Shown piece after piece: positions 1-64,000 of a DNA stretch of 64,000 nt. How positions within the stretch are numbered: position 1 is the first letter of the stretch; each line of letters begins with the position of its first letter. A model generated the notes under the pieces. That model was given only the letters and a program-made list of their open reading frames with translations. It was not told where the DNA came from and did not search any database. The stretch spans positions 103,028 through 167,027 of the forward strand of contig LCET01000001.1 in the NCBI GenBank assembly GCA_000995185.1, in the 5' to 3' direction. The position numbers and the translations under genes were made by a program. This DNA comes from Candidatus Woesebacteria bacterium GW2011_GWC1_42_9. GTDB taxonomy: Bacteria > Patescibacteriota > Microgenomatia > UBA8517.

Positions 1-2
1 TG

Positions 3-1043
3 TTTTTTTCTGCAGGAGTTTTATACTTGGCTTTTCGCTTGATAAATTACTTATCTCCGCGGGACGGTGTCTATGCAATCGTTACAACCTCGAGTAGCAA
101 ATATGACATTTTAAAAAATTTATTTGGATTTCCGATTAAGGCGATATACGAAACTATTTTTCCGCCGAGACTGCTTTTGATTATTTCCCATAGAGTTAGC
201 GTTCTACTGCCAGAGAGCTTGACTGGATCTGTTGGAACGACTGCTTTTGACATCTTCAACGAGCGCATTAGTCTACCATTTGTGGGTGTTTTAATCGTGT
301 CAGTTTTATTATTAGTTTTCATTAAAAATAAAAAAAAGAATTTGTCATCCACTGTTTTTTTGGTCGGGCTTTCTTTCGTGGTTTTAAATAGTTTTGTTTA
401 TGCCCTTTCTCCTGAAAGACCTGATCCTATTCCTGTTATTGATTCTCGAAATCTCTATTTCCCTGCGATTGGAAGCTCCTTGATGTTGGTTGCCTTATTT
501 TCTTTGGTCTTTAGTAAAAACAAAAAAATGCTAATTTTGTTCGTTGCGGCCTTTGTGTCGCTAAATGTTTTTTGGTTACATCGCGAGATTAGTTTTTTGG
601 TTTCAGTGGCACAGGTTCGTAAAACTATCCTCACTCAAATTAAGGAAGAAAATCAGAGGTTGCCTGATAAAGTTATCTTCTACTCCGAGAGCGACAAATC
701 CTATTACGGTATGCCCGAAGCTGAACATATAATGCCTTTTCAGACCAATTTTGGTCTTAATCTCTTTACTTGGTACGCACCAACCGAGAATTTTCCAAGC
801 GGTTTTATTGATGATAATTATAAGTTTTTCCTAACATCTCTGACCGAGGAAGGATATTTTGAAAATGAGTCTAGAGGCTTTGGATATTTTAGAAACTTTG
901 TGTCATTGGAACAGACAGTTTGGGATAATCATTTGTCGGTCGATTCTGTGATCGCGTATCGTTTTGACTCAAGGACCGGCTTACTTGAAAACATTTCCGA
1001 AGAAATTCGTCAAAAATTGGGAGACTTAACGAATTCTTATTAG
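3..1043 (+). CDS. Integral membrane protein, 5'-truncated by the window edge. It is a paralog of the central region of the 4082-6130 protein and is probably a GT-C-type glycosyltransferase-like protein.
   Basis: The frame is open back to base 3, and the TTG at 27 is only the first in-window start. Hydrophobic segments are present. Clear similarity to ORF 4082-6130 (IDSRNLYF..., R(K/R)(T/E)IL(T/S)QIK...KVIFY(S/T)ESD...FGYFRNF). Confidence 0.55.
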   Translation, partial: FFSAGVLYLAFRLINYLSPRDGVYAIVTTSSSKYDILKNLFGFPIKAIYETIFPPRLLLIISHRVSVLLPESLTGSVGTTAFDIFNERISLPFVGVLIVSVLLLVFIKNKKKNLSSTVFLVGLSFVVLNSFVYALSPERPDPIPVIDSRNLYFPAIGSSLMLVALFSLVFSKNKKMLILFVAAFVSLNVFWLHREISFLVSVAQVRKTILTQIKEENQRLPDKVIFYSESDKSYYGMPEAEHIMPFQTNFGLNLFTWYAPTENFPSGFIDDNYKFFLTSLTEEGYFENESRGFGYFRNFVSLEQTVWDNHLSVDSVIAYRFDSRTGLLENISEEIRQKLGDLTNSY

Positions 1044-1987
1044 GATGAAAACAAAATATCGATTGCCCCAATACTACCGCTTTTAGTTAGATAAGATCGG
1101 CCGATGTGTACAATTTTAAATTTGTTGGCGTGATATAAAAATTCGCAAACATCGGTTATGTCCCCTGAATTTGGCCTATCTAAACTACACTCAATAAGTA
1201 CATATTTTGTTTTCTTTAAAGTTTTGGGGCATGTTTTAAGAACGTCTAGCTCAGTGCCTTCAGTATCTATTTTTAATAGATCAATTTTTGATAAATTCTT
1301 GATTTTATCTATCTTGTCCAGTTTTTTTCCGCTCACTTTTTCTACTCTGAATGAATCACTCAGTTTAAAAGCGGAAGCCATATAGTTTATATCGTTAGGT
1401 ATATATAAGTTTGTTGTGGAAGATGAAAGGATTGCGAACGGAAAAATATCCTTTCCTTTTGTGTTTAGCGAAAGTATTTTAAAACTTTCCTCTATTGGTT
1501 CGAAACTAAGAACACTGGAGGCATGTAGAAAGTTTTTGCAAAAAAAATTAAACTGCCCTATGTTGGCTCCGATGTCTACTACCACACTGGGTGAGGGGCA
1601 ATAGTTTGCTAAAAAACTATTGTCGACAAAAACACTTTGAAGAAACGCTACCCCGAGAGGATCCGCATATCGATAATTATCACCAAATAATTTAGTTAAA
1701 TTAGGATGTTTACTCTTTTTTTTGAAGAGAATATTGGTTATCAACGAGATATATTTTTTGGCGATAAAATTTACTTTTGTTTTTAGCCCTATTTGAGGGA
1801 TTTCTAATAGAGCGGCGTCAAATTTAATTGATTTAATCATCAGTCTGGCCGGTCTGTTGTACCAAAACATACCCACCAGTATACTATGGCAAGATATGAG
1901 GGTATACCTGTTTATTGGAACGACCGCAGAGTTGATCAAGATGTCTCCTGTTATCAGAGAATTGAGGGATAGAAAAATAAACTTCAA
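1040..1987 (-). CDS. FkbM-family SAM-dependent methyltransferase.
   Basis: VVDIGANIGQFNFF ... LLKIDTEGTELDVLK matches the Methyltransf_21/FkbM signature. The real start is probably the internal Met near 1840 (MIKSIKFD...), which would make the gene divergent from 1893. Confidence 0.75.
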   Translation of the reverse strand: MKFIFLSLNSLITGDILINSAVVPINRYTLISCHSILVGMFWYNRPARLMIKSIKFDAALLEIPQIGLKTKVNFIAKKYISLITNILFKKKSKHPNLTKLFGDNYRYADPLGVAFLQSVFVDNSFLANYCPSPSVVVDIGANIGQFNFFCKNFLHASSVLSFEPIEESFKILSLNTKGKDIFPFAILSSSTTNLYIPNDINYMASAFKLSDSFRVEKVSGKKLDKIDKIKNLSKIDLLKIDTEGTELDVLKTCPKTLKKTKYVLIECSLDRPNSGDITDVCEFLYHANKFKIVHIGRSYLTKSGSIGAIDILFSS

Positions 1988-2984
1988 ATTGATTACTTCT
2001 GGACAAAATGAAATATTGTTTGATGAATTTATTGATTATTTAGGGCCGGTCAAGCCTGACATATCATTCGGATATAAAAGTAATAAATCTTCAATGATTT
2101 ATTTTGTTTTATGGGCAGTGAGAACTTTCTTTGCAGGATTAGTTTCTCTTCGTAAAGAATTTACTGGGATTAATAAGGAAAATGTGTATTTTGTGGTTCA
2201 TGGCGATACAATTTCTTCTTTAATAGGAGCATTAATGGCTTCGTTTTATGGATTGAAAATCGTCCATGTCGAATCCGGTTTGCGCTCTTATAATTTTTTT
2301 GAACCTTTTCCTGAGGAAATTTCAAGATTCATTATCTCCCGTTTAGCTAATATTAATTTTTGTCCCAATTCATGGTGTGTTGGCAACCTAAAAAGTGCCA
2401 AAGGGATAAAGATAAATACCTCTCAAAATACATTGATAGATATTTTTATGGCGGCGATGAAAGATATTAAAAAAACTCATTTGTCTATCAAACTTCCGAA
2501 AAAATACTTTGTTTTGGTTGTTCATCGACAAGAACACGTTATTTTTAGTAGAGAGAAAACAAAAGAAATTTTTTGGCACGTCTTGAAAAATGAAGATAAC
2601 CTTGCTTGTGTTTTAATTATGCATAAATTGACCTCAGATTTTCTTAATTCTTTTGGAGTAGACACAAAATTATTAGTGAGGAGGGGCGTGATCCCCGTGC
2701 CTAGGCTATCATATTTTCGGTTTATGAAAGTTATCGCTGGCGCCCAATATTTCATTACTGATGGAGGGAGCAATCAAGAAGAAGCGTTTTATTTGGGGAA
2801 ACCATGTTTGCTATTAAGGAAGCGTACGGAGAGAATCGAAGGCTTGGGGGGTAATGTAGTATTAAGTAAATTGAACAAACAGACAATAAGTAAGTTCCAG
2901 AAGAATTATAAAAAGTACCAGCGCCACAGAGTGCGATCCAAGATTTCTCCAGCAAAAATTATTGTCGATTATCTACGAATTTAG
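1893..2984 (+). CDS. UDP-N-acetylglucosamine 2-epimerase-like protein (WecB/NeuC family, divergent).
   Basis: VVHGDTISSLIGALMASFYGLKIVHVESGLRSYN..PFPEEISRFIISRLANINFCP parallels the epimerase core HGDT...HVEAGLRT...PFPEE..NR...LA.LHFAPT. The ORF track start is 1857; the Met at 1893 avoids overlap with the divergent gene. Confidence 0.65.
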   Translation, partial: DMRVYLFIGTTAELIKMSPVIRELRDRKINFKLITSGQNEILFDEFIDYLGPVKPDISFGYKSNKSSMIYFVLWAVRTFFAGLVSLRKEFTGINKENVYFVVHGDTISSLIGALMASFYGLKIVHVESGLRSYNFFEPFPEEISRFIISRLANINFCPNSWCVGNLKSAKGIKINTSQNTLIDIFMAAMKDIKKTHLSIKLPKKYFVLVVHRQEHVIFSREKTKEIFWHVLKNEDNLACVLIMHKLTSDFLNSFGVDTKLLVRRGVIPVPRLSYFRFMKVIAGAQYFITDGGSNQEEAFYLGKPCLLLRKRTERIEGLGGNVVLSKLNKQTISKFQKNYKKYQRHRVRSKISPAKIIVDYLRI

Positions 2985-2989
2985 GAGCG

Positions 2990-4063
2990 ATGAAGCGAAA
3001 ACTTGTAAGTATTATTATTACAACTTTTAATTCTCAAAAAACTTTGTCTTTAGTTCTCAGATCAATTAAGAGACAAACTTTTTCACAAAAACAGATTGAG
3101 GTAATTGTTGTTGATGGTGGATCGTCTGATGAAACAGTAGCCATCGCCAGAAAATATAAAGCGAAAATCATTATTAACCCGCGTACAGAGCAGAACTATG
3201 GTAAGTTTTTGGGATATTTGAATGCCAAAACAAAGTACATCATGTTTCTTGATTCTGATGAGGTTATTGAAAATAAAAGTTGTCTAGGAATTAGGACTGA
3301 GGCCTTTACCTCAAACCCTAACGTTAAGGCAGTGATCGGTTCAGGTTACAAAAACCCGCGCGGGTATCCCTTTATTAATAAATACATCAATGAGTTTGGC
3401 GATCCATTTTCTTTTTTTATTTATCGGCTTTCTAAAAGTACAAGTTTTTTTATGAGTGAGATGAAGAGAAGATATAAAGTTATTGAGGAGACGAAAGAAT
3501 ATGTTATTTTTGATTTTTCTGGTATTGGTAATTTACCACTTATCGAGTTGACGGCTGGGGCAAGCATGATTGATGCAGAATTTTTTAAGAAAGAATTTCC
3601 TTTTCTAGAAAAGAGAGTAGGGTTACTAAACCATTCTTTCCATCTTCTTCTTTCAAAATTTCCTTGTCTGGCTATCGCTAAGAATGATGCCGTGATTCAT
3701 TACTCCGCCAATAATATTTCGATATATCTTAATAAAATCTCTTGGAGAGTTAAAAATAACGTTCATTTCGTTTCAAGTGCAGGACTCTCGGGATTTGTGG
3801 GTAGAGATCAGTTCCAATCTCAATTTATATTGAGATATAAAAAATATTTATTTATTCCCTATGCTTTCTCATTCGTACTTCCAATATTGGATTCGATATT
3901 TTTAGCCATTACTAGAAAGGATTTAAGATATCTTTTCCATTTCCCACTTTGTCTCTATACTGCAAGTCAAATTATTTATAATTTTGTATTAAAGATTATT
4001 GGCATAAAACCTAAGCTTTTAAGCTATGGTGAAAACAAATTAATCGTTTCAAGGACACAGTAA
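2990..4063 (+). CDS. Family 2 glycosyltransferase (GT-A fold).
   Basis: VSIIITTFNSQKTLSLVLRSIKRQTF...IEVIVVDGGSSDET is a canonical GT2 N-terminus. DSD is present. Confidence 0.8.
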   Translation: MKRKLVSIIITTFNSQKTLSLVLRSIKRQTFSQKQIEVIVVDGGSSDETVAIARKYKAKIIINPRTEQNYGKFLGYLNAKTKYIMFLDSDEVIENKSCLGIRTEAFTSNPNVKAVIGSGYKNPRGYPFINKYINEFGDPFSFFIYRLSKSTSFFMSEMKRRYKVIEETKEYVIFDFSGIGNLPLIELTAGASMIDAEFFKKEFPFLEKRVGLLNHSFHLLLSKFPCLAIAKNDAVIHYSANNISIYLNKISWRVKNNVHFVSSAGLSGFVGRDQFQSQFILRYKKYLFIPYAFSFVLPILDSIFLAITRKDLRYLFHFPLCLYTASQIIYNFVLKIIGIKPKLLSYGENKLIVSRTQ

Positions 4064-4081
4064 GACAGTTATCCGCGGTAT

Positions 4082-6130
4082 ATGTATAATAAGTGGCGCA
4101 TGAGAAGAATGTGGTTGGTTGCGTTGCTACCAGTTTTTTTTTACCTTAGGCTTTTTGTGGGCTTTTTTCAACAGGATGACTGGTTTAGCTATGCGTGGTA
4201 TGTTCTGCACCGGGATTCACTCAGCTATGTATTGGCGTTTTCAGCCAGCCATTTTAATCCTTTTACCGTACTTATCAATCACTTTTTGTTTTCACTTTGG
4301 GGGATGAACTATGAGGCTTTTTTATCGGTTAGTCTCTTTCTCCATACAATGGTAATTATTTTGGTTTACCACTTATCTAAAGAGATTTTTAAACGACGTT
4401 GGCAGGCGGTAATTACAGCCTTCTTATTTGGTATCTTCGCGGCTCATTATCAAGGAACAGCTTGGGTTGTAGTTGATATTAGTACTCATTTGGCTACATT
4501 TTTTGGAATCTTATCGGTAATTTTCTTTTTGCGTCGCCGACTTTGTTTTTCTTTGGTTCTATTAATCATTTCTCTCTTTTTTAAGGAAATTACCATCGGT
4601 TTATTTCCTTTATATTTGCTTCATTTGTTTATTTCTAGAAGGAAAGGCGAATCTAGTTTTTCAAATATGATTATCGTCGTCGGACTTGGTGCGGCGTATT
4701 GTTTGTTCAGACTAGTGATAGTACTTAGTCTCAATCAAACTAATGGCTCTGTAGTGGTCCAATCGCAAAGCATCGCTATATTAGCGTATAACTTTTTCAC
4801 TATTCCTCTAAAGGTTATTTCTCAGAGTATTTTTTCTTCTGAACTGTTGTTGGTGATAGCAAATAAAGTTGGAGAGATATTGCCCAATAGTATTTCCGGC
4901 GACGTCGGGACGCCGAGTTTTGAAGTATTTGTTGTTAAAGTTGTATTAGAAGGATTTTCATTAGGCTTGTCGATTTTGATTTTAGTATTGGTGGTTTGGT
5001 TAGTACGAAGAAGTAAACGGTTAGAAATAAAAAATACTTTATTATTTGGCTTGGAGTGGTTGGTTTTAAACAGTTTTATTTTTTCTTTTGCTCCAGAGCG
5101 ATTGGGAGTGATAGCTACGATTGATTCAAGGAATCTATATTTTGTTTCTGTTGGTACGGCAATTTTCTTGACTTCGGTTGCCTCACGTTTTTATGATAAA
5201 TATCACTTAAAAATAATTTGGATTATGTTATGTATTTTGGTGATAATTAACGCCTTTTGGCTTAATAAAAATTTGACAGCGTTCAGCCGACGAGGAGAGC
5301 TTCGAAGAGAAATTCTGTCTCAAATTAAAATGAATTACCCGGATCTTCCGAACAAGGTTATTTTTTATACCGAAAGCGATCGTGCATTCTATGGCTTACC
5401 GCCAGAAGAGAGAATTCTACCATTTCAGTCGGGATTGGGTCAGACCTTGCTCGTTTGGTATTATCCAGAAGAGCGATTCCCAAATGAATTTTTTGAGGAT
5501 CGATTTTTGTGGGATATTTTGGAAGAGGGATATCGACAGTCAGATGGAAGAGTTTTTGGATATTTTAGAAACTTTGAAAAAATGGCCGAGGCGGTTAGGG
5601 CGCTGGATCTTGATTATCAAAATTCTATCATCGCTTTCAGTTATGATTCAGATGATGGTAGAATAAGGGTGACTACTCCGGAAATTATTGGTAGATTAAG
5701 TGGATATTTTTCTCAAAAAAGAGAAATTCTTTTGACCCCAGAGATGCTTACAGCTAATAGAAAACCTGATGAATTAAGATTGATTATAGATGACGAGAGG
5801 CAAAGTTATTGGAGTTCAGGGGTTCCATATAAATTTGCACTTGAGATGACGATTGATCTGGGTAGTCATAAAAAAGTGGCACAGGTAACAATAGATTCTT
5901 ATAACGATCTTGATCAATCTCAGGTAGGGTATCGGATATTAATTTCTGGAGATGGTGAAAATTGGCAAGAAGTTTTTTATGCCAAGAGGTATCCTCCTGG
6001 TAGTGACGGCCTAGTCGATTTGTACTTTAAACCACAGCCTGCTCGTTGGCTGAAAGTGGAGCAAGTAGGGAGCCATAATTTTGCCCCGTGGGTTGTAAGT
6101 GAATTGAAACTATATGAAGAAATTAACTAA
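4082..6130 (+). CDS. Polytopic membrane protein (GT-C-like) with a C-terminal discoidin/F5/8 type C (carbohydrate-binding) domain.
   Basis: About 10 hydrophobic helices in the N-terminal half. C-terminus: YWSSGVPYKFALEMTIDLGSHKKVAQVTIDSYND...GYRILISGDGENWQEVFY...ARWLKVEQVG fits the F5/8-C pattern (W.S, DLG, I.I., S.DG..W). Confidence 0.65.
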   Translation: MYNKWRMRRMWLVALLPVFFYLRLFVGFFQQDDWFSYAWYVLHRDSLSYVLAFSASHFNPFTVLINHFLFSLWGMNYEAFLSVSLFLHTMVIILVYHLSKEIFKRRWQAVITAFLFGIFAAHYQGTAWVVVDISTHLATFFGILSVIFFLRRRLCFSLVLLIISLFFKEITIGLFPLYLLHLFISRRKGESSFSNMIIVVGLGAAYCLFRLVIVLSLNQTNGSVVVQSQSIAILAYNFFTIPLKVISQSIFSSELLLVIANKVGEILPNSISGDVGTPSFEVFVVKVVLEGFSLGLSILILVLVVWLVRRSKRLEIKNTLLFGLEWLVLNSFIFSFAPERLGVIATIDSRNLYFVSVGTAIFLTSVASRFYDKYHLKIIWIMLCILVIINAFWLNKNLTAFSRRGELRREILSQIKMNYPDLPNKVIFYTESDRAFYGLPPEERILPFQSGLGQTLLVWYYPEERFPNEFFEDRFLWDILEEGYRQSDGRVFGYFRNFEKMAEAVRALDLDYQNSIIAFSYDSDDGRIRVTTPEIIGRLSGYFSQKREILLTPEMLTANRKPDELRLIIDDERQSYWSSGVPYKFALEMTIDLGSHKKVAQVTIDSYNDLDQSQVGYRILISGDGENWQEVFYAKRYPPGSDGLVDLYFKPQPARWLKVEQVGSHNFAPWVVSELKLYEEIN

Positions 6131-9100
6131 CAAATTTTTGAGAAGCTGGACTTCGATAGCAGGCTTAATTTTAGGTTCGACGCCGGTGATTTGGTTTTTG
6201 GGTAGGCCGGGTATTTTGATAAACGGATCCGATACCAATTTTCCGCTGGACCCTCTCAAATGGTTTATTCGGAGATTTTATGTTTGGCACTCAGTATCTA
6301 GTGCAGGCAGTGATTTTTCTTCTTCTCTGGCCGGAATATTTTTTCATTTAGTTCAAGTTGTTCCTTTCATCCTTGGCTTTAATTTACAAACAGTTCAAAT
6401 CATAAGCCTTGTTTTCTGGTTTATGCTAATTACATTTTGTTCATATCTTTTTGCCAATAGTCTCTTCCCAAGATCTAAATTAGCACAAATAGTATTTATT
6501 GTTTTTTATGCATTTAATATTTATCTTTTTAACACTTGGGAAAATGTTAAAGTGGCCAATTTGGCTTTGGTGGCGGCAATCCCATTTGGTGGCTGGATAT
6601 TAACAAGACTTAAAGATGGTTCATTGGGATTGGTTAATGCTTCTTTCTGGTCAATTGTTTTGGGAATAATGCTTTCTGGAAGTGGAATTAATCCGGCTTA
6701 TTTTTTGACATTTTTGATTATTATCTTCATTTTATTTGTCTCAGAGATTGTCTGTGGCATTAGTAGGAAGCGCCTTTTTGATTATTTTATAGTTGTATTT
6801 TTTGTCACTTTAGTCAATATGTTCTGGATCTTGCCAACTTTAAGGTACATTTTAGTTAGTGTTTCTGTTACACATAGTATTGATAGTATTAGTTACACTA
6901 ATTGGATTGATAGTCTTTCCCAAAACACAAGCCTATTTAATGTTTTTCGGCTTCAGGGAGCCTGGGATTGGTACGCCCAGGATTCAGCTACGGGTACGCC
7001 GTTGTATATCCCTTATTCAGTAAATTATTTTAGACGGTTGCCTTTTGTTTCTTTTAGCCTTTTGATTCCTTTTTTGGTTTTCTTATCTTTGTTAGTTAGA
7101 AGTAAAAGGAGGACTAACGGTCATTTTTATCTTGGTTTTGCCATTATGGTCGTCCTTGGCGTTTTTCTGGGAACTGGTACTCATTTACCAACTGGTTTGG
7201 TATTTCGCTTCTTTTCAGAAAGGCTACCGTTTTTTTCTCTCTTTAGAAGTCCTTGGTATATTTTTACACCTCTTTTGATTTTTTCTTATGCCGGATTATT
7301 AGGATTACTAATTTCCACTATACAAAAAAGAACTGCAATTGTTTTTTCTATGACGGTTATTTTGGTTGTTGGTAACTTCTTTTATAATTATCCTCTCGTA
7401 ACCGGTAAAATCTTTCGACCAGCCATGAAAGATAATTTTTTAGTGAAGTTCCCAGAGTACGTTTGGGAGACTAAGGATTGGCTGGATACTGAAGATCAGA
7501 TTAAAGGAAGAATAATCGGTTATCCCGATGATGAAATAGAAAGATTTAAGTGGGGATATGGCGCTGTTGACTCGCTCTTGAATCTTTTTTCAGACAGGGA
7601 GATTCTTTTTCCTTCTTTAAATGCGCCGGATTCAAATCTTTCACTCGTTCTTAAGGAATTTTATATTAGTCTTAAAAAACAGAAATTAACTTCGGCGCAG
7701 AATATTGCCCGAATTTTGAACGTAGGCATGATTTTTGACAAGAGAGACCAAATATCTCTTGCCCCACTTCTCCCAGAGAAGATAACCGGATCACCAGTAG
7801 CGAGGCTTGGTGAGTGGTCATTTTATCAGTTTCCGCAAAAAGATCGATATCTTTCTAAGATATATGCGTCGCAGTTGTTATTTCTTGGGTATCCGACTGA
7901 CAGAGAGGCTGTTTTAAGTCTGGGAAGCTTTGATGGGGAGAGTATTCTTGTTAATTCAAAAGATAGTGAGGTTATAAAAATTTCTGACCTCGAGAGAATA
8001 TCTGGAAGGATAGTATCGTCGATTAACTCGCAAGAGAAAATTTTTCGCGATTTTCAAGAGAAAGAACACACACTTTTTGATCGTTTTACACATCAAGATT
8101 TATCAAGGGTAAATTTTAGTTTTGAAGTCCCAAATGATGGGGTATATCAACCTGTAATAGAGAATTATCGTTTGGGAGATTTTGGTCTTGATTTTGATGA
8201 GGAGTTTAAGATCCAAATTAATGGGCAAGAGCAAACTTGGCAACCGGTCCGATCGACTGATTCGTTGATTTATTTTGCCGGCGTTGAACTTGCCCAAGGT
8301 AAATATGAAGTCGCCATCGAGTTGGAAAATAAAGATTTAGTGAACGAAGATTTTGAAGGAGAAATGAAATTCGAGAGGGAAGGTTCAGAAAGTCAGTTTG
8401 TGATTAGAAATGAAGACACTCGAAGATTTTTGGAGATCGTGAGCTCAAAGGACGCTGATACCTCGGCTGGATTTGTAATTTCGTCTTTTGATCCCTTGAT
8501 CCCATATTATCTTTCGGTTGATTACAAAAAGATTTATGGGGAAAATGCTGCGATTATTGCTGTTCAAGGGCGCGGTCATACCTTAGTCAAAAGTCAGCTT
8601 GAAAGAATGCCTTTATATTCGGGATGGAAGACTTATGGATTTTTTTATGATCCGGTTAAAACAGAGTCTCAAATGAAGGTTTTACTTGTTGCTTCGCGCA
8701 TAGAAGATGTTTTCGGAACTACGGTTTATTATGACAACCTTTCTGTTTACCGAGTTTTCACTAATCGGTTGTTTTTAGTTAATGAGAAAAATACAATTTT
8801 GTCGGCTCCGCAAGTCTATCTCGAAGATCAGTCCCCAGTCTCTTATAAGGGTACAGTTAAAGGAGTTATGGGGCCGCATATTTTAGTTTTCTCGGAGAAC
8901 TATTCTCCTGCATGGGAAATAAAAATCATAAACAGTAACGGCAGAAAAATAGATGTTCGGCCTCTGCATTTTAGCGCGAATTTGTACGCCAACGCATGGT
9001 ATTTAGAAAACCTTCCTGATGAATATTATTTTGAGATATATTATAAACCTCAGAGGTTATTTAAATTGGGGTTCATTATTCTCGTATCGAGTCTGACTAT

Positions 9101-9143
9101 TTCTTTGACCTTCTTATTGGGGAATAGATTGATGAGAAAATGA
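6114..9143 (+). CDS. Large integral membrane protein, YfhO-like GT-C family (1009 aa).
   Basis: Multi-TM N-terminal domain. The YfhO-type C-terminus YSPAWEIKIINSNGRKIDVRPLHFSANLYANAWYLENLPDEYYFEIYYKP is followed by a terminal TM helix. Confidence 0.6.
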   Translation: MKKLTNKFLRSWTSIAGLILGSTPVIWFLGRPGILINGSDTNFPLDPLKWFIRRFYVWHSVSSAGSDFSSSLAGIFFHLVQVVPFILGFNLQTVQIISLVFWFMLITFCSYLFANSLFPRSKLAQIVFIVFYAFNIYLFNTWENVKVANLALVAAIPFGGWILTRLKDGSLGLVNASFWSIVLGIMLSGSGINPAYFLTFLIIIFILFVSEIVCGISRKRLFDYFIVVFFVTLVNMFWILPTLRYILVSVSVTHSIDSISYTNWIDSLSQNTSLFNVFRLQGAWDWYAQDSATGTPLYIPYSVNYFRRLPFVSFSLLIPFLVFLSLLVRSKRRTNGHFYLGFAIMVVLGVFLGTGTHLPTGLVFRFFSERLPFFSLFRSPWYIFTPLLIFSYAGLLGLLISTIQKRTAIVFSMTVILVVGNFFYNYPLVTGKIFRPAMKDNFLVKFPEYVWETKDWLDTEDQIKGRIIGYPDDEIERFKWGYGAVDSLLNLFSDREILFPSLNAPDSNLSLVLKEFYISLKKQKLTSAQNIARILNVGMIFDKRDQISLAPLLPEKITGSPVARLGEWSFYQFPQKDRYLSKIYASQLLFLGYPTDREAVLSLGSFDGESILVNSKDSEVIKISDLERISGRIVSSINSQEKIFRDFQEKEHTLFDRFTHQDLSRVNFSFEVPNDGVYQPVIENYRLGDFGLDFDEEFKIQINGQEQTWQPVRSTDSLIYFAGVELAQGKYEVAIELENKDLVNEDFEGEMKFEREGSESQFVIRNEDTRRFLEIVSSKDADTSAGFVISSFDPLIPYYLSVDYKKIYGENAAIIAVQGRGHTLVKSQLERMPLYSGWKTYGFFYDPVKTESQMKVLLVASRIEDVFGTTVYYDNLSVYRVFTNRLFLVNEKNTILSAPQVYLEDQSPVSYKGTVKGVMGPHILVFSENYSPAWEIKIINSNGRKIDVRPLHFSANLYANAWYLENLPDEYYFEIYYKPQRLFKLGFIILVSSLTISLTFLLGNRLMRK

Positions 9144-9550
9144 TTGAAATAATACTATTACAGATATCTTTGGGTAAAAAAGGGCTCAAAAAGTGGTCAC
9201 GGGATCACATTGTAAATTTATCTTTGTTCAATTTTATTGTGTTTATGCTGCTTTTACTTCGGTCTGCCGGCTATTTTCATCCATTTTTTTTATTAAGTAT
9301 CAATGTAGTAATTTTTATAACCTTAATCTGTGCAATAGTTTTGTTGAATGCGGGAACGCGATGGTTATTTGCGATGGCTGCATTGTTTTGGATTTTCGCA
9401 TCATTCATGAGAATACTTAAAATAGATGTGTGGGCAGAGAGGACGGCTATTTATACCTATCAATCTTTGTTATTGGGAGTGGCATTAATGATAATTGAAA
9501 ATATAAAGGGAAATTTCGGGAAGCCTTGGAAAGATTTCTTCAGGACCTGA
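9140..9550 (+). CDS. Small hydrophobic membrane protein of unknown function. Its 3' end overlaps the convergent gene 9485-10831.
   Basis: ORF with 3-4 predicted TM helices. No family recognised. Confidence 0.35.
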   Translation: MIEIILLQISLGKKGLKKWSRDHIVNLSLFNFIVFMLLLLRSAGYFHPFFLLSINVVIFITLICAIVLLNAGTRWLFAMAALFWIFASFMRILKIDVWAERTAIYTYQSLLLGVALMIIENIKGNFGKPWKDFFRT

Positions 9551-10831
9551 AAATTGTTTTATGTTAACGAGGGTGTAGTCATTAGGAATATTTTTTGTCA
9601 ATTGCGCACTGTCAACAATAATCGTACTTTCTTCAATTTTGTTAGGAGCTTTATCCCAGTAGTTTTTATATTTGGGGGCATAATATTGGAATTGCCGATA
9701 AGTAAAACTACTTACAATGATAGTTTCTTCTAAGCTGTAGTGTTTAGCAACATAATTAACTGGCGCAATTGACGGCGGAGTGAGTGAGTGTACTTGTTTT
9801 GCTTGAATTAGCCCTGTTTTAAAAAACATTGTAATAAAAATTATATATATGGGGATGACAATAATTTTGGAGAAATTTTGGGAAATTATCCCAAAAGCGA
9901 TGATTATAGGTGGAAGTAGGGGAAGAATATCTCTTGGCAATTTGGTACTGTAGAAAAATACCAGAGGAATTAGGTACGACAGAATCCAGACGAAGACAAA
10001 AAAAGAATTAAAATTTAATACCCTTTTTTTGTAAAAGGGAATGCCTGCAATAATTAATCCAATTGCTAGTGAAAAATATATAGTTAATGAGATTTCAAAA
10101 AGATGACTAATTTCGGTAAAGCGGCTGGATAAATTGTGAATAGTAAGGGAACCAATTGAATCATGGTCGGAAATATAAGCTACTTCAAGACGATATGAAT
10201 TAATGAATTTATTAAGACCAGTATCAAGAATTAGAGGAATTAGCCAGAAGAAGACGCCGCAAAGAAAATATATTATTGATTTCAAAAAAAGTAATATGCT
10301 CTTTTTATATAGAACGATGAATGCAATTAAGGAAATTAGAATTGTATATTCTGCAAATCGGACACCAAGGGTAATTCCCGCTAGAAAGCTCCCTAATAGT
10401 AGTGAATTACTTGAACCTTTTCCTTTGTGGATGAAATAAATCGAGATGAGACAAAAAGCCATTCCAGGAATATTTGATAGGGCGTTAAGAGAAAGATTCC
10501 ATTGGAGTGGAGCTATCATAAATATTGCAGACAGCGTTGGTGCGTTCGCTTTTGGTGCCATCTTCTTAATTAAGAGATAAAATGGGAATATGCTGAATGA
10601 TCCTAATATTGCACTCAAACTAGTTAGTGCCAGGGTGTCATTTTGAGTAAATAAATAAAGTAATTTTCCCAAAGCAATATATAAAATATATCCCGGAGGG
10701 TGTGGCTGGTGATTAACGACATTAAAATCATGAAGCCCCATCGCAAATTGCACGGAGTCCCAGTCTTCAAGCCAGGGCGACAAGAAAAAGACCCTTAGTA
10801 ATAGTGCTGATACAAATAGTATAAAAACCAT
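9485..10831 (-). CDS. DUF2723 (TMEM260-like) family GT-C membrane glycosyltransferase.
   Basis: N-terminal EDWDSVQFAMGLHDFNVVNHQPHPPGYILYIALGKL is the hallmark DUF2723 motif. A multi-TM body follows. Confidence 0.65.
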   Translation of the reverse strand: MVFILFVSALLLRVFFLSPWLEDWDSVQFAMGLHDFNVVNHQPHPPGYILYIALGKLLYLFTQNDTLALTSLSAILGSFSIFPFYLLIKKMAPKANAPTLSAIFMIAPLQWNLSLNALSNIPGMAFCLISIYFIHKGKGSSNSLLLGSFLAGITLGVRFAEYTILISLIAFIVLYKKSILLFLKSIIYFLCGVFFWLIPLILDTGLNKFINSYRLEVAYISDHDSIGSLTIHNLSSRFTEISHLFEISLTIYFSLAIGLIIAGIPFYKKRVLNFNSFFVFVWILSYLIPLVFFYSTKLPRDILPLLPPIIIAFGIISQNFSKIIVIPIYIIFITMFFKTGLIQAKQVHSLTPPSIAPVNYVAKHYSLEETIIVSSFTYRQFQYYAPKYKNYWDKAPNKIEESTIIVDSAQLTKNIPNDYTLVNIKQFSGPEEIFPRLPEISLYIFNYH

Positions 10832-12708
10832 GTTGCAAGCATTGTAAGTGTCGTGAAGGTAATTATCCTTCCATATTTATAGGATTCTGGATCGTATTTA
10901 AATTCTACATATTGGATATTCGGTTTTAGCTCGACGACTCTTAATCTATCTGGGCTTTCTTGAATTTCGACTTTTTCATCTCCATTTAAGTAGGCATTCC
11001 ATCCTGGGCTATATACTTCAGCGAGCAAAAGTACACTTTCGTGATAGTTGGAGGTGTCAATCTTGATGAAGTTCGGGGAGTACTCAGTTATGGGTGCACT
11101 TGCTCTTGGCTGGAGTGCTTCGTTAATGTATAGAAAGTAATCGTCAAATTTTTTTGCGAGAGTGAAACCTTTTCCAGTCAGCTGGTGAGGTGAAATGACA
11201 TATTTAACATTATATTTCCCCAAGGTTTTTGGATCTGGTTGAAGTTTTTGGAATTTATAGACGCCCGTAGGAGGGATGGGAAGTGAATAATAGTCCCAAT
11301 AGCTACCGACAAGTCCCCATGAGTGTTGATAGTAATTAATTTGCTGAACAGTGGTGTAGCCCTCTACGAGCTCCAAATCATGTTTAACTGCCAGTAATTG
11401 TGGTATGCATCTGTCAATGCAAAATACCCTATATCGAGATTTATCATTTTCGATAAAACTATAGAAGTCGCTTGATATTCCCTCCCTTTTCCCAGCAGGT
11501 TTAGCCAAAAAAGTCCAATAAAGTAGTAGTGATTCACAAACAGAGAGAATTATTAAAAGATATATAAACGGTTTTAGGTGCCTACTTCCGAGAAGTTTAT
11601 CTATTGAACTTCCGGCAAGAAAATGAGCGATAAGAACAATAATAAACCAGACTCTTGTCGGTACTCTCATAAGTTGATACCATTCCATCTGAATAAAGAT
11701 CGAGTAAAGTGGTGATGAATTTCCCAGAGCGACCAGGAGAAGGAAAGCTGTTGGTAGAATAATAAAAAGTTTAATTTTTTTATTAGCTAGGATAAAGCCG
11801 AGGATAGCCAGAGAGCTTACGCTAAGCCCTAAAGGGATCCATTTTTCTGTGTCTAATCCTTGTATCCCAGTGGTAGTTGTCCATGGGAGAAATACTGATT
11901 TAAGAAATTCTATTTTGGAATTCCAGATCGGATATATCTGAGGTTTTTCGGTCAGCAAATATCTAGTTGTAAGATTTTTCCAATCTAATTGTGGTAAAAG
12001 TGCGATAGCGGTTAGCCCAAATCCAATTATTGCACCAAAAAGATATGAAATGGCTCTGCGAATAGTATTTTTCTTGTGGATTATCGAATAAGACATAAAG
12101 AAATATGCTGAGGCAATTGCAGAAATCAAAAAAGTTACTGTATGAGTATAAAATAAACCAGCCATTGAAAGTGCAAGTAATATACTCCATCTCCATTCCT
12201 TTGTTTGAAAGAGTTTTAGAAGAGCTAACATCGTATATGGCACCCATGCCATTGCTTCAATTAGTCCGAAATGTCCTGCCTCAAAGTATCCGGCCATTTT
12301 GGGCGAGGTAATTGTAAAGATAGCCACGCATAAACTGGCAACTCGGGAAAATCTAAATCCTGCTTTAGCTGCCAAGTAGAATCCAATCCCTCCAAAAACG
12401 GTGTGAATAATGAAATTTATAAGAAAGGCAATTTCGATGGGCATAAATAGGAAGAGGATGTTTGGAGGATAAAAAAGTTGTGATTGGGGATCTGGCAGTA
12501 GCGGGGTACCTGAAAGGATTGTATTAAACCAAAGCGGGAAAGTATGATTTATCAAAATTTGTTTTTTTATAAATAAAATAATTGGCCAAAAAAATTCTTG
12601 AAGATCATTCCCTCGCTTTAGAAAATGGCTAGGATCTGCCCAAAGTGGAAGATTTGTAAATATGGAAGCCAGGATAATCGTCGAAATAATTTTTTTAGTA
12701 GTAAGCAT
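10795..12708 (-). CDS. YfhO-family membrane protein (GT-C).
   Basis: N-terminus FPLWFNTILSGTPLLPDPQSQLFYPPNILF and C-terminus VYSPGWNAYLNGDEKVEIQESPDRLRVVELKPNIQYVEFKYDP plus a terminal TM helix match YfhO architecture. Confidence 0.7.
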   Translation of the reverse strand: MLTTKKIISTIILASIFTNLPLWADPSHFLKRGNDLQEFFWPIILFIKKQILINHTFPLWFNTILSGTPLLPDPQSQLFYPPNILFLFMPIEIAFLINFIIHTVFGGIGFYLAAKAGFRFSRVASLCVAIFTITSPKMAGYFEAGHFGLIEAMAWVPYTMLALLKLFQTKEWRWSILLALSMAGLFYTHTVTFLISAIASAYFFMSYSIIHKKNTIRRAISYLFGAIIGFGLTAIALLPQLDWKNLTTRYLLTEKPQIYPIWNSKIEFLKSVFLPWTTTTGIQGLDTEKWIPLGLSVSSLAILGFILANKKIKLFIILPTAFLLLVALGNSSPLYSIFIQMEWYQLMRVPTRVWFIIVLIAHFLAGSSIDKLLGSRHLKPFIYLLIILSVCESLLLYWTFLAKPAGKREGISSDFYSFIENDKSRYRVFCIDRCIPQLLAVKHDLELVEGYTTVQQINYYQHSWGLVGSYWDYYSLPIPPTGVYKFQKLQPDPKTLGKYNVKYVISPHQLTGKGFTLAKKFDDYFLYINEALQPRASAPITEYSPNFIKIDTSNYHESVLLLAEVYSPGWNAYLNGDEKVEIQESPDRLRVVELKPNIQYVEFKYDPESYKYGRIITFTTLTMLATWFLYYLYQHYY

Positions 12709-12732
12709 TGTGTATAATCGACATGCAAAAAT

Positions 12733-15279
12733 ATGAAGAGTAGAGCAGTTCTCTTTCTGGCAATATTAGTTCCTATATTAATTGTTTTCAAGGCTTTTAT
12801 TTTTTCAGGAAATCGTTCTCTCGTTTATGGTGACGCTCCATACTTTACCAGTGAGGGATTAGAAGAATTATTATCTGAGCCATCGAGCTGGACGTATCGA
12901 GGTAATAATTTTGGGGAAGTTAATAACCTTCTTTGGCTCTCTCCATTAATGCTTTTATATGGGTTTTTACATTTGTTATTTGATTTCGGAAATGAGCTGA
13001 TTTTAATAGTCTTGTTTTATATTCCTTCGATACTTGCGGCTTTGGTGGGGACATTACTCTTTACTAGATTTTTAAAGCTATCGATAAAGGTACAATTTAT
13101 TACTTGTTTCTTTTACGTTTTTAATACTTTTTATTTATTAATAGTTGATGGTGGACAAGTGGGGATCGCATTGGCGTATGGATTGTTTCCTTTTGCGCTA
13201 CTTTATTTGGTTAAATATCTTAATAACCCTTCTCTGAATAGTTTTTTATTAGCCCTGGTATGGATTTCTTTGGTTTCTTTGGCAGACCCAAGATATGCAT
13301 TGATCGCGATTATTTTTAGTATCTTGTGGAATTTTTGGTCCTTCGATCCAAAAAAATTATTGTTATTACTCATAGCACTTTTTGGGATAAATATGTATTG
13401 GGTTTTTCCGTTAATAAAAACAGGGGGATTAACTACGGTATCTTCAGGAATGCAATTAATTAACTTCAAACATGGGCTCGCAGTCTTCCAGCCGCATTGG
13501 CCAGAAAATACTTTTGGAGTAATCACAGATCCGCCAATTTATTTTTATGGGATTTTCGGGCTGATTTTATTAGGTGTTTTATTAGGGAAGCATGGGCATA
13601 AACATAAAATAATATCATTATATTTGGTGTCCTTATTTTTGATTAAAGGTGGCTCGGGATTTTTAGGAAATTATTACAGTTGGATAATCAATAATTTCCC
13701 ATTTGCGGTATCCTTTAGGGATTCGACCAAATTTTCGGCTCCGCTGGTTTTATTTTCTGGAATATTAATTGGTTTATTAATTGAAAAAATTAATCGGAAA
13801 ATATTTTTGGCAGCCGTTTATCTTTATTTATTGTTTCTTCTGTCTCCCGCGATATGGGGATTAATGAATGGGGTATTGTCAGGTGGTTTAAATGACACTG
13901 ACATTAATAATGTTATTCGAGGCAAGACAGGGACCCGCTCAGTTTGGTTTCCAGAGAAATATCCTCTGGCTTACGAAACAGTTGATAACCAGGCGATAAA
14001 TGCAAAGGAGTTGGTTGATTTGCGTCCGATAGCTTCTATGAACGCAGGGACCTATGATAAATTTAATTTTTTACACAATGAAAAATCTTCAGAATGGTTG
14101 ACTCTTTTGGGGATTAATTATTTAGTTATTAATAAACCAGAAAATATTAATAATAACCAAAGAGAAGAGTGGAATAACCTCTTGGACTTAATTTCGTTGA
14201 ATAAAGAGTTTCGAGCAGTAAGCGGTGAAATTTATGAGATAACCTCTCCGTTGCCACGGCTATATGCCGCCGATCGTTTGTTAATAGTTGTTGGGGGAGA
14301 TGAAATATATAGTGAAGTTCCAAAATTGGCTGATCAGGCGGTAGTCTTTGTGGAAGACGGGAAATTTGATCCGAGATTACTCCAAGGGAAAGAGAAAGGA
14401 TCAGCGGTGCTAATTTTTAGTGGTAAAAAAGATATTGATTTAGAGATGAGCTTCTTACAGGAATATTTTATTTCCCCGAATAATCTGAAATATAACTGGG
14501 GGTATTATTCTTCGGATGATTATCTGCTTTGGAAATATCAACTTTTGATCAGAGATTTGAGTACCTTGGAATATGATTATGGGATTGGCACGCTTCTCTC
14601 GACTAACAAGAATGAAGAAATTTCCTATAACTTTACTGGACTTAATGATGGAGAATATGTACTTGCCATCAGGCAAATGGCAGTTAGTAATCCCGCAACT
14701 TCGGTGATAACCTTAGATCATCAACAGTGGGTGACCACTTTCCCTAAAAACAGTAAATTTGACTGGTTTACTGTGCCGGTGAAATTATCGGGTGAGGAGC
14801 ATCTATTCTCTCTGCAAAACGGAGAGGGCTCTCAGGTCTTTAACACCGTAGCTCTTATACCAAAGGAAGAATACGATAAAGCAATGACTCTGGCACAAAC
14901 ATATAAGGATCATTTTGGATCCATAGGTGGAAATGAATTAGCTTTAGAGGGAGTAAATAGTAATTGGCGCGAAATTCCATATGAAAAAATTAGTCCAACT
15001 TGGTATAAATTAGGGAATCCGAAAATTACAACCTGGATAGTTCTTACCGATAGTTTTCATCCAATGTGGCAGTTAAAAAGAGGACAGGTCGATCAGTTTG
15101 GTTCGTTTCCGGCTTATTCTGCGGTCAACGCCTTCTATATAGAGGATGATTGGAGAGATTTGGAAATCGTCTTTGGCGGTCAGAAGGAATTTCGCTGGGG
15201 CGTATATTATTCTGCCTTGACGATTTTGATGCTAGCCATTGTGTTTCTTTATCTCAAATCTCTAGACAGATATAATTGA
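12733..15279 (+). CDS. Large YfhO-like integral membrane protein (848 aa). It is the first gene of the 26-kb co-directional glycosylation array.
   Basis: Multi-TM N-terminal half. The C-terminus FHPMWQLKRGQVDQ...YIEDDWRDLEIVFGGQKEF plus a terminal TM helix is paralogous to the 6114 and 10795 C-termini. Confidence 0.55.
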   Translation: MKSRAVLFLAILVPILIVFKAFIFSGNRSLVYGDAPYFTSEGLEELLSEPSSWTYRGNNFGEVNNLLWLSPLMLLYGFLHLLFDFGNELILIVLFYIPSILAALVGTLLFTRFLKLSIKVQFITCFFYVFNTFYLLIVDGGQVGIALAYGLFPFALLYLVKYLNNPSLNSFLLALVWISLVSLADPRYALIAIIFSILWNFWSFDPKKLLLLLIALFGINMYWVFPLIKTGGLTTVSSGMQLINFKHGLAVFQPHWPENTFGVITDPPIYFYGIFGLILLGVLLGKHGHKHKIISLYLVSLFLIKGGSGFLGNYYSWIINNFPFAVSFRDSTKFSAPLVLFSGILIGLLIEKINRKIFLAAVYLYLLFLLSPAIWGLMNGVLSGGLNDTDINNVIRGKTGTRSVWFPEKYPLAYETVDNQAINAKELVDLRPIASMNAGTYDKFNFLHNEKSSEWLTLLGINYLVINKPENINNNQREEWNNLLDLISLNKEFRAVSGEIYEITSPLPRLYAADRLLIVVGGDEIYSEVPKLADQAVVFVEDGKFDPRLLQGKEKGSAVLIFSGKKDIDLEMSFLQEYFISPNNLKYNWGYYSSDDYLLWKYQLLIRDLSTLEYDYGIGTLLSTNKNEEISYNFTGLNDGEYVLAIRQMAVSNPATSVITLDHQQWVTTFPKNSKFDWFTVPVKLSGEEHLFSLQNGEGSQVFNTVALIPKEEYDKAMTLAQTYKDHFGSIGGNELALEGVNSNWREIPYEKISPTWYKLGNPKITTWIVLTDSFHPMWQLKRGQVDQFGSFPAYSAVNAFYIEDDWRDLEIVFGGQKEFRWGVYYSALTILMLAIVFLYLKSLDRYN

Positions 15280-15282
15280 AAT

Positions 15283-16569
15283 ATGTTAACGAGCCTTCGT
15301 GAATTTGGGTTCTCAGTTTTGAGGGCAAAAACTTTTCGACAGTCAGGGATAACCATGGTGGGGACTATTGTTACCGGGGTGCTTGGGATGGTGTTTTATA
15401 TTTTTATCGCACGAAGTCTTGGGCCCACTTCGTTTGGTTCATTTTCAGTAGCGATCAGTGTGATGACGATCATTGCTAGTTTTGGGGATGTTGGTACGAA
15501 TACCGGCTTAGTTAAATTTGTAGGCAAATACTATCGCAATGATGACGAAAAGGCCAAGAAATTTCTGAAGCTTGGTTTAGAAATTAAGATTTTGGTTTGG
15601 GTCTTGGTCTTGGCAATAGGGTTCCCGTTAACATCTTGGGTAGGTGGGTCATTATTTGGAAAACCTGAGCTAGTTGTTCCACTTCGGATTGCCTTGGTCG
15701 GGGTTGGTGGTGGGCTTTTGTATTCATATAGTGCCCACGCTGTTCAGGCAGTTCAAAAATTTTTCATTTGGAGCACTGTTGGTGTATCCATGAATGTTCT
15801 TCGTCTTTTTACGATGTTCGTTCTAATTTACCTTGGGCGATTAAATCTTTACACAGGCATCTGGTTATATTTTACGTTCCTTTTAGTTGGGTTTTTAGTT
15901 GGACTTGTATTTTTACCAAAGTTTCTATTTGTAAAAGGGGAGAAAAAAATTCTCGGGGAATTTTTGAAATTTAATAAATGGGTAGCAGTTTTTACGGTGG
16001 TGTCTGCACTGACTGCAAGACTTGATATGCTTATCACCGCTAGACTTCTTCCATTGGAAGAAGTGGGTATCTATTCTGTTGCCGTGAGCCTCTCAAGCAT
16101 TGTCCCTCAGATCGTCTATTCTCTGGGAATAGTTGCCGCTCCAAAATTATCCAGCTTTGGAAACAATGTCGAGGCTTTAAAATATCTCAAAAAATTACAA
16201 ATCTTTGTGGTCGGGCTAGCGATTGCTGGAGTAAGCATCGGTATTCCATTGTCAAGGATTATTATTCCGCTTTTTTATGGTGCAGAGTATTCAGGAAGTA
16301 TCGCTCCATTTGCAGTTTTATTATTAGCGCAGGCGGTCTTTTTGATCGCTGTTCCCTTTCATTCAGCAATTCTATATTACTTTTCTTATCCCAAATTGTT
16401 TGTGTGGATCACTTTTGGTCAGATGGTGATTGTGGGTACGCTTGGGTGGATCTTAGTTGGGATTTATGGGGCAATGGGCGTGGCCATTGCGATTCTGGTT
16501 AGTAATTTATTTAGTTTTACCGTTCCTGTGATTTGGGTCTACAGTAAATTTACTAAGCAGACTGATTAA
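15283..16569 (+). CDS. Wzx-type polysaccharide/oligosaccharide flippase (MOP superfamily, Polysacc_synt).
   Basis: About 12 TM helices. The N-terminus GTIVTGVLGMVFYIFIARSLGPTSFGSFSVAISVMTIIASFGDVGTNTGLVKFV is typical of this family. Confidence 0.65.
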   Translation: MLTSLREFGFSVLRAKTFRQSGITMVGTIVTGVLGMVFYIFIARSLGPTSFGSFSVAISVMTIIASFGDVGTNTGLVKFVGKYYRNDDEKAKKFLKLGLEIKILVWVLVLAIGFPLTSWVGGSLFGKPELVVPLRIALVGVGGGLLYSYSAHAVQAVQKFFIWSTVGVSMNVLRLFTMFVLIYLGRLNLYTGIWLYFTFLLVGFLVGLVFLPKFLFVKGEKKILGEFLKFNKWVAVFTVVSALTARLDMLITARLLPLEEVGIYSVAVSLSSIVPQIVYSLGIVAAPKLSSFGNNVEALKYLKKLQIFVVGLAIAGVSIGIPLSRIIIPLFYGAEYSGSIAPFAVLLLAQAVFLIAVPFHSAILYYFSYPKLFVWITFGQMVIVGTLGWILVGIYGAMGVAIAILVSNLFSFTVPVIWVYSKFTKQTD

Positions 16570-16571
16570 CG

Positions 16572-17420
16572 ATGACTACTATTACAGCTCATACTTTAGT
16601 TAAAAACGAGGCTAGATTTGTTTGGTTTTCGGTCATGTCCGTGATTGATTATGTTGATGAAGTTTTGCTTTGGGACACTGGAAGTACTGATGGTACAATT
16701 AAGATCCTTCAAGAAATTAAAAAGAGATACCCAGCAAAGGTTAAGTTAAGACTTTTTGGATCTGTTACGCCGGAAGAATTTACAATAGTTCGCCAAGACA
16801 TGCTTGATGTGACCGAGTCTGACTGGTTTTTGGTTGTTGATGGCGATGAGATTTGGTGGGATGAGTCCATCAAGAAAGTCACTGACTTTATTAGGAATAA
16901 CGCTCAAAAACATGATGCGGAGTCAATAATTACTCCCACAATAAATTTAGTTGGAGACATTTATCATTATCAAGAAAAAGAGGCGGGACAATATAAATTT
17001 GGGAGGAGGAAAGGACATTACAACTTGCGCGCTGTTAATAGAAACATTCCAGGGTTATCTTCAGATAAACCGCATGGCACATGGGGGTGGATAGATAATC
17101 AAGGCAGGATGATTCAGGATAGAAATTCAAGAAAGATAATTTTTATTGACGCGCCTTACGTGCATGCGACCTTTTTAAGGCGGGCAGGGGATAATAGTTT
17201 AGACAAAAATGTGCCTAAACGTACTGGGAAATTGAAACATGAAATAGGGATTTCTTTTCCAAGCGACTATTTTTATCCAGAAGTTTTTTTTAGAGAAAAG
17301 CCGGACTTTATTCGGTCTCCTTGGGAAACGATGTCGAAATTTTTTTTTGTTCGGGCGTTAGTCGAGACTCCGCTTCGAAAATTTAAGCGTCGTTATCTTC
17401 CGGGTAAAATTGGATATTGA
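16572..17420 (+). CDS. GT-A fold glycosyltransferase (GT2-like).
   Basis: HTLVKNEARFV...DEVLLWDTGSTDGT and DXD (VVDGDE) motifs. Confidence 0.6.
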   Translation: MTTITAHTLVKNEARFVWFSVMSVIDYVDEVLLWDTGSTDGTIKILQEIKKRYPAKVKLRLFGSVTPEEFTIVRQDMLDVTESDWFLVVDGDEIWWDESIKKVTDFIRNNAQKHDAESIITPTINLVGDIYHYQEKEAGQYKFGRRKGHYNLRAVNRNIPGLSSDKPHGTWGWIDNQGRMIQDRNSRKIIFIDAPYVHATFLRRAGDNSLDKNVPKRTGKLKHEIGISFPSDYFYPEVFFREKPDFIRSPWETMSKFFFVRALVETPLRKFKRRYLPGKIGY

Positions 17421-18237
17421 AATGAAAAAATGTGTAGTTTGTGAGTCAAAACAATGTGAGGCTCTTTTCATTATTGATGAAGTAAAAATTGTCAGATGTA
17501 GGGATTGTGGTTTAGTGAGGACTTTAGGGAAGGCAAAAATTAGTTATAAGGAGTATCATCGAGATGATGATTACGCCAAACACGAACAGCTATTTAGAAA
17601 CATATTTCATAAACGCTTTGATCGAGTAAAGAGGTATAAAAAGGGCGGGAGAGTGCTTGATATCGGGGCTTCTACGGGGACAATGCTTCAAATATTTAAA
17701 TTCCATGGATGGGATGTGTGGGGAGTAGAGCCATCAAATAGTGCCGAGGGATTATCGGAAAAAGGTATTAAGTGTACGAATTCGACTTTTGAAAAAGCTA
17801 AGTTGCCAACAAACTATTTTGATGTTGTGATAATTAACCACGTCTTGGAACATGTAGAAAATCCTGTCAGTTTCCTTGAAAAGGTTAATGAAGTTCTCAA
17901 AAAGGATGGGATAGTCTATGTAGATGTTCCAAACTTTGATAGCTTGATTTCAATGATTCGCGGCAAGAATTGGAAATATTTATCCCCTGGTGAACATCTT
18001 TATCACTTTACTCCAAAAACTCTTGAAAATACTCTTAAGAGAGCTGGCTTTGAGATCATTTGGTGTGGGACAAGTTCGGGCGTGTTTGATGTTGCCAGGC
18101 CATTATTAAAATTAGCTTATGAAGCTAGATATTTAAGGCGCAATTTTCTTTTTGATATATTTCGGGTCCCGCTTGATATAGCCTCCCAAATCTCAAACCG
18201 CGGCGCAAGTCTAGCGGTGATCGCCAAGAAAAGTTAA
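17410..18237 (+). CDS. Class I SAM-dependent methyltransferase with an N-terminal Zn-ribbon.
   Basis: CVVCES...CRDCG gives a CxxC...CxxC Zn-ribbon. VLDIGASTGTMLQ (motif I) and VIINHVLEHVENP (Methyltransf_11/23). Confidence 0.75.
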   Translation: MDIEMKKCVVCESKQCEALFIIDEVKIVRCRDCGLVRTLGKAKISYKEYHRDDDYAKHEQLFRNIFHKRFDRVKRYKKGGRVLDIGASTGTMLQIFKFHGWDVWGVEPSNSAEGLSEKGIKCTNSTFEKAKLPTNYFDVVIINHVLEHVENPVSFLEKVNEVLKKDGIVYVDVPNFDSLISMIRGKNWKYLSPGEHLYHFTPKTLENTLKRAGFEIIWCGTSSGVFDVARPLLKLAYEARYLRRNFLFDIFRVPLDIASQISNRGASLAVIAKKS

Positions 18238-18246
18238 AATATAACC

Positions 18247-19560
18247 GTGAAGAAGATAATAGCCCTACTTTTCGGGGTACATTTGTATTTGCTCTATAAT
18301 CTTCAGTTTACAGCTTGGCCCGAGATGTTTTCCTATCCCTATCTAGCCAATAACGGATTTTCATTGTATGGGGACATGATCATGCCATACCCGCCGCTTC
18401 TTATTTGGACCCTTCAAATTATTTATGCGCTTTTTGGGTACAACGTTTGGGTTGTAAAAGTATTTTCGTGGGTATTAATATTGACAAGTGATGTACTGAT
18501 CTTCCAAATCACAAAAATTATTACAAAAAATGAAAAATATGCACTCTTCAGTTTACTTGTTTATGTTTTATTAGAGCCTTTTTTAGAAGGAAATATGATA
18601 TGGTTTGATAATGTTGTGGTCTTGCCAATTTTGGGTGGTTTTTTCTTTCTTCTTCAGAAGAGTTACAGAAAAGCTGGTCTTATGCTGGGGATATCGGCGC
18701 TTATAAAGCAAACCACTGGAATTTATTTAATTTTCTCGGTTTGTTATCTGGCGGTAAATAAAAATTATAGAAGCATCCATAAATTGTTATTATTCCCATT
18801 TATTTTAGGAGTGTTTTTATTGGTCTGGCTTATTTCTACAGGTTCGCTTGATTGGTTTTTGAACTGGTTAATAATTTTTCCATCCACCAAGTGGGAGAGT
18901 TTTCCGGGTTACGTTCAATTTATCTTTACAAATTTTAATAAAGAAGTTTTGTTTTTTCTTTTTTTACCTGCGTTATTTTTGCGGGATAAGCTTTTATGGT
19001 TTTTTTTGATCGGGGGGCTAGTTGCGATTTATCCTCGTTTTTCTTTTTTCCATTTTCAAAGTGAGCTTGCCATCCTTACAATTTCGTACGGATTAATACT
19101 ATCAAAATCTAAATATAAAACCTTATTTCTGCCGATTATTTTGGCGGTGTTATTAATAATTAGACAGACGGTCTCACTGGACTGGAGAAAAGAGACAAAG
19201 TTTTTTGGGCGATCTGACCTGGTGGTGGCAGGTTTGATTACTACTGAAGTTCCTGAAGGCAATAGTGTTTATCTATTGGGACTGGATTCTTCGCTTTATG
19301 CCCTTAGCGATCGTCTTCCACCGAAGCCATGGTTTGATAATTTTGGATGGTACTTGGAGATAGAAGGAGTACAGGACGAAATATTGAAGCATTGGCAGGA
19401 AGACCAACCCAACTATATTATTTGGCGCACGCCAAGTCGTGGAAATTGGTTTGATCTTGGAGTCTATCAGCCTCGAAAAATTACAAATTGGATCGAGCTC
19501 TATTATACTAAGGATAAAGAGATAAGTTCAGGCATATTTTTATGGAAAAAAAGAAGCTAA
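18247..19560 (+). CDS. Polytopic membrane protein, putative GT-C-type glycosyltransferase.
   Basis: About 11 hydrophobic helices. Sits in a glycosylation operon. No specific family motif seen. Confidence 0.45.
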   Translation: MKKIIALLFGVHLYLLYNLQFTAWPEMFSYPYLANNGFSLYGDMIMPYPPLLIWTLQIIYALFGYNVWVVKVFSWVLILTSDVLIFQITKIITKNEKYALFSLLVYVLLEPFLEGNMIWFDNVVVLPILGGFFFLLQKSYRKAGLMLGISALIKQTTGIYLIFSVCYLAVNKNYRSIHKLLLFPFILGVFLLVWLISTGSLDWFLNWLIIFPSTKWESFPGYVQFIFTNFNKEVLFFLFLPALFLRDKLLWFFLIGGLVAIYPRFSFFHFQSELAILTISYGLILSKSKYKTLFLPIILAVLLIIRQTVSLDWRKETKFFGRSDLVVAGLITTEVPEGNSVYLLGLDSSLYALSDRLPPKPWFDNFGWYLEIEGVQDEILKHWQEDQPNYIIWRTPSRGNWFDLGVYQPRKITNWIELYYTKDKEISSGIFLWKKRS

Positions 19561-20576
19561 AAATTGTTTTTTTAAATATTTATCAAGGGAGTGTGAATCG
19601 CGGTGCTGAGACATTTACGGAGGAGCTTTCTAAGAAGCTGGAGAAATATTTTGATCTCGAGGTAATTTCAGGTAAACGAAAACTTATAAAAAGATTGCCT
19701 GTAATTTGGAGATTTTTTTTGGATCCGCAGGGGATGATTGTGTTTTGGTGGAGTTTACGAATGCTTCCGAGGGTAATTCGTGAAAGGCCGGATATTATTA
19801 TTCCTTTGAATGGCGGATGGCAGGCATTGCTTATGAGATTTTTAACATGGGCTTATGGAGGAAAACTGGTGATAGTTGGGCAATCGGGGATTGGTTGGGA
19901 TGATCGGGTCAATTTATGGTCTATGCCCAATCATTTTGTAGGAATATCTAAAAAGGCTAGTCTGTGGTCAAAAAAGGTGAATCCTATGGTTAGTTCCCAA
20001 TATATCCCGAATGGGGTAGATCTGGAAAAATTTAAACCAGGCGGGCGTGTATTTCAGCATGGTTTGAAGGGGAAAGTGATTTTGTGCGTGGGAGCATTAG
20101 TCCCGAGCAAGCAAATTGATAAGGCAATTTTGGCTGTTAGTAAGCTTAAGCAAGTTAGTCTACTTATCGCGGGCGATGGTCCGCAGAATGAGGGGCTTTT
20201 AGCTCTTGGCAGGGAATCACTTGGGAGAAGAAGGTTTAAGCTCGTTTCTGTTACCCACGAGATGATGCCTGAAATCTATCGTTCTGCTGATATTTTTGTA
20301 TTTACTCCGGAAAGATCAGAAGCTTTTGGAATTGTTTATGTTGAGGCTATGGCCTCAGGATTGTCAGTTGTGGCCACTGACGACCCTATTCGAAGAGAAA
20401 TTGTTGGGAATGCGGGACTATTTGTGGACCCTAATAATATGGAAGAATATGCCAGGATTATCAGGAGGGCTTTGGAGATGAAATGGGGAAATAAACCCAG
20501 AATCCAAGCACAAAAATATTCTTGGGACAAAATTGCTGAAAAGTATGAGAAATTATTCTCAAGTTTATATAAATGA
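19542..20576 (+). CDS. GT4 family glycosyltransferase (GT-B fold).
   Basis: C-terminal FVFTPERSEAFGIVYVEAMASGLSVVATDDPIRREIVGNAGLFVDPNN matches the GT4 EX7E region. Confidence 0.8.
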   Translation: MEKKKLKIVFLNIYQGSVNRGAETFTEELSKKLEKYFDLEVISGKRKLIKRLPVIWRFFLDPQGMIVFWWSLRMLPRVIRERPDIIIPLNGGWQALLMRFLTWAYGGKLVIVGQSGIGWDDRVNLWSMPNHFVGISKKASLWSKKVNPMVSSQYIPNGVDLEKFKPGGRVFQHGLKGKVILCVGALVPSKQIDKAILAVSKLKQVSLLIAGDGPQNEGLLALGRESLGRRRFKLVSVTHEMMPEIYRSADIFVFTPERSEAFGIVYVEAMASGLSVVATDDPIRREIVGNAGLFVDPNNMEEYARIIRRALEMKWGNKPRIQAQKYSWDKIAEKYEKLFSSLYK

Positions 20577-21412
20577 AAACATCAATTATTATCCCGACAT
20601 ATAATGAGGAGGGCTTCATAGAAAGCTGTTTGAAATCATTGGATAATCAATCTTTGCGTGATTTTGAAGTGATAGTTGTTGATGATGGGAGCATTGACAA
20701 GACGGAGAGCGTCTTGTCAAATTTACAATTTACAAATTTCAATTTACAAATACTTAGACAAAAACACCGAGGACCGGCTCTTGCCCGAAACTTAGGCGCC
20801 AAGAAGGCGCTGGGTGAAATACTCGTTTTTGTCGATGCTGATATGACTTTTGATAAAGATTTTGTTAAAAAATTGATCGCACCGATTATAGAAAATCAAA
20901 CAATCGGCACATTTAGCAAAGAGGAATACGTGGTTAATTGGAATAATCTTTGGGCGAGGTGTTGGAATATAAATAGTAATTTACCATCTAAAAAAAGGCT
21001 TCCTGGTAATTACCCAAATAAACAGAAAGTGTTTCGAGCGATCTTAAAAAAAGAATTTGATAGAGTAGGGGGGTTTGATAGGGGAGGGTACACCGATGAT
21101 TGGAGTTTGTCGGAGAAACTTGGCAAGATGGCCGTAAACGCGAAAGGAGCAAAGTTTTATCATAAAAATCCAGAAACTTTTGACGAGGTTTTTAGGCATT
21201 CTCGGTGGGTTGCTAAGCGCGGGTATAAACTTGGGATTTTTGGCTTTGTAGTTGCTTTAGTCAGACTTTCGCTTCCAGTGACGATCTTGGTTGGACTTTA
21301 TAAGTCCATTCGATTTAGGACTCCCCTATTTTTTATTTTCAAATTGGTTTATAACACGGGTGCAACTTTGGGAATTTTTGAGTACTTTTTGCTTAAAAAA
21401 GGAGAAAAATGA
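20573..21412 (+). CDS. GT2 family glycosyltransferase.
   Basis: SIIIPTYNEEGFIESCLKSL...FEVIVVDDGSIDKT and DAD. Contains a short heptamer repeat (see findings). Confidence 0.8.
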   Translation: MKTSIIIPTYNEEGFIESCLKSLDNQSLRDFEVIVVDDGSIDKTESVLSNLQFTNFNLQILRQKHRGPALARNLGAKKALGEILVFVDADMTFDKDFVKKLIAPIIENQTIGTFSKEEYVVNWNNLWARCWNINSNLPSKKRLPGNYPNKQKVFRAILKKEFDRVGGFDRGGYTDDWSLSEKLGKMAVNAKGAKFYHKNPETFDEVFRHSRWVAKRGYKLGIFGFVVALVRLSLPVTILVGLYKSIRFRTPLFFIFKLVYNTGATLGIFEYFLLKKGEK

Positions 21413-22770
21413 AGCGATCTCCGATCATTTATATATTACTTCTTGGTTTGATATTGAGGCTTGTTAACATTAATCAGTCCTTGTGGCTGGATGAGGCAAC
21501 AAGTGCCGTTGTGGCGCGTGATTACAACTGGGGTGGAATATGGAGTAATTTTCTACCAAAGGATTTCCACCCCCCGCTTTACTATTTTGCACTAAAGGCA
21601 TGGAGCTTGATTTTTGGGACAAGCGAAATTGCTCTCAGGATGATGTCAGTTGTTTTTGGTATAGCAGCCATTTGGATGATTTATCTGATTGGAAAGCTAG
21701 CTAAATCAAGATCTTTAGGAACAGTTGCCGCTCTTTTTCTGGCTACCGGTCCCCTCCATATTTATTATTCACAAGAGGTAAGGATGTATATGATGAGCCT
21801 GTTTTTAATTGAGTGTGCCATCTACTTTTTTCTATGCAAAAAATGGCTATGGTTCGGAATGTCTCTAGCAACAGTAGGATTAACAGACTATCTTCCGCTC
21901 TTTATTGTTCCGATCTTTTGGATTTATGGCTACATTACTAGATCAAACTATAAATGGTGGAAAAGCTTTATATTATCCCACATTTTTCTGTTGGCGGCAT
22001 TTATCGTGATCTTGCCGATTTTTACATCTCAAGTAACTGGCGGTTTTGAGGTAAAAACGCTTGTAGCCGGCTGGTGGAATATTTTGGGAGGGACGAGCAT
22101 AAAAAATGCCCTGCTTATCCCAGTAAAATTTGTCATCGGAAGGATAAGCTTCCCAAGACTGATATATGTTGGGGTAGTTGGCTTTAGTTTGTCTCTTTTT
22201 GGATTTGTAATGTATCCTTCATTTAGATTAAAAAAATATAGATTTTTTGTGTTGTGGATGATTTTACCGATATTATTTGCTCTAGTGATTGGGCTTTTCC
22301 TGCCGGTTTTAACTTACTTTCGGCTTTTATTTGTTTTGCCCGCCGTGTATTTTCTCTTGGCTACTGGATTAATGGAGCGCGACGATAAATTCTTTTTCCC
22401 GTTTCTAGGAGCGATTCTACTCATGAATGTTTTGTTTTCGGCGAGATATTTAGCTAATAGTCGTTTTCAAAGAGAAGATTGGCGGGGATTTACTGCTTTT
22501 GTAAATAATAATTCTGGAGGTAAATCTATTATCATATTTCCGGCAAATTCTCAGATGGAAGCCCTTAATTTTTATAAACCGGCGATCCCCTATTCAGGTC
22601 CAATTGAGAACTATCGCGATTACGAAGAAATTTGGTTGATGAGGTATGTGTGGGATGTATTTGATCCAGGGGATAAAGTGCGAGAAACTATTGAAAGGTC
22701 TGGTTTTATGAAACAATCCGAGCATAATTTTAATGGGGTGTTAGTTTATAAATATGAAAATAGCAATTGA
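21409..22770 (+). CDS. ArnT/PMT-like (GT39/GT83-type) membrane glycosyltransferase.
   Basis: ILLLGLILRLVNINQSLWLDEATSAVVARDY...HPPLYYFALKAWSLIFGTSEIALRMMSVVFG is a classic PMT_2/ArnT N-terminus. Multi-TM. Confidence 0.75.
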   Translation: MKRSPIIYILLLGLILRLVNINQSLWLDEATSAVVARDYNWGGIWSNFLPKDFHPPLYYFALKAWSLIFGTSEIALRMMSVVFGIAAIWMIYLIGKLAKSRSLGTVAALFLATGPLHIYYSQEVRMYMMSLFLIECAIYFFLCKKWLWFGMSLATVGLTDYLPLFIVPIFWIYGYITRSNYKWWKSFILSHIFLLAAFIVILPIFTSQVTGGFEVKTLVAGWWNILGGTSIKNALLIPVKFVIGRISFPRLIYVGVVGFSLSLFGFVMYPSFRLKKYRFFVLWMILPILFALVIGLFLPVLTYFRLLFVLPAVYFLLATGLMERDDKFFFPFLGAILLMNVLFSARYLANSRFQREDWRGFTAFVNNNSGGKSIIIFPANSQMEALNFYKPAIPYSGPIENYRDYEEIWLMRYVWDVFDPGDKVRETIERSGFMKQSEHNFNGVLVYKYENSN

Positions 22771-23824
22771 CGTCTCCCAAATTGTTTATGGGACCGGAGT
22801 ATCTGTTTATACAGTTAATCTAGTTACTAATTTATTAAAAGTTGACAAGAAGAATGAATATATCCTATTCGCCGGTTCTCTAAGAAGGCGGCAAGAGTTA
22901 AAGAGTTTCTATAACACCAAAGTTTTCCCCATTCCCCCGATCTTAGCCGACTTAGTGTGGAATAAGCTCCATATCTTCCCTGTTGAGAGGTTAATAGGAG
23001 AGGTTGATGTTTTTCATTCTTCTGATTGGACACAGCCGCCCTCAGGGGCGTTTATGGTGACGACGATACATGATCTTGCTCCCGTAATGCACCCTAAATG
23101 GACCGACCCAAAAATTACCCGCGTTCACAAGAGAAGACTTAATTGGGTTAAAAAAGAAGTTGATAAAATTATTGTCCCGTCGGTGGCTACGAAGAATGAA
23201 CTTATGAAATTAGACTTTGATAATCAGAAAACCATCGTAATACAAGAAGCTTGCAACGAAATGTTTAGAAGATCAACTGAAGAACAAATAGTAAAGATTA
23301 GAGACAAGTATGGGATACAGGGAAAATACATCTTAGCAGTTGGCTCTGGGAAAAGAAAAAATACAAATAGGATAATATTGGCTTTTGAAAAAGTTAGGGA
23401 TAAATTGGGGATTAATAATTTGGTCTTAACTGGGCGGCCAATGGACGGACAAAAAAAATCAGAGGGATTAATTTTTGTGGACCATGCGCCCAAAAATGAG
23501 TTGCCAATTTTATATTCAGGGGCGGAGTGCTTGGTTTATGCGAGTTTATATGAAGGTTTCGGGTTGCCGATATTAGAAGCATTTGCTATAGGCACACCAG
23601 TTGTTACTAGTAGTATTTCAAGCATGCCAGAGATCGCGGGAGACGCGGCAATTTTGGTCAATCCAAAAATGGATAGCTCTATCGCGGGGGGAATTAAAAG
23701 GGCTTTAGGTGATAGAGAAAAATTAGTTAAGAAAGGACTTAGTCGGGTGAAGGAATTTTCTTGGGAAAAGACAGCAAGGGAAACTTTAAACGTTTATAAT
23801 TTATGTCATGAGGATAGGAATTGA
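22754..23824 (+). CDS. GT4 family glycosyltransferase.
   Basis: VYASLYEGFGLPILEAFAIGTPVVTSSISSMPEIAGDAAILVNP. Confidence 0.8.
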   Translation: MKIAIDVSQIVYGTGVSVYTVNLVTNLLKVDKKNEYILFAGSLRRRQELKSFYNTKVFPIPPILADLVWNKLHIFPVERLIGEVDVFHSSDWTQPPSGAFMVTTIHDLAPVMHPKWTDPKITRVHKRRLNWVKKEVDKIIVPSVATKNELMKLDFDNQKTIVIQEACNEMFRRSTEEQIVKIRDKYGIQGKYILAVGSGKRKNTNRIILAFEKVRDKLGINNLVLTGRPMDGQKKSEGLIFVDHAPKNELPILYSGAECLVYASLYEGFGLPILEAFAIGTPVVTSSISSMPEIAGDAAILVNPKMDSSIAGGIKRALGDREKLVKKGLSRVKEFSWEKTARETLNVYNLCHEDRN

Positions 23825-24935
23825 TGGCAATGAAGCAAATATAAAAAGGCGCGTCGGGGTAAATGTGTATGCTTTTGAGCTATTAAGATCTATTTATCAG
23901 CTTCAAACGGAGAAAAGTGCGAAAGAACAATTTACGATCTTTCTAAAAAGTGCCCCACTCCCTCATTTACCACCAGAAAGTGATTTTTGGCACTACCAGA
24001 TCCTTCCGGATAGGCCTCTTTGGGTCGTTACCAGCCTATCGTCTCATCTTTTTTTTAATTATTTTTCAAACAAACGCTTGGATTTGTTTTTCACACCTGG
24101 GCACTATGCTCCACCGCTTACTCTGATGACAAAAATTTGCTCGATTATGGACCTTGGTTATCTCGAATTTTCGGACCAATTCACAAAATATGACTATTGG
24201 CAGTTAAGACTTTGGAGTGCTTGGTCGATACTGACCTCAAAGAGGATCCTTACGATTTCCAAGGCCTCCAAAAGGGATATTTTGCGCCATTACCCCAGTT
24301 CACAGGGGAAAGTAACGGTAACATACCCGGCTTTTGACAAGAATATTTTTAATCAAGGCACTAAAGTGGAAAAGAAAATATTAAAAAAATACCGAATTCA
24401 AGGGAAATATATACTATTTTTGAGTACGCTAAAGCCAAGTAAAAACATTTTAGGGCTGCTTACTGCGTGGAAGTATATAGAATCTCAATTCCCCGATACT
24501 AAACTTGTAATTGCTGGGAAGAAGGGATGGCTTTATGGAGATATTTTTATTAGGACGAAAGAATTAGGTCTTACAAAAAGAGTAGTATTTACTGATTTCG
24601 TTAGTGAAGAGGACAAGCCCTCTATTATTGCAGGGGCTAAGGTATTTGTTCTTCCAAGTTTTTGGGAAGGGTTTGGATTAGATATCGTAAGCGCACTTTC
24701 TTGTGGCGTACCCGTTACTTGTTCTAGTCGAGGAAGTCTTCCGGAAGTTGTTGGAGATGCTGGTCTAATGTTCAATCCTGAGGATCCGAGGGAGATATCA
24801 GAGAAGATATCGTACATATTAAGAATGTCTAAAAAAGATTATAATAAGCTAGCTAGGAGTGGCGCAAAGCAGGCGGACAAATTCTCTTGGGAGGCTACAG
24901 CTAGTGAGACTCTAAAAATTTTCGAACTGTTATGA
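23808..24935 (+). CDS. GT4 family glycosyltransferase.
   Basis: FVLPSFWEGFGLDIVSALSCGVPVTCSSRGSLPEVVGDAGLMFNPED. Confidence 0.8.
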   Translation: MRIGIDGNEANIKRRVGVNVYAFELLRSIYQLQTEKSAKEQFTIFLKSAPLPHLPPESDFWHYQILPDRPLWVVTSLSSHLFFNYFSNKRLDLFFTPGHYAPPLTLMTKICSIMDLGYLEFSDQFTKYDYWQLRLWSAWSILTSKRILTISKASKRDILRHYPSSQGKVTVTYPAFDKNIFNQGTKVEKKILKKYRIQGKYILFLSTLKPSKNILGLLTAWKYIESQFPDTKLVIAGKKGWLYGDIFIRTKELGLTKRVVFTDFVSEEDKPSIIAGAKVFVLPSFWEGFGLDIVSALSCGVPVTCSSRGSLPEVVGDAGLMFNPEDPREISEKISYILRMSKKDYNKLARSGAKQADKFSWEATASETLKIFELL

Positions 24936-25543
24936 TCAAAGACAGAATGGGACATCAACTTTCGGTTAAAGAAGTCATTAAAAAAGTTACTAATCGTCTT
25001 TATAATTATTTTGCCGATTTTGGCTTGTTTATATTTCAAATAGGAGTAGCCATTCCTGGTGTTGGCATCCCTTCACATCATGCAAGAAGATTTTTAATGA
25101 GATTGGGAGGAGCAAAAATTGGCAAGGGAACTTCTATTCATATGGGTTGCAAGTTTTTTTCTTTGAAAAATCTGTCGATTGGTGAAGATACAATTGTGGG
25201 TCATGGCTGTTTTATCGACGGGAGAGGCAAAGTTAATATCGGCAATCATGTAAATATTGCCAGCGAGGTGATGATTTATAATTCCGAGCACGATGTGAAT
25301 TCAGAAGATTTTGGAGCGGTCGAGGAACCGATAGCGATCCACGATTACGTCTTTATTGGTCCAAGGGTGATTGTTTTGCCCGGGGTCACAATCGGAAAGG
25401 GGGCTGTCGTAGCCGCGGGTGCAGTGGTCACAAAAGATGTTCCCGAATATGGGATTGTTGGGGGGGTGCCAGCAAAGGTAATTGGGGAGAGAAAAATAAA
25501 GAATCCTAATTATAAACTTGGGAGGGCAAGGCTATTTCAGTGA
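24932..25543 (+). CDS. Hexapeptide-repeat (LbH) sugar O-acetyltransferase (WcaF/colanic-acid acetyltransferase-like).
   Basis: Successive [LIV]G..... repeats: IGNHVNIASEVMIY, IGPRVIVLPGVTIGKGAVVAAGAVVTKDVPEYGIVGGVPAKVIG. Confidence 0.75.
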   Translation: MIKDRMGHQLSVKEVIKKVTNRLYNYFADFGLFIFQIGVAIPGVGIPSHHARRFLMRLGGAKIGKGTSIHMGCKFFSLKNLSIGEDTIVGHGCFIDGRGKVNIGNHVNIASEVMIYNSEHDVNSEDFGAVEEPIAIHDYVFIGPRVIVLPGVTIGKGAVVAAGAVVTKDVPEYGIVGGVPAKVIGERKIKNPNYKLGRARLFQ

Positions 25544-26070
25544 TGAGGAAGTTTTTTACAGCTTCGTATTTAGTTTTTTCTTTAGGATTAATTATATATC
25601 TTGTGGTATACCCGGGGATCAAATTTCCTGATCCTCCTCCAAATTCGACCCTTTCAGTTGAGCCAGGTGACTCTGAAACACCATATAGAAGGGCCTATTT
25701 CACGGACTATAATCGTAGCGAGGTGATTGAGCATTATAGGAAGCAATTTGATTATTTGCCAATATTGAGGCTTAACTATCCACCAGAAGACGCCCAGACA
25801 ATTATCCGCGACAGGACAAGAAGTGTTTATCTGGAGGAGTTGACTCATCCCTTTAGAGAATCGATTTTTATTAACGGCTTTATCCCGAGTAGCGCCAAAG
25901 ATGACATTTGGTATAAAGGAAGGCATTATGAGCAGAAGATTACTGTTCGCTTTGTCCCCTCAATGATAGTTAGAAGGATTCTTATAAATGTGATCACTTT
26001 AGTGTTAGGCTGGATGATCGTTAACGAGTGGGTGTATTTTGTTAAAAATTCATTATGGATCTTTCGATAA
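25540..26070 (+). CDS. Hypothetical membrane protein with N- and C-terminal TM helices.
   Basis: ORF whose stop/start overlaps the neighbouring operon genes. Hydrophobic ends. No family recognised. Confidence 0.45.
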   Translation: MMRKFFTASYLVFSLGLIIYLVVYPGIKFPDPPPNSTLSVEPGDSETPYRRAYFTDYNRSEVIEHYRKQFDYLPILRLNYPPEDAQTIIRDRTRSVYLEELTHPFRESIFINGFIPSSAKDDIWYKGRHYEQKITVRFVPSMIVRRILINVITLVLGWMIVNEWVYFVKNSLWIFR

Positions 26071-26969
26071 TCATCGTTAATTACAATACTGGCGGCTTGT
26101 TGGCTGAGTGCATAGAATCAGTGCTAAAGCATACTAAAAAGATTAGCTACATAATATATGTGGTTGACAATAATTCATCGGATGAGAGTCTTGCTTTATT
26201 ATCTAGGCTTTCCAAAAATAAAAGCAGAATCAAAGTAATTAAATGCAGTAAAAACCTTGGGTTTGCCGGTGCGAACAATCTTGCTCTTAAAAAAGTAAAA
26301 AGCGACTTCGTATTACTTTTGAACCCGGACACTTTGATAAAAAATAATGTGATTGGGGATATGCTTGCATGGATTAAGAGAAAGGCGGAAGTTGGGATTG
26401 CAAGCTGTGCATTGAAAAATTCTGATGGAAGCATTCAAGGGACTGGTGGATATTTCCCAACACTTTTAAGGGTCTTTTCTTGGATGACGATTGAAGATTT
26501 ACCTTTTGTTGCAAAAATTATCAAGCCCTTTCACCCGATGCGGAATCTGTCGTATTCAAAAGGCATTAATTTTTATAAGGGCATCAAAGAACTTGATTGG
26601 GTCACCGGCGCTTTTTTTATGTTTCGATCCACGCTTCTAAAAGAGATAGGGTTACTAGACGATGATTATTTTATGTACACAGAAGAAGTTGATTATTGCT
26701 ACCGAGCAAAACAAAAGGGCTGGAAGGTGTTTTATAACCCAGCTTGGAGCATTGTTCATTACGGGGGTGCAAGCGCGGGAAGTGAATTTGCAATTCTTTC
26801 TGAATTTAAAGGAATTAAATTATTTTACAAAAAACATTATCCAAAGTGGCAATCTTTATTTTTATGGGTCGTTTTAAAAATTGGCATATTGGGTAGGGTG
26901 ATTTTGTTTGCAATTCTTGGAAGAGGTACACTTTCAAAAACATATGCAAAAGCGTTTATCGAGATATAG
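26055..26969 (+). CDS. GT2 family glycosyltransferase.
   Basis: LSIIIVNYNTGGLLAECIESV...YVVDNNSSDES and DDDYFMYTEEVDYCYR (the GT2_2 pattern). Confidence 0.8.
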   Translation: MDLSIIIVNYNTGGLLAECIESVLKHTKKISYIIYVVDNNSSDESLALLSRLSKNKSRIKVIKCSKNLGFAGANNLALKKVKSDFVLLLNPDTLIKNNVIGDMLAWIKRKAEVGIASCALKNSDGSIQGTGGYFPTLLRVFSWMTIEDLPFVAKIIKPFHPMRNLSYSKGINFYKGIKELDWVTGAFFMFRSTLLKEIGLLDDDYFMYTEEVDYCYRAKQKGWKVFYNPAWSIVHYGGASAGSEFAILSEFKGIKLFYKKHYPKWQSLFLWVVLKIGILGRVILFAILGRGTLSKTYAKAFIEI

Positions 26970-28359
26970 AAAGATAATTGATTCAAATATTAAGTTTGGG
27001 TTGGCCGCGCTTATTTTGGTGGTCCCTTTATACCCAAAGTTTCCCTTTCTAAATATTCCGGGAACCCAGGTTGCGATCAGATTAGAAGATTTATTGATCT
27101 TTATAGTCTTAGCATTATGGTTGTTTTGTTCGGTTGAAAAAATCCCAAAATTTATGAATAATAAGATAATTATTGCGTTTGTTTTATTTTGGAGTATAAG
27201 CCTTGTTTCAACTTTTTCGGGTGTATTTATTACTCAGACAGTGAGCGCTCATATTAGCTTTTTGCATTGGATGAGGAGAGTTGAATATATGTTTGGATTC
27301 ATAATAGCACTAGACGTTATTAAGAAACGCGGCGACCTTGCTTTTTATTTGAAATTATTAACGATCGATTTGTTTATTATTTTCTTATTTGGACTGGGAC
27401 AAAAGTACTTGAATTGGCCGGTCATAACCACACAAAATGCCGAGTATGCCAAAGGTGTCGCATTAAGATACATTCCAGGGTCTCACTTAATATCGACCTT
27501 TGCCGGGCATTATGATTTGGCAACTTATATCGTCCTGATGGCACCTATATTTATAGTGCTCTCATTTGGGACAAGAAACGTGGTTGACTCGGTGAAAATT
27601 ATAAAAAATAGCTTGGTTGCGAAAGGAATATTTCTATTTATATCCACGATATCACTCTGGACACTTGTGAATTCGGCATCGCGGATCTCAATCGCCTCTT
27701 ATTTAGGGAGTGTAACTTTAGCGTTGATATTTATTAAAAAATACCGATATATCCCCGTGGTTATAGTTGCAAGCATATTGTTTATAAGTTCCTCGTCAAA
27801 TTTAATAGACCGGTACATGAGGATAATTGAAGTGACGGTACAAAAGGTTGTCGGTGAGCGGGGCAATATAGTTGAATTGGATTTAGTTTATGCGGCTGAA
27901 GATGCCCCAGCTAGAAGGGAAACCAAGATTCCAACCCCCACCCCCGTCCCCGTATTTGAAGATAGGTCCACCTCTATTAGGATAAATGTAGAATGGCCGC
28001 GGGCGCTTCGCGCTTTGAAGAAAAACCTAATCTTGGGGACAGGCTATTCATCTATCACTCTTGCAACAGATAATGACTATCTTCGGATGCTTGGAGAAAT
28101 TGGAATTTTGGGAACACTTTCTTTTTCGTTGGTATTAGCAAAGATTGTGTATTATTTGTTTGCAGAGTTATTACGACACGGAAGCAAGCCATCTCTAGAG
28201 CGGTATTTTGTATTGGCAGTGTTGGCCGCGGTTCCCGGTGTGATGCTGAACATGGTTTTTATCGATATTTTGGAAGCGAGTAAATTTGCAATCATGTTCT
28301 GGATAATTTTAGGGCTTGCAATATCATCGGCTAATTTACTTTCAAATGAAAAAGATTAA
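26908..28359 (+). CDS. O-antigen ligase/polymerase-like (Wzy_C-type) polytopic membrane protein.
   Basis: Multi-TM. The periplasmic-loop region LILGTGYSSITLATDNDYLRMLGEIGILGTLSF resembles the Wzy_C motif. The start may be the internal Met near 26944. Confidence 0.5.
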   Translation: MQFLEEVHFQKHMQKRLSRYRKIIDSNIKFGLAALILVVPLYPKFPFLNIPGTQVAIRLEDLLIFIVLALWLFCSVEKIPKFMNNKIIIAFVLFWSISLVSTFSGVFITQTVSAHISFLHWMRRVEYMFGFIIALDVIKKRGDLAFYLKLLTIDLFIIFLFGLGQKYLNWPVITTQNAEYAKGVALRYIPGSHLISTFAGHYDLATYIVLMAPIFIVLSFGTRNVVDSVKIIKNSLVAKGIFLFISTISLWTLVNSASRISIASYLGSVTLALIFIKKYRYIPVVIVASILFISSSSNLIDRYMRIIEVTVQKVVGERGNIVELDLVYAAEDAPARRETKIPTPTPVPVFEDRSTSIRINVEWPRALRALKKNLILGTGYSSITLATDNDYLRMLGEIGILGTLSFSLVLAKIVYYLFAELLRHGSKPSLERYFVLAVLAAVPGVMLNMVFIDILEASKFAIMFWIILGLAISSANLLSNEKD

Positions 28360-29803
28360 TAAAATAATTAACTCAACCTGGCTTGAGTTTTTGGTACTAT
28401 CAGCGATAGTTGCGGCAAGCTTTGTGGTCCGGCTTTATAAAATTGGAAATCCGATCGCCGATTGGCATTCTTGGAGGCAGGTGGATACCGCTTCAGTCAC
28501 TCTTAACTTCAAAAACACAGGAGTAGATCTCCTTCACCCAAGGTATCACGATCTTTCGGCCATACAGACCGGGAGGTTTAACCCCTTCGGGTATCGGTTT
28601 GTAGAATTTCCGATTTTTAATATGTACCACTTTCTTGGTGCGACCTTCATAGGTCGGATGGGGTTTGACGCTTGGGGGAGATTGATCTCGATTTTGGCGG
28701 CATCGGTTTCCTGCATCGTGATGTATCTAATGGGAAAAACATTGCTTGGGAAATGGGAGGGGTTACTAGCGAGCCTCTTTTATGCTCTCATCCCCTTTAA
28801 TATCTACTTTACCAGGGTCGTTTTGCCGGATCCTCTATCTACTGCATTTGCCTTAATTTCTATTTGGCTGTTTACTATTTATCTATCGGAGGGGAAAAGA
28901 TGGCAACTGTATTTTGGCGGGATTTATATGAGCTTTGCTCTTTTGGTTAAGCCTAACGCCGTCTTTATGGCTCTGCCAATTTTGGTATACGGATTAATAA
29001 AATTTAGGATTAAAGGTGTTTTTTATGTCCGCCACCTTTTGACACTATCAATAGTCGCTATCCCGATTTTGTTATGGCGAGCATGGATGGGAAAGTATTT
29101 GGTTGGGATACCGCATTTTCTTTGGGCTCTAAACGGGGATGATATTCGTTTTAGGCCATCTTTTTGGAGATGGATATTTTCCGAGAGGTTGGGGGTTTTG
29201 ATTCTTGGCGTGTGGGGGATAGTTCCGTTTGTTTTTGGATTAATATCCAGTGGAAAGGAAAAATCATATAAATATTATTCTTGCATTTTTCTTTTGGGCT
29301 CGTTTATATATGTTTCGGTTTTTGCGACGGCCAGTGTAAGGCATGATTACTATCAGATTTATATTATCCCGGCGGTTTCCTTGGTGCTCTCCCAAGGGGT
29401 ATCGTTTATGTGGAGGCAGAAGGATTATTCAAAATTGTTTACTCGAGGTTTGTTGATCTTTTCACTTGGGGTGATGTTTATTACCTCCCTTATCAGAGTG
29501 CGCGATTTTTATATCGTTAACCATTATGAAATTGTTGTGGCCGGAGAGGCCGCCGACAAGCTCCTCCCAAAGGAGGCATTAGTTATCGCGCCGTACAATG
29601 GGGACACCGCGTTTTTATACCAGACAAGAAGAAATGGCTGGCCGGTAGTTGATGAGGGGATAGGGGATATTATTGCTAAAGGCGCTGATTATTATGTATC
29701 CGTGAATACGGGAGACAAAGATTCAGTCGAATTTAAAAAGGTATTTAAGGTAGTGGCAGAAACAGATAATTACTTAATTTTGGACCTTCATCAGTATAAT
29801 TAG
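28316..29803 (+). CDS. ArnT/PMT-like GT-C membrane glycosyltransferase.
   Basis: N-terminal ...LYKIGNPIADWHSWRQVDTASVTLNF..., about 10 TM helices, and a soluble C-terminal domain. This is typical GT39/GT83-like topology. Confidence 0.55.
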   Translation: MQYHRLIYFQMKKINKIINSTWLEFLVLSAIVAASFVVRLYKIGNPIADWHSWRQVDTASVTLNFKNTGVDLLHPRYHDLSAIQTGRFNPFGYRFVEFPIFNMYHFLGATFIGRMGFDAWGRLISILAASVSCIVMYLMGKTLLGKWEGLLASLFYALIPFNIYFTRVVLPDPLSTAFALISIWLFTIYLSEGKRWQLYFGGIYMSFALLVKPNAVFMALPILVYGLIKFRIKGVFYVRHLLTLSIVAIPILLWRAWMGKYLVGIPHFLWALNGDDIRFRPSFWRWIFSERLGVLILGVWGIVPFVFGLISSGKEKSYKYYSCIFLLGSFIYVSVFATASVRHDYYQIYIIPAVSLVLSQGVSFMWRQKDYSKLFTRGLLIFSLGVMFITSLIRVRDFYIVNHYEIVVAGEAADKLLPKEALVIAPYNGDTAFLYQTRRNGWPVVDEGIGDIIAKGADYYVSVNTGDKDSVEFKKVFKVVAETDNYLILDLHQYN

Positions 29804-29805
29804 GC

Positions 29806-31008
29806 ATGAAAGTACTCTTTTTGGTACCGTTTTTACCAAATACTTCGATGTCTGGCGGTCAAACTAGATGGTACAACTTGATTAAGTACATGTCTCCCAA
29901 TCACGAAATCACTTTATTTTCCCTAATTAAGGACGAATCTGAAAGAAAGTTTATCCCGGAACTAGAAAAGTATTGCAAAAAAGTGCGCGTATTTAAGCGA
30001 CCCAAGTCTCCTTGGACAATAAGAAACATATTGCTTAGTGTTTTTTTACCCTTTCCGTTATTGCTAATTCGAAACTTTTCTTTCTTAGAACGGATTGCGG
30101 TTAAAAAAGAACTGGAAAGTGAAAATTACGATTTAATTCACGCCGAGGCGTTTTATGTTATGCCTCATATTCCTAAGACCAATGTCCCCTCTATTCAAGT
30201 TGAGCAAACAATTTGGCACAAAGTTTACGAACATCATGTAAAAACTAAAACCCCTTTTTTTGTAAGGCCATTATTTATGCTTGATGTATATAAACTTAAA
30301 TATTGGGAAATATATTTTTGGAAAAAGGCTACGAAGCTTTTTACAGTTTCTCCTGATGACAAAGTTTTAATGGAAGAGTTAATTCCAGGAGAAAAGGTTG
30401 GCGTAATTCCAAATGGAGTTGATGTTTCTCTTTATGCCGCAAAAAAAGTGAAAAAACTTGTTCCACCAAGAGTTATGTATGGAGTTACAAATTTTGAGTG
30501 GTTACAAAACGTAGAAGCAGTAGACTTATTAGTTGAAGAAGTTTGGCCAAAAATTATTTCTGAATTTAAAGACGCAAAGCTTTGGATCGTAGGAAGAAAA
30601 ATTCCTCAAAGAATTTTGGATTTGGCCAAAAGAGATGATATCGAAATTACAGAATCTATTCCTGATGCTAGAGATGCATACCTTGCCTCTACTGTTATGG
30701 TAACCCCAATTAAAGGTTCCGGAGGAACTCGCTTGAAGATTTTAGAAGCACTGGCAGCAGGATTGCCGATAGTTTCAACAAGTACGGGAGTTGCAGGACT
30801 TAATCTAGTTAGCGGCAAGCATGCATTAATAACAGATAAACCTCAAGAGCTGGCAAGTCTTACTGTAAGCTTGTTAAAAAATCCCCAGAAAGCTCAAGAG
30901 ATAGGCGAGGCAGGAAGAAAGTTCGTTCGAGATAATTTTGACTGGAAAGCAATTGTAAAATTACATGATCCTATATATAAAGCATTAATCAATGGGAAAA
31001 ACGGCTAA
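29806..31008 (+). CDS. GT4 family glycosyltransferase.
   Basis: GGTRLKILEALAAGLPIVSTSTGVAGLNLVSGKHALITDKPQE. Confidence 0.8.
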   Translation: MKVLFLVPFLPNTSMSGGQTRWYNLIKYMSPNHEITLFSLIKDESERKFIPELEKYCKKVRVFKRPKSPWTIRNILLSVFLPFPLLLIRNFSFLERIAVKKELESENYDLIHAEAFYVMPHIPKTNVPSIQVEQTIWHKVYEHHVKTKTPFFVRPLFMLDVYKLKYWEIYFWKKATKLFTVSPDDKVLMEELIPGEKVGVIPNGVDVSLYAAKKVKKLVPPRVMYGVTNFEWLQNVEAVDLLVEEVWPKIISEFKDAKLWIVGRKIPQRILDLAKRDDIEITESIPDARDAYLASTVMVTPIKGSGGTRLKILEALAAGLPIVSTSTGVAGLNLVSGKHALITDKPQELASLTVSLLKNPQKAQEIGEAGRKFVRDNFDWKAIVKLHDPIYKALINGKNG

Positions 31009-31864
31009 ATTATCAATAATTATAGTTAGTTATAATACCAAAAAGTTGTTAAATGATTGCCTTCATTCATTGGAAAAGGTTGCTAGGGAAGCCGATTTTG
31101 AAGTAGTAGTTTGCGATAATCGGTCTGTTGACGGGAGCGTAGACATGATTAAAAAAAGTTTTCCTTGGGTAAAATTAATTGTTAATGATAATAATTTAGG
31201 CTTTGCTAAGGGCAATAATGTTGCCAGAGGAATAGCCTTAGGTAAATATATTTTATTTTTAAATCCAGATACTTTAGTATTTCCCGGTGCAATTGGGAAG
31301 ACAATTTCATATTTAGATACTCATAAGGAGGTGGGGGCGATCACTTGTAAAGTGGTCTTACCAAATGGCAAGCTCGATAAAGATACGAGGCGATCCTTCC
31401 CTACTCCCTGGGTAGCACTCACCCACTTTTCGGGATTAGATCGCGTTTTTCCTAAGTCTAAAATCTTCTCGAAATATTGGTATGGGTATTTGAGCGCATC
31501 TTTCGAGCATGAAGTGGAAGTATTGCAAGGAGCATTTTTTATGACTAGAAAAAAGATCTTGGATAAAGTTGGCTGGTTTGACGAGGACTATTTCTTGAAT
31601 GGTGAAGACATTGATCTTTGCTGGAGGATAAAATTACTGAAGTATAAAATTATCTATTTCCCGGAAGTTAAAATTATTCACCTTAAAAAGGGTTCGAAGA
31701 AAAAAGCAAAAAGTTTGAAAATTGAGCTTGCCGGAGTGGAAGCGATGGAGATTTTCTATCGAAAAAGACTTTGGAAACGCTATTCTCTATTAACAAGTTA
31801 TTCAGTAATTTTTGGGATAAAAATAATTAAATTAGTAAGACTTGTGAAATATTACTTTCTATGA
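30992..31864 (+). CDS. GT2 family glycosyltransferase.
   Basis: LSIIIVSYNTKKLLNDCLHSL...VVVCDNRSVDGS and DEDYFLNGEDIDLCWR. Confidence 0.8.
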   Translation: MGKTAKLSIIIVSYNTKKLLNDCLHSLEKVAREADFEVVVCDNRSVDGSVDMIKKSFPWVKLIVNDNNLGFAKGNNVARGIALGKYILFLNPDTLVFPGAIGKTISYLDTHKEVGAITCKVVLPNGKLDKDTRRSFPTPWVALTHFSGLDRVFPKSKIFSKYWYGYLSASFEHEVEVLQGAFFMTRKKILDKVGWFDEDYFLNGEDIDLCWRIKLLKYKIIYFPEVKIIHLKKGSKKKAKSLKIELAGVEAMEIFYRKRLWKRYSLLTSYSVIFGIKIIKLVRLVKYYFL

Positions 31865-32985
31865 AGATTTTATTGGACGCAAGGCTCTATGGACTTGAGA
31901 ACGCGGGGCTTGGAAGGTATGCGATTAATCTGATTAGGGAGCTCCAGAGAATAGATAAAAAGAATGATTACGCGGTTCTTTTGAGAAAAAAGTACTTTGA
32001 TGAATTGAAGCTTGGGAATAATTGGAAAAAAATATTAGCGGACTTTCGGCATTATAGTGCGAAAGAACAGTTATTGCTTCCAAAAATAATCTCAAATTAT
32101 GGCCCCGACATGGCCCATTTTTTACACTTCAATGTACCTATCTTTTATAGAGGAAAATTTGTTGTTACGATTCACGACCTTTTGATGCATAAAGAAAAGG
32201 GTAAACGCTCTACTACTCTGCCGGCTTACGCTTATCACATCAAAAGAGCTGGCTATAAATTAGTTTTTCATAGAGCCGCGAAAAGGGCATCCCAGATTAT
32301 TGTCCCAAGTAATGACGTGGCCAGCGAGGTAATTTCATACTATCATCTTGGCGCTGATAAAGTTCGAGTGATATATGAGGGTGTTGATCCGAGAATTTCA
32401 GTAAATAGATATGTGGCGAAGGCACTCACGAAGTTTTCTCTAGACCGTCAATATTTTATGTATGCCGGGAATGTTTTTCCTCACAAAAATATTGAGCGGG
32501 CACTGGAAGCAGTTTCATTGATCAAGACAAAAGAAGGAAAAACGCCAATTTTGCTTGTGATTACCAAAGAAAGTGAATTTAGTAAAAGATTAATGAGCAC
32601 TGCGATTAGGATGAGGACTGAGGAATTTTTAAAAATAATCAGTCAGGTTAGTGATGAGGAGCTTGGTACATTGATGAAAAATTCGTTAGGGTTTATTTTC
32701 CCCTCATTATCTGAAGGTTTTGGCCTCCCCGGGCTTGAAGCAATGAGCATCGGTACGTTAGTTTTAGCTTCAGACATTCCCGTCTTTAGGGAAATTTACA
32801 AGGATAACGCGATATATTTTAACCCGTACGATTTCTCCTCGATTAGGGGTTCTATGCAGACAGTTATCGATATGAAGGAGGGCGACAGGAAGAGGAGAAT
32901 TAGCGAGGGTAAGAAATTTACTAAAAGATATTCATGGGAGAAAACTGCCAGAGCGACATTGAAAGTATATGAAAAAACTGCATAA
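31861..32985 (+). CDS. GT4 family glycosyltransferase.
   Basis: FIFPSLSEGFGLPGLEAMSIGTLVLASDIPVFREIYKDNAIYFNP. Confidence 0.8.
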   Translation: MKILLDARLYGLENAGLGRYAINLIRELQRIDKKNDYAVLLRKKYFDELKLGNNWKKILADFRHYSAKEQLLLPKIISNYGPDMAHFLHFNVPIFYRGKFVVTIHDLLMHKEKGKRSTTLPAYAYHIKRAGYKLVFHRAAKRASQIIVPSNDVASEVISYYHLGADKVRVIYEGVDPRISVNRYVAKALTKFSLDRQYFMYAGNVFPHKNIERALEAVSLIKTKEGKTPILLVITKESEFSKRLMSTAIRMRTEEFLKIISQVSDEELGTLMKNSLGFIFPSLSEGFGLPGLEAMSIGTLVLASDIPVFREIYKDNAIYFNPYDFSSIRGSMQTVIDMKEGDRKRRISEGKKFTKRYSWEKTARATLKVYEKTA

Positions 32986-32994
32986 TGGCAGCTA

Positions 32995-34071
32995 ATGAGG
33001 ACGGTGATTGTCTATGATCGGGTAAATAAGTGGGGCGGGGCAGAGAGACTACTTTTGTCTTTAAATAAAATATTTCCCGAGGCTCCTCTTTATACTTCTG
33101 TTTATTCTCCAGACAGCGCTAAATGGGCAAAAGCTTTTCCAAAAGTATCCCCAAGCTTTCTGCAAAAAATTCCGGGAGCTTTAAATAATCACGATAAATT
33201 GGCACTACTTATGCCTTTGGCATTTGAATCGTTTGATTTTAGGGAGTTTGATTTAGTGATCAGTGTAACAAGTGAGGCCGCCAAGGGGATTATTACACGT
33301 CCTGAAACAAGGCATCTTTGTATTTGTCTGACGCCAACGAGGTACTTATGGAGCGGATATGATGACTATTTCAACACTTTAATGAAAAAAAGTGTCTCGA
33401 AAATTGCAGTAGATTACTTGAGGAATTGGGACAAAGTAGCTGCCCAGCGGCCAGACACGATGATCGCTATCTCCAAAGAAGTGCAAAAGAGGATAAAAAA
33501 ATACTATGGGAGAGAGTCGGAAGTTATTTATCCCCCGGCCGGCGAATTAAAAACTAATAATTTAAAATTAAAAATTAATACACATGATTATTTTTTGATT
33601 GTTTCCAGATTGGTTTCATATAAAAGGGTGGACTTGGCAATTAAGGTATTTAATGAATTGGATTTACCATTAGTGATCGTTGGTACTGGAAGTGAAGAGC
33701 GAAAATTAAGACAGATGTCAAAGAAGAATATTATTTTTACAGGGCGATTGACAGAGAGCGAGCTTGCCAATTACTATTATAGAAGCAAGGCTTTGGTATT
33801 TCCGCAAAAGGAGGACTTGGGGTTGGTCTCCCTGGAAGCACAAAATTTTGGTAAGCCGGTTATAGCTTTTTATGGCGGAGGGGCCAAGGAAACAGTGATA
33901 AATAATAAAACCGGTGTATTTTTTTACACGCAAAGTGTGAGTGAACTAAAGAATGCCCTGAAAAAGTTCTCGGGAATGAAGTTTAGCGAGAAAATTATCA
34001 AGAAAAACAGCGCCAGATTTTCTGAAAAGCGATTTAAGATAGAATTATTGAAGAGGATAAAAAATGTCTGA
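32995..34071 (+). CDS. GT4 family glycosyltransferase.
   Basis: LVFPQKEDLGLVSLEAQNFGKPVIAFYGGGAKETVINNKTGVFF. Confidence 0.75.
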   Translation: MRTVIVYDRVNKWGGAERLLLSLNKIFPEAPLYTSVYSPDSAKWAKAFPKVSPSFLQKIPGALNNHDKLALLMPLAFESFDFREFDLVISVTSEAAKGIITRPETRHLCICLTPTRYLWSGYDDYFNTLMKKSVSKIAVDYLRNWDKVAAQRPDTMIAISKEVQKRIKKYYGRESEVIYPPAGELKTNNLKLKINTHDYFLIVSRLVSYKRVDLAIKVFNELDLPLVIVGTGSEERKLRQMSKKNIIFTGRLTESELANYYYRSKALVFPQKEDLGLVSLEAQNFGKPVIAFYGGGAKETVINNKTGVFFYTQSVSELKNALKKFSGMKFSEKIIKKNSARFSEKRFKIELLKRIKNV

Positions 34072-35182
34072 AGAGAATTATAAAAAGCATTTATATGCGT
34101 TGATACTTGCCGGTGGTGGCGGCACAAGATTGTGGCCTCGTTCTCGGGAGAAAACTCCAAAGCAGTTTTTAAAATTATTTGGCGGGAAGACCCTCACACA
34201 GATTACTGCTAAAAGGTTTCGCAAGATATTACCTTGGCAGAGGATATATTGTGTAACTGTTTCGGATGCATATAAGCGCGAGCTTCTTAGGGAGTTACCT
34301 GGCTTTGTTCCTGGAAATATCATCGTTGAGCCAGCTCGGAGGGAAACCGGGCCTGCTCACGGAATTGGAGCAGTTTATATCCAAAATAGGGATCCTGATG
34401 CGGTGATAATTACCGAGTCGGTCGATAGGCTTGTGAAACCGGTCCCAACTTATTTAAAAACGCTAAAAGTAGCCGCGCAAGTGGCCTATGACCAAAAGGT
34501 GATGGTCGCCATCGGAGTTGAGCCCCGCTACCCGAACGTCGGCTATGGGCATATAAAGAAGGGGGCAGAAATTGATAAAGTTAACGGCGTTAAATTTTTT
34601 AAGCTTGAGAAATTTGTAGAAAAGCCTCCTCTGGCGTTGGCTAAGAAATATACTTCTTCTGGAAAGTATTTATGGAATGCAGGGCAATTTGTGTGGAGGG
34701 CGGACGTCCTTCTTGCTTCGATAAAGAAACATGAGCCAAAGATATCTTCAGCACTTGATAAAATTTCTGGGGCAATAGGGACTGAAAATGAAAAGGAAAT
34801 GGTTGCCCGCGTATATAAAAGTATGCCCAAAATATCGATTGATTACGCCGTGGCAGAGAGAGATCGCAATTTTGTACTCGTGTCAGCCGACTTTTTCTGG
34901 ACGGATATAGGTGACTGGAAAGAGGTATGGGAAAATCTAGCGAAGGATAATGTTGGGAACGTGATCATTGATGGTGATGAGCCTGGCGGAGAGGTGATAA
35001 ATATTGATACTTCTGATGCTTTAGTCCACAAAGACGGGCGCTTGATCGCCTTGGTTGACGTTGACAATATTATCATTGTAGATACCAAAGATGCCCTGTT
35101 GGTTTGCTCAAAGAGCATGGCCCAAAATGTAAAAAAGATTGTCCAGGAACTTAAAGAGCGAAAGGACACAAGTTTGTTATAA
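34064..35182 (+). CDS. Mannose-1-phosphate guanylyltransferase (NTP_transferase plus ManC C-terminal domain).
   Basis: N-terminal ALILAGGGGTRLWPRSREKTPKQF and overall ManC/CpsB-like layout. Confidence 0.75.
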   Translation: MSEENYKKHLYALILAGGGGTRLWPRSREKTPKQFLKLFGGKTLTQITAKRFRKILPWQRIYCVTVSDAYKRELLRELPGFVPGNIIVEPARRETGPAHGIGAVYIQNRDPDAVIITESVDRLVKPVPTYLKTLKVAAQVAYDQKVMVAIGVEPRYPNVGYGHIKKGAEIDKVNGVKFFKLEKFVEKPPLALAKKYTSSGKYLWNAGQFVWRADVLLASIKKHEPKISSALDKISGAIGTENEKEMVARVYKSMPKISIDYAVAERDRNFVLVSADFFWTDIGDWKEVWENLAKDNVGNVIIDGDEPGGEVINIDTSDALVHKDGRLIALVDVDNIIIVDTKDALLVCSKSMAQNVKKIVQELKERKDTSLL

Positions 35183-35201
35183 TATCCCGCTGCCCAAGAA
35201 G

Positions 35202-35843
35202 ATGTTATATTTTTTTGTCAAAAGGACGATAGATATATTTGGATCCCTGTTTTTGTTGGCGATCTTTTTTCCTTTGTTGATTGCGGTTGCCATCATCATT
35301 AAATTAACCTCAAATGGTCCCTTATTTGCAGATACGCCAAAACGCGTGGGGAAAAGAGGAACACCTTTTTTTGCATATAAATTTCGTTCGATGATCGTTA
35401 ACGCCCACAAACTCCTAAGGACCGACCCGAAGTATAAAAGTGCTTTAAAAGAGCTTGAACAAGGGGGAAATTATAAAATAAAAAGGGATCCGCGGGTCAC
35501 TCCAATCGGTAGAATAATCAGAAAACACTCTATCGATGAAATACCCCAGCTTTTTAACGTCCTAAAGGGAGAGATGAGTATTGTCGGCCCGAGACCTTAT
35601 TATCAGGAAGAATTAGTTAAGCAGCAAGAAAAATTTCCGGGGACCGAGGGCTATGTCAAAGAAATGCTCAAAGTTAAGCCTGGGATAACCGGCTATTGGC
35701 AAGTGACGGGGAGAAGCGATGTCGCCTTTGATAAAAGGATCGAAATGGACGCATACTATGCCAAAAGGCGATCAGTTTTACTGGATATTTTGATATTATT
35801 AAAGACGCCATGGGTGATGATCTCGGGGAAAGGAGCTGCCTAA
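35202..35843 (+). CDS. Initiating sugar-1-phosphate polyprenyl-phosphate transferase (Bac_transf/WbaP C-terminal domain type).
   Basis: KRTIDIFGSL...PLFADTPKRVGKRGTPFFAYKFRSM...DPRVTPIGRIIRKHSIDEIPQLFNVLKGEMSIVGPRP. The ORF track start is 35139; the Met at 35202 follows the upstream stop. Confidence 0.85.
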   Translation: MLYFFVKRTIDIFGSLFLLAIFFPLLIAVAIIIKLTSNGPLFADTPKRVGKRGTPFFAYKFRSMIVNAHKLLRTDPKYKSALKELEQGGNYKIKRDPRVTPIGRIIRKHSIDEIPQLFNVLKGEMSIVGPRPYYQEELVKQQEKFPGTEGYVKEMLKVKPGITGYWQVTGRSDVAFDKRIEMDAYYAKRRSVLLDILILLKTPWVMISGKGAA

Positions 35844-35852
35844 TAGTGTAAT

Positions 35853-37823
35853 ATGAATGACATGCCTCAAATTAATTTTGAAGAGTCCCTAGTCCAAATT
35901 AAGCCGGATGAGAAACCTATAAAAAGATTTAGGTTTTGGAAGTTCCATCGCCCTGGAAAAAGGATTTTGATCGGTTTATCGCTTGCCTTTGTCGTTTTAT
36001 TTGTTCTTATCCTATTTCCCGCTCTTCGGGTTTATCGAAGCGGCATGGTCTTGGCAGAGAGCGCCAGGCGTGCAAAAGACTCCGTGAACAGCCAGGATAT
36101 CACGGTTGTAAGAGGCGAGCTTAATAATTTTAAGGGTGATTTGGAGAGTTTTCAGGGCGCCTACAGATGGTTTGGCTGGGTGCAATACATCCCCTGGGCG
36201 GGGAGATACTGGAAAGACGGTAATGCAGGGATAAAGGCAGGACTTCATGGATTAGCCGCGGCAGATAAAGTGATTGAAACACTGTCCCCGTATGCGGATA
36301 TTATCGGCTTTGCCGGACCAGAGAGCGATACTGCTCAAAGCGGGGAAGATACCGCAAATGACCGGATTGAGTTTTTGGTACAGTCGGTTGAGCAAATAAC
36401 TCCTCAGATTGATGGAATTTCCGCCGAAGCCCAAGCCGCCGTCGCAGAATTATCTAAAATCGATCCAAACCGGTACCCAAAGGAATTTAGGGGAATTCCC
36501 GTCCGCGAAAAACTAAAAAACGGGATAAACCTGGCGATAGTTGGCGCCGGCTTTGTTTCAAAGTCAAAACCTTTGATGGAGGCCGCCCCATATATGCTTG
36601 GGATGGACGAAGAGCGCACGTATTTGGTTCTTTTCCAAAATGACAAAGAGCTAAGACCGACTGGCGGATTTATCACCGCCTACTCGATCATGACAGTAAA
36701 AAATGGGAAAGTAAGCCAGGTGAATTCGAGCGATATATATCATTTGGATAATGCCTACCGGCCAGTCGTTCCTGCTCCGGACCCGATCATTAATTACATC
36801 AAGGGAGTTTATGCGGCTTTGGATAAGTTTCGCTTAAGAGACATGAATTGGTCGCCTGATTTCCGAGAAAGCATGGACCTGTTTATGAACGAGGCCGAGA
36901 AGGCCGGGATTGAGGATATCGATGGTGTGATCGCGGTTGATACTCATGTTGTAGTTAATCTTCTTAAGGCGATCGGGCAGATTGGTGTGCCAGGATTTGG
37001 CAATTTTAGCGCTGAAAATGATGAGCGCTGTAATTGCCCGCAGGTAGTTTATGAGCTGGAAAGCTTTGCAGACGTGGAGGGGCCGGTTGTTTGGAGTGAA
37101 AATGAGCCGGAGAAGATCGTCTTTGCTCCCCCAAATTATGATAATCGCAAAAAAATTGTCGGTCCTTTGATGAATTCACTTTTGGGAAATGCCTTGGGAC
37201 AACCAAAGGAAAAGCTACCGGATCTTTTTGAAGCCGCGTGGGATTCGATCAATGAAAAGCATGTCCTGATTTACATGTTTGATGAAAATGCCCAAAAGGG
37301 AGTGGAGAGCTTTGAAATCGCCGGTAGAATTAAAGATATTGAGGGCGACTATCTACATATAAATGATGCTAATTTAGGGGGCAGGAAGTCAAACATGTAT
37401 GTCACCCAAGAAGTATCCCAGGACGTAGATATTGCCCGAGACGGCACAGTTACAAAAACACTAAGCATTACCTATAAAAACCCTCAGGACTACGATGGCT
37501 GGCTTAATTCGGTCCTCCCTAATTGGACGAGAATTTATGTGCCGAGAGGGAGTGAACTCGTTTCCGTTGACGGATTTGACGATGAAGGGGAGACCTATGA
37601 GGAGCTTGGCAAGACTGTCTTTTCCGGAGGATTTGAGCTTCGTCCTCAAGGCATAAAGCAGATAATCATTGTCTATAAATTGCCTTTTAAAGTAAGCGAT
37701 GATTACTGGGTTTACTTGCAAAAACAGCCCGGGACGGATATGCCGCTCTATGTCGTTAATGTTGGTGGGAAAACTGAAGAGCTATTTCTTAAAACTGACC
37801 AACACCTGAAGTTTTCGATCTAA
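35853..37823 (+). CDS. N-terminally TM-anchored large extracytoplasmic protein, probably DUF4012 family.
   Basis: A single N-terminal TM helix. LRPTGGFITAYS motif. Positioned next to the priming sugar transferase, as in other polysaccharide loci. Confidence 0.5.
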   Translation: MNDMPQINFEESLVQIKPDEKPIKRFRFWKFHRPGKRILIGLSLAFVVLFVLILFPALRVYRSGMVLAESARRAKDSVNSQDITVVRGELNNFKGDLESFQGAYRWFGWVQYIPWAGRYWKDGNAGIKAGLHGLAAADKVIETLSPYADIIGFAGPESDTAQSGEDTANDRIEFLVQSVEQITPQIDGISAEAQAAVAELSKIDPNRYPKEFRGIPVREKLKNGINLAIVGAGFVSKSKPLMEAAPYMLGMDEERTYLVLFQNDKELRPTGGFITAYSIMTVKNGKVSQVNSSDIYHLDNAYRPVVPAPDPIINYIKGVYAALDKFRLRDMNWSPDFRESMDLFMNEAEKAGIEDIDGVIAVDTHVVVNLLKAIGQIGVPGFGNFSAENDERCNCPQVVYELESFADVEGPVVWSENEPEKIVFAPPNYDNRKKIVGPLMNSLLGNALGQPKEKLPDLFEAAWDSINEKHVLIYMFDENAQKGVESFEIAGRIKDIEGDYLHINDANLGGRKSNMYVTQEVSQDVDIARDGTVTKTLSITYKNPQDYDGWLNSVLPNWTRIYVPRGSELVSVDGFDDEGETYEELGKTVFSGGFELRPQGIKQIIIVYKLPFKVSDDYWVYLQKQPGTDMPLYVVNVGGKTEELFLKTDQHLKFSI

Positions 37824-38620
37824 TGATCTGGGAGGAGATTTTTGCAAGCGGGGACACTTCCTACTCCGAGTCAGGTAAGACCCAAAATCAGCTTTTTGAG
37901 CTAGTTAAGCTTCGTTTCTTAATTACGATTTTTCCAAAAAAACATTCTCTAATTCTTGAGGTTGGCTGCGGCGCGGCCCGGACTTCGCTTTATTTTGCCA
38001 AAAGGGGACATGAGACTACTTTACTTGATCAAAGTGATGAAGTTTTAAAAATCGCCAAGGAAAATTATAAAAAAGAAAAAGCAAAAGGAAAATTTGTCGT
38101 CGGGGATGCTGAAAAATTACCGTTTGATAGTAACCAATTTGATGTTGTGATGAGCTTTGGATTGTTGGAGCATTTTAGGAAGCCTGAGATAGTGATCACT
38201 GAAATGGTAAGGGTGCTTAAACCCGGTGGATTGTTTTTTGCGGACATTGTCCCCAAACGATTTTCGGTGCAATCGATTGGCAATGTTATCAACTTTATTT
38301 TTTCAATAATTTACTGGACTATAAAATTAAAGCCACTTGTGGGAATTAAAAGAGGGATGCGGAATTTCAGGCCGCTTTATTATGAAAATGCCCTTTCCTG
38401 GATGAAATACAAAAAAATAATGGAGGAGGCAGGAGCAAAGGGCATAAAAGTACGCGGCAACCGTCCCTGGCCGAGACTTACTCTGCCGATGGCAGCAGAT
38501 AGACTTTATGCGGGAGTATTAAAGCCGACGATGCTTTTTTGGAGAAAATTTGACACATGGGATAATTTTTTCCCTCGCTTCTGGGGAGCCGGCTGGTGGT
38601 TCTGGGGAATAAAGCGATAA
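37823..38620 (+). CDS. Class I SAM-dependent methyltransferase (Methyltransf_11).
   Basis: ILEVGCGAARTSLYFAKRGHETTLLDQS...FDVVMSFGLLEHF. The start overlaps the upstream stop (TAATG). Confidence 0.75.
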   Translation: MIWEEIFASGDTSYSESGKTQNQLFELVKLRFLITIFPKKHSLILEVGCGAARTSLYFAKRGHETTLLDQSDEVLKIAKENYKKEKAKGKFVVGDAEKLPFDSNQFDVVMSFGLLEHFRKPEIVITEMVRVLKPGGLFFADIVPKRFSVQSIGNVINFIFSIIYWTIKLKPLVGIKRGMRNFRPLYYENALSWMKYKKIMEEAGAKGIKVRGNRPWPRLTLPMAADRLYAGVLKPTMLFWRKFDTWDNFFPRFWGAGWWFWGIKR

Positions 38621-38677
38621 TTTGGTATAATTTCGCAAACCAAGTCAAGCGGAGGTTAAAATGAATAGCAAAAGTAA

Positions 38678-38710
38678 GCCCTCGAGATGCGTCCCGAGGG
38701 CATTTGTTTT
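38678..38710 (+). terminator. Rho-independent terminator closing the 26-kb glycosylation array.
   Basis: GCCCTCG-(10 nt loop)-CGAGGGC, a perfect 7-bp GC-rich stem, followed by ATTTGTTTT. Confidence 0.6.
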
Positions 38711-38744
38711 GAAGGGCCACCTTTCGGCGTAGTAGAATCGCTGT

Positions 38745-39287
38745 GTGGGAAGGACATATGTTTCAGATGGGGTTGTGTTGGCTTCGCGTGATTACAGTGA
38801 GGCGGATAAAATATTGGTAGTTCTCTCGAAAGATTTTGGCAGAGTGTCGCTTATTGCCAAAGGCGTTAAAAAGCTCAAAAGCCGTAAGCGCGGGCACGTC
38901 GAAATCTTTAATCATATAAAGTTCCAAGCTGCTCGGGGGAAATCTTTGGATATTATTACCGAGGCAGAAATTATCAATGCTTTTTCAAGGGTCAGGAAAA
39001 ACTTAGTAAAGACTTCTGTCGCCTATTATTTTGCGGAGGTGATCGGGCGTACTACCCGCGACCACGAAAGAAATGAAGTGCTGTACGGACACCTATTAGA
39101 TAGCCTCACGAAGCTCCAAAAAAGCGAGAATTTGAAAGAATTAAGGCGTGATTTTGCGGTAAGGGCTTTGGAGATCCTAGGCTTCTGGCCAAAAAACAAA
39201 AAAATCGCCGATCCGGACAGATTTATCGAGGAAATCCTCGAGCGTGAGCTAGCGAGCATTAGAGTGGGCAAAAGGCTTCAAGGGTAG
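38745..39287 (+). CDS. recO: DNA repair protein RecO (short form).
   Basis: GTG start. N-terminal OB-fold region DGVVLASRDYSEADKILVVLSKDFGRVSLIAKGVKKLKS matches RecO_N. Confidence 0.65.
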   Translation: MGRTYVSDGVVLASRDYSEADKILVVLSKDFGRVSLIAKGVKKLKSRKRGHVEIFNHIKFQAARGKSLDIITEAEIINAFSRVRKNLVKTSVAYYFAEVIGRTTRDHERNEVLYGHLLDSLTKLQKSENLKELRRDFAVRALEILGFWPKNKKIADPDRFIEEILERELASIRVGKRLQG

Positions 39288-39311
39288 GGGAAAGTGGTAA
39301 AATAGGGCAGA

Positions 39312-40409
39312 ATGAATACTAAATCTTTAAATACAAACTTACATAGAGCAAATAAAGCAAAGAAAGATGAGTTTTATACTCAGCTTATTGATATTGAAAA
39401 AGAACTGAAGCACTACAAAGACCAGTTTCGAGGCAAGGTGGTTTATTGCAATTGTGATGATCCATTTGAAAGTAATTTTTTCAAATATTTTGCCGCTAAT
39501 TTCAACGCCCTAAAACTTAAAAAGTTAATCACCACCAGTTATACAAAGTCGCCAGTTGCCGGAGGACAGTTGCCACTCTTTGAAGTCAAGGGCTTAAAAC
39601 CGAAAGGCAAAGAGCCGTTTATGATTGTACTCAATGAAGTGACAGATACCGATGCAGACGGCGCGGTGGGGCTTACTGATGTGAAGTGGCTCTTGAAAAA
39701 TGATGCCAATATCGCTACCTCACTCAAGGGTAACGGAGATTTTCGCAGCGAGGAGTGCATCAAACTTCTAAAAGAAGCAGATATTGTGGTAACCAACCCG
39801 CCATTTTCACTCTTTCGCGAATATGTGGCGCAGTTAGTCGAGTATAAGAAGAAATTTATAATTCTTGGCGACCAAAACGCAATTACATACAAAGAATTTT
39901 TTAAACTTATAAAAGAAAACAAGCTATGGCTTGGTTATGATAACGGTGGCACAAAATGGTTTCAAGTCCCAATGGATTACGATATACCAACAGAGTCAAG
40001 AAAGAAAATTGAGAATGGAGTGCAGTATTTTAGTATGGGGCGGATTATGTGGTTTACAAATTTAGACACCACAAAAAGACACGAGAAGCTGACTTTATAT
40101 AAAAAATATAGTCCGAAAGAATATCCAAAATATGACAATCATGATGCAATTGAAGTCTCTAGGGTTTTAGAAATTCCAATGGACTACAAGGGATTCATGG
40201 GTGTGCCAATTACATTTGTTGATAAATATAATCCTGATCAATTTGAGATCATTGGATTGCTTGCTGATAAGCGGGAAAAATCAGATGCACTTATACAAGG
40301 TATCCCTACTTATCTTGATGAACAGCATAAAAAATATGTAGGTGCTATTGTTAACGGAAAAGCAACTTATGCACGGATTATTATTAAAAATAAGAAAGTA
40401 AAAAAATAA
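39312..40409 (+). CDS. N6-adenine DNA methyltransferase, EcoRI-methylase-like family.
   Basis: KDEFYTQLIDIEKEL..Y...FRGKVVYCNCDDPFESNFFKYF and motif IV VVTNPPFSLFREY (the NPPF catalytic tetrapeptide). Confidence 0.65.
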   Translation: MNTKSLNTNLHRANKAKKDEFYTQLIDIEKELKHYKDQFRGKVVYCNCDDPFESNFFKYFAANFNALKLKKLITTSYTKSPVAGGQLPLFEVKGLKPKGKEPFMIVLNEVTDTDADGAVGLTDVKWLLKNDANIATSLKGNGDFRSEECIKLLKEADIVVTNPPFSLFREYVAQLVEYKKKFIILGDQNAITYKEFFKLIKENKLWLGYDNGGTKWFQVPMDYDIPTESRKKIENGVQYFSMGRIMWFTNLDTTKRHEKLTLYKKYSPKEYPKYDNHDAIEVSRVLEIPMDYKGFMGVPITFVDKYNPDQFEIIGLLADKREKSDALIQGIPTYLDEQHKKYVGAIVNGKATYARIIIKNKKVKK

Positions 40410-40410
40410 T

Positions 40411-41517
40411 ATGAAAATTGATCTAAACAAAATACCAATTCACGAAGTGATAGTCGGCTACAGAGATAGCGCCGAGGAGGGCGTGGTGGCTTATGGTGGC
40501 AAACTTGATATTCGTCCAAAATATCAGCGTGAGTTTGTATACAAGGAAAAGCAACGCAACGCAGTGATAGAGACTATAAATAACAATTTTCCTCTTAACG
40601 TGATGTACTGGATGATTAGAGAAGATGGCGGCTATGAAGTACTGGACGGCCAACAGCGCACCATCAGCATTGGGCAGTATGTTACGGGTGATTTTTCGCT
40701 GAACGACCGCTTTTTTCATAATCTGACCAAAGAGGAGCAGGATAAAATTTTGGATTATGAGCTTATGATTTACTTCTGCGAGGGAACGGACAAAGAACGG
40801 TTGGATTGGTTTAGAATTATCAACATCGCCGGAGAAAAATTGACCGATCAAGAAATACGCAACGCAGTTTATACCGGCCCGTGGCTTTCTGACGCGAAAA
40901 TCAAATTTAGTAAATCAAATTGTGCGGCGTATCTCTTGGCAAACGACGGCGGACAATTAGTTAGTGGTTCGCCAATTCGCCAAGAGTATTTGGAAACAGT
41001 ACTTTCGTGGATTAACGATGGCAAGATAGAAGATTATATGGCCAAACATCAGCATGATGAAAACGCCGATGAGCTATGGCAGTATTTTCAAGATGTGATA
41101 GTCTGGGTACGAATAATTTTTACGAATTATCGCCGAGAGATGAGCAATGTGCCGTGGGGAGTTTTGTATAACCAATTCAAAGATAAAAAATTTGATTCAA
41201 AAAAACTGGAAAAAGAAATAACCGAGTTGATGCAAGACGAAGATGTGACCAAAAAGTCCGGTATTTACGAATATGTTTTAACTAGAAATGAAAAATTTTT
41301 AAACATCCGCGCTTTCACCGACAAAATGAAACGAGAAGCGTATGAGAGACAAAAAGGCGTTTGTCCGCACTGCAAAGGCGAGAACAAGAAAAAGAAATGG
41401 GAAATTAAGGAAATGGAAGCCGACCACATCAAGCCATGGCATGAAGGCGGAAAAACGACAGTAGAGAATTGCCAGATGTTGTGCCAAGACGATAATAGAA
41501 AAAAATCAGGAAAATAA
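40411..41517 (+). CDS. DUF262 (ParB/Srx-like, GmrS-type) domain protein with a C-terminal HNH nuclease.
   Basis: VLDGQQRTISIGQY (the DGQQR motif of DUF262). C-terminus CPHCKG...ADHIKPWHEGGKTTVENCQMLCQDDNRKK (HNH with CxxC...C..C Zn ligands). A 1-nt gap to the upstream MTase suggests translational coupling. Confidence 0.7.
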   Translation: MKIDLNKIPIHEVIVGYRDSAEEGVVAYGGKLDIRPKYQREFVYKEKQRNAVIETINNNFPLNVMYWMIREDGGYEVLDGQQRTISIGQYVTGDFSLNDRFFHNLTKEEQDKILDYELMIYFCEGTDKERLDWFRIINIAGEKLTDQEIRNAVYTGPWLSDAKIKFSKSNCAAYLLANDGGQLVSGSPIRQEYLETVLSWINDGKIEDYMAKHQHDENADELWQYFQDVIVWVRIIFTNYRREMSNVPWGVLYNQFKDKKFDSKKLEKEITELMQDEDVTKKSGIYEYVLTRNEKFLNIRAFTDKMKREAYERQKGVCPHCKGENKKKKWEIKEMEADHIKPWHEGGKTTVENCQMLCQDDNRKKSGK

Positions 41518-41551
41518 AATGATAGGTGCGCCGGCTTCACTGGTATGAGAT

Positions 41552-43018
41552 TTGCTGAGAATAAATAGTATGAAAATTAGTCAAATCTACAAATTAAATA
41601 AAACTCAGCATGAATTAGATTTTGTTGACATAGATCCCTCAAAAGACAAAGCAGTTTTTCTTGACCCCTTCTTTATTTCTACTAGACCTCAACCGTGGTG
41701 TATAGATGTAAGTAGAACAATAAAAAGTTTTTTTCAACACGCGATTGACCTTATTAAATCAGATGAGGTTGATAAAGCTCGTGCTCTTTTTGTTCATTTA
41801 AACGAACCGAATGAAATATGTTTAGGTTTATCGAGATCCAAACCTCAAGGTAGGGGTGCCGGCAATGATGATTCAAGACGCATATATGAAAGTATTTTGG
41901 AGAGTAAGGCAGTTCAAACTGGGTTAGTAGAAGATTTGGAAGATACGGCTATTTTTATTGATCGGATAGCTAGAGATAAGGTATCTGATATGACAACTAA
42001 CATAATTAGGAAACATCTTGTTGGTTACACTAAATCACAGTGCGAATTGTGGAATATTCCTTTGACCAGCGATGTACCATCTGGATTTTTTTGGGATCCA
42101 GCAAATAAAAGATGGGAAATTGTGCACACCGACAGATTAGTCGTAAGAAACAAACCCTTATTGCTAGTTCCAAAAATATCAGTTTCTTTCCATAAAGAAT
42201 ATATTGATCAAAAATATTATCAGCACTTCGCCTTAAATTATTTACAGGGTGAGCATTTAGCAAAAGATAGCAGTTTGGTGCGTGAAAGAACATTAAAGGA
42301 TGGTTCAAAACATAGATATGTAACAAAAAAAGATATAAAAGAGAAGGAAGCTCCTTTTTCTAAAGAATTTTTGCGTGAGTTTACAAAAAGTCATCCTGAA
42401 GTTTTTAAAAATTTCAGAAGTAGTAAAGCTCAATCCGTTCAACCAATCGGAAATAAAGATCTGGAAGATATTGATGTTGGCGCTTTAGTCGATTACTTGA
42501 TTAACTTACTTAATTCCTTGACTGCGGGTGGGGACAACGCAAGCGCATATCATAAATTGATCATCGGAGTACTAGAATTTATTTTCTACCCATCATTAAA
42601 TAATCCAGTCAAAGAGAAAGAAATAAACGACGGCAGAAAGCGAATTGACATAACTTTCGACAATTCAGCAAATGATGGATTTTTTTACACTCTCCACAAT
42701 CTCCATCAAATTACTTCAAGATATATTTTTGTTGAGTGCAAAAATTATTCGGAAGATCCAAAAAATCCAGAAATTGATCAGTTGGCCGGTAGATTTTCGG
42801 TTAATACAAGTAAATTCGGCTTTTTGGTTTGCAGATTGATAAGTGATAAAAATTTATTTCTGAAAAGATGCCAAGATATGTGGAAACAGAAAAATGAGTT
42901 GATTATCCCGTTGACCGATCTGGAAATCATCGCTATTTTAAAAAATATAAAATCAGGAGTGATACGAACAGAAGAACAATTACTCAATGATTTAAGAAGG
43001 AAGATAATTTTGTCGTAG
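41552..43018 (+). CDS. Putative restriction endonuclease. It has a C-terminal Mrr-cat-like PD-(D/E)xK domain and a large uncharacterised N-terminal domain.
   Basis: C-terminal GRKRIDITFDN...(27 aa)...IFVECKNY matches the Mrr_cat pattern G.IDh...(E/Q)xKxY. Confidence 0.5.
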   Translation: MLRINSMKISQIYKLNKTQHELDFVDIDPSKDKAVFLDPFFISTRPQPWCIDVSRTIKSFFQHAIDLIKSDEVDKARALFVHLNEPNEICLGLSRSKPQGRGAGNDDSRRIYESILESKAVQTGLVEDLEDTAIFIDRIARDKVSDMTTNIIRKHLVGYTKSQCELWNIPLTSDVPSGFFWDPANKRWEIVHTDRLVVRNKPLLLVPKISVSFHKEYIDQKYYQHFALNYLQGEHLAKDSSLVRERTLKDGSKHRYVTKKDIKEKEAPFSKEFLREFTKSHPEVFKNFRSSKAQSVQPIGNKDLEDIDVGALVDYLINLLNSLTAGGDNASAYHKLIIGVLEFIFYPSLNNPVKEKEINDGRKRIDITFDNSANDGFFYTLHNLHQITSRYIFVECKNYSEDPKNPEIDQLAGRFSVNTSKFGFLVCRLISDKNLFLKRCQDMWKQKNELIIPLTDLEIIAILKNIKSGVIRTEEQLLNDLRRKIILS

Positions 43019-43175
43019 GCGGAGACGGAAAAGCGAGGACAGGACACAAGCATGGTACAAAATTCAGAATGAAGCAAAATTGTCTCCCCATATTTTATAA
43101 AAAAACTGCTGTTATATCATGAGACTTGACCCCTAAGAAATTTAGGATTATGTTTAGGATGAGATACATTTTAAG

Positions 43176-43718
43176 ATGCCTTTTTCTACAGAAATTATTG
43201 GTCTTTTGCAGTATTTAGGTGTTAGTGCGGATAAAATAGCCCCATTTTTAATTTTTGGTTTTCTTTTGAATCTCTCCTTCTCAAAGAGACTCGGAATATT
43301 TTCAAAAGAGATCAACAAAATTGCCAACGCAATAGTTGAAATTCAAACTGTTTTAAGAAACAATCTTAAAGTTACGCTGCAGCAAAATATCAATCAATAT
43401 GGAATATCTGGAAGTCCAATAGTTCTTAAGAGTGAATTTCGGTCATTTATTACTAAGCCAAAACTTGACCAGCAGGTAGATGAAAAAATTGACGAACTTA
43501 TAGAATGGTTGAAAAAGCAAAACCCAAAAACTGGAATTGATGCCCAAAATAAAATTTCAGAGCTGGTGATATCACCAAAGATCAACGAATATTTAGACCT
43601 CACAAAATACAAACAATACCTATATACAAAAGGTAAAACGTCAAGAGATGCTTATGGGATTTTGGCCGTCTACCTCTTCGAGATATTGATTCCTATATTG
43701 TTTCCCTCAGGCAAATAA
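43176..43718 (+). CDS. Hypothetical protein (180 aa).
   Basis: ORF only. Hydrophobic N-terminal and C-terminal segments. No motif recognised. Confidence 0.4.
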   Translation: MPFSTEIIGLLQYLGVSADKIAPFLIFGFLLNLSFSKRLGIFSKEINKIANAIVEIQTVLRNNLKVTLQQNINQYGISGSPIVLKSEFRSFITKPKLDQQVDEKIDELIEWLKKQNPKTGIDAQNKISELVISPKINEYLDLTKYKQYLYTKGKTSRDAYGILAVYLFEILIPILFPSGK

Positions 43719-43742
43719 CAAATAATATCAAACTGCTCAAAT

Positions 43743-43832
43743 TTGACCCGTTTTGACACATTAATTTAGGGTTGACAACATAATCATGTTGTCCATAGTA
43801 GTTAGCAAGCAGTCTATTTGAGTGCTTGCTAA
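43743..43832 (+). promoter_or_regulatory. Promoter/operator region. It has three TTGAC(A/C) boxes, a palindrome GACAACAT-aatc-ATGTTGTC overlapping the TTGACA/CATAAT elements, and a second perfect 10-bp inverted repeat TTAGCAAGCA-(11 nt)-TGCTTGCTAA ending 1 nt before the SD.
   Basis: Read directly: TTGACC 43743, TTGACA 43753, TTGACA 43772. First inverted repeat (IR) 43773-43792. Second IR 43802-43832. SD GGAGGTGA at 43834. Confidence 0.5.
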
Positions 43833-43847
43833 TTGGAGGTGATTAAA

Positions 43848-44102
43848 ATGGTAGATTTTAATAATTTAAAAATAGAGCCACATTTTAAGCTAAATTTTGG
43901 TAAGTCCGGGAAAAACGGAAATGGTGGAGATGGGGGATCAATATTTATTTTCACTGAAAAATTAGCAGGGGATGGGAAATTCCTTGCTCATGGAGGTAGG
44001 GGAAAACATGGAGGAAAAGGAGGGAATATAAAAATTATTGCAAAAAATAATGATTTCAAGGGCGAAGTTTCAGTAAAAGGAGGTGATTCCTATGGAAAGT
44101 AA
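43848..44102 (+). CDS. Small glycine/lysine-rich protein (84 aa).
   Basis: ATG 43848 with SD GGAGGTGA 6 nt upstream. The in-frame TTG at 43833 is the ORF-track start. Sequence GKSGKNGNGGDGGSIFIF...GGRGKHGGKGGNIKII...KGGDSYGK. Confidence 0.5.
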   Translation: MVDFNNLKIEPHFKLNFGKSGKNGNGGDGGSIFIFTEKLAGDGKFLAHGGRGKHGGKGGNIKIIAKNNDFKGEVSVKGGDSYGK

Positions 44103-44382
44103 GCAACATAAACAAATCGCAAACAAAATTGCCAAAATTAAGGGCTCCGAATACCATTCGGATAAAGGGATAGATATTCGTACCAGAACTCAAGCAATAG
44201 AAGTAGAGGTTGATTCAAAAGCCTTTGGACACGCAAAACAACAATTGGCTGGATCGACACGAGCACCTTATATTGCCGTGCCTAACGAACTCGTCAAAGA
44301 TGCTCTAGTGTCAACACAAAATACTAGATTTGGAGTTATGAATGAGAGAGCAAAAATTTATAAATCAGGTCGGCGAAGATAG
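44092..44382 (+). CDS. Small protein (96 aa), possibly a minimal PD-(D/E)xK (YraN-like) fold. It is translationally coupled to the upstream gene.
   Basis: ATG 44092 with an identical SD GGAGGTGA 8 nt upstream, lying inside the 3' end of the previous gene. KGIDIRTRTQAIEVEVDSKA resembles a D...ExDxK core. The ORF-track start is GTG 44083. Confidence 0.45.
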   Translation: MESKQHKQIANKIAKIKGSEYHSDKGIDIRTRTQAIEVEVDSKAFGHAKQQLAGSTRAPYIAVPNELVKDALVSTQNTRFGVMNERAKIYKSGRRR

Positions 44383-44403
44383 AAAATATATATAGATTTG
44401 GAT

Positions 44404-44434
44404 TTTGTGGCCCCGCAAAAAATCATTTTTTTTG
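44404..44434 (+). terminator. Probable intrinsic terminator after the two-gene module.
   Basis: TTTTGTG-gccc-CGCAAAA hairpin (one G.U pair), followed by a T8 run. Confidence 0.4.
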
Positions 44435-44458
44435 ACCAAACTAAAAGAAAGGATATGA

Positions 44459-45754
44459 TTGGGAGGAATGGTTAACTTTTTTGAAAAACAGTTTGATAAT
44501 TTAGCAAAAAAGATTCAACTGCGTTGGAAAAATCTTATTTTAGGGTTAAAATCTTATTTCAAAAAATTGATTTTTCCTCTGTATCTTTTCCCGATTAAGC
44601 TTGTTACTTATACCGCTTATTACTTGGTCAAGTTTTTAATCAAGTTTATTTTTGCTTTCATCAGCCTTATTTTTGAAACAATTATTTTTCCCTTCAAAAG
44701 TCTTAAAAACTTTTTAAAGTCAATTTTTATTCTTGGTATTTTTATATACCTTTTAGCCTCTGTTTTTGTAATTGCTGATTATTTAACAAACCAGTACGGC
44801 TATATCGGCAAATTCCTTTGTTCTTTTGGAGTGAGAGATAAAATGGTAAATTCTGTTGTTCGTGTCGTCGGCGGATATTCTGAAGGCACAGGGTTTTTCA
44901 TAAGCCCCGACCAAGTGATTACCAACTTCCATGTTATTGCTGATGAGCCAAGCCCTAAAATTATTTTTCCCGATGGAAACTTTGTAACTCCGGTAAAAAT
45001 TCTTGGCAATAAAGATGTTGACTTGGCAGTCTTGTTTACAGAAGCAAAGTATCCGGATCTGGTTTTGCCTTTGCCGGATAGCATAGGCTTTAAGGAGGAC
45101 GAACCTCTTATTGCTACCGGCTACGCTTTGGGAACTGACTTAACTGGTAAGGCAACGAGCCTTAGGGGAAGGTTTATTGATTTTAGGAAATCCAAGCGAA
45201 TGCCCATTGGCTACATCCAAACTGACATCAGTTTGGTCAAGGGCATGAGCGGCGGCCCGCTGGTCGATCAATGCGGGAGTGTAGTTGGGATAAATACCAT
45301 TAGTCTTGCCGGATTATCCTTGTTTATCAACGCAGACTGGGCAAAAACTATGGTGCCGGATTTTACCGACCAGAATATTACTAAAATCGAGGTTGACCCT
45401 TCTCTCTCTCCGGAGGAAGCCGTGAGAGCTTTTTATACCTATCTTAAAGCCCGCCGGATGGAAGACGGCTTTAACTTATTGAGCGAAGAATATCTTAAAA
45501 AGACAAACTTTGAGGAATGGACCAACCGCTTCACTGATATTTTGGATGTTGATGTTATCAAATCCGAGAAATTTGAAAATACCAACGATATTGCTTTTGT
45601 AAAATTCTCAACTAAAAATTGGGTGGACGGGGAAGCAGAAGTACATTTTTACGAGGGTACTTGGCAAACGGTCAAAGAAGACGGGGTGTACAAAATGTTC
45701 AAAAGCAAAATTGTGGAAGTTGAAAACCCAGATTGGGATTGGTTCTATGAATAA
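44459..45754 (+). CDS. Membrane-anchored trypsin-like serine protease (S1/Trypsin_2) with an uncharacterised C-terminal domain.
   Basis: 3-4 N-terminal TM helices. Catalytic triad contexts TNFHVIAD (His), DVDLAVLF (Asp) and KGMSGGPLVD (Ser). Confidence 0.7.
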   Translation: MGGMVNFFEKQFDNLAKKIQLRWKNLILGLKSYFKKLIFPLYLFPIKLVTYTAYYLVKFLIKFIFAFISLIFETIIFPFKSLKNFLKSIFILGIFIYLLASVFVIADYLTNQYGYIGKFLCSFGVRDKMVNSVVRVVGGYSEGTGFFISPDQVITNFHVIADEPSPKIIFPDGNFVTPVKILGNKDVDLAVLFTEAKYPDLVLPLPDSIGFKEDEPLIATGYALGTDLTGKATSLRGRFIDFRKSKRMPIGYIQTDISLVKGMSGGPLVDQCGSVVGINTISLAGLSLFINADWAKTMVPDFTDQNITKIEVDPSLSPEEAVRAFYTYLKARRMEDGFNLLSEEYLKKTNFEEWTNRFTDILDVDVIKSEKFENTNDIAFVKFSTKNWVDGEAEVHFYEGTWQTVKEDGVYKMFKSKIVEVENPDWDWFYE

Positions 45755-46397
45755 GCTCTCGCCATCAGACTTCGCCTACCTCTATGAGGAGTGTAAGCTT
45801 TGCTACTACCTCAAAGTCAAGCACAAGATTTCCCAGCCTAGCATGCCCATGCCTGGCGTCTTTAGTGCGATAAATACCCGCCTCCAAACTCCGCTTGTCG
45901 GCAAAAATTTGCAAGTCATATCCAAAAGACTCCCCGAGGGTGAGGTTATAAAGCAAGAAGGATGGGTAGAGTCTAAAACTGTCCCTGGGACAAATGTTTA
46001 CCTCAAGGGTAAGTATGATTTGTTAGTTAAAAACATGGACGAGACTTATACCCTGGTCGACTTAAAGATCACCCAGCCGGATGAAGGCAAGATTGAAAAG
46101 TACCAGACCCAATTGTCGGCTTATAAATTTGCCTTGGAAAATCCCAAAACTGGCAAGCCGACCCAGATCGTGAGGACCGGATTACTTCTTTTTTATCCCG
46201 ACACAGTGACTTTTAAAGCGGGGAATGCGATATTTAAATTCCCGCCGACTTGGATGGAAGTGCCGATCGACGAAAGAGTTTTCTTTGGGTTTATGAAGGA
46301 AGTTAACGAGCTTTTAAATGGACCCACTCCAAAAGAAAGCAAAACTTGCAAATGGTGCCAGTACCGGCACATTGGGGATAAGTTAGCTCACTCGTGA
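45747..46397 (+). CDS. Cas4/RecB-like PD-(D/E)xK nuclease with four Cys that could form an Fe-S cluster (standalone, no CRISPR nearby).
   Basis: N-terminal ECKLCYY. GKYDLLV (motif I Asp). LVDLKI (DxK). QTQLSAYKFAL (QxxxY). C-terminal TCKWCQY. The ORF-track start is 45711; the Met at 45747 overlaps the protease stop by 8 nt. Confidence 0.6.
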   Translation: MNKLSPSDFAYLYEECKLCYYLKVKHKISQPSMPMPGVFSAINTRLQTPLVGKNLQVISKRLPEGEVIKQEGWVESKTVPGTNVYLKGKYDLLVKNMDETYTLVDLKITQPDEGKIEKYQTQLSAYKFALENPKTGKPTQIVRTGLLLFYPDTVTFKAGNAIFKFPPTWMEVPIDERVFFGFMKEVNELLNGPTPKESKTCKWCQYRHIGDKLAHS

Positions 46398-46430
46398 AAC
46401 TCCTCGAAAATAAGATCGTGTATAATAGTT

Positions 46431-47693
46431 TTGATGGAGAAAATTGTTTCTCTTGCCAAAAGACGGGGGTTTATTTATCCGGGGAGTGAGATCTATGGAG
46501 GGCTGACTGGCTTCTGGGACTATGGACCTCTTGGAGTGGAATTGAAAAACAATATCAAGCGCGAGTGGTGGAGGACAATGGTTTATGGGCGCGAAGACGT
46601 TGTCGGGCTTGACGCCGCAATTATCATGAATCCTAAGGTGTGGGAAGCAAGCGGCCACACCGAGGCCTTTACCGACCCTCTGGTTGAGTGTAAGACTTGC
46701 CATAAGCGCTTCCGTGCCGATAGGCACGAGATTATTGCCAAGCACGAAAAAAAGCACAAAAAAGCCCCCCAGTGGACTGAGCCCAGGACATTTAATCTAT
46801 TGACGGAAGTGTATTTAGGGACGACTGAGCCAAAGCAAAAAGCTTATCTTCGGGGTGAAATCACTCAGGGCGTATTTGTAAATTTCGGGAATGTCGTTAG
46901 CTCTAATCGGGTCAAGGTCCCCTTTGGGATTGCCCAAATAGGGAAGGCTTTCCGGAACGAAATTACCCCAGGGAACCTCACTTTTCGCTCGCGTGAATTT
47001 GAGCAGATGGAGCTTGAGTATTTTGTCGCGCCGGATGAAAAAGAAGCCCAGAAGACTTTTGATTATTGGAAAGAGGAAAGACTAAATTGGTATGTTGGTC
47101 TTGGGATGAATAAAGAGAAGCTGAGATTTAGAGCCCATGCAAAAAATGAGATGGCGCACTATGCGCGCGCGGCAGAGGACATTGAATATAAAGCTCCTTT
47201 TGGCTGGAGTGAGTTTGAAGGGATCCACCACCGGGGGGACTGGGACTTAAGCCGTCATAAGATTACTTATAAAGATGACTCGGGCAAAGAATTCACTCCT
47301 TGGGTGATAGAAACTTCTGGAGGAGTTGACCGGTCTACGTTGTTTTTCTTAATTGATGCTTATTGTGAGGAAGATGGAAGAGTTGTTTTAAAACTAAATA
47401 AGAAGCTTGCGCCTTTTAAAGCGGCCGTGTTTCCTCTTTTGGCCAATAAGCCGAAGCTATTGGAAGTGGCCAAAAAGATATTTACTGATCTGAAGAAGGA
47501 AATGCCGGTGGTGTGGGATGATCGCGGGAACATCGGGAAGCGCTACTTTGCCCAGGATGAGATCGGTACACCCGCATGCATTACAATTGATTTTCAAACT
47601 CTTGAAGACGATGCCGTGACGGTGCGGGACCGCGACACGGCAAAACAAGAAAGGGTTTCAGTTGACAAGCTCCAGGACTATCTGAAAGAATAA
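46431..47693 (+). CDS. glyQS: Glycine--tRNA ligase, alpha2 (GlyQS) type.
   Basis: N-terminal KRRGFIYPGSEIYGGLTGFWDYGPLGVELKNNIKREWW is the GlyRS class II signature. A C-terminal anticodon-binding region is also present. Confidence 0.85.
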   Translation: MMEKIVSLAKRRGFIYPGSEIYGGLTGFWDYGPLGVELKNNIKREWWRTMVYGREDVVGLDAAIIMNPKVWEASGHTEAFTDPLVECKTCHKRFRADRHEIIAKHEKKHKKAPQWTEPRTFNLLTEVYLGTTEPKQKAYLRGEITQGVFVNFGNVVSSNRVKVPFGIAQIGKAFRNEITPGNLTFRSREFEQMELEYFVAPDEKEAQKTFDYWKEERLNWYVGLGMNKEKLRFRAHAKNEMAHYARAAEDIEYKAPFGWSEFEGIHHRGDWDLSRHKITYKDDSGKEFTPWVIETSGGVDRSTLFFLIDAYCEEDGRVVLKLNKKLAPFKAAVFPLLANKPKLLEVAKKIFTDLKKEMPVVWDDRGNIGKRYFAQDEIGTPACITIDFQTLEDDAVTVRDRDTAKQERVSVDKLQDYLKE

Positions 47694-47696
47694 GCT

Positions 47697-48425
47697 ATGA
47701 AGAAGTATTTGCCCGTTCTTCTTTTTATTTTGGGATTACTTGTGGTGGTGGCCGCATTTTTTGTGGTCAAGTCGAGAAAAAGCTCCGGGATAATCGAAGA
47801 TGAATCTGTGCCCGAAATCCCTTTGGGCGAGCGCCCATATACTTCGCTTACTCCGACTGCGGATGGCCATTATTTAAAACTTGAAATAAAAGGGATTAAG
47901 GTTTCCGGAGCAGAGTCTTTGGACTATGAGCTTCTTTATGAAACTAAGGATGAAGTTACCCAGGGGGTGCCTGGCTCTATCATGTTATCCGGGAAGACCA
48001 GTATTGATCGGGAGCTTTTGCTTGGGTCGGAGTCTTCTGGAAAATTTCGCTATGATGAAGGGGTGACGGAGGGGAAGCTCACCCTTCGCTTTAGGAATGG
48101 CGGGGGAAAGCTCCTTGGGAAGCTATCAACTGATTTTCATTTGCAGACAGATACAAAATCATTATTGAGCCTGGATGGTAAGTTTAGCTTTGATTTGGAT
48201 AAGGCGAGCGATGAGTTTTTTATAGTGATGAGCACATTCGGGTTGCCTGGCGAGGTCGCCGGAGATATTTCAGATGGACCTTACGGCATCTTTTCTTCGG
48301 GCGGGGATGACTTTGGCGGGATCGTTAATATGGCCCGTATGTGGGATGGCTCAAGCTGGGGGGAGCTTTCGGGAGGCAAGGCTAGCGGCCTTGGGGTCTT
48401 CGTGAATTTAGCTTCAACGAATTAA
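47697..48425 (+). CDS. Hypothetical extracytoplasmic protein with an N-terminal signal/TM anchor.
   Basis: MKKYLPVLLFILGLLVVVAAFFVV, then a hydrophilic Gly/Ser-rich body. Confidence 0.5.
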   Translation: MKKYLPVLLFILGLLVVVAAFFVVKSRKSSGIIEDESVPEIPLGERPYTSLTPTADGHYLKLEIKGIKVSGAESLDYELLYETKDEVTQGVPGSIMLSGKTSIDRELLLGSESSGKFRYDEGVTEGKLTLRFRNGGGKLLGKLSTDFHLQTDTKSLLSLDGKFSFDLDKASDEFFIVMSTFGLPGEVAGDISDGPYGIFSSGGDDFGGIVNMARMWDGSSWGELSGGKASGLGVFVNLASTN

Positions 48426-48468
48426 TTTTTTGGATAAATGTTTGCTTAGAGTTTGGGTTTTGTTTGTA

Positions 48469-48527
48469 TTGACACACGCGTGAAAATAGATCAAAATGGT
48501 GAGAATTGGTGAGAAATGGTGAAAAAT
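48469..48527 (+). promoter_or_regulatory. Candidate mraZ promoter (TTGACA 48469 and CAAAAT 48492) followed by three direct MraZ-box-like repeats at 10-bp phasing.
   Basis: TGGTGAGAAT 48498, TGGTGAGAAA 48508, TGGTGAAAAA 48518. The last repeat overlaps the mraZ ATG (48526). MraZ is known to bind a tandem series of GTG-containing repeats at 10-bp periodicity in its own promoter. Confidence 0.6.
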
Positions 48528-48969
48528 GATGCTAGGAACTTTTTCTTCAAACTTAACTTCTCAAAGGCGAGTTGCCGTCCCCATAAAATTTCGGAAAGAA
48601 CTTGGAAAAACATTTATCGTTGCCAGATGGTATGAAAACTGTCTAGTTGTGGTTTCAAAGGCCAATTGGCAGGAACTTTTAAATAAATTAACAGGCAGAT
48701 CAAAGATCTTAACTTCCCCGGTGAGGGATACCGACCGATTTATATTGGGAAGTGCGTATGATCTGATCACAGATTCCCAAGGAAGAGTGGTTTTACCCGA
48801 AAGCTTGGTTAAATTCGCAAAACTGAGGACAGAAGTAGTGTTTGTAGGACTGGGCGACAGAGTTGAAGTGTGGGATAAAGCAGAATGGTCAAGAAGAGAA
48901 GAATACTTTACCAGAAATGCGAGCGAGATGATTGAGAAGCTGGCGGAAGATGAGAAAGGATCGCAATAA
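48526..48969 (+). CDS. mraZ: Transcriptional regulator MraZ.
   Basis: Two half-domains, each with the DxxxR-type motif. MLGTFSSNLTSQRRVAVPIKFRKEL and ITDSQGRVVLPESLVKFAKL. Confidence 0.85.
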   Translation: MMLGTFSSNLTSQRRVAVPIKFRKELGKTFIVARWYENCLVVVSKANWQELLNKLTGRSKILTSPVRDTDRFILGSAYDLITDSQGRVVLPESLVKFAKLRTEVVFVGLGDRVEVWDKAEWSRREEYFTRNASEMIEKLAEDEKGSQ

Positions 48970-49867
48970 TTTTGATCGGCTCCATAAGCCGGTGATGGTC
49001 CATGAAGTGGTTGATTTTCTTGTTAATAAATCCTCGAATTCAGAGGATAAATATATCGATGCAACCCTAGGGGCCGCGGGACACAGCTTGGCTTTGGCTA
49101 ATTATGAAGGAAAAGTCTTGGGAATAGACCAAGACAAAAGAATGTTGGAAATTGCCCGAAAAAATATAGCCTGCCCTTCCCCGCAGCTGCGGGGATCTGC
49201 CAAGCTCGTCCACGGCAACTTTAGAGATATTGATAGGATCGCGGGGGAGAATGGATTTGCCCGCGTTAGGGGAATAGTGTTTGATCTTGGAATATCAAGT
49301 TTCCACTATCAAAGCGGGCAGGGATTTTCGTTCCAAGAGGGGAATAATCCTTTGGACATGAGGCTTGATCCTGAAAGCCAGAGCGTTAGGGGAAGTGATC
49401 TATTAAATTCGCTTCGTACTGATCAACTGGAAACAATGTTTGAGGAAGCGCTCACCAAGGGAGAATCGAAAAGATTGGTGAAGAAAATAATTAGATTTAG
49501 AGAGCGCACGCCAATTAAGACGGTTAACGATTTTTTGAGTGTAATCAGGCAAGGTGTGATTAAAAAAGGGAAAACTGATCCGGCAACCAGACCGTTTTTG
49601 GCTCTGAGGATGGCGGTTAATAGTGAAGTGGACAGTTTGCAAACGGCTCTGCCGAAAGCCGAGGGACTACTAATTTCTGGCGGAAGGTTAGCCATAATTA
49701 GTTTTCATTCGGGAGAGGATAGGATAGTAAAAGAATATTTTAAGGAAAGAGTGCGCGGGGGATACGGGAGGCTTGTTACCGCAAAGCCGGTACTTCCCTC
49801 AATTGAGGAGGTCAAAGAAAACCCCAGCTCGCGAAGCGCAAAATTAAGAATTTATGAAAAAATTTAA
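48932..49867 (+). CDS. rsmH: 16S rRNA (cytosine1402-N4)-methyltransferase RsmH (MraW).
   Basis: HKPVMVHEVVDFL...YIDATLGAAGHSLAL. Conserved position after mraZ. The precise start is uncertain (alternative ATG at 48950). Confidence 0.85.
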   Translation: MRSWRKMRKDRNNFDRLHKPVMVHEVVDFLVNKSSNSEDKYIDATLGAAGHSLALANYEGKVLGIDQDKRMLEIARKNIACPSPQLRGSAKLVHGNFRDIDRIAGENGFARVRGIVFDLGISSFHYQSGQGFSFQEGNNPLDMRLDPESQSVRGSDLLNSLRTDQLETMFEEALTKGESKRLVKKIIRFRERTPIKTVNDFLSVIRQGVIKKGKTDPATRPFLALRMAVNSEVDSLQTALPKAEGLLISGGRLAIISFHSGEDRIVKEYFKERVRGGYGRLVTAKPVLPSIEEVKENPSSRSAKLRIYEKI

Positions 49868-50135
49868 CAAAATAAAAATTGCCCTTATGCTAGGTGGAGT
49901 TCTCATGCTGATAAATGTCTTGGTGACTGCTTTTCTAAGTGCAAAAAGTACGGCTTACTTGAATATTGAGAGCGAGATCAAGGCGATAAATGATCGCAAC
50001 AGGGAGATATCAGAAAACTTGATAAGTGAAACCGCTTTAGTAAATATCCAGATGAGGGCAGAAGGACTAAAGATGGCAAAGCCCCACGACATCATCTATT
50101 TGTCAAAGAAATCTCCGATAGCGAAATTGCCGTAA
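49854..50135 (+). CDS. ftsL: Cell division protein FtsL-like (single-pass membrane protein with a coiled coil).
   Basis: 93 aa. One TM helix (IALMLGGVLMLINVLVTAFL) followed by a helical segment. Located between rsmH and ftsI, as in canonical dcw clusters. Confidence 0.55.
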   Translation: MKKFNKIKIALMLGGVLMLINVLVTAFLSAKSTAYLNIESEIKAINDRNREISENLISETALVNIQMRAEGLKMAKPHDIIYLSKKSPIAKLP

Positions 50136-51848
50136 ATGGAAACTCGTTTGCGAGTGGTTGGATTGTTTTTTATTCTTGCTATGTTTGTACTTCTTGTGAG
50201 ACTTTTTTACTGGCAAATTCTCCGGGGGAAAGTACTATCTGCGCAGGCTCGGGCACAGCATGTTAGTGGAGAAAATATTGATGCTCCGCGCGGAGATATT
50301 TTGGCAAGGGACGGATCGTGGCTTGCCGCAAGCAGTGAAAGCTGGCTGGTTTTTGCATCGTCGGAGGAAATTGATCGCCCGATCCGGGAGATTGCTAATT
50401 TATTGGCACCGTTATTAATTGATGAGGATGATGAAGAGGAAGATTTACTAGGTGTGGCAATGGAAATTGAAGGGCTGCTTAAGGGGAATAACTCACTTTG
50501 GATACCCCTTAAAAAGGGGGTAAACAGTGAAATCAAGAAAAAAATCGAGGAGCTAGCGGTTAATGGGATACATTTTGAGAAGCAAGAGGCGAGGATCTAT
50601 CCGGAAGGGTCGTCAGCGGCTCAGGTGATGGGCTTTGTGGGAAAGGATCAAGATGGTAGTGATCGCGGATATTTTGGCCTCGAGGGATTTTATGATCTGA
50701 CATTGTCAGGAAAGCCTGGATTTGTGGAAAGGGAGTCAAACCCCTTGGGAGTCCCCATCCTTTCTGGGCGCGCCAAGGAAATCACGGCAATTGGCGGGGT
50801 GAGCTTGCACACTCACCTTGACCGCTCTATCCAGCTATTAATTGAAAAAAAGCTCGCGTATGCAATTGAAACATATGGGGCCGTTGCCGGCACGATAATT
50901 GTGATGGATCCAAAGACAGGAGGGATACTTGGGATGGCGTCATCCCCGTCTTATGATCCTGGTAAGTACTATGAATTTGGCGACGAGTATTTTAAAAATC
51001 CTGCGATTAGCGATAGTTTTGAGCCTGGATCAATCTTTAAGCCAATTGTGATGGCATCAGCCCTTGACGCCGGTGAAGTTGAGCCGGATACAAAATGCGA
51101 TATCTGCACTGAGCCATATAAAGTAGACAAATATGTTATTCGCACTTGGAACAATGAGTACCATCCAGATTCAACGATGACTGAAGTACTTCTTCATTCG
51201 GATAATGTGGGGATGGTTTTTGTGGGGCAGAAGCTTGGGATGGATAGAATGTATGATTATTTATCGGCTTTCGGGTTTGGACGGGCGACAGGGATTGATT
51301 TGCAGGGGGAGGTTAGTGCGCCTTTAAGGAAAAAAGATGAGTGGAATATTGTTGATCTTTCAACGGCCTCATTTGGACAAGGAATTGCGGTTACCCCGAT
51401 ACAGATGGTCAAAGCGATGGCAATTATTGCTAATAATGGGGTGGAGATTACTCCGCAAGTTGTCGATAAATTAGAATTTGAAGGGCGGGATGATGATATT
51501 GACCCTGAGATCGGGAAGAGGGTGATTTCGAAAAAATCAGTTGAAAAAATTAAGCAAATGCTCGTGGAAGCGTCGAGCCACGGAGAAGCACAGTGGACGG
51601 CAATAAAAGATTTTAAGATTGCCGGGAAGACGGGGACGGCGCAGATCCCAGTCTCCGGGCATTATGATGAAGAAAAGACAATCGCGAGCTTCATAGGGTT
51701 TGCTCCTGCGGATGAACCTAAATTTGTGATGCTGGTCACTCTCCGCGAGCCTCAAAGTTCGCCTTGGGCCGCAGAAACCGCCGCCCCTTTGTGGTTTAGT
51801 ATTGCCAGCGATCTCTTCCCCTACCTGGGAATCCACCCCGAAAGGTGA
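50136..51848 (+). CDS. ftsI: Class B penicillin-binding protein/peptidoglycan D,D-transpeptidase (FtsI/PBP2-type).
   Basis: N-terminal TM helix and PBP dimerisation region (PRGDILARDGSWLA). Transpeptidase motifs SIFK (SxxK), HSDN (SxN) and KTGT. Confidence 0.85.
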   Translation: METRLRVVGLFFILAMFVLLVRLFYWQILRGKVLSAQARAQHVSGENIDAPRGDILARDGSWLAASSESWLVFASSEEIDRPIREIANLLAPLLIDEDDEEEDLLGVAMEIEGLLKGNNSLWIPLKKGVNSEIKKKIEELAVNGIHFEKQEARIYPEGSSAAQVMGFVGKDQDGSDRGYFGLEGFYDLTLSGKPGFVERESNPLGVPILSGRAKEITAIGGVSLHTHLDRSIQLLIEKKLAYAIETYGAVAGTIIVMDPKTGGILGMASSPSYDPGKYYEFGDEYFKNPAISDSFEPGSIFKPIVMASALDAGEVEPDTKCDICTEPYKVDKYVIRTWNNEYHPDSTMTEVLLHSDNVGMVFVGQKLGMDRMYDYLSAFGFGRATGIDLQGEVSAPLRKKDEWNIVDLSTASFGQGIAVTPIQMVKAMAIIANNGVEITPQVVDKLEFEGRDDDIDPEIGKRVISKKSVEKIKQMLVEASSHGEAQWTAIKDFKIAGKTGTAQIPVSGHYDEEKTIASFIGFAPADEPKFVMLVTLREPQSSPWAAETAAPLWFSIASDLFPYLGIHPER

Positions 51849-51869
51849 AAGAGAATGTTATAATTCGCA

Positions 51870-52787
51870 ATGTCCGTTGAGATTGGTGACAAGGAAACGA
51901 TCAGTGGAGGAATGAGCATTGCCGTTTTCGAGAGGAAATCGTCGAAGTTAAAACCTGAGTGTGAAGATTCGTTTTATGTCGATCAAGATCAAACCGTTTT
52001 TGTTGTTGCGGACGGTATTAGCAGGTTTAGATATCCTTTTAACTATTCTCCTTCTGCAAGAGCGGCACAATCGGCCGCTGTTACAATTGGTAAAGTATTG
52101 GCAGAAAGAGACATGATTAGGCCGCGAGAAGATTTTTTATCTGCCTTTAAAATAGCAAATGATGTAATTCGTGAGCTTAATTTAAAAGAAATAGGATCAG
52201 AGAGATTGCCTTTATGGGAGAGCACCGATTACTATGAGGATGATTTGGCTGGCGCAGTAGCAGCCGTTTGCGTCTTAAGAAACAATTCTTTACATTATGC
52301 ATTTAATGGCGATTGTCAAATAGTGCATTTGCCTTACAAAGGTGAAATCTGGAAAGCCGTTACTCCTGCAACCGATAGGGTGGCACGTTCTAGGTCGGTG
52401 TTCGTGCACCACAAAGAAAATCTACCTGAACCAGAGAGCGGGGATTATGAAGAGGCGTGGAAAAACTACATAAGATTAGTTCATAACGATTATAGAAATA
52501 ATCCCCATGCTGAATTAATGAATTCCACACATGTGACTTATAGTGTATTGAATGGTCAAAGCTCTGCAGTCCATGATATTTATATTAATTCTGGAGAACA
52601 AAAATTGGCGTCTGGGGATATATTTTTACTTTGTTCAGACGGCTTGAATTCATATATAAATGATTTGGGATTTGTATCGATTTTGAAGTCCGGAGAGATC
52701 GATACGTTAAGTACTTATGTTGATAATCACCCCAAGATAGATAAGGAAAACGATGATAAAGTTTGTATTTGTGTGAGATTACCTTAA
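51870..52787 (+). CDS. PP2C-family (PPM) Ser/Thr protein phosphatase inserted in the dcw cluster.
   Basis: EDSFYVDQDQTVFVVADGISR (metal-binding motif 1). GAVAAVCVLRNNSLHYAFNGDCQIVH. GDIFLLCSDGLNSYIND. DDKVCICVRL (C-terminal Asp motif). Confidence 0.65.
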   Translation: MSVEIGDKETISGGMSIAVFERKSSKLKPECEDSFYVDQDQTVFVVADGISRFRYPFNYSPSARAAQSAAVTIGKVLAERDMIRPREDFLSAFKIANDVIRELNLKEIGSERLPLWESTDYYEDDLAGAVAAVCVLRNNSLHYAFNGDCQIVHLPYKGEIWKAVTPATDRVARSRSVFVHHKENLPEPESGDYEEAWKNYIRLVHNDYRNNPHAELMNSTHVTYSVLNGQSSAVHDIYINSGEQKLASGDIFLLCSDGLNSYINDLGFVSILKSGEIDTLSTYVDNHPKIDKENDDKVCICVRLP

Positions 52788-52794
52788 TATAACT

Positions 52795-55533
52795 ATGATT
52801 ATAGATACGCAACTTAAGCGTTTCCCCTTTCAAGTATCGGGGATAGCTGATAACTCTCGTGATGTTAGGAAAGGTTATTTGTTTGTCGCAATTAAAGGGT
52901 TGACCGTGGACGCTCATCAATTTATTCCTGAAGCCGTTAAGAGGGGGGCTACGGTAGTTGTTGGTGAAAAAGATTTTAACGATTTAAATATAAGTCCCAA
53001 AAAAGCTCGGTATATAAAAGTTACGGATTCGAGAAAAGCACTAAGTCTTTTAGCTTCTGCTTGGTACGGAAATCCTGCTAATAAACTAAGACTTATTGGT
53101 GTTACGGGAACTGATGGCAAGACTACCACAGCTTCAATGATATGGTGGATTTTGCAGAAGTCGGGGCTTAAGGTTGGTTTGATTTCTACAGTTTCTGCAA
53201 AAATCGGCAATAAGGAATATGATACAGGCTTCCATGTAACCAACCCTGAGCCACTAGCTCTTCAGAGATTTCTAAAAAAGATGGTGGACAGTGGCTGTGA
53301 ATATGCCGTATTGGAGGTAACTTCTCATGGATTGGATCAAAAACGAGTTTACGGTATTAACTTTGATGTTGGGGTACTGACTAATATAACTCACGAACAT
53401 CTTGATTATCACAAAACTTTTGATGCCTATCGTCGTGCCAAGCTTAAGCTTTTTAAAAATTCGAAAGTGGCAGTATTAAACAAAAATGACAAAAATTCGA
53501 ACTGGGTCAGAAAAAATATAGGCGCAAAAACCATTTTTTATAAACCAGATTTAATGGCAAAGGTTTTTACTGAGACTCATAACCAAGAAAATGCAGCCGC
53601 TGCGATAGCTGTAGCGCGGTATATTAATGTTTCTAAAAAAGAGATTTTATCGGCGCTCAATTGTTTTCCAGGTGTTGAAGGAAGAATGCAAGAGGTCAAA
53701 AATAACAAAGGAATAAAAATAATTATTGATTTTGCCCACACTCCAAATTCACTTAAGTGTGTACTAATAAATCTACGAAAATCTTCGAAAGGAAAATTGA
53801 TATCTGTTTTTGGATGTGCAGGAGAGAGAGATAGTGCGAAAAGGAAGATCATGGGTGGTCTTTCTGCTTCAATTGCTGATTTATCGATATTCACAGCAGA
53901 GGATCCGAGGAGTGAAAAAATCAAGGATATTTTGTTAGAGATGGAAAAGGGAGTACTTAGGAAAAATATCGACAAATATCTTTCTTTCCCCGAAAGAGGA
54001 GATGCAATATATTATGCAATTAACTCTGTCGCCAAAAAAGGAGACACTGTAATTATCTGTGGTAAAGGTCATGAAAAGAGTATGTCTTATTATGGTGTTG
54101 AGTATCCATGGTCAGACAAAGTTGCTGTTTTATCTGCCTTGGAAGGTAAGTCGAAAAGAATCCCCTGGAGAGAGAATATCTATAAAGGGAAAAATGTTGC
54201 TATTTTAGGGCTTGGTTTAGAAGGGAAAGATCTGGCTAATTATCTTGTCAAGATTGGTGCCAACGTGACAATAAGAGATCAAAAGCCAGAAAACGAATTA
54301 GATCTTTCTAAAATACCAAGTGAAAAGATACGATTTATGTGTGGTTCGAAGTATTTGGTCGGCTTAAACCAACATGAATTTATATTTCGTTCTCCAGGCA
54401 TTTATAGGTATAAAAAAGAGTTGGTTTATGCAGAAAAGAAGGGAGTGGTGATATCGAGTGCCATAAAACTATTTTTTGATTTTTGTTCAGCCAGGATTAT
54501 TGGAGTTACAGGTACGAAAGGGAAAGGTACAACTTCTACTTTAGTCTATCAAATTATTAAAAATAGTGGGAAAGATGTTTATCTCGCAGGTAATATAGGT
54601 AGACCATGCTTAAACTTGTTAAGTGAGTTAAGAGCCGATAGTTGGGTAGTATTAGAGCTTTCTTCTTTTCAATTAATAGATTTGGAGAAAAGTCCGCACA
54701 TTTCAGTAGTTCTGAATATAACTTCTGATCATATGGATTGGCATAAAAATCTGAGAGAATACAGAGAATCAAAGAAGAACATAGTCAAATACCAGACGAG
54801 CAAGGACTATTCGGTTATAAATGCTGACTATCATTCTTCGAAGGTATTTTCGCAAAATACCTTTGCAAAACTTTATTACTTTAGCAGAAATAAAAAAGTT
54901 TGTGGAGCATATGTGACTGGAGATTCTATTTATCTTAATTTTGGTGAGAAAATATTAATCGGAAATATAAAAAAATTATTATTGAGAGGGAAACACAATT
55001 TGGAAAACATAACTGCTGCGATTTGTGCCGCATATTTATCAGAAGCAGAAGTTCAGGAAATCAAAAATACAATATTTGAATTTAAAGGACTAGAGCATAG
55101 ACTAGAGTTAGTAAGAAAAATTAAAGGAGTATCATTTTATAACGATTCGTTTTCTACTAATCCCCAAACTACAGTTGCTGCAGTCGATTCATTTAAAGAA
55201 TCACTCACTCTAATTCTCGGGGGCTATAATAAGGGATTGGATTATGGAACATTAATAAAAAAAATTTCTAAAGCTAAGAATCTGAAAAATATTATTTTGA
55301 TTGGAGATTTGTCAACCGATTTAAATAAATTGTTATTAAAAAGTAATTTTAAAGGCAAAATAATTGAATTAAAAAGAGCCTCAATGAGAAAGATAATTAG
55401 AAATTGTTTTAAAATAACAGATCCCGGTGGAGTAGTTTTGCTTTCGCCTGCAGCAGCCTCATTTGATATGTTCAAAGACTATAAAGATAGAGGAGAGAAG
55501 TTTAAATCGACAGTAAGTAAATTTAACTTTTAA
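52795..55533 (+). CDS. murE-murD: In-frame MurE-MurD fusion. The N-terminal half is UDP-MurNAc-L-Ala-D-Glu:diamino-acid ligase. The C-terminal half is UDP-MurNAc-L-Ala:D-Glu ligase.
   Basis: First half: DNSRDVRKGYLFVAIKG..DAHQFI, IGVTGTDGKTTT, DFAHTPNSL, ICGKGHE. Second half from about residue 460: KNVAILGLGLEGKDLANYLVKIGANVTIRD, IGVTGTKGKGTT, LAGNIGRPCL, VVLELSSFQL, GKHNLENITAA, FKGLEHRLE, FYNDSFSTNPQT, LLSPAAASFDMFKDYKDRGEKF. There is no stop between the halves. Confidence 0.8.
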   Translation: MIIDTQLKRFPFQVSGIADNSRDVRKGYLFVAIKGLTVDAHQFIPEAVKRGATVVVGEKDFNDLNISPKKARYIKVTDSRKALSLLASAWYGNPANKLRLIGVTGTDGKTTTASMIWWILQKSGLKVGLISTVSAKIGNKEYDTGFHVTNPEPLALQRFLKKMVDSGCEYAVLEVTSHGLDQKRVYGINFDVGVLTNITHEHLDYHKTFDAYRRAKLKLFKNSKVAVLNKNDKNSNWVRKNIGAKTIFYKPDLMAKVFTETHNQENAAAAIAVARYINVSKKEILSALNCFPGVEGRMQEVKNNKGIKIIIDFAHTPNSLKCVLINLRKSSKGKLISVFGCAGERDSAKRKIMGGLSASIADLSIFTAEDPRSEKIKDILLEMEKGVLRKNIDKYLSFPERGDAIYYAINSVAKKGDTVIICGKGHEKSMSYYGVEYPWSDKVAVLSALEGKSKRIPWRENIYKGKNVAILGLGLEGKDLANYLVKIGANVTIRDQKPENELDLSKIPSEKIRFMCGSKYLVGLNQHEFIFRSPGIYRYKKELVYAEKKGVVISSAIKLFFDFCSARIIGVTGTKGKGTTSTLVYQIIKNSGKDVYLAGNIGRPCLNLLSELRADSWVVLELSSFQLIDLEKSPHISVVLNITSDHMDWHKNLREYRESKKNIVKYQTSKDYSVINADYHSSKVFSQNTFAKLYYFSRNKKVCGAYVTGDSIYLNFGEKILIGNIKKLLLRGKHNLENITAAICAAYLSEAEVQEIKNTIFEFKGLEHRLELVRKIKGVSFYNDSFSTNPQTTVAAVDSFKESLTLILGGYNKGLDYGTLIKKISKAKNLKNIILIGDLSTDLNKLLLKSNFKGKIIELKRASMRKIIRNCFKITDPGGVVLLSPAAASFDMFKDYKDRGEKFKSTVSKFNF

Positions 55534-56163
55534 ATGGTCTTACTAGAAAATGAAAGTAGGTATAATCACGAATCTGAAAGGCTTGATGGAGAATTAAGCC
55601 TTGTATTTATACGAGGATTACCAGGCTCTGGCAAAACGACAGTCGCGAGTGAAATGGTTAGATTAATAGGAATTAATGGAGTTGAATTGATAGATCCAGA
55701 TATTATTGATAAAGATTCTGAAGATTATTCCGAATTTGTACGAAAATTGTCTCAAGCACAGCCTGAATTAGATCCTAAATTTTTTCTATATAGGTATATG
55801 CTTTTTCGAGCCAGATGTGCTCTGCTGGAAGGGAGGTCGGTAATATGGGATCAACCTTTCAGCCTCTTAAGTGGATTGAAGCATGCAATCGTTACAACGG
55901 AATCTTATTTTCAAAATTTGTCGGAAATACAAGTAATTATAGTCGATCTTGATATTGATCCCGAAGAGTCTTATAAGAGAGTGCAAGATAGAATTAGCAA
56001 GGGTGGTCATGGGCCAGACAGATTGACTTTTGATTCTTTCGTTTCTAAATATCAACCTGCCGAGTGTTTAGGTAGAAATCATATTTCTCTTTCTGGCATG
56101 GGATCTCCAATTGAAAATGCAGAAAGAGTTTTTGAAATGATTAAATGTCAGAAGAAAGATTGA
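55534..56163 (+). CDS. P-loop NTPase/kinase (AAA_33-like), function unknown.
   Basis: Walker A GLPGSGKTT. Probable Walker B VIIVDLD. Confidence 0.55.
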   Translation: MVLLENESRYNHESERLDGELSLVFIRGLPGSGKTTVASEMVRLIGINGVELIDPDIIDKDSEDYSEFVRKLSQAQPELDPKFFLYRYMLFRARCALLEGRSVIWDQPFSLLSGLKHAIVTTESYFQNLSEIQVIIVDLDIDPEESYKRVQDRISKGGHGPDRLTFDSFVSKYQPAECLGRNHISLSGMGSPIENAERVFEMIKCQKKD

Positions 56164-56783
56164 ATATAGTTCTTACTAGACACTTAGCAACTGAATTTAA
56201 CAGGAGCGGGAGGATTATGGGAAGGGTATTCGATGAAGGAATAGTTAGAGACGATCAATTGGATAAATTTAGGACGAGGTTGGTCTCTTTGAAGAATTAT
56301 TGCTACTTAGACACAAAGACGACTAAGATTATATCTAGCCCTTTTAGGAGATGTATCGAGACAGCAGAGATAGCAAGAGAAGAGCTGTCTCTTGACGCCG
56401 GTATAATTACTTCCGAGCTATTGACAGAGACAGATATGGGGAGATTCTCTGGGGAAATCGCTAAAGATTTAAGGGGGGAATTTGGTAGCTTAATAGATAC
56501 ATGGATGCATTATCCTGAATCTTTCATCTTCCCGGGAGGTGAGTCGTATTCTAAAGTAGATGAGCGCGTAATAGAATTTTTGAGGTATTTGAGAGATGAT
56601 TATCATGGTAAAAACGTTGTAGTTTGTAGTCATGCTGATGTAATAAAAATGATGGTTTCAAAAGTTCTAAATCAACCTTTTAATAACAGGAGATATTTTA
56701 TCGTTCCTAATGGATCTATAAGTTTATTGACTCTGCCTAGGGGCGGTGAATACAGGCTTGAGGGAGTAAATATGTGGCCTTAG
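56145..56783 (+). CDS. Histidine phosphatase superfamily protein (phosphoglycerate-mutase-like, branch 1).
   Basis: LTRHLATEFNRSGRIMG (the RHG-type catalytic His motif) and VVVCSHADVIKMM (second His). Overlaps the upstream kinase by 19 nt. Confidence 0.65.
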   Translation: MSEERLNIVLTRHLATEFNRSGRIMGRVFDEGIVRDDQLDKFRTRLVSLKNYCYLDTKTTKIISSPFRRCIETAEIAREELSLDAGIITSELLTETDMGRFSGEIAKDLRGEFGSLIDTWMHYPESFIFPGGESYSKVDERVIEFLRYLRDDYHGKNVVVCSHADVIKMMVSKVLNQPFNNRRYFIVPNGSISLLTLPRGGEYRLEGVNMWP

Positions 56784-57859
56784 TGTATTTGATGGAATTC
56801 CAAGGTATTATCCCCAAAGCATGTGACTAAAAAACTGGAGTTACTGACTCGACATAGCCCAGTTGGCTCTTTCCCTGTGTACTGAGATCTCCCTTGCACT
56901 TTTTCTTTGTCTATGTCAACAAGATAGACACATGAGGAGCCTCTACATGAAACAATAATCTCGTTATTTCCTAGAAAGTCTATAGAATTTGGAGATTTCC
57001 CAACAGCTATTTTTTTAGTGTTTTTCAGGGTATCCGTGGAATACTGAAGGAGCAAGTTCCTGCCTAAATTAGAAACATACGCATACTCTCCTCTTTCATC
57101 AATGATTATATGTCTCATATTTCCGGAATACCTGGGTTTTTCGAACGGCTCTGTTGTTGTAATGTTAAACCATTCATCTGAGTATTTTTTGAATACGCCT
57201 AGATTTCCAGAATAAAATCCAGTCACAATAGCGCTATTACCATCTGGTGCAAAAGCTATTCCTCTGGGGGCCTCTCCCCACTCAAGGGTTTGTTTTAATT
57301 TGGGAGCAAAGGAGTCAGATGTATCAATTACACTGATGTTGTGGCTATGCCAGTTTGAAATCATAATTTCATTATGTATTGGGTTGACTGCTATCAACTT
57401 ACTCCAATTACCTCCTGTATTCAGAGATGAGAGAATTGAGAGGTTCTCTGCGTTAATAATCCATAATTGATTTCTTGTTTTTCTTGGCGGTCGTTCAAAA
57501 TTCGTAGTAGTTGCATATAGTAAGCCACCATCTATAGCTACCTCAACACATTGATCTTCAAAATTTACTTCATCGGCAAAATGTAATTTCCTATTATCAT
57601 GGGAAAACTTTTGAAGACTTCGCCCTGACATGCATGATACATATGCATTTCGTTTGCTTGGGTCGTATACAACTTGTTTAGGTTGGGGCCTTGTTTCTAT
57701 ACCGTCTAATTTTTCTCCTGTTTCAACAACTCTCTCTGGTGGTAAAAAAATTTTTGATTCGGGTGGAGGACTAATTGTTGTTCTCCAGTATCGTTTTATG
57801 TGTTTTGGAAGATTTTTGAAATCCAAAATTTCTGGAACATATCTGCCTACCTCCTTCAT
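56780..57859 (-). CDS. YVTN-family beta-propeller repeat protein.
   Basis: Repeated blade motifs: NAYVSCMSG, LLYATT, PRGIAFAPDGNSAIVT, YAYVSNLGRNLL, SPNSIDF. Confidence 0.6.
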   Translation of the reverse strand: MKEVGRYVPEILDFKNLPKHIKRYWRTTISPPPESKIFLPPERVVETGEKLDGIETRPQPKQVVYDPSKRNAYVSCMSGRSLQKFSHDNRKLHFADEVNFEDQCVEVAIDGGLLYATTTNFERPPRKTRNQLWIINAENLSILSSLNTGGNWSKLIAVNPIHNEIMISNWHSHNISVIDTSDSFAPKLKQTLEWGEAPRGIAFAPDGNSAIVTGFYSGNLGVFKKYSDEWFNITTTEPFEKPRYSGNMRHIIIDERGEYAYVSNLGRNLLLQYSTDTLKNTKKIAVGKSPNSIDFLGNNEIIVSCRGSSCVYLVDIDKEKVQGRSQYTGKEPTGLCRVSNSSFLVTCFGDNTLEFHQIH

Positions 57860-57910
57860 GTTTCGTTATTTATTTTGTTATACCTCTCCAGTGTTTAGCT
57901 CGTAGAATTT

Positions 57911-58138
57911 CTAAGGCTTGTCAATTAATACTTGAAAACTTTGATGGATCAACTCACGAGCTTTGTTGAAATCTGAGTTTTGGAGATGAGTATTACCGTC
58001 GTGATAAAGCCTGATTGCTTTTTGTACTTGCTCAGGACACTTAGCTAATAAGTCTGGTCTCTCGTATATTAAAATTCTAGTGAGAATAGTCCCTCCTGCT
58101 TTTGGCAATTCAGGGGTATTTGGAATTTCAGCTGACAT
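57911..58138 (-). CDS. Small hypothetical protein (75 aa), co-oriented with the propeller gene.
   Basis: ORF only. Confidence 0.25.
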   Translation of the reverse strand: MSAEIPNTPELPKAGGTILTRILIYERPDLLAKCPEQVQKAIRLYHDGNTHLQNSDFNKARELIHQSFQVLIDKP

Positions 58139-58218
58139 TTGAATTGATGTAGTATAACATATGGTTTGTGATTGTATAACACTCGCGCAATAGTGAAAAT
58201 TGATATTTAGTATCAGGT

Positions 58219-59364
58219 ATGGCTGTGAATAAAAAGAAAAATAAAGTGGCGGTCATGTTTGGAGGAGTATCTCCCGAACATGAGGTGTCGGTAATAACTG
58301 GTCTTCAGGTTGTCGAGAATATTGATAGAAAAGTTTTTACTCCATATGCCATATTATTAAATAAGCAGGGTATTTTCGAATATTATAAGGGCCTTAAAAA
58401 TAGACGAGGGTACGTTAAAATTAAGCCCAACGCTGTTAATTTTGGCAGGGATAAGAAAGGCAGCTTTTTTCAGACAACTGGTTTATTGAAGGAAAAGATT
58501 TATATAGATGCGGCTTATTTGGCATTTCATGGCGGCAATGGGGAATCTGGCCAACTTCAGGGATTTTTAGAAACATTAGACATACCCTATACATCTCCAA
58601 ATGTCGAGTCTTCTGTGATCACAATGAATAAAGTAATTACTAAGCAAATTTTGTCGTCAAATGGAATTTCAACAGTTGAAGGAGTTAGTGTTAGGGATGA
58701 AGATATAAAAAAGAATGTTGATGAAGTTATTAAAAACACCAAAATAAAATTACCAGCAATAATTAAACCGGCGCATCTTGGATCAAGTATTGGCATAAAT
58801 ATTGCAAAAACGAAGGTGGAGCTGAAAAAATATTTATTGGAGGCATCCCATATTGACCCGGAGATATTAATCGAAAAATTGATTAGTAATTTCGAGGAAT
58901 ATAATATTTCAGTAAGAAGGATAAAAGGGAAAATCGGAGCTAGTGAAGTTGAAAGACCAATTTCTAAGGATCAGATTTTGTCGTTTACTGATAAGTATCA
59001 AAGAGGCGGCAAAAAAAGTGGAGGCATGGCCAGCCTGAGTCGTGAACTTCCGGCAAAAATCGATAAGATTCTTGAAGAAAAATTAAAAAAATTAGCGGTT
59101 GAAGTATTTAGGTTAATTAGAGCGAAAGGCATGATAAGGATAGATTTTATGGTTTCGGCAGACAAGATCTATGTTACAGAAGTAAACCCAATCCCTGGGT
59201 CCATGAGCTACTACCTTTGGGAAGCGAGTGGAGTGAGTTTTAGGGAACAAATCACAGATCTTATTGATCAAGCGATTGCTGATTTTTCCGAAAAACAGTC
59301 AAAGAGGGTAGATTATAGATCAGATATTGTAGAAAAATTTATTACTCATAATATAGATCATTAA
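58219..59364 (+). CDS. ddl: D-alanine--D-alanine ligase (ATP-grasp).
   Basis: KVAVMFGGVSPEHEVSVITGLQV (Dala_Dala_lig_N). ATP-grasp body. C-terminal IRIDFMVSADKIYVTEVNPIPG. Confidence 0.85.
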   Translation: MAVNKKKNKVAVMFGGVSPEHEVSVITGLQVVENIDRKVFTPYAILLNKQGIFEYYKGLKNRRGYVKIKPNAVNFGRDKKGSFFQTTGLLKEKIYIDAAYLAFHGGNGESGQLQGFLETLDIPYTSPNVESSVITMNKVITKQILSSNGISTVEGVSVRDEDIKKNVDEVIKNTKIKLPAIIKPAHLGSSIGINIAKTKVELKKYLLEASHIDPEILIEKLISNFEEYNISVRRIKGKIGASEVERPISKDQILSFTDKYQRGGKKSGGMASLSRELPAKIDKILEEKLKKLAVEVFRLIRAKGMIRIDFMVSADKIYVTEVNPIPGSMSYYLWEASGVSFREQITDLIDQAIADFSEKQSKRVDYRSDIVEKFITHNIDH

Positions 59365-60514
59365 GTTCTGGTTGAAGTAGGATTAGATATTTTTTGGGGT
59401 CATATTCTTCCAAGATTTTCCAGGCATCATTCAGATTATTTGCCAATATAAACTTATTCGAATTATTTATCACTTCAGTATATAAAATCGACTTTAGTAA
59501 AATAATTTTGTGAACTTTTTTTACTAAATATTTTCCAAGTTTTTTGTTGGCATATTTGTTTTCTTCTCCTAGTTCAGGGATGCCGGCGGTGATGACTATT
59601 AGTCCCTTTTTGTCTAGTTTTGCTAATTTAACTGCATTGTCAACCCCATATTTGGCTGTATCCCCACTAATATTGTAGCTTTGATCAATAACTTTAAATT
59701 TATTGATAATTTTGACATCGCCCCTTCTGTCCGGCTTTTTCAACTTTGTGATTGTATCTTTGATAATGTCATTCGGGATATTTAGTATTTTAGCTACTTT
59801 TAGTGCATAGGCTAAATTAGTTTTTTTATCACAGATTTTAATTGCATTTGGTTTTGCGTAATCAAAAATTTCAAGTAAGGCTTTTTTTAAGTTTGATTTT
59901 GAGCCGAGTCTCTCTAAGTGTTGGTCGCCGACATTGGTTAGTAGTGCAATATCCGGAGGAGTAATTCTAAGACTCCTTTTAATTTCTCCAACGAAATATG
60001 TATCAACCTCTACAATTAATAGTTCGCTTGAATGGTCGAAATTATTTAGTAGCCAATTAGCAATACCCGTGGGAGTATTAATATTGCCGGGGATAATTTG
60101 AGTTTTATAATTATATCTAACAAACTCGTAAATATAATTTTTGACCGTGGTTTTGCCATATGAACCGGCGATGGCAATTACTTTTGTATTTTTGCCGTAC
60201 TTATTAAAGTGGATTGCGGCGTTTTTTTGAATATTTAATTTAATCCGCTCAAAATAAGGTGTTAAAACAGAATTTGATAACCATATCCAAAGTGGTGTGA
60301 AAGGCGGCATGGTTATACAAAAGGGCAGTGCTAGTGCCAAAGTAATATTTATTCTTTTTGTATAGACTAATTTACCCCTTTTTTGGATATTCCTCCTCCA
60401 CCAAAAACGCTTTATTGTATTAAAGTATCTCTTAGATTCATACTCTTCAAGTTGAAGAAGGTACAAAAAATCAGCTATCGGATAGATTGTTGATAAAATT
60501 TTTGACATAGCCAA
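59342..60514 (-). CDS. murF: Mur ligase family protein, MurF-like (UDP-MurNAc-tripeptide:D-Ala-D-Ala ligase). It has an atypical N-terminus carrying a hydrophobic segment.
   Basis: VIAIAGSYGKTTVKNYI, PGNINTPTGIANWLL (parallels MurF GNLNNEIGVP), LLTNVGDQHLERLGS, DQSYNISGDTAKYG (parallels DDSYNAN), IVITAGIPELGEE. The first ~100 aa lack the usual MurF N-terminal domain and contain ITLALALPFCITMPPFTPLWIWL. Confidence 0.6.
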   Translation of the reverse strand: MAMSKILSTIYPIADFLYLLQLEEYESKRYFNTIKRFWWRRNIQKRGKLVYTKRINITLALALPFCITMPPFTPLWIWLSNSVLTPYFERIKLNIQKNAAIHFNKYGKNTKVIAIAGSYGKTTVKNYIYEFVRYNYKTQIIPGNINTPTGIANWLLNNFDHSSELLIVEVDTYFVGEIKRSLRITPPDIALLTNVGDQHLERLGSKSNLKKALLEIFDYAKPNAIKICDKKTNLAYALKVAKILNIPNDIIKDTITKLKKPDRRGDVKIINKFKVIDQSYNISGDTAKYGVDNAVKLAKLDKKGLIVITAGIPELGEENKYANKKLGKYLVKKVHKIILLKSILYTEVINNSNKFILANNLNDAWKILEEYDPKKYLILLQPELNDLYYE

Positions 60515-61154
60515 AAAATAGATCTGACTTATCTAAAAAAACGTTGTGGCCAGCGTTTTCTATGATTTTCAGTTGAGAATTTGGGATTAGTTTTTCCATT
60601 TCATACGCGATATGCAGTGGGACTTGATCATCATTTTCTCCCCAGATCAAGAGAGTGGGTATTATTATTTTTTTTAGACTTGTTGATTGGTCGTAAGTAA
60701 TGATATTTCTGAAAATTTTCTCAAGCTTTCCCGCCCTTTTTAGATCTTCCGAGTAAAATAATACTTTAATACCCTTTGGCATAAATACTTTTAATAATTT
60801 ATATATTTTTATTTTTGCCTTTACTAATGTTGATGGTCTATAGAGACAAGGCGCGCCGGTTAATACGAGTCCTTTTAAAAGTTTTGGATTTTTACTAGCC
60901 ACTTCAGCCGCGATTCTGCCTCCAAACGAATGCCCAATTAGAACAGTGTCTTTTTTTTTGTCAATTCGCCGTATGACCCAATCGGCATATTCCGGAATTC
61001 CCCAGTCATCTTTGACAAGAGGTTCGTCCCCAAACCCAGGCAAATCTAATGCTTTTGCATTTTTACCAAACTTAGTTGCTAAGTTTTTCCAAAGCTCTCT
61101 ATTGTGTCCCCACCCGTGCAAAATAATTATTTTCATCTTGCCATATTTTACCAT
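60471..61154 (-). CDS. Alpha/beta-hydrolase fold protein.
   Basis: IIILHGWGHN (oxyanion-hole region). LIGHSFGG (GxSxG nucleophile elbow). ENAGHNVFLD (catalytic His). Confidence 0.65.
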   Translation of the reverse strand: MVKYGKMKIIILHGWGHNRELWKNLATKFGKNAKALDLPGFGDEPLVKDDWGIPEYADWVIRRIDKKKDTVLIGHSFGGRIAAEVASKNPKLLKGLVLTGAPCLYRPSTLVKAKIKIYKLLKVFMPKGIKVLFYSEDLKRAGKLEKIFRNIITYDQSTSLKKIIIPTLLIWGENDDQVPLHIAYEMEKLIPNSQLKIIENAGHNVFLDKSDLFFGYVKNFINNLSDS

Positions 61155-61187
61155 TGCCCATGAGATGTCGTATAATTTACGAGCAAC

Positions 61188-62252
61188 ATGGGCGCAACTA
61201 ACATTCTTCCACTCTCACTTGGGATAATTATTTTTTCCTTTCTAGTTACGAGTATCTTAGTCGTGCCGTTTATTGATTTTCTCTACAAGCTAAAGCTCAC
61301 TAGAAGGAAGGAAGGAGAGGTTAGGGGGATTAAAAAATCGCTTTTTGATAAGCTCCATGATAAAAAAGCCGGTACTCCAATCGGCGGAGGGATCTTGGTT
61401 ATTGCGGTCGTGGTGATACTTTTTGCACTGCTTGTCCCACTGATAAGTAGGCTCGGGGTGAAAATTGAGGCTTCGTACCCACCTAGAAAAGAATTGATAT
61501 TAATATTTTTTACTTTCATTATGTTTGGTGTTTTAGGGTTTCTTGATGACTACACAAAGATATTTGGAAGACCCAGACCGGGTGCACTGGGTGCTGCGTT
61601 TGGATTGAGTAAGAGAACTAAATTTGGCCTGCAGTGGGTGCTTGGGTTTATCGTTGGCTTTCTTCTTTATAGCTGGATGGGTATAAGCATCCTACACGTC
61701 CCCTTAATAGATGTGTCGGTAGATATTGGGGCTGCATACGTACCTTTTGCCGCATTTATTGTTGTGTTTTTTGCGAATGCTTTCAACTTCACGGATGGAT
61801 TGGATGGTCTGGCGAGTGGACTACTCATTATTTACCTTCTCACCTATATGATCATGATCGTGACGATTGGTAATCAAGACACGCTTCTTTACGTATTTAC
61901 TTCGCTTTGGATAGGCGCTTTGGGAGCATTTTTATATTTTAATATTTGGCCTGCAAGGATCTTTTTGGGCGACGCTGGCGCTCTTTCTTTTGGGGCAATG
62001 ATCGCGGTCATAGGATTAATGATAGGTAATGTGGCTACTCTGTTTATAGTTGGAGGGATATTTGTGATCGAGGCGGCAACAAGCGCAATTCAAATATTTG
62101 GGTGGAAGCTTTTGAATAGGCCAATTTTCCCGCTGGCACCAATCCATCATACTTTTCTTACTATTGGCTGGGAGGAGCCAAAGATTGTCATGAGAGCCTG
62201 GATTATCGGGATATTGATGGCAATATTTGGATTATGGTTGGCCGCAATTTAA
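61188..62252 (+). CDS. mraY: Phospho-N-acetylmuramoyl-pentapeptide transferase MraY.
   Basis: NAFNFTDGLDGLASG and ten TM helices. The PNPT family signature is clear. Confidence 0.9.
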   Translation: MGATNILPLSLGIIIFSFLVTSILVVPFIDFLYKLKLTRRKEGEVRGIKKSLFDKLHDKKAGTPIGGGILVIAVVVILFALLVPLISRLGVKIEASYPPRKELILIFFTFIMFGVLGFLDDYTKIFGRPRPGALGAAFGLSKRTKFGLQWVLGFIVGFLLYSWMGISILHVPLIDVSVDIGAAYVPFAAFIVVFFANAFNFTDGLDGLASGLLIIYLLTYMIMIVTIGNQDTLLYVFTSLWIGALGAFLYFNIWPARIFLGDAGALSFGAMIAVIGLMIGNVATLFIVGGIFVIEAATSAIQIFGWKLLNRPIFPLAPIHHTFLTIGWEEPKIVMRAWIIGILMAIFGLWLAAI

Positions 62253-63316
62253 AAAAAAATAGGTCAATTGACCGGGGATTACTGTTTCTAACTTTGGGAT
62301 TAACTGTAGTGGGAGTTGTCGTAGTTGCAGATGTTTCTTCCCCTCAGGCTTTAGAGGTATTTTCGGACAGTTTCTATTTTGCAAAACAGCAGTTAATGTG
62401 GGCCGTGGCTGGAATAGTCCTTCTTTTGATTAGTTCAAAGGTTAATTATAATATTTGGAGGAAGCTTTCCTTGCCGTTATTTGCGATGAGCATGGTGTTA
62501 TTGGTGCTGGTTTTAATACCAGGATTTGGAGCTAAAACACTTGGAGCGCAAAGGTGGCTTATTTTAGGTCCCATAAGGTTCCAGCCTTCAGAGTTAGCTA
62601 AGCTGACACTGGCGATATTTTTCGCTGATAACTTGACGAAAAACCGACCATTTTATTTTTATTTGGGAATTTTGGCGGGAGTATTTGGTTTAATTATGCT
62701 TCAGCCGGACTTAGGGACATCGTTGGTCTTATTGAGTATTGGGATGTCACAGCTTTTTATCTCAGGTATTTCTCTGACTTGGCTAACGGGTACAATATTT
62801 TTGGGCGGGCTAGTCGGGACAGGTTTAGTTTTGCTTTCCCCTTATCGCAAGGAAAGATTGATGACTTTTTTAACGAGCTCTTCTGATCCCCTAGATAGCT
62901 CATATCATATTCGCCAAATTTTAATTGCAATTGGTTCAGGTGGTTTATTTGGAGTGGGGCTGGGACAATCAAGGCAGAAACATTTATTTATTCCAGAGAC
63001 GGCAACGGACTCGGTTTTTGCGGTGTTGGCAGAGGAGATTGGATTTATTGGATCAAGCTTGATAATAATTCTTTTATTTGTCTATATCTTTAAAACAGTC
63101 AAGGTGGCTAAGAATGCCGAGGACGGATTTGCGAAACTGTTAGCAGGAGGGATCTCGGTATGGATGGGGGTACAAATTATTCTTAATCTTTCCTCTATGC
63201 TTGCTCTTACCCCATTAACAGGGATTCCTCTACCTTTTTTTAGTTATGGGGGGTCAAGTTTAGTGATGATTTTATTATCAACGGGAATATTATTAAATAT
63301 AAGTAAACATGGTTAA
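62234..63316 (+). CDS. ftsW: SEDS-family peptidoglycan glycosyltransferase FtsW/RodA.
   Basis: PSELAKLTLAIFFA and PETATDSVFAVLAEEIGFIGSSLIIILLFVYIF (parallels the ..TDFIFAVIGEELGFIG.. consensus). Confidence 0.85.
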   Translation: MVGRNLKKNRSIDRGLLFLTLGLTVVGVVVVADVSSPQALEVFSDSFYFAKQQLMWAVAGIVLLLISSKVNYNIWRKLSLPLFAMSMVLLVLVLIPGFGAKTLGAQRWLILGPIRFQPSELAKLTLAIFFADNLTKNRPFYFYLGILAGVFGLIMLQPDLGTSLVLLSIGMSQLFISGISLTWLTGTIFLGGLVGTGLVLLSPYRKERLMTFLTSSSDPLDSSYHIRQILIAIGSGGLFGVGLGQSRQKHLFIPETATDSVFAVLAEEIGFIGSSLIIILLFVYIFKTVKVAKNAEDGFAKLLAGGISVWMGVQIILNLSSMLALTPLTGIPLPFFSYGGSSLVMILLSTGILLNISKHG

Positions 63317-64000
63317 AAAAGTATTACTGACAGGAGGACATGCGGGCACTACTGCGATTGCAGTCATTCAGGAGCTCGAAGAGAGAAATAAAGAGTGGAA
63401 GATTTACTGGATTGGGGCAAGGCGGGCATCAGAGAGAGGGGACATAACGACGCTTGAGAGCAAGGTCTTTCCTGGTTTGAATGTCCATTACTGCACAATT
63501 TTGGCCGGGAAACTCCATCGAAAATGGAGTATTTACTCCATTATTTCGTTATTTAAAATTCCTTTTGGATTTGTTCATGCATTCTTATTACTTTTAAAGA
63601 TCCGACCGAAAGTTATTTTGTCCTTTGGTGGGTTTGCTGCTTTTCCAGTGGTTTTATGTGCTTGGGTCCTAAGGATCCCGATTATCATTCATGAGCAGAC
63701 ATCAACCGTGGGGTTAGCAAATCAACTATCGAATCATTTCGCAAGCAAAATTGCTGTATCACGAAAATCAAGTACGAAGTACTTTCCCCGTAAAAAGGTG
63801 GTGGTAACAGGGAACCCGGTAATGAAGCAAGTCTTGGATGTTGGGCTAAAAAAGAAAATGGGAAATCCACCGACTATTTATATTACTGGTGGTTCGCGCG
63901 GGGCAAGGGTGATAAATGAGGCGGTGAGACCGATTATAGAGGACTTATTAAAACTATTTGTTGTATATCACCAGACTGGATTAGCTGATTTTGATGAGTT
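63309..64000 (+). CDS. murG: MurG, UDP-GlcNAc:lipid I N-acetylglucosaminyltransferase. It is 3'-truncated by the window end.
   Basis: MVKKVLLTGGHAGTTAIAV... (the G-loop GGTGGH pattern) and PIIIHEQTSTVGLANQLSNHFASKIAV. The frame is open to base 64000. It is absent from the ORF track because no stop falls inside the window. Confidence 0.8.
   Translation, partial: MVKKVLLTGGHAGTTAIAVIQELEERNKEWKIYWIGARRASERGDITTLESKVFPGLNVHYCTILAGKLHRKWSIYSIISLFKIPFGFVHAFLLLLKIRPKVILSFGGFAAFPVVLCAWVLRIPIIIHEQTSTVGLANQLSNHFASKIAVSRKSSTKYFPRKKVVVTGNPVMKQVLDVGLKKKMGNPPTIYITGGSRGARVINEAVRPIIEDLLKLFVVYHQTGLADFDE

Follow-up and report, generated by a model that had tools for sequence, protein, structure and literature searches.

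Several described systems resemble parts of the locus analysed here, which consists of two small overlapping genes, orfA and orfB. For orfB, the closest known kind is found among minimal PD-(D/E)xK members (Hjc, XisH and the DUF-type SPO1766, PDB 3dnx), and we know of no characterised member as small as this 96-aa protein. The active site of BamHI has the arrangement D94, E111 and E113, in which Glu takes the position of the canonical Lys, and variants of the BamHI/BglII type share with orfB a like arrangement of acidic residues (D28...E37-x-E39). For orfA, the best structural matches of the predicted model are the right-handed parallel beta-helices of TPS/autotransporter adhesins (EtpA, HMW1 and FHA).

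Taken as a unit, the pair resembles the Cap5 (HNH-SAVED)-like effectors of CBASS in that it encodes a module and a predicted nuclease, here as two coupled genes. It differs from Cap5 in that the orfA module is distinct from SAVED and lacks any known ligand-binding fold, that orfB is of the PD-(D/E)xK rather than the HNH kind, and that the module gene comes first; unlike CBASS, the locus has no cyclase or other sensor gene. A further comparison is with amyloid-like signalling motifs. The HET-s element is a two-repeat solenoid, and BASS motifs, which are shorter, come in pairs, one at the end of an effector and the other at the start of the adjacent NLR. The orfA module is likewise a short, two-repeat, predicted two-rung solenoid that is attached to cell-damaging effectors and also occurs on a separate small protein. 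BASS motifs are described in multicellular Actinobacteria and Cyanobacteria by Dyrka et al. (bioRxiv 10.1101/2020.01.06.895854); in contrast, orfA-orfB has neither an NLR nor a motif pair (no NLR-type gene was found among its neighbours), its host belongs to the CPR, and its module is also an ordinary repeat of giant beta-helical proteins.

The window, the whole 64-kb stretch of DNA analysed, carries the pair within an island of low GC content, together with the following features:

39312 to 44900, plus strand: low-GC island, GC 0.32-0.40 versus 0.43-0.49 in the flanks
39312 to 40409, plus strand: EcoRI-type adenine methyltransferase
40411 to 41517, plus strand: GmrSD_N (DUF262-type)/HNH restriction enzyme (match at E = 2.8e-137)
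41552 to 43018, plus strand: PDC-M36A-like protein
43176 to 43718, plus strand: unknown protein of 180 aa, upstream of orfA
43835 to 43842, plus strand: Shine-Dalgarno sequence of orfA, GGAGGTGA, 5 nt before the ATG, the point from which the pair is homologous to its other copies
43848 to 44102, plus strand: orfA, 84 aa with 20 Gly and 13 Lys, pI 9.7
44079 to 44086, plus strand: Shine-Dalgarno sequence of orfB, GGAGGTGA, 5 nt before the ATG, within the codons of the conserved KGGDS with which orfA ends
44092 to 44382, plus strand: orfB, 96 aa, pI 10.1
44459 to 45754, plus strand: membrane-anchored trypsin-like protease, whose start lies in the island

We tentatively favour, with slightly less than even confidence, the reading that orfA-orfB is a mobile, translationally coupled cassette of the restriction-modification (RM) and defence islands of Patescibacteria (CPR), made of a nuclease effector and an optional assembly or adaptor subunit. 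Matches to PADLOC-DB v2 among the neighbours of orfA and orfB comprise REase_II, PDC-M36A, Cas4-like and protease domains; orfA and orfB themselves have no match in that database at E <= 1.

Both orfA and orfB are real genes under purifying selection. The dN/dS ratio of orfA is 0.05-0.2 in every pair of copies except the near-identical pair formed by the window and locus L023 (0.43), and that of orfB is 0.11 in the two informative pairs, the window-L023 pair having too few changes and dS being saturated in more distant pairs. An earlier note on this DNA had described two small overlapping genes preceded by the same Shine-Dalgarno sequence. The overlap exists and is 11 nt long. The sequence GGAGGTGA does stand 5 nt before each ATG, occurring four times in the window against 1.1 expected; it is, however, a perfect complement of the 3' end of the 16S rRNA, and the pair therefore has two strong, canonical ribosome-binding sites rather than a special shared signal. 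The junction between the genes is kept in three independent copies, with two substitutions across the window, L018 and L023, and the layout suits translational coupling. A programmed +1 frameshift joining orfA to orfB was rejected: the +1 frame does not open before 44077, no slippery site precedes the TAA, and orfB homologues start independently at the same Met.

The earlier note had also suspected a minimal PD-(D/E)xK core in the 96-aa protein, and the structure predicted for orfB (pLDDT 94.9) bears out the fold, an alpha-beta-beta-beta-alpha-beta core like that of restriction endonucleases. The orfB family comprises 85 unannotated clusters, and all those that carry an organism name are from Patescibacteria. 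Its invariant residues include H6, Y21, D28, E37, E39, Q51, Y60, P64 and K91; in the model, the invariant Asp is located just ahead of the second strand and the invariant Glu-x-Glu at the end of the third, forming a D28-x8-E37-x-E39 motif with Glu where the canonical Lys of D...(D/E)-x-K is expected. Searches of orfB against Pfam, NCBIfam, PHROG and PADLOC found no meaningful family match, the best matches of a PDB profile search were irrelevant (V-ATPase subunit E, E = 0.0035), and the fold matches in BFVD were weak (MmcB-like, E >= 0.004). Judging by its predicted fold and conserved residues, orfB would most likely be a Mg-dependent, homo-oligomeric DNA nuclease or nickase. Scans of IMG/VR with orfA and orfB yielded no relatives, and a phage origin of either gene is thus unsupported by that collection.

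The product of orfA begins with a conserved N-terminal extension (residues 1-26, modelled at pLDDT below 50), followed by a module of ~60 aa that is predicted to form two rungs of a beta-solenoid. As the earlier note had remarked, the glycine-rich protein is like no toxin-antitoxin family: neither such a family nor any other curated one was matched. Pfam, NCBIfam, PHROGs and PADLOC returned nothing meaningful (only phrog_13336 at E = 0.0012 and AgmC_N at E = 0.15), and searches for an HTH, RHH, AbrB or other DNA-binding signature found none. Among PDB profiles, the match to the repeat-rich viral protein 8h2i 'P22' arose only by summing weak repeats, and the match to tau repeats was non-significant (E = 0.4).

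A profile search with the orfA module identified 191 representatives, and among the proteins examined in 37.8-46.4 kb of the window the module is seen once, in orfA. Four of the representatives are fusions of an HNH domain and the module (P0104, P0119, P0150 and P0123), and one is a fusion with Mrr_cat (P0133). Three more (P0130, P0138 and P0164) have a Cap5/SAVED-HNH-like HNH domain that matches the PADLOC SAVED-HNH and 'Effector endonuclease' models (E = 1e-15 to 1e-19); these models have 368-530 positions and are matched over the N-terminal ~110, and the three proteins carry the orfA module downstream instead. In other fusions, the module precedes a transmembrane anchor, with or without a tRNA_anti-like OB domain. 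The module lies C-terminal of the nuclease in the nuclease fusions, whereas the module gene comes first in the window. One cluster of module fusions is from Candidatus Shapirobacteria, and fusions too are thus found in the CPR. A nuclease neighbour is also seen at L029/L030, where an HNH gene and a Cas4-like gene come after a free-standing orfA homologue. With at least eight independent fusions to four kinds of nuclease domain, the link between module and nuclease is more than coincidence. The module is also found far from nucleases: 89 of the best 150 matches, out of the 191, are repeats in giant proteins, where it recurs 4-17 times in chains of 1,000-7,600 aa, and in L032 a module gene sits among housekeeping genes, beside those for ribosomal protein L25 and RF-1. 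Consequently, the module may be a generic structural element. A 92-aa protein encoded two genes upstream of the orfA homologue in L020 looked by eye like a mini PD-ExK (PD...EGEVK); this identity is unsupported, neither hhalign against the orfB family nor Pfam bearing it out.

We now turn to how the pair recurs. It was found in three contexts only: in the window; in L018/L019, between a divergent XRE-HTH and M78 pair and a metallophosphoesterase; and in L023, 18 nt after the gene for a 145-aa membrane protein. When the window is compared with L018 and L023, similarity starts at the Shine-Dalgarno sequence of orfA and the upstream region is completely different. In L018 the borders of the pair are sharp on both sides, indicating that orfA and orfB moved or were retained together while their flanks changed. 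The copies are 84-96% identical in DNA (orfB differs at 5-20 of its 288 nt), and their co-occurrence could consequently reflect recent common descent rather than functional linkage. Each gene also occurs alone. Homologues of orfB are found without orfA in L001, L004 and L009-L017, some of them preceded by small proteins with weak, sub-threshold GIY-YIG matches, and L004 shares its flanking HTH and M78 genes with L018 and lacks orfA. Homologues of orfA are found without orfB, among unrelated neighbours, in L007/8, L020-22 and L026-31. Because most orfB homologues lack orfA, the partnership is facultative.

These observations bear on the alternative that survives best, which is that orfA and orfB are functionally unrelated accessory or selfish genes that have become neighbours by chance in a rapidly changing island of a compact genome. 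We consider this doubtful, yet it accounts for much of the distribution. According to it, the overlap and strong Shine-Dalgarno sequences would result from genome compaction, and the three loci would share the cassette through a recent common ancestor; orfB would work on its own (as an RM-associated nuclease of the nicking, repair or homing type, for instance), and orfA would be a generic beta-helical structural protein. That orfB mostly stands by itself or beside a different small partner is as expected, as are the entirely different neighbours of orfA elsewhere, the shared HTH and M78 flanks without orfA in L004 and with it in L018, and the close relationship of the three copies of the pair. 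Same-strand neighbours also seem to overlap often in the mechanical ORF list of the window (e.g. 17410/17420); these overlaps are upper bounds, because every listed ORF is taken from the earliest start it could have. Chance neighbours would, however, not be expected to share sharp borders on both sides in L018, to have the Shine-Dalgarno sequence and start of one gene embedded in conserved codons of the other, or to include a module that is fused independently to four kinds of nuclease domain.

According to the cassette reading, the pair would travel as a unit within restriction-modification and defence islands. The catalytic part would be orfB, with its restriction-endonuclease fold and BamHI-like acidic triad, and it would be able to act without orfA. 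The product of orfA would be a free-standing, basic, two-rung module of ~60 aa and not an antitoxin; its uncapped beta-edges suggest that it may self-associate, and its positive charge that it could possibly bind DNA. By these means, orfA may assemble, localise or gate the nuclease translated from the same mRNA. The reality of the genes, the fold, the borders of the cassette, the fusions of domains and the island setting are shown here, whereas the activity as a nuclease, the interaction of the two proteins, the self-assembly and the part played in defence are inferred.

The island setting could also reflect a closer tie to restriction-modification. DNA methyltransferase or RM genes lie within 4 kb of orfB homologues in five of seven distinct contexts, and the neighbours include a D12 methyltransferase (L001), a Type ISP enzyme (L004/L018), a Type III-like Mtase with ResIII (L013) and a C5-methylase with Vsr (L015). 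It is therefore conceivable, if improbable, that orfB is a tiny nuclease subunit or accessory of the neighbouring RM system (nicking, Vsr-like or cleaving without specificity) and that orfA is a DNA-binding clamp; the EcoRI-type methylase near the pair in the window and the basic character of both proteins would fit. The type of RM partner, however, differs from locus to locus, and each partner has its own nuclease, in the window the GmrSD_N/HNH enzyme. In addition, the orfB loci L009/L010 have no RM gene within 4 kb, and we know of no restriction endonuclease this small.

A bolder reading, which we regard as a long shot, takes the Gly/Lys-rich two-rung beta-solenoid to be an undescribed self-templating assembly domain of the CPR that would switch on nuclease and membrane effectors by polymerisation, with free orfA nucleating or capping the polymer and so controlling orfB. 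The domain would then be a prokaryotic counterpart of HET-s/BASS or death-fold signalling.

The DNA flanking the cassette contains candidate control elements:

43743 to 43777, plus strand: cluster of three TTGACM boxes, TTGACC at 43743-43748, TTGACA at 43753-43758 and TTGACA at 43772-43777
43772 to 43799, plus strand: best sigma-70-like match, TTGACA-16-CATAGT, 10/12 positions, consensus match only
43774 to 43793: perfect 8-bp inverted repeat GACAACAT-aatc-ATGTTGTC, spanning the -35/-10 spacer of the promoter-like site
43799 to 43835, plus strand: strong stem-loop, core inverted repeat 43802-43814/43820-43832, ending at the Shine-Dalgarno sequence of orfA, which it leaves unpaired
44401 to 44433, plus strand: weak AU-rich hairpin GATTTTGTG-6-CAAAAAATC followed by eight T, a candidate weak terminator of the bicistron
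44432 to 44459, plus strand: promoter-like site TTGACC-16-TATGAT for the protease gene, after the T-run

The three TTGAC(A/C) boxes reported earlier are in place, starting at 43743, 43753 and 43772. TTGACM occurs 80 times on both strands of the 64 kb, and three on one strand within 35 nt form a local cluster; they could serve as -35 boxes in place of one another or as directly repeated binding sites, and the cluster is not kept in L018 or L023. The palindrome that had been placed over a TTGACA/CATAAT promoter is real and fills the spacer of TTGACA-16-CATAGT, but the proposed pairing falls, because CATAAT (43779-43784) begins 1 nt past TTGACA (43772-43777) and the two cannot form a -35/-10 pair. 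TTGACA-16-CATAGT is the joint best promoter match within 43000-45000, and in this genome orfA-orfB is probably transcribed from it as its own promoter. About 25 perfect 8-bp inverted repeats with a loop <=12 nt are expected per 64 kb, so that GACAACAT-4-ATGTTGTC is not significant alone.

The second perfect 10-bp inverted repeat (43802-43811/43823-43832) is likewise present, with a loop of 11 nt and not 12, and extends to 13 nt at 92% complementarity; ~3 such perfect repeats with a loop <=20 nt are expected per 64 kb. As RNA, the hairpin at 43799-43835 has a folding energy of -21.7 kcal/mol (z = -4.5; 0/200 shuffles as stable), and it could act as a hairpin of the 5' leader or as an operator in the DNA. 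It might instead be a terminator of the upstream 180-aa gene, although it has no T-run and comes after the promoter-like site. That both repeats and three TTGACM boxes fall within 90 nt is suggestive, although the observation is post hoc. Neither palindrome has a further copy in the 64-kb window or in the 31 loci L001-L031, and an Rfam search of 43600-44500 matched no family. Since homology with the other copies begins at the Shine-Dalgarno sequence of orfA, the upstream palindromes are not conserved, and we propose that the palindrome and the leader hairpin are specific to the lineage, serve control or stability and do not belong to the cassette.

A different palindrome, TGTTGTA(A)-N5-7-(T)TACAACA, is conserved in L004 and L018 beside the divergent XRE-HTH/M78 pair. 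The window palindrome holds its hexamer; we nevertheless rejected the two as the same operator and attribute the likeness to coincidence, for the hexamer is everted, the centre spacing is 12-bp versus 15-bp, and no homologue of the L004/L018 HTH or M78 is encoded in the window. Downstream of orfB, the hairpin at 44401-44433 may weakly terminate the bicistron; its predicted energy is only -4.9 to -6.2 kcal/mol, no better than that of shuffles, and the hairpin is kept in L023 and not in L018.

The weakest alternative, to which we give very little credence, is the type II toxin-antitoxin or abortive-infection pair that the earlier note had seen in this architecture, with orfA as antitoxin and orfB as nuclease toxin, autoregulated through a palindromic operator: small overlapping genes with a putative nuclease second, a palindrome in the promoter spacer, a second inverted repeat ahead of the Shine-Dalgarno sequence and an accessory defence island all resemble such systems, but orfB mostly occurs without orfA (L004 being a near-isogenic context that lacks it) and orfA occurs with other neighbours and no orfB, which argues against this pairing, while the orfA product is a predicted beta-solenoid with no DNA-binding antitoxin fold, no toxin-antitoxin or Abi family is matched in Pfam, NCBIfam or PADLOC, and the palindromes, whose conservation in homologous loci the note had made a point of, are found neither in L018 and L023 nor in any other of the 31 loci L001-L031. 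The alternative label offered there, a novel effector module, is plausible.

CPR/Patescibacteria genomes are rich in very small genes that lack annotation, and little is known of the defences of these bacteria. If orfA and orfB are unrelated neighbours, they are an ordinary hypothetical gene pair in a variable island. If orfB is active, it would be among the smallest restriction-fold nucleases and would represent a new family, confined to the CPR, whose members accompany RM systems. The greater interest lies in the glycine-rich module: some 60 aa long, it is found on four kinds of nuclease domain, where it occupies the slot of the sensor or oligomerisation domain in known effectors, and also on membrane anchors. 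This pattern points towards a new domain that regulates or assembles the effectors of conflict systems.

On sequence grounds, orfA and orfB are real genes that overlap by 11 nt. A 129-nt spacer between an upstream gene for a 180-aa protein and orfA holds several promoter-like and palindromic elements:

43743, 43753 and 43772, + strand: TTGACM boxes (motif search)
43772-43799, + strand: TTGACA-16-CATAGT, an acceptable -35/-10-like pair by consensus match
43774-43793: perfect 8-bp palindrome within the 16-nt spacer of that pair
43802-43832: inverted repeat, perfect over 10 bp and extendable to 13 nt
43848-44102, + strand: orfA, 84 aa (20 Gly, 13 Lys), pI 9.7
44092-44382, + strand: orfB, 96 aa, pI 10.1

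The two proteins correspond to locus tags UV74_C0013G0286 and UV74_C0013G0285 (Candidatus Woesebacteria bacterium GW2011_GWB1_43_14, a member of the CPR/Patescibacteria), both annotated as hypothetical. Compared with five homologues, orfA has a dN/dS of 0.05-0.2 in every pair except the near-identical window-L023 pair (0.43). For orfB, two pairs are informative, window-L018 and L018-L023, and both give a ratio of 0.11; the near-identical window-L023 pair, with only 5 differences, gives 1.14, and dS is saturated in more distant pairs. The earlier note had reported the same SD at both genes, and GGAGGTGA is indeed found 5 nt before each ATG. This sequence is the canonical anti-SD complement; it signals strong translation and not a shared regulatory site.

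The orfA-orfB pair is a unit, but a facultative one. We found it with an identical junction in three contexts: in the window; in L018/L019 (the same as L024), between a divergent XRE-HTH and M78 peptidase pair and a metallophosphoesterase; and in L023, where the gene of a 145-aa membrane protein ends 18 nt upstream and the downstream protease gene is common to the window. In DNA alignments, homology starts at the orfA SD (~43835) and stops, in L018, ~15 nt past the orfB stop codon. Consequently, the cassette comprises orfA and orfB, and the promoter, palindrome and hairpin region lies outside it. More distant orfB homologues occur without orfA, following a D12 methylase (L001), following the same HTH and M78 genes as in L018, at 53-54% identity, beside a Type ISP gene (L004), following 98-105-aa proteins with weak sub-threshold GIY-YIG matches (L015, L011-14), or with no RM gene nearby (L009). 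The 98-105-aa proteins lie immediately 5′ of the orfB homologues (L015:3702-3998, L011:1295-1612; Pfam E ~0.006-0.007, under the gathering score), and therefore orfB may swap between different small upstream partners. Homologues of orfA have other neighbors. In L007/8 these are a DUF1508 protein and a Cys-rich membrane protein, in L022/26 the neighbor is a membrane protein of 116 aa, and in L029/30 HNH and Cas4-like genes are found; L027 and L031 show no particular neighbor. The main rival reading, that orfA and orfB are unrelated neighbors whose co-occurrence stems from recent descent, is in our judgment rather unlikely.

Two further neighborhoods were observed. A ~92-aa Cys-rich protein, membrane-like by eye, lies directly 5′ of orfA homologues and overlaps them (L020:1678-1956, L008:3733-4014); the two copies are 41% identical in otherwise different loci, and the protein could serve the glycine-rich protein as an alternative, conserved partner. 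In two unrelated loci, module genes have a Ser_hydrolase (PF06821) gene close by (L020:670-1239 and L032:3737-4297, the latter with a module+TM gene amid ribosomal genes); this could reflect chance or a neighborhood conserved among CPR.

The earlier note had placed a palindrome over a TTGACA/CATAAT promoter. The palindrome does sit in a promoter-like spacer, but TTGACA (43772) and CATAAT (43779) are only 1 nt apart and therefore cannot pair. By chance, ~25 8-bp and ~3 10-bp inverted repeats are expected per 64 kb, and only the local clustering of elements is unusual. As RNA, the 43802-43832 repeat is predicted to form a structure of -21.7 kcal/mol (z = -4.5) in which the SD stays unpaired. A search of the rest of the window and of 31 loci (L001-L031) found neither palindrome motif again, and Rfam has no family in the orfA upstream and cassette region. 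Because cassette homology begins at the orfA SD, these palindromes are not kept in homologous loci, which by the earlier note's own standard refutes its palindromic operator.

Other palindromes were noted. L004 (3954-4000) and L018 (2260-2320) share a conserved TGTTGTA(A)-N5-7-(T)TACAACA between the divergent XRE-HTH/M78 peptidase pair and orfB or orfA-orfB, respectively. The proteins on its flanks share only ~54% identity, and the adjoining HTH regulator probably uses it as its operator. The window palindrome has the same hexamer, but everted, and the homologous HTH is absent from the window. A perfect 11-bp inverted repeat, TTGACAAGACG-5-CGTCTTGTCAA (20694-20720), lies inside a same-strand gene run and is the window's longest perfect short-loop palindrome apart from the one studied.

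A database search places orfB in a family of 85 clusters whose members are 94-115 aa long, almost all within 94-99 aa; those with an organism name are all Patescibacteria (Woesebacteria, Woykebacteria, Buchananbacteria), and none of the 85 carries a Pfam domain. Positions that do not vary include H6, Y21, D28, E37, E39, Q51, Y60, P64 and K91. The AlphaFold2 model (30-sequence alignment, pLDDT 94.9) has an alpha-beta-beta-beta-alpha-beta core, and structural comparisons return NgoMIV (7.5), NucS (7.0) and N.BspD6I (6.9), then XisH (6.4), PaqCI (6.2), HamA (5.9) and BamHI (5.2). The modeled structure is thus strong evidence for a PD-(D/E)xK fold, and the minimal core suspected in this 96-aa protein is upheld at fold level. 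Its motif, D-x8-E-x-E, has Glu at the canonical Lys position, as in BamHI, whose active-site Lys is likewise replaced by Glu; orfB may be catalytically competent. Searches at sequence level gave no match in Pfam, NCBIfam, PADLOC or the PDB. The orfB proteins are a new unannotated family inside a known superfamily.

A first search with orfA returned only five close relatives; an exhaustive profile search returned 191 representatives (E <= 0.001). The conserved unit of ~60 aa (GGDGGxIFIxAxxIxGxGKIxADGGDGxxGGKGGxIxIxxxxNxFxGxISAKGGKS) is absent from curated libraries. It occurs as repeats within giant proteins (89 of the 150 best matches), in 80-90-aa orfA-like proteins whose N-terminal extension is conserved, ahead of a membrane helix, in some cases together with a tRNA_anti-like OB domain, and at the C-terminus of nuclease domains. 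These are classical HNH (P0104, P0119, P0150), HNH_3/ZorE-like (P0123), Mrr_cat (P0133) and HNH domains matching the PADLOC CBASS SAVED-HNH and 'Effector endonuclease' models at 1e-15 to 1e-19 (P0130, P0138, P0164); one fusion cluster comes from Candidatus Shapirobacteria (CPR). The module-nuclease association appears undescribed, none being found in literature searched by title and abstract. The orfA model, of moderate confidence (pLDDT 65 overall, ~78 for residues 27-84), predicts two beta-solenoid rungs after 26 N-terminal residues of very low confidence (pLDDT < 50). The module profile (43920-44099) also has a non-significant match (E = 0.4) to tau amyloid-core repeats (GGxVxIV...GG...VEVKSEKLDFK), a resemblance in composition and periodicity only.

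We consider it improbable that the module is a polymerising HET-s/BASS-like switch domain: the gene architecture that defines such systems, paired motifs next to an NLR gene, is absent here, and this module is also an ordinary repeat of giant beta-helical proteins. An autoregulated TA pair is about as improbable, because orfA/orfB co-occurrence is not conserved across loci, the predicted orfA fold is not that of an antitoxin and the operator is not conserved. The features seen by the earlier note are partly confirmed and its TA-like or effector reading partly supported, with the nuclease fold and coupling standing and the TA and autoregulation parts not.

A low-GC island (about 39300-44900; GC 0.32-0.40 versus 0.43-0.49 in the flanks) holds the pair and is bordered by recO on one side and a Cas4-like gene and glyS on the other. 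The island also encodes an EcoRI-type methylase, a GmrSD_N (DUF262-type)/HNH REase (PADLOC REase_II, E = 2.8e-137), a 488-aa PDC-M36A-like protein in which a D...ECK motif was spotted by eye at the C-terminus, the 180-aa protein without assignment and a trypsin-like, TM-anchored protease with matches to the PADLOC RT-Protease and LmuA models in its protease domain. Beyond it lie the Cas4-like PDDEXK_1 gene (45711-46397) and GlyRS. The Cas4-like protein has a 42%-identical homologue at L029:3147-3839; in L029/L030 a free orfA-like gene stands two genes upstream of this homologue. The site upstream of the Cas4-like gene may be an integration hotspot used repeatedly in CPR genomes.

We tentatively favor, as the best-supported reading, that the pair is a mobile cassette of RM/defence islands whose two genes are translationally coupled; orfB would be a minimal restriction-fold nuclease and orfA a free copy of the basic beta-solenoid module that is elsewhere joined to defence-type nucleases. 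In known effectors, a sensor or oligomerisation domain occupies the slot held by the module in these fusions, and orfA may have an assembly, adaptor or DNA-contact role.

Follow-up and report, generated by a model that had tools for sequence, protein, structure and literature searches.

CRISPR-Cas systems are rare in CPR bacteria and, to our knowledge, the phage resistance of these organisms is poorly known. Solo Cas4 genes are common and over-represented in CPR genomes (Hudaiberdiev et al. 2017, PMC5704561). Related Cas4-like nucleases of the PF12705 group, mostly UvrD fusions, are described as ancillary nucleases beside Type III restriction-modification (R-M) genes, UvrD and DUF1998 helicases (PMC5704561). 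Moreover, pairs of a nuclease and a protease have been reported for Hachiman (HamMAB), Avs, Lamassu and DRT systems as well as for caspase-nuclease 'canu' loci (Tuck et al. 2025, PMC12799240; PMC12642450). In these pairs, the nucleases are zymogens of the MBL fold, the proteases reside in the cytoplasm as fusions with sensor ATPases or helicases, and both partners co-evolve. In RsgI9 of Clostridium thermocellum, the S1C-NTF2 bi-domain is extracytoplasmic (PMC12203970). This anti-sigma factor has its N-terminal domain in the cytoplasm, and for its S1C domain a role as a protease-like binder of cellulose is described.

In this study, we analyse a stretch of 64,000 nucleotides from Candidatus Woesebacteria bacterium GW2011_GWC1_42_9 (GCA_000995185.1, LCET01000001.1:103028-167027; hereafter the window, with positions counted from its first nucleotide). 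Here the gene of a membrane-anchored serine protease overlaps by 8 nt the gene of a stand-alone Cas4-like nuclease. An earlier note on this DNA had proposed that both could form a membrane-triggered effector module, with anti-phage systems in mind. The reading we prefer, with a probability of about 0.55, is that two separately distributed families were brought into overlap by a local join at microhomology and constitute a non-obligate pair at the end of a defence island.

Protease and nuclease are the final two cargo genes of a defence island of 7.1 kb (39312-46397), all features of which lie on the plus strand. It is inserted between recO (38745-39287) and glyS (46431-47693). We regard this segment as an island because recO and glyS stand next to each other, with none of the island genes, in two relatives whose flanks are syntenic with those of the window (glycosyltransferases, DUF4012 and RecO on one side; GlyRS, a 244-aa ORF and MraZ on the other), whereas in the window they are parted by 7.1 kb of genes for R-M and defence. 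In one relative (L188) the spacing between recO and glyS is 13 nt, in the other (L189) they are parted by a single 89-aa minus-strand ORF only. In the loci fetched before these two, recO and glyS were not found. The island begins with a Type II R-M pair (39312-41517), consisting of an EcoRI-like adenine methyltransferase (39312-40409; Pfam EcoRI_methylase, E 2e-143) and a DUF262/GmrSD_N-HNH endonuclease (40411-41517; Pfam GmrSD_N plus HNH), which PADLOC recognizes as MTase_II and REase_II (E ~1e-132 to 1e-137). A PDC-M36A-like candidate defence gene follows (41552-43018; PADLOC PDLC04597, E 2.4e-37; PHROG 27295, E 6e-98), and then three small ORFs of 180, 89 and 99 aa (43176-44382), for which there was no match above the curated cut-offs of Pfam and NCBIfam and none in PADLOC. 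Homologues of these six genes were absent from all of the approximately 189 fetched loci. A promoter-like site, TTGACC-16-TATGAT (44432-44459), is located directly 5' of the protease start; it is a consensus match only, agreeing at 10 of 12 positions in a consensus scan. Sought as island boundaries, a tRNA gene was not present in the window, and flanking direct or inverted repeats of the island amounted to short matches at chance level.

Concerning the protease, an ORF is present on the plus strand from TTG 44459 to 45754, with the stop codon TAA at 45752-45754; the start at 44459 given in the earlier note has to be revised. ATG 44468 (MVNFFEKQ...) is preferred over TTG 44459, since it is the start shared by homologues and by the database copy P0121, a 100% identical protein of 428 aa. 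The gene (44468-45754) thus encodes a protein of 428 aa, which by Pfam Trypsin_2 and its AF2 model is a membrane-anchored S1C serine protease of the HtrA/DegS type with a C-terminal NTF2-like domain. Trypsin_2 (PF13365) matches aa 143-278 with an E-value of 7e-21, the Pfam envelope of this S1 core being 44885-45292. The catalytic triad is encoded by the codons of His (44930-44932), Asp (45020-45022) and the Ser of GMSGGP (45248-45250), and H155, D185 and S261 (428-aa numbering) are invariant across 24 protease homologues. The N-terminal region is hydrophobic; its first ~33 aa form a basic helix, to which a multi-helix membrane region is joined at residues ~34-106 (44567-44785), as delineated by hydropathy segments and the AF2 helices 43-73 and 79-110. 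This membrane region is strongly conserved, including K44, Y48, Y52 and a PF-SLKNFLK loop; AF2 confidence is low here (pLDDT 48-69) and moderate for the model as a whole (pLDDT 67). The C-terminal ~130 aa have no Pfam match. In the AF2 model, residues ~312-421 (45401-45730) fold into a pair of helices and then a curved sheet of four strands, an NTF2-like domain. The claim of a membrane-anchored S1 protease carrying an additional C-terminal domain is thereby borne out.

The best PDB match of the AF2 model is the S1C-NTF2 bi-domain of RsgI9 (7sjy, E 6e-13), followed by the periplasmic DegS and DegQ and by HtrA1. The window protease has the same two-domain architecture after a membrane anchor as RsgI9. 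It differs in its short basic helix and multi-helix membrane region, in its invariant triad and in a sequence identity of about 20%. Residues 1-140 match nothing in Pfam or NCBIfam, so no RsgI anti-sigma domain is seen. With DegS, HtrA and MarP it shares the Trypsin_2 core, the membrane anchor and a predicted extracytoplasmic catalytic domain, and target-normalised structural TM scores with the DegS protease domain are 0.7-0.78. Neither the C-terminal PDZ domain(s) of HtrA and DegS nor the 4-TM CvpA-like anchor of MarP is seen: the NTF2-like domain takes the place of PDZ, for which no match was obtained; the NCBIfam scores are far below the HtrA/DegS/MarP equivalog cut-offs (67 against 416, 41 against 408 and, for MarP, 52.7 against 250); and the gene is patchy, mobile and island-resident instead of belonging to the core genome. 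PADLOC matched the generic protease parts of its RT-Protease_XI and LmuA models only, and no fusion to a sensor (STAND ATPase, Hachiman helicase, Lamassu component or RT) is present on the protein. The topology was read from homologues and the positive-inside rule. Homologues of 36-42% identity possess a single signal anchor at the N-terminus, where the N-tail carries positive charge, and a conserved Cys ahead of the protease domain, and the window protease has a K-rich loop ahead of its last transmembrane segment. Together with the best structural matches, which agree, these features suggest that the catalytic domain is probably located outside the cell.

The second gene, NUC1, encodes a stand-alone PD-(D/E)xK nuclease of the Cas4/RecB superfamily with 216 aa (45747-46397, plus strand). 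Since homologues start with M(Y/H)KLSPSDF, ATG 45747 is favoured over a longer ORF starting with TTG 45711. The protein matches PDDEXK_1 (PF12705; E 5e-12, 46.6 bits, cut-off 22), and its fold resembles Cas4, AdnA, Dna2 and EXO5, i.e. it is of the Cas4/RecB type. Invariant positions across 28 homologues are D91 (46017-19), D105-x-K107 (46059-61 and 46065-67), Q122xxxY126 and four Cys. The four Cys are arranged as two CxxC motifs, one N-terminal (C16, 45792-94; C19, 45801-03) and one C-terminal (C201, 46347-49; C204, 46356-58), and a third C-terminal Cys is absent. The canonical Cas4 arrangement, known from SSO0001 and AddB, is C-x(n)-C-x2-C-x5-C with one N-terminal and three C-terminal Cys. 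Hence the QxxxY motif and the four Cys described earlier for the nuclease are confirmed, though in a 2+2 pattern and not in the canonical 1+3 pattern. Judged by its motif, this site could accommodate Zn equally well as an Fe-S cluster.

With 27.6 bits, the nuclease stays below the cut-off of 65 set for the Cas4 equivalog TIGR00372, the Cas4 models of PADLOC match weakly (E 4e-9 to 2e-3), and for both proteins the matches in PADLOC, NCBIfam and PHROGs were generic or sub-threshold. A sequence comparison of the nuclease with PDB chains returned a single match, eL40 (E 0.8), and nothing useful. As was expected from the earlier note, no cas genes are found among the ORFs annotated at 28.3-51.8 kb of the window, and none stands beside NUC1 in loci with annotated neighbours. 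Likewise, the nuclease is a single domain with no adjoining helicase gene in the window; it is no AddB/RecB-type fusion and belongs to the PF12705 Cas4-like group instead. NUC1 thus resembles solo Cas4 and pfam12705 proteins as a stand-alone, cas-free PD-(D/E)xK nuclease with QxxxY, a four-Cys site and PF12705 in a small CPR genome, often beside genes of Type III or Type I R-M systems, UvrD or DUF1998 helicases. It differs from solo Cas4 by its Cys pattern, its score below the Cas4 equivalog and an unusually uniform clade, which collapses to one cluster at 50% identity, with a gap before the next relatives. In addition, most NUC1 proteins end in an SSB-like acidic ...(D/E)IPF tail, which the window copy does not have. 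Tail loss was considered as a mark of protease-adjacent NUC1 and rejected, as those copies show no systematic lack of it. With the nuclease domains of AdnA/AdnB, AddB, Dna2, EXO5 and MGME1, which process DNA ends and are Fe-S or related RecB-like nucleases, NUC1 shares a putative metal cluster tying the N-terminal helix to the C-terminus, although it has only 216 aa and no fused helicase. By analogy with these enzymes NUC1 would be expected to thread single-stranded DNA ends.

Both genes are under strong purifying selection, with dN/dS ratios of 0.055-0.056 compared to 0.077 for glyS, and neither is a chance ORF.

The overlap of both genes claimed in the earlier note, from the nuclease ATG at 45747 to the end of the protease at 45754, is real; both ORFs are present and have the 8 nt ATGAATAA in common (45747-45754, plus strand), where the protease cassette joins the nuclease. 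In many loci the native 3' end of the protease gene reads ...TATGAATAA, and the native start of the nuclease gene in locus L183 reads ATGCATAAG. These native ends have ATG(A/C)ATAA in common, a microhomology of 8 nt. L183 is 92% identical to the window at the nucleotide level over 2.5 kb, the similarity starting exactly at the nuclease ATG (45747); the 22 nt known upstream of it are unrelated to the window. From the other side, similarity to the protease gene of locus L184 (84% at the nucleotide level) stops at 45753. Among the approximately 190 loci examined, an overlapping arrangement of protease followed by nuclease occurs in the window only. The sequences of the ends hence point to a local join at microhomology and not to the mark of a fixed two-gene system. 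The overlap does imply co-translation of both genes in the window, which counts against a merely incidental join. An integron cassette or a homing endonuclease, considered on account of the precise gene-sized boundaries, was dropped, as attC-like and repeat signals were not found. L183 had also suggested that NUC1 is part of the chromosomal backbone; this was rejected, since L188 and L189 have recO-glyS without NUC1.

The relatives of both genes are mostly found apart. NUC1 relatives with 95, 82, 82 and 74% identity have no adjoining protease gene, and L184 encodes a protease 88% identical to that of the window with no nuclease. A protease stands beside NUC1 in two of 80 NUC1 loci, the other 78 (97%) being free of it. 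Viewed from the protease, the picture is different: in 16 of 80 species-level protease loci a Cas4-like nuclease gene lies immediately upstream, and in eight more within 10 kb. The order in the 16 loci is nuclease then protease, the reverse of that in the window; the genes are co-directional, gaps are mostly ≤6 nt, the nucleases belong to two sister subfamilies, and the proteases of paired loci diverge down to 39% identity (L083). Placing the 24 nuclease genes at random at ~20 genes per locus would yield about one adjacency, compared to 16 observed. Adjacency of the two families is strongly non-random but facultative. It argues for some functional link, which the view of an incidental join leaves unexplained. 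At the same time, about 70% of protease loci lack such a nuclease within 10 kb. A comparison of pairwise identities by Mantel permutation gave a protease-nuclease co-phylogeny of r 0.26, a value inflated by duplicate loci, and a Spearman correlation that was not significant; a stably co-inherited module was rejected on these grounds. The co-occurrence asked about in the earlier note thus exists elsewhere, in a minority of loci. Its suggestion of a defence pair is supported by the island setting and by the family adjacency above chance, and weakened by the lack of conservation of the window pair itself.

A refined form of the proposal in the earlier note is a genuine two-gene defence module. 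In such a module, the external S1C-NTF2 protease would sense phage attack or envelope damage and signal via its membrane domain to the cytoplasmic Cas4-like nuclease, which then degrades DNA; nuclease-then-protease would be the canonical order and the window a rearranged copy. We consider this possible, though doubtful. The tight co-directional arrangement in 16 of 80 loci, spread over two nuclease subfamilies and deeply divergent proteases, speaks for it, as does the defence-island setting. The transmembrane region, with its charged residues and unusual degree of conservation, goes beyond what an anchor needs, and there are precedents both for membrane sensors with nuclease effectors and for nuclease-protease pairs (PMC12799240, PMC12642450). 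Against this stand the nuclease-free majority of protease loci, the protease-free majority of NUC1 loci, the weak co-phylogeny and the fact that the window pair is not kept in the closest relatives. Furthermore, the single-TM protease of L083, which does have a nuclease upstream, has a cytoplasmic tail of <20 aa, leaving little to bind or regulate a partner. The same evidence may be extended to a previously undescribed facultative module across CPR, with a 2+2-Cys Cas4-like nuclease followed by a TM-S1C-NTF2 protease, in which an external sensor is coupled through the membrane domain to a DNA-end nuclease. It would be the transmembrane counterpart of the cytoplasmic pairs of MBL pro-nuclease and trypsin-like protease, with a rearranged copy in the window. 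This extension is tentative, and we hold it to be rather unlikely.

A direct activation as in the MBL nucleases of Hachiman, Avs and canu, i.e. a pro-nuclease matured by its trypsin-like protease, appears extremely unlikely here. As in those systems (PMC12799240), the 16 CPR loci have a separate nuclease gene followed by that of a trypsin-like protease, and they likewise lie beside unrelated defence systems; the window has the opposite order. The nuclease also contains a loop at residues 30-50 (QPSMPMPGVFSAINTRLQ) which is invariant and modelled by AF2 with low confidence, and which could in principle act as a gate. However, the protease is probably external and the nuclease has no signal peptide, therefore direct activation of a cytoplasmic nuclease is unlikely. 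In addition, the nuclease has a PD-(D/E)xK and not an MBL fold, the protease is membrane-anchored and unfused to any cytoplasmic sensor, most NUC1-clade nucleases have no partner, and co-evolution is weak in comparison with the congruence reported for MBL-protease pairs (PMC12642450). For the membrane-triggered effector proposed earlier, in which the protease acts directly on the nuclease, a mechanism is hence wanting, with the two domains likely on opposite sides of the membrane.

The distribution of the protease bears on whether the two are ordinary housekeeping neighbours, an HtrA-like protease for envelope quality control and an exonuclease for DNA repair. The protease was recovered in at least 88 of 185,579 species representatives, a pattern-limited lower bound, and some MAGs carry two divergent copies (e.g. 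L013 with L075, L022 with L043). Copies from Roizmanbacteria and Gottesmanbacteria are 89% identical to that of the window and those from WWE3 84%, compared to 79% for the best GlyRS outside the conspecific strain; a cross-class identity above that of GlyRS indicates horizontal transfer. Genes upstream of the protease include RhuM, GmrSD-HEPN, Schlafen/AlbA_2, HD, SprT-like, Type I and Type III R-M, UvrD and DUF1998, and downstream no gene is conserved across loci. The upstream neighbours of NUC1 comprise ResIII in 9 of 48 non-redundant neighbourhoods scanned, as well as Eco57I/N6_Mtase, HsdR and HsdS, and in some loci genes of the sister subfamily 'nuc2' follow a separate UvrD gene. Protease genes of 69% identity occur on three 'viral' contigs, and jumbo-phage contigs carry distant NUC1 relatives only (27-33% identity); this evidence is insufficient to assign a phage origin to either gene.

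A housekeeping role would fit the conservation of both proteins across CPR, which at ~70-75% identity matches that of GlyRS, and the low dN/dS of both genes. It would also fit the occasional position of NUC1 beside dcw-cluster genes (ftsA-ftsZ up to two genes upstream in 5 of 48; NUC1 ahead of murD in L004) and the (D/E)IPF tail, which suggests a link of most NUC1 proteins to the replication or repair machinery. We nevertheless regard it as very unlikely. The syntenic recO-glyS site of relatives has neither gene, the protease is sparse and sometimes duplicated, its cross-class identity speaks for transfer, and the neighbours of both families are overwhelmingly R-M, defence or mobile genes.

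We return to two separately distributed families which meet at the end of this island. The conserved multi-helix anchor would hold the protease, a catalytically active S1C enzyme of the HtrA/DegS type, at the external face of the membrane, where it would act on envelope proteins or on incoming extracellular proteins. Its gene appears to move horizontally among CPR lineages and usually closes clusters of defence or mobile genes at their 3' end. In the nuclease, the four-Cys metal site, two N-terminal and two C-terminal, would staple both termini together, and the most likely activity of the enzyme is to thread free DNA ends and degrade them. Fold and gene neighbourhoods suggest an ancillary exonuclease which may finish foreign DNA cut by the neighbouring restriction systems. 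As the membrane probably separates the two catalytic domains, the protease would not process the nuclease, and any cooperation would be indirect, as two co-transcribed layers of one island.

The recO-glyS hot spot of a Woesebacteria genome thus holds a mosaic defence island. Its analysis defines two highly conserved, island-resident CPR families, a solo Cas4-like nuclease with atypical Cys and often an SSB-like tail, and a mobile membrane S1C-NTF2 protease. If the nuclease-then-protease link is not functional, the locus illustrates that two genes may come to overlap through a microhomology join and yet form no functional couple. If the link is functional, it would extend the theme of nuclease-protease immunity to a transmembrane format and a different nuclease fold.

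The protease ORF runs on the + strand from TTG 44459 to TAA 45752-45754 and the nuclease ORF, on the same strand, from ATG 45747 to 46397; the two share 8 nt, as the earlier note had read them. ATG 44468 is the preferred protease start, since homologues and an identical database entry (P0121, 428 aa, Candidatus Woesebacteria bacterium GW2011_GWB1_43_14) begin there, and ATG 45747 is confirmed over a longer ORF from TTG 45711 by the N-termini M(Y/H)KLSPSDF of the nuclease homologues. Strong purifying selection acts on both, with a dN/dS of 0.055-0.056 against close relatives (glyS, 0.077). The -10 element of a promoter-like site (44432-44459) ends at 44459, only 8 nt before ATG 44468. Transcripts from this putative promoter would have little or no leader ahead of the protease start, and GGAGG at 44462-44466 would then be irrelevant.

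The overlap itself is a junction. A contig with a close relative of the nuclease (L183) aligns at 92% nucleotide identity, starting precisely at 45747 and extending past glyS, and its 22 nt upstream of the alignment start are unrelated, A-rich sequence. The protease gene of L184, 84% identical, stops matching at 45753, and unrelated reverse-strand genes follow it. The native 3' end of many protease genes reads ...TGGTT(T/C)TATGAATAA, the nuclease start in L183 reads ATGCATAAG and the window junction reads TATGAATAAGCT. Similarity breakpoints and matching native ends thus reveal directly that the two genes were joined at an 8-nt microhomology, which also explains the Asn at position 2 that is unique to the window nuclease. 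No protease adjoins the nuclease in relatives of 82, 82 and 74% identity. L184 also carries, at 7427-8845 and about 6 kb from its protease gene (product 88% identical), a reverse transcriptase (RVT_1) and a bAvd-like gene, a combination that marks diversity-generating retroelements.

The locus is a defence island preceded by recO and followed by glyS-mraZ-rsmH. Two relatives have the same flanking synteny, L188 and L189 (GlyRS 79% and 77% identical); recO and glyS are separated by 13 nt in the former and by a small reverse ORF alone in the latter. This proximity marks 39312-46397 as a 7.1-kb insertion, and both protease and nuclease are part of its cargo. Upstream of the pair are an EcoRI-like methyltransferase, a DUF262-HNH endonuclease, a PDC-M36A-like gene and three small ORFs. 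The 488-aa protein at 41552-43018 matches the PADLOC candidate component PDC-M36A (E 2e-37) and PHROG 27295 (E 6e-98). It is followed by a 180-aa ORF without a family (43176-43718) and by a glycine-rich 89-aa ORF (43833-44102) with repeated GGxG(K/D)GG motifs (GKSGKNGNGGDGGS...GGRGKHGGKGGN), which shares 20 nt with the next ORF and matches no family above threshold. Between DUF4012 and recO lies a class I SAM methyltransferase of 265 aa (37823-38620); as it is missing from the otherwise syntenic L188, it represents another small insertion, close to the island. NUC1, the clade of the window nuclease, repeatedly borders the cell-division (dcw) cluster, lying downstream of ftsA-ftsZ or ahead of murD or glyS-mraZ (L098, L099, L101, L106, L117; L004/L005; the window), which suggests that dcw borders are preferred island sites in the candidate phyla radiation (CPR).

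The nuclease matches PDDEXK_1 (PF12705, E 5e-12), and D91, D105-x-K107, Q122xxxY126 and four Cys are invariant among 28 homologues, bearing out its description as a QxxxY/four-Cys PD-(D/E)xK nuclease. Cas4 and AddB typically have a 1+3 Cys arrangement, whereas that of the window nuclease is 2+2, with CxxC (C16, C19) on the N-terminal and CxxC (C201, C204) on the C-terminal side; this putative metal site is compatible with both Fe-S and Zn and does not discriminate between them. The score of 27.6 bits lies below the Cas4 equivalog cut-off of 65 bits. Cas4 SSO0001 is the top Foldseek match of the confident AF2 model (pLDDT 86), and the protein thus belongs to the RecB/Cas4 superfamily of end-processing nucleases, as a stand-alone enzyme and not as Cas4 proper.

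NUC1 is strikingly uniform. Its CPR homologues number hundreds, 65-82% identical, and clustering of a sequence library at 50% identity leaves one representative of the entire clade (435 bits), the next full-length relatives reaching only about 150-220 bits. NUC1 and GlyRS have similar identity profiles (95, 82, 74 and about 70% against 95, 79, 77 and about 74%); the clade is as conserved as glycyl-tRNA synthetase despite variable, island-like contexts. Housekeeping functions for protease and nuclease would suit such conservation and sit badly with such contexts, and we consider them improbable. Roughly two thirds to three quarters of the clade carry an acidic ...(D/E)(I/L)PF C-terminal tail, PF being the final residues in 88 of the 120 top proteins. 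This tail resembles the C-terminal tip of bacterial SSB, which recruits repair and replication proteins. The window nuclease and its closest relatives end in ...KLAHS (46380-46397), without the SSB-like tail. Full-length relatives of 27-33% identity are encoded on large viral contigs of IMG/VR (L172-L179, 39-479 kb, jumbo-phage-sized), and it is only such distant relatives that occur on jumbo-phage contigs.

The protease combines a hydrophobic N-terminal region with a Trypsin_2 core (PF13365, E 7e-21), in which H155, D185 and S261 (GMSGGP) are invariant among homologues, and about 130 C-terminal residues without a match in the Pfam search; the trypsin-like protease with an unknown C-terminal domain had been recognised correctly. 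Much of the membrane region and C-terminal domain is likewise invariant, and mean column identity is 78% across homologues from Woese-, Roizman-, Gottesman-, Shapiro- and Woyke-bacteria and WWE3. The closest structure to the AF2 model (pLDDT 67) is the S1C-NTF2 bi-domain of Clostridium thermocellum RsgI9 (7sjy, E 6e-13), an anti-sigma factor whose extracellular sensor it forms (PMC12203970), and this predicted-structure match suggests the same bi-domain for the window protease. DegS, DegQ and HtrA1 rank next, but the protease has no PDZ domain and scores far below the cut-offs of the NCBIfam HtrA, DegS and MarP models. In homologues of 36-42% identity one signal anchor with a basic tail forms the N-terminus, and a conserved Cys stands between it and the protease; the window protein has a K-rich loop (KSLKNFLKS) before its last membrane helix. 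From these features and the likeness to RsgI9, taken together, we infer that the catalytic domain is placed outside the cell. Homologues of 524-625 aa (L046, L048, L051, L054, L058, L061, L085, L154) apparently have a longer N-terminal region and more predicted membrane helices, which start-codon choice may partly explain. Counterparts of the protease from other CPR classes reach 84-89% identity, above the best GlyRS outside the conspecific strain (79%), which points to horizontal transfer.

Protease matches (at least 88 among 185,579 species, the search pattern limiting the count) came mostly from Microgenomates-type CPR, some MAGs having two copies. A Gottesmanbacteria MAG (L013, L075) and a Microgenomates Gr01-1014_5 MAG (L022, L043) each encode two divergent proteases on different contigs, 89% and 53%, and 81% and 64%, identical to that of the window. 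Many TPA records titled 'uncultured Gammaproteobacteria' or 'Pseudomonadales' (L015, L018-L020, L023 and others) carry a CPR-type protease; these titles are probably placeholders or mis-assigned rather than real non-CPR occurrences.

Of 80 protease loci from GTDB species representatives, 16 have a Cas4-like nuclease gene directly upstream of the protease gene, of NUC1 type in 4 and in 12 of the sister subfamily nuc2 (about 250 aa, with the same CxxC...CxxC, D...DxK and QxxxY motifs). About one such case is expected if the 24 nuclease genes were scattered over some 20 genes per locus. Gaps are mostly <=6 nt, and 8 further loci have a nuclease within 10 kb. The other upstream neighbours form 30 unrelated clusters (41/78 tightly co-directional), and no conserved downstream neighbour was found in the 80 loci. 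Conversely, only two of 80 metagenomic NUC1 loci contain the protease, both in the order nuclease-then-protease; the reverse order occurs, among the loci surveyed, in the window only. For proteases and nucleases that are neighbours, the pairwise identities correlate poorly (Mantel r 0.26, Spearman 0.04, duplicate loci included), and co-evolution is weak. The association is thus real, facultative and often re-assorted. The pair had been proposed as a possible membrane-triggered anti-phage effector module, an idea that is partly supported; recurrent adjacency in CPR upholds the association behind it, but the pair as arranged in the window is no conserved system. That the two proteins form a true sensor-effector module across the membrane, favoured by that adjacency and disfavoured by the weak co-evolution, is accordingly a doubtful reading.

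Upstream of the protease or of nuclease-protease pairs we found Type I and Type III R-M, UvrD, SMC/AAA_21 ATPases, GmrSD-HEPN, RhuM, Schlafen/AlbA_2, HD, SprT-like, DUF1998 helicase and FtsK. The two gene positions upstream of NUC1 gave a non-redundant set of 48 proteins, among them ResIII (9), Eco57I/N6_Mtase (5-6), FtsZ (5), HsdR (3) and HsdS (3). Hudaiberdiev et al. (PMC5704561) described solo Cas4 genes as over-represented in CPR. For Cas4-like nucleases of pfam12705, chiefly UvrD fusions, they found an association with Type III R-M, UvrD and DUF1998 helicases and proposed an ancillary defence role. NUC1 and nuc2 contexts fit that picture; no protease is mentioned in the paper. In Hachiman, Avs and 'canu' systems a trypsin-like protease was shown to activate, by cleavage, an MBL-fold pro-nuclease whose gene lies upstream of its own (Tuck et al., PMC12799240; preprint PMC12642450). 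The CPR loci have gene order and recurrent acquisition in common with these pairs, but their nuclease has a different fold, their protease is without the fused cytoplasmic sensor and is likely external, and co-evolution is weak; activation of the window nuclease by the protease is therefore very improbable.

We favour, at a probability of roughly 0.55, a DNA-end nuclease accessory to R-M and a surface protease, overlapped by a microhomology join in a mosaic island. Judged from fold and neighbourhoods, the nuclease would most likely degrade free DNA ends, e.g. restriction fragments or incoming linear DNA, as an accessory to neighbouring R-M systems; topology and homology suggest that the protease most likely acts on cell-surface proteins. 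Modestly novel and testable are the repeated occurrence in CPR of a nuclease gene just before the protease gene, the solo Cas4-like clade with its atypical 2+2-Cys site and SSB-like tail, and the mobile membrane protease of S1C-NTF2 type.

Follow-up and report, generated by a model that had tools for sequence, protein, structure and literature searches.

A seemingly derived peptidoglycan and division gene cluster of a Woesebacterium and its recurrent kinase–phosphatase–propeller module

The peptidoglycan and cell-division (dcw) genes of Candidatus Woesebacteria bacterium GW2011_GWC1_42_9 are interspersed with genes for a P-loop kinase, two phosphatase-like proteins and a beta-propeller, which raises the question of what these insertions contribute to wall synthesis. 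We analysed the 64-kb stretch of DNA carrying most of the cluster, hereafter the window, and redid the gene calls with Pfam and NCBIfam. All calls of a preliminary description were reproduced, and the gene order that it gave is correct (Table 1). The region is a genuine peptidoglycan-and-division supercluster, apparently in a derived and reduced state. A gene pair encoding a GlyRS-like and a single-TM protein precedes mraZ in nearly all related loci, a conserved boundary on the upstream side of the Woesebacteria cluster, while a 213-aa FtsQ-position protein, ftsA and ftsZ lie 3' of the window, as seen in locus L084. From gene orientation and spacing, five transcription units are likely: mraZ through the His_Phos_1 phosphatase, the small protein with the propeller, ddl, the hydrolase with MurF', and mraY onward. 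GC3 is 0.39–0.47 in the mraZ-to-ftsI block (48526..51848) and shows a sharp step at both borders of the central block.

Table 1. Features of the cluster, in window coordinates
Feature	Position	Strand	Basis
Class II aminoacyl-tRNA synthetase, GlyRS-like, 420 aa, and 242-aa single-TM protein	46431..48425	+	Pfam tRNA-synt_2b, HGTP_anticodon; one TM helix predicted
mraZ	48526-48969	+	Pfam MraZ
rsmH	48932-49867	+	Pfam Methyltransf_5
FtsL-position protein, 93 aa	49854-50135	+	One TM helix; without Pfam match
ftsI (PBP transpeptidase)	50136-51848	+	Pfam PBP_dimer, Transpeptidase
PP2C-like protein, 305 aa	51870-52787	+	PF13672, sub-threshold
MurE::MurD, one continuous ORF, 912 aa	52795-55533	+	NCBIfam murE and murD
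AAA_33 P-loop kinase, 209 aa	55534-56163	+	Walker A and lid motifs
His_Phos_1 phosphatase, 212 aa, branch 1	56145-56783	+	Pfam His_Phos_1
Seven-bladed beta-propeller, 359 aa	56780-57859	-	Pfam Lactonase
Small conserved protein, 75 aa	57911-58138	-	ORF matches in L088, L089
ddl (D-Ala-D-Ala ligase), 381 aa	58219-59364	+	Pfam Dala_Dala_lig_N, Dala_Dala_lig_C
MurF' (MurF-like), 390 aa	59342-60514	-	TIGR01143, below cut-off
Alpha/beta hydrolase, 227 aa	60471-61154	-	Abhydrolase_1, 94 bits
mraY	61188-62252	+	Pfam Glycos_transf_4
ftsW	62234-63316	+	Pfam FTSW_RODA_SPOVE
murG	from 63309, past window end	+	Start taken from sequence

The preliminary description regarded the gene order as rearranged. It does differ from the E. 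coli-type order, but most of the difference is usual for the lineage rather than specific to this genome: across about 18 related clusters, the standard Woesebacteria layout is ftsI-murA-murE-murC-murB-murD-(murI-ddl-murF, or hydrolase-MurF')-mraY-ftsW-murG. Likewise, ddl truly lies upstream of mraY, although murD and ddl before mraY belong to this standard layout and do not denote a move. Relatives' clusters also contain murA, murI, glmS and a CofD-family gene; murA, murE and murD lie inside the ftsI-to-mraY interval in all 18 module-free Woesebacteria-type loci, and murC in 17 of them. The most striking point, missed in the preliminary description, is the absence of murA, murC and murB, which the comparable relatives without the module have in this interval: none of murA, murB, murC, murI and glmS occurs within the window or the 10 kb downstream. 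Four specialities thus distinguish this cluster, namely the MurE::MurD fusion, the absence of murA, murC, murB and murI, the PP2C-like orphan at the murA position and the kinase–phosphatase–propeller module after murD. A full-length version of the window's layout is found in locus L097, with the order ftsI-murA-x-murC-murB-murE-murD-(HAD)-kinase-phosphatase-<propeller-alr-ddl-<MurF'-<hydrolase-mraY.

Both halves of the chimera are complete by NCBIfam, MurE (approximately residues 1–462) matching TIGR01085 with 524 bits and MurD (approximately residues 463–912) matching TIGR01087 with 467 bits over profile positions 1–440 of 441. An EDPR motif occupies the place in MurE where the DAP-type DNPR motif would stand, and MurD has the canonical D-Glu-type Asp/Lys residues. 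The MurE C-terminus runs directly into the MurD N-terminus, and a junction alignment revealed the same head-to-tail junction in L004 and L005. Further downstream, ddl scores about 230 bits against the NCBIfam D-Ala-D-Ala ligase models, slightly below their cut-offs, and converges on the MurF' gene with a 23-nt overlap. The inversion of murF and its altered N-terminus, both noted earlier, are confirmed: the best match is TIGR01143 murF (127 bits vs a cut-off of 288), whose best stretch covers profile positions 73–196, and Pfam matches the middle domain only. MurF' retains the MurF central and C-terminal regions, and in place of the missing canonical N-terminal domain carries the motif LQLEEY and, after it, a stretch of moderate hydrophobicity; its relatives of 457–536 aa possess 2–5 TM helices and a Q(L/V/I)(E/K)EY motif. 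The hydrolase gene, which by its position is likely co-transcribed with MurF', adjoins a MurF homologue in all 13 related genome loci having the hydrolase, and also in L088, L089 and L097.

The P-loop kinase is AAA_33/Zeta-like and resembles hydroxyl kinases; it has an NMP-kinase fold, GLPGSGKT as its Walker A motif, a conserved DPD whose Asp lies about 20 residues past the Walker lysine, and an RxxxRxxxGGHGP lid. Its closest folds (PSTK, RNA 5'-kinases, APS kinase and gluconokinase) are generic matches with a TM of about 0.6; among 84 members of its family, 70 match the Zeta_toxin profile and one touches the 6PF2K profile. A Hanks or PASTA kinase identity was considered for this protein and rejected, the fold being nucleotide/RNA-kinase-like. 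The kinase gene overlaps that of the phosphatase by 19 nt. The phosphatase (His_Phos_1, 113 bits; RH motif at residues 12–13) has CobC and PspA as its best NCBIfam matches, both below cut-offs, and phosphoserine phosphatase 4ij5 as its best PDB match (E 8e-12); it resembles CobC, PspA and PhoE, enzymes acting on small molecules, and its full 212-aa form is kept in L088 and L097. Converging on it with a 4-nt overlap is the propeller gene, whose product (Lactonase, 39 bits) begins with a helical region of about 45 aa and has an AF2 pLDDT of 94.8. The propeller has 34 tight orthologues at 37–56% identity, followed by a gap to generic YVTN proteins, and 42 invariant alignment columns. Its closest folds, Lp49, an archaeal YVTN propeller and WDR5, are scaffold-like rather than enzymatic and therefore give no chemical clue. 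The 75-aa ORF upstream of it on the minus strand has no Pfam match and shares 45% identity with an ORF of 90 aa that lies beside the module in L088 and L089.

That a kinase and a phosphatase are embedded in the cluster was thus rightly noted, and together with the propeller they form a set conserved in the wall-synthesis clusters of many relatives. Orthologues of the propeller occur in 11 distinct loci (the window, L004, L088/89, L090/91, L092/93, L094, L095, L096, L097, L098 and L099); in 10 of these it has the kinase and phosphatase as neighbours, in 10 it has mur, mraY, ftsW or murG genes beside it, and in six murD lies directly upstream of the module or is fused with it. The fusion, an 855-aa MurD::propeller in L094, has a propeller part 43% identical to that of the window (E 2e-79). 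Within the kinase family, fusions were found with His_Phos_1 (kinase::His_Phos_1, n=3), with IMPase (kinase::IMPase) and with HD (HD::kinase). The module is hence a recurrent companion of MurD and wall synthesis in related candidate-phyla bacteria, a role that apparently has no earlier description.

Judging from these affinities, the kinase and phosphatase probably have a small molecule as their substrate, with a uridine-linked wall precursor as the likely candidate, and work together with MurD. They would form an enzymatic couple adding and removing phosphate on a small-molecule hydroxyl group, the most plausible target being a uridine-nucleotide-linked wall precursor or its nucleotide by-product. 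The propeller may dock this couple to MurD or bind the MurD product, and the module would thereby tune or edit the passage of precursors from the Mur ligase steps to MraY rather than transmit a protein-phosphorylation signal. We lean towards this overall explanation, a derived wall cluster with a MurD-linked small-molecule module, by a modest degree. Weighing against it are the generic fold matches of the kinase, the module of L092/93, which lies in a glycosyltransferase cluster devoid of mur genes, and the propeller of L098, which lacks both kinase and phosphatase. Moreover, the module may be mobile, since an integrase and a TraG-like gene lie beside it in L094. Were the two enzymes of the couple to target one site, they would also run a futile cycle unless regulated or directed to different positions.

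Another conceivable role is salvage or bypass. Scavenged fragments of wall, or sugars, would be re-activated by the module through transfer or addition of a phosphate, and an episymbiont feeding on the wall material of its host could then do without MurA, MurB and MurC. Clusters lacking murA, murC and murB make up four of the five module-bearing Woesebacteria-type clusters (the window, L004, L088/89 and L096), whereas murA is missing from none of the 18 module-free ones; L088/89 retains a 44-aa murA remnant and a fragmented murE beside the module, and the five genes absent from the window and its 10-kb flank fit the same picture. MurNAc auxotrophs with a salvage route that includes a kinase and a phosphatase, AmgK/MurU/MupP, do exist. 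However, L097 combines the module with a complete murA-murC-murB-murE-murD set, murA adjoins the module in L090, L095, L098 and L099, and a nucleotidyltransferase is missing from the module. In L005, where the MurE::MurD fusion is also present, murB adjoins murE::murD outside the dcw cluster, which points to relocation instead of loss, and the association between module and mur absence may stem from shared ancestry. Salvage is consequently regarded as unlikely.

Also improbable is an involvement in RNA or tRNA chemistry, as an end-healing pair of the PNKP/HD-Pnk type (HD-Pnk is mentioned in PMC6097658) or as a PSTK-like aminoacyl-tRNA kinase, either unrelated to the wall or tied to tRNA-dependent (Fem-type) peptide additions. 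End-healing enzymes show the same coupling of kinase and phosphatase, a likeness that extends to the HD::kinase fusion, and FemX-like genes are present in related clusters. Nevertheless, genes for RNA ligase, Hen1 or Tpt1 lie next to none of the 11 loci, the window cluster is without a Fem-type gene, and the module recurs among mur and mraY genes and includes a propeller fused to MurD.

The preliminary description took the embedded genes to be of signalling type and proposed that phospho-regulation of wall synthesis is wired into the cluster. In this scenario, the PP2C-like protein, with or without the kinase/His-phosphatase pair, would reversibly phosphorylate Mur or division proteins, as PknB/Stp1 do in Gram-positive bacteria. 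A PP2C-like gene does stand between ftsI and murE::murD, packed within the operon with gaps of 21 nt and 7 nt, at the position held by murA in relatives. Its motifs are recognizable (EDSF, ADG, SDGL and a C-terminal DD), with local matches to NCBIfam Stp1 (E 1.6e-6) and to bacterial PP2C structures in the PDB over ...EDSFYVD...VVADG... and ...GDIFLLCSDGL.... Protein substrates are, moreover, known for certain histidine phosphatases and for a small number of P-loop kinases, HPr kinase among them. Yet PF13672 is matched at E 6.8e-5 and 22.9 bits, just below the cut-off of 24, and no homologues were found in 80 related loci or in a word-indexed search of 5.8 billion proteins. Being absent from every related cluster, the protein is no conserved part of the system, and it is the only embedded gene for which a protein phosphatase role could be conceived. 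Furthermore, the six-frame translation of the window has no HRDxKxxN (Hanks kinase) motif, the kinase family has its matches among kinases of small molecules and RNA, and its fusion partners (His_Phos_1, IMPase and HD) are phosphatases of nucleotide/sugar-phosphate type. The signalling proposal is thus not supported, and we consider it very unlikely.

A selfish, toxin-like cassette is similarly doubtful in the extreme. Here, the zeta-like kinase would poison a wall precursor and the phosphatase restrain it, with the mobile cassette landing in wall clusters and eroding them; the Zeta_toxin matches, the variable position between clusters, the mobility genes of L094, the gene decay in L088/89 and the GC3 steps at the central block borders are consistent with this. 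Against it, there is no epsilon or PezA-type antitoxin, a search of the PADLOC defence library gave no match, and the module has been kept at 37–56% identity across deep divergence with its catalytic motifs always intact. The propeller is conserved better than the other parts and occurs in fusion with a complete MurD; integration into the pathway is therefore favoured.

The window sequence was recovered with 0–1 mismatches in an ENA MEGAHIT contig (298 kb), Logan contigs from two runs, JGI contigs and the NCBI genome, with both strand switches spanned by existing contigs. A JGI contig and a Logan contig end at window position 59202 and another JGI contig begins at 59541; the resulting 340-bp gap falls where ddl and MurF' converge with their 3' ends and resembles a strain-variation bubble, since on both sides of it the contigs are collinear with the window. 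Loci with only 35–66% protein identity to the window share the strand switches, ddl> <MurF' <hydrolase mraY> being common to L006, L031, L089 and L097 and murD-kinase-phosphatase-<propeller recurring in L004, L096 and L097. Despite the two assemblies that break within the 340 bp, misassembly with chimeric joins at the strand switches, the weakness foreseen in the preliminary description, is vanishingly improbable, since independent assemblies from different software read through the ddl/MurF' convergence with identical sequence and distant relatives share both switches.

Compared with the canonical dcw cluster (mraZ-rsmH-ftsL-ftsI-murE-murF-mraY-murD-ftsW-murG-murC-ddl-ftsQAZ), the window cluster has the same mraZ-rsmH-ftsL-ftsI 5' end, mraY-ftsW-murG core and ftsA-ftsZ 3' end, but places murD and ddl ahead of mraY, inverts a murF with a new N-terminus and lacks murC and murB. 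Surveyed natural Mur chimeras comprise MurE-MurF of Bordetella, MurC-Ddl, MurC-MurB, MurG-MurC and MurD-FtsW (Shirakawa et al. 2023, PMC10214165). MurE::MurD similarly joins two complete Mur enzymes head to tail, linker-less like the MurE-MurF class; however, a MurE-then-MurD pair is not in that survey, which omitted unnamed species, and its gene order reverses the reaction order because MurD acts first. The alternative D-Glu route of MurD2/MurL (PMC8788868) also places an accessory enzyme gene beside murD, whereas in the window MurL is missing and the Asp/Lys residues of MurD are the canonical ones; module-bearing L096 carries MurL and a MurD2-type ligase, and the module is therefore no MurL replacement. 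With PknB/Stp1-type (PASTA kinase/PP2C) control, the cluster shares a PP2C-like gene inside a wall-synthesis operon but differs in having no Hanks or PASTA kinase in the window and a PP2C-like protein that is sub-threshold and unique to this genome. PFK-2/FBPase-2 and the polynucleotide kinase-phosphatases (T4 Pnk, PNKP and HD-Pnk) likewise couple a P-loop kinase to a phosphatase, the kinase::His_Phos_1 fusions of three relatives showing the PFK-2/FBPase-2 pairing and the HD::kinase of one relative recalling HD-Pnk; in contrast to these systems, just one of the 84 kinase family members touches 6PF2K, RNA-repair partners are not nearby, and the module sits in a wall-synthesis setting with a dedicated propeller. 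Zeta toxins phosphorylate UDP-GlcNAc, zeta/PezT being UDP-GlcNAc 3'-kinases (PMC3062530), and the gonococcal zeta toxin, according to the title of its report, drains cell-wall precursors (PMC5923241). The module kinase shares with them the P-loop kinase fold, the catalytic Asp at the same distance from the Walker lysine, an arginine-rich lid, the Zeta_toxin profile in 70 of 84 family members and a link to wall precursors.

ORF listing and profile searches reproduced exactly the gene order of the preliminary description, which had read the region as a rearranged dcw (wall and division) cluster. Profile searches place mraZ, rsmH, a 93-aa single-TM protein in the FtsL position (assigned only by that position and its one TM helix) and ftsI at the plus-strand start, followed by the genes from the PP2C-like protein to the histidine phosphatase (feature table). 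The first minus-strand pair, the propeller and a small protein, precedes ddl (+), and the second, a MurF-like ligase with a non-canonical N-terminus (MurF') and an alpha/beta hydrolase, precedes mraY, ftsW and murG (+). An FtsQ-position protein, ftsA, ftsZ, ileS, a second FtsW/RodA gene, L21, L27 and parB lie 3' of the window. From mraZ to the phosphatase, neighboring plus-strand genes either overlap or leave gaps of no more than 21 nt; the kinase gene directly follows the last base of the murE::murD stop, and the kinase and phosphatase genes share 19 nt. Promoter and terminator scans gave counts equal to chance expectation and were therefore excluded as evidence. Additionally, mraY is conserved over 354 aa, compared with 329 aa in the public gene calls.

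Features of the window and of related loci (L handles)
Feature	Location	Strand	Description
Glycan-synthesis locus	window 1-35200		
Methyltransferase and following ORF	window 39312-41517		EcoRI-type adenine methyltransferase (E 2e-143), then 368-aa ORF
GlyRS-like aaRS and 242-aa protein	window 46431-48425		class II aaRS and single-TM protein without Pfam match, directly upstream of mraZ
Block between GC3 steps	window 51870-61154		PP2C-like protein to hydrolase
PP2C-like protein	window 51870-52787	+	305 aa
MurE::MurD	window 52795-55533	+	912 aa
Kinase	window 55534-56163	+	209 aa, AAA_33 P-loop
Histidine phosphatase	window 56145-56783	+	212 aa, branch 1
Propeller	window 56780-57859	-	359 aa, seven-bladed
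Small protein	window 57911-58138	-	75 aa
Contig break	window 59202-59541		340-bp gap; a JGI and a Logan contig end at 59202, another JGI contig begins at 59541
MurF'	window 59342-60514	-	390 aa, MurF-like ligase
Alpha/beta hydrolase	window 60471-61154	-	227 aa
MurE::MurC	L006 9947-12727		926 aa
Segments of assemblies encoding an identical kinase protein	L088 6532-7686 and 10368-11147; L089 1034-2525		
Protein after murA, beside the module	L090 5877-6620; L098 12660-13406; L099 13902-14642		~247 aa
MurD::propeller and kinase::His-phosphatase	L094 4362-8179		855 aa, then 392 aa
MurL beside MurD2-signature MurD	L096 12407-15065	-	PF26299/PF26298; REH, DRG, SPSF
HAD-family hydrolase in module clusters	L096 17848-18459; L097 7684-8295	opposite	203 aa

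The same DNA was recovered with 0-1 mismatches on a 298-kb MEGAHIT contig, on Logan contigs from two runs and on JGI contigs, and proteins of the cluster are carried on contigs of up to 708 kb. A contig break lies across the overlapping 3' ends of the convergent ddl and MurF' genes. Because the contigs on either side keep the gene order of the window and this point is bridged in other assemblies, the break is read as a strain-variation bubble rather than a chimeric join, and the segment is probably strain-variable. Both strand switches are common to independent assemblies and distant relatives, which rules out the misassembly that the preliminary description had named as the outcome that would overturn its reading.

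To place this arrangement in its lineage, a scan with the fusion protein, limited to one genome per species, yielded 80 loci, mostly from Woesebacteria and Microgenomates, onto which all window proteins and reference proteins were mapped. The resulting layout comprises a glyS-like aaRS, the 242-aa TM protein, mraZ, rsmH, ftsL, ftsI, murA, (a CofD-family gene and glmS,) murE, murC, murB, murD, one of two endings, and then mraY, ftsW, murG, ftsA and ftsZ. The endings before mraY are murI-ddl-murF and (class IV aminotransferase)-hydrolase-MurF'-DegT aminotransferase-FemX. The aaRS and the 242-aa protein are a conserved extension of the cluster, found here and in nearly all Woesebacteria loci. The dcw hallmarks are present, namely the mraZ-rsmH-ftsL-ftsI start, the mraY-ftsW-murG core and the ftsA-ftsZ end, whereas the canonical internal order murE-murF-mraY-murD-ftsW-murG-murC-ddl is replaced by murE::murD...ddl, MurF' (-) and mraY, without murC. 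Since murD and ddl stand upstream of mraY in the standard layout of the relatives, their position is the lineage norm; of the proposed rearrangement, the non-canonical order and the inverted murF stand, but the placement of murD and ddl is not specific to this genome. The inverted MurF'/hydrolase pair converging on ddl is common to four related loci (L006, L031, L089 and L097) at 27-49% protein identity.

Among Woesebacteria-type loci that span ftsI-mraY and have no kinase/phosphatase/propeller module, murA, murE and murD occur in 18/18 and murC in 17/18; no murA, murB, murC, murI or glmS was found in the 64-kb window or in the 10 kb downstream. The related locus L097, with the order ftsI-murA-x-murC-murB-murE-murD-(HAD)-kinase-phosphatase-<propeller-alr-ddl-<MurF'-<hydrolase-mraY, effectively represents the window's cluster at full length. 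With murA, murB and murC missing from a cluster that in other cases always contains them, the question arises whether these ultra-small, probably host-dependent cells make part of their wall from scavenged precursors. The usual murA position is occupied by the PP2C-like protein, an orphan for which no homologue was found in the 80 related loci and a word-indexed protein search returned only its own fragment. It scores 22.9 against a threshold of 24 for PF13672 and 16.5 against 20.3 for PF00481; in a check for the metal-binding Asp motifs (xED, DGxxG, SDG, DN), EDSF, VADGIS, CSDGL and a C-terminal NDD were seen by eye and in local alignments, and the motif-2 Gly-Gly is absent.

The fusion ORF contains two complete three-domain Mur ligases (Pfam Mur_ligase, M and C, then MurD-like_N, M and C), with both the murE and the murD NCBIfam models above their cut-offs and the MurE C-terminus joined directly to the MurD N-terminus. 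This junction is not a sequencing frameshift, given its conservation in two other genomes (L004, 881 aa; L005, 901 aa); the identical window protein is found on 17 contigs. The L005 fusion adjoins murB outside a dcw cluster, and wall genes are thus dispersed in at least one fusion-bearing genome. In L097, murE and murD are adjacent and overlapping, and loss of the stop codon in an ancestor of this kind would give MurE::MurD. A published survey of Mur chimeras describes MurE-MurF, MurC-Ddl, MurC-MurB, MurG-MurC, MurD-FtsW and MraY-MurG and excluded unnamed species (PMC10214165). MurE::MurD is missing from that survey and represents a fusion type new to it, which bears on the idea that Mur ligases act as a complex. 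Related Woesebacteria (L006, L018, L022, L023 and L031) carry MurE::MurC and a MurC::MurB of ~730 aa as further Mur chimeras, and several of their MurE ORFs reach 630-750 aa and may contain extra domains. Where DAP-type MurE has the motif DNPR, the window MurE half has EDPR. The MurD half retains the canonical Asp/Lys of D-Glu-adding enzymes, in SDHMD and NKG (signature residues from PMC8788868). MurL and Glu/Arg at the positions equivalent to E. coli D182/K348 were not found in the window; REH, DRG and MurL occur only in L096, a Woesebacteria-like dcw cluster in which the MurD2 carries the Glu/Arg/Pro/Phe signature. According to a 2021 review (PMC8788868), reports of the L-Glu/epimerase (MurL) route are limited to certain Gamma- and Alphaproteobacteria and to rare actinobacteria.

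Together, the kinase, phosphatase and propeller make up a single functional unit with genetic ties to MurD and MraY. Contexts were examined for homologues of the kinase and propeller, together with L004, and the loci showing the set kinase> phosphatase> <propeller are given in the context table. Across 11 distinct propeller loci, the kinase and phosphatase are present in 10, wall genes are adjacent in 10, and murD is directly upstream or fused in six. The 855-aa protein of L094 comprises a complete MurD, 36% identical to the window MurD half, and a propeller with 43% identity to that of the window over 313 residues (E 2e-79). The earlier interpretation of the cluster is partly supported. Most of the rearrangement is lineage-typical; the cluster contains a recurrent MurD-linked kinase/phosphatase/propeller module and the MurE::MurD chimera.

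Gene contexts of the module (paired handles are counted as one locus)
Locus	Context
Window, L004	kinase> phosphatase> <propeller after murE::murD
L088/89	module after 44-aa murA remnant and fragmented murE; small-protein copy 45% identical
L090/91	murA-x-murD-module-mraY
L092/93	module within glycosyltransferase cluster
L094	MurD::propeller and kinase::phosphatase
L095	module between ftsW and murG; kinase::phosphatase fused
L096	murE-x-MurL-MurD2-module-murF-mraY
L097	module after murD
L098	mraY / propeller / murA, without kinase and phosphatase
L099	mraY / module / murA

Several of these loci show further features. The surroundings of the L094 module include a phage-type integrase, HTH proteins and a TraG/TrwB-like coupling protein, and the region may be a mobile element. 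The L088 and L089 assemblies retain beside the module only the last 44 murA codons and the murE fragments; in L088, murE additionally carries an internal deletion, ddl is truncated and the cassette that follows downstream is a different one, and this wall cluster looks like one undergoing ongoing decay and cassette swapping. The ~247-aa protein that follows murA in three loci gave, for the L090 copy that was scanned, a weak Pol-beta-type nucleotidyltransferase match. The HAD-family hydrolase, a further phosphatase type, lies in L097 between murD and the kinase.

The propeller family comprises 34 orthologues with 37-56% identity and 42 invariant columns, and is separated by a large gap from generic YVTN proteins. 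Its model (pLDDT 94.8) has as nearest folds Lp49, an archaeal YVTN propeller and WD40 scaffolds (WDR5) rather than known enzymes; a lactonase-type activity is therefore unsupported by the fold search. The kinase family is small, with 171 cluster representatives at E<=1e-3 among 1.84 billion. Among 84 aligned members, AAA_33 was matched in 84/84, Zeta_toxin in 70/84 (E<=1e-3), KTI12 in 29/84 and APS_kinase in 7/84; the window kinase scores 19.0 bits against the Zeta_toxin gathering threshold of 22.3, which some relatives exceed. Walker A, a DPD ~20 residues further on, W105/Q107 and the lid arginines are invariant or nearly so, and the model (pLDDT 91.9) has an NMP-kinase-like fold. In relatives, the kinase is fused to His_Phos_1 (three times), an IMPase-family domain, an HD domain or an alpha/beta hydrolase. 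In profile and structure-database sequence matches, the histidine phosphatase resembles small-molecule phosphatases of the CobC, PspA and PhoE types. Its catalytic RH motif, at residues 12-13 of the 212-aa ORF, is missing from the 188-aa public call; L088 and L097 conserve the longer form.

Zeta toxins, Pnk and CPT share the spacing of an Asp after Walker A. As the conserved Asp of the kinase stands at this spacing, the enzyme would phosphorylate a hydroxyl group, and the phosphatase would remove that phosphate or a related one. The propeller may dock the kinase/phosphatase couple to MurD or bind the MurD product. We hypothesize that the substrate is most likely a uridine-linked wall precursor or its nucleotide by-product, since UDP-sugars are handled by each of the recurring neighbors (MurA, MurD, MraY, MurG and GT2 glycosyltransferases), the kinase profile overlaps that of zeta toxins, and the partner phosphatases are of the nucleotide/sugar-phosphate type. 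Zeta toxins phosphorylate UDP-GlcNAc (PMC3062530, PMC5923241). This hypothesis moves the phospho-regulation of wall synthesis, as proposed in the preliminary description, to the level of metabolites. With its recurrence in wall clusters of candidate-phyla bacteria, its fusion to MurD in one genome and the kinase::phosphatase fusions in others, the module offers a concrete candidate, open to testing, for an additional reaction or point of control on wall precursors. The cytoplasmic steps of peptidoglycan synthesis are usually considered completely understood. It is rather improbable that the module constitutes an unrecognized step of precursor metabolism that operates in physical association with MurD, such as phosphorylation-dependent editing or re-activation of UDP-MurNAc-peptides or scavenged muropeptides, that makes MurA, MurB and MurC dispensable in some candidate-phyla bacteria.

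Other functions were weighed against action on a uridine-linked precursor. The top structural neighbors of the kinase point to RNA or tRNA chemistry by the kinase and phosphatase, against which stand the lack of repair partners at the loci and the fusion to MurD. A salvage route in place of MurA-C has a low probability; murA-C are absent from 4/5 module-bearing Woesebacteria clusters and genes have decayed in L088/89, but L097 contains both the module and MurA-C, and murA adjoins the module in four other loci. Given the co-occurrence in L097, necessary replacement of MurA-C by the module is rejected as a rule. A toxin-like mobile cassette and classical protein signaling are further, improbable alternatives. 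The kinase is not a Hanks kinase, and the catalytic loop HRDxKxxN is absent from all frames of the 64-kb window; assignment of the kinase to the P-loop AAA_33 family does not bear out the earlier "signaling-type" label. Supply of D-Glu, in the role of MurI or a D-amino-acid transaminase or in a MurL-like manner, was attractive because the module fills the post-murD slot that murI or the transaminase takes up in relatives. As a general explanation it is rejected, since in L096 the module coexists with MurL and MurD2, and the MurD of the window shows the canonical D-Glu signature. For anti-phage defense, PADLOC returned no match.

Besides the module, hydrolase and MurF' are a second conserved pairing. 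MurF' scores 127 bits against the TIGR01143 cut-off of 288.6, with murF still its best-scoring family; in the best stretch, residues 109-233 align with profile positions 73-196 of 418. The canonical N-terminal domain is absent, which agrees with the altered N-terminus previously noted for the inverted, minus-strand murF; its place is taken by an LQLEEY motif together with a hydrophobic stretch. In relatives, Q(L/V/I)(E/K)EY and 2-5 TM helices replace the domain, whereas the window N-terminus is shorter and only moderately hydrophobic. Here, as in L006, L031, L089 and L097, MurF' is the sole MurF-like gene of the cluster and adjoins ddl; because it is the only such gene and faces ddl, it is probably the functional D-Ala-D-Ala-adding enzyme. 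The hydrolase adjoins a MurF homologue in 13/13 hydrolase-bearing genome loci (L006, L007-L010, L012, L014, L018, L019, L031, L032, L037 and L046), as well as in the window, L088, L089 and L097. This pairing, in which the partner MurF usually carries 2-5 N-terminal TM helices, suggests a membrane-anchored MurF variant with a dedicated hydrolase.

The variable center of the cluster differs in composition from the conserved genes on either side. GC3 ranges over 0.39-0.55 from the aaRS to ftsI, 0.25-0.36 from the PP2C-like protein to the hydrolase and 0.37-0.42 from mraY (~0.47 for glyS-ftsI, ~0.31 from the PP2C-like protein to the hydrolase and ~0.40 at mraY), with steps of 0.46 to 0.33 at ftsI/PP2C-like and 0.33 to 0.42 at hydrolase/mraY. 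However, the AT content is just as high elsewhere in the window, and no block gene has a relative closer than ~60% identity; with no close donor found, no conclusion regarding recent horizontal transfer of the block was drawn from the GC3 drop. Elsewhere in the window, the glycan-synthesis locus encodes a UDP-GlcNAc 2-epimerase, many GT1/GT2/GT4 transferases, three PMT_2/ArnT-like proteins, a Wzy_C-type protein, a flippase, a hexapeptide acyltransferase, a ManC-like nucleotidyltransferase, and large proteins of 1009 and 848 aa without a Pfam match. The methyltransferase and the ORF that follows it may be a restriction-modification pair.

The kinase/phosphatase/propeller module is apparently undescribed, and its comparison with known systems reveals both differences and likeness. 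In contrast to AmgK/MurU/MupP salvage, the window kinase is a P-loop rather than an APH-fold protein, and the cluster has no nucleotidyltransferase. The 6PF2K kinase domain of PFK-2/FBPase-2 is not matched by the window kinase. Unlike Zeta toxin/PezT, the window kinase has no epsilon/PezA antitoxin gene beside it, being flanked by murE::murD upstream and the histidine phosphatase downstream. Although RNA ligase, Hen1 and other repair genes occur in none of the 11 module loci, the module shares with polynucleotide kinase-phosphatase the coupling of a P-loop kinase to a phosphoesterase, through the 19-nt overlap here and through fusions in relatives.
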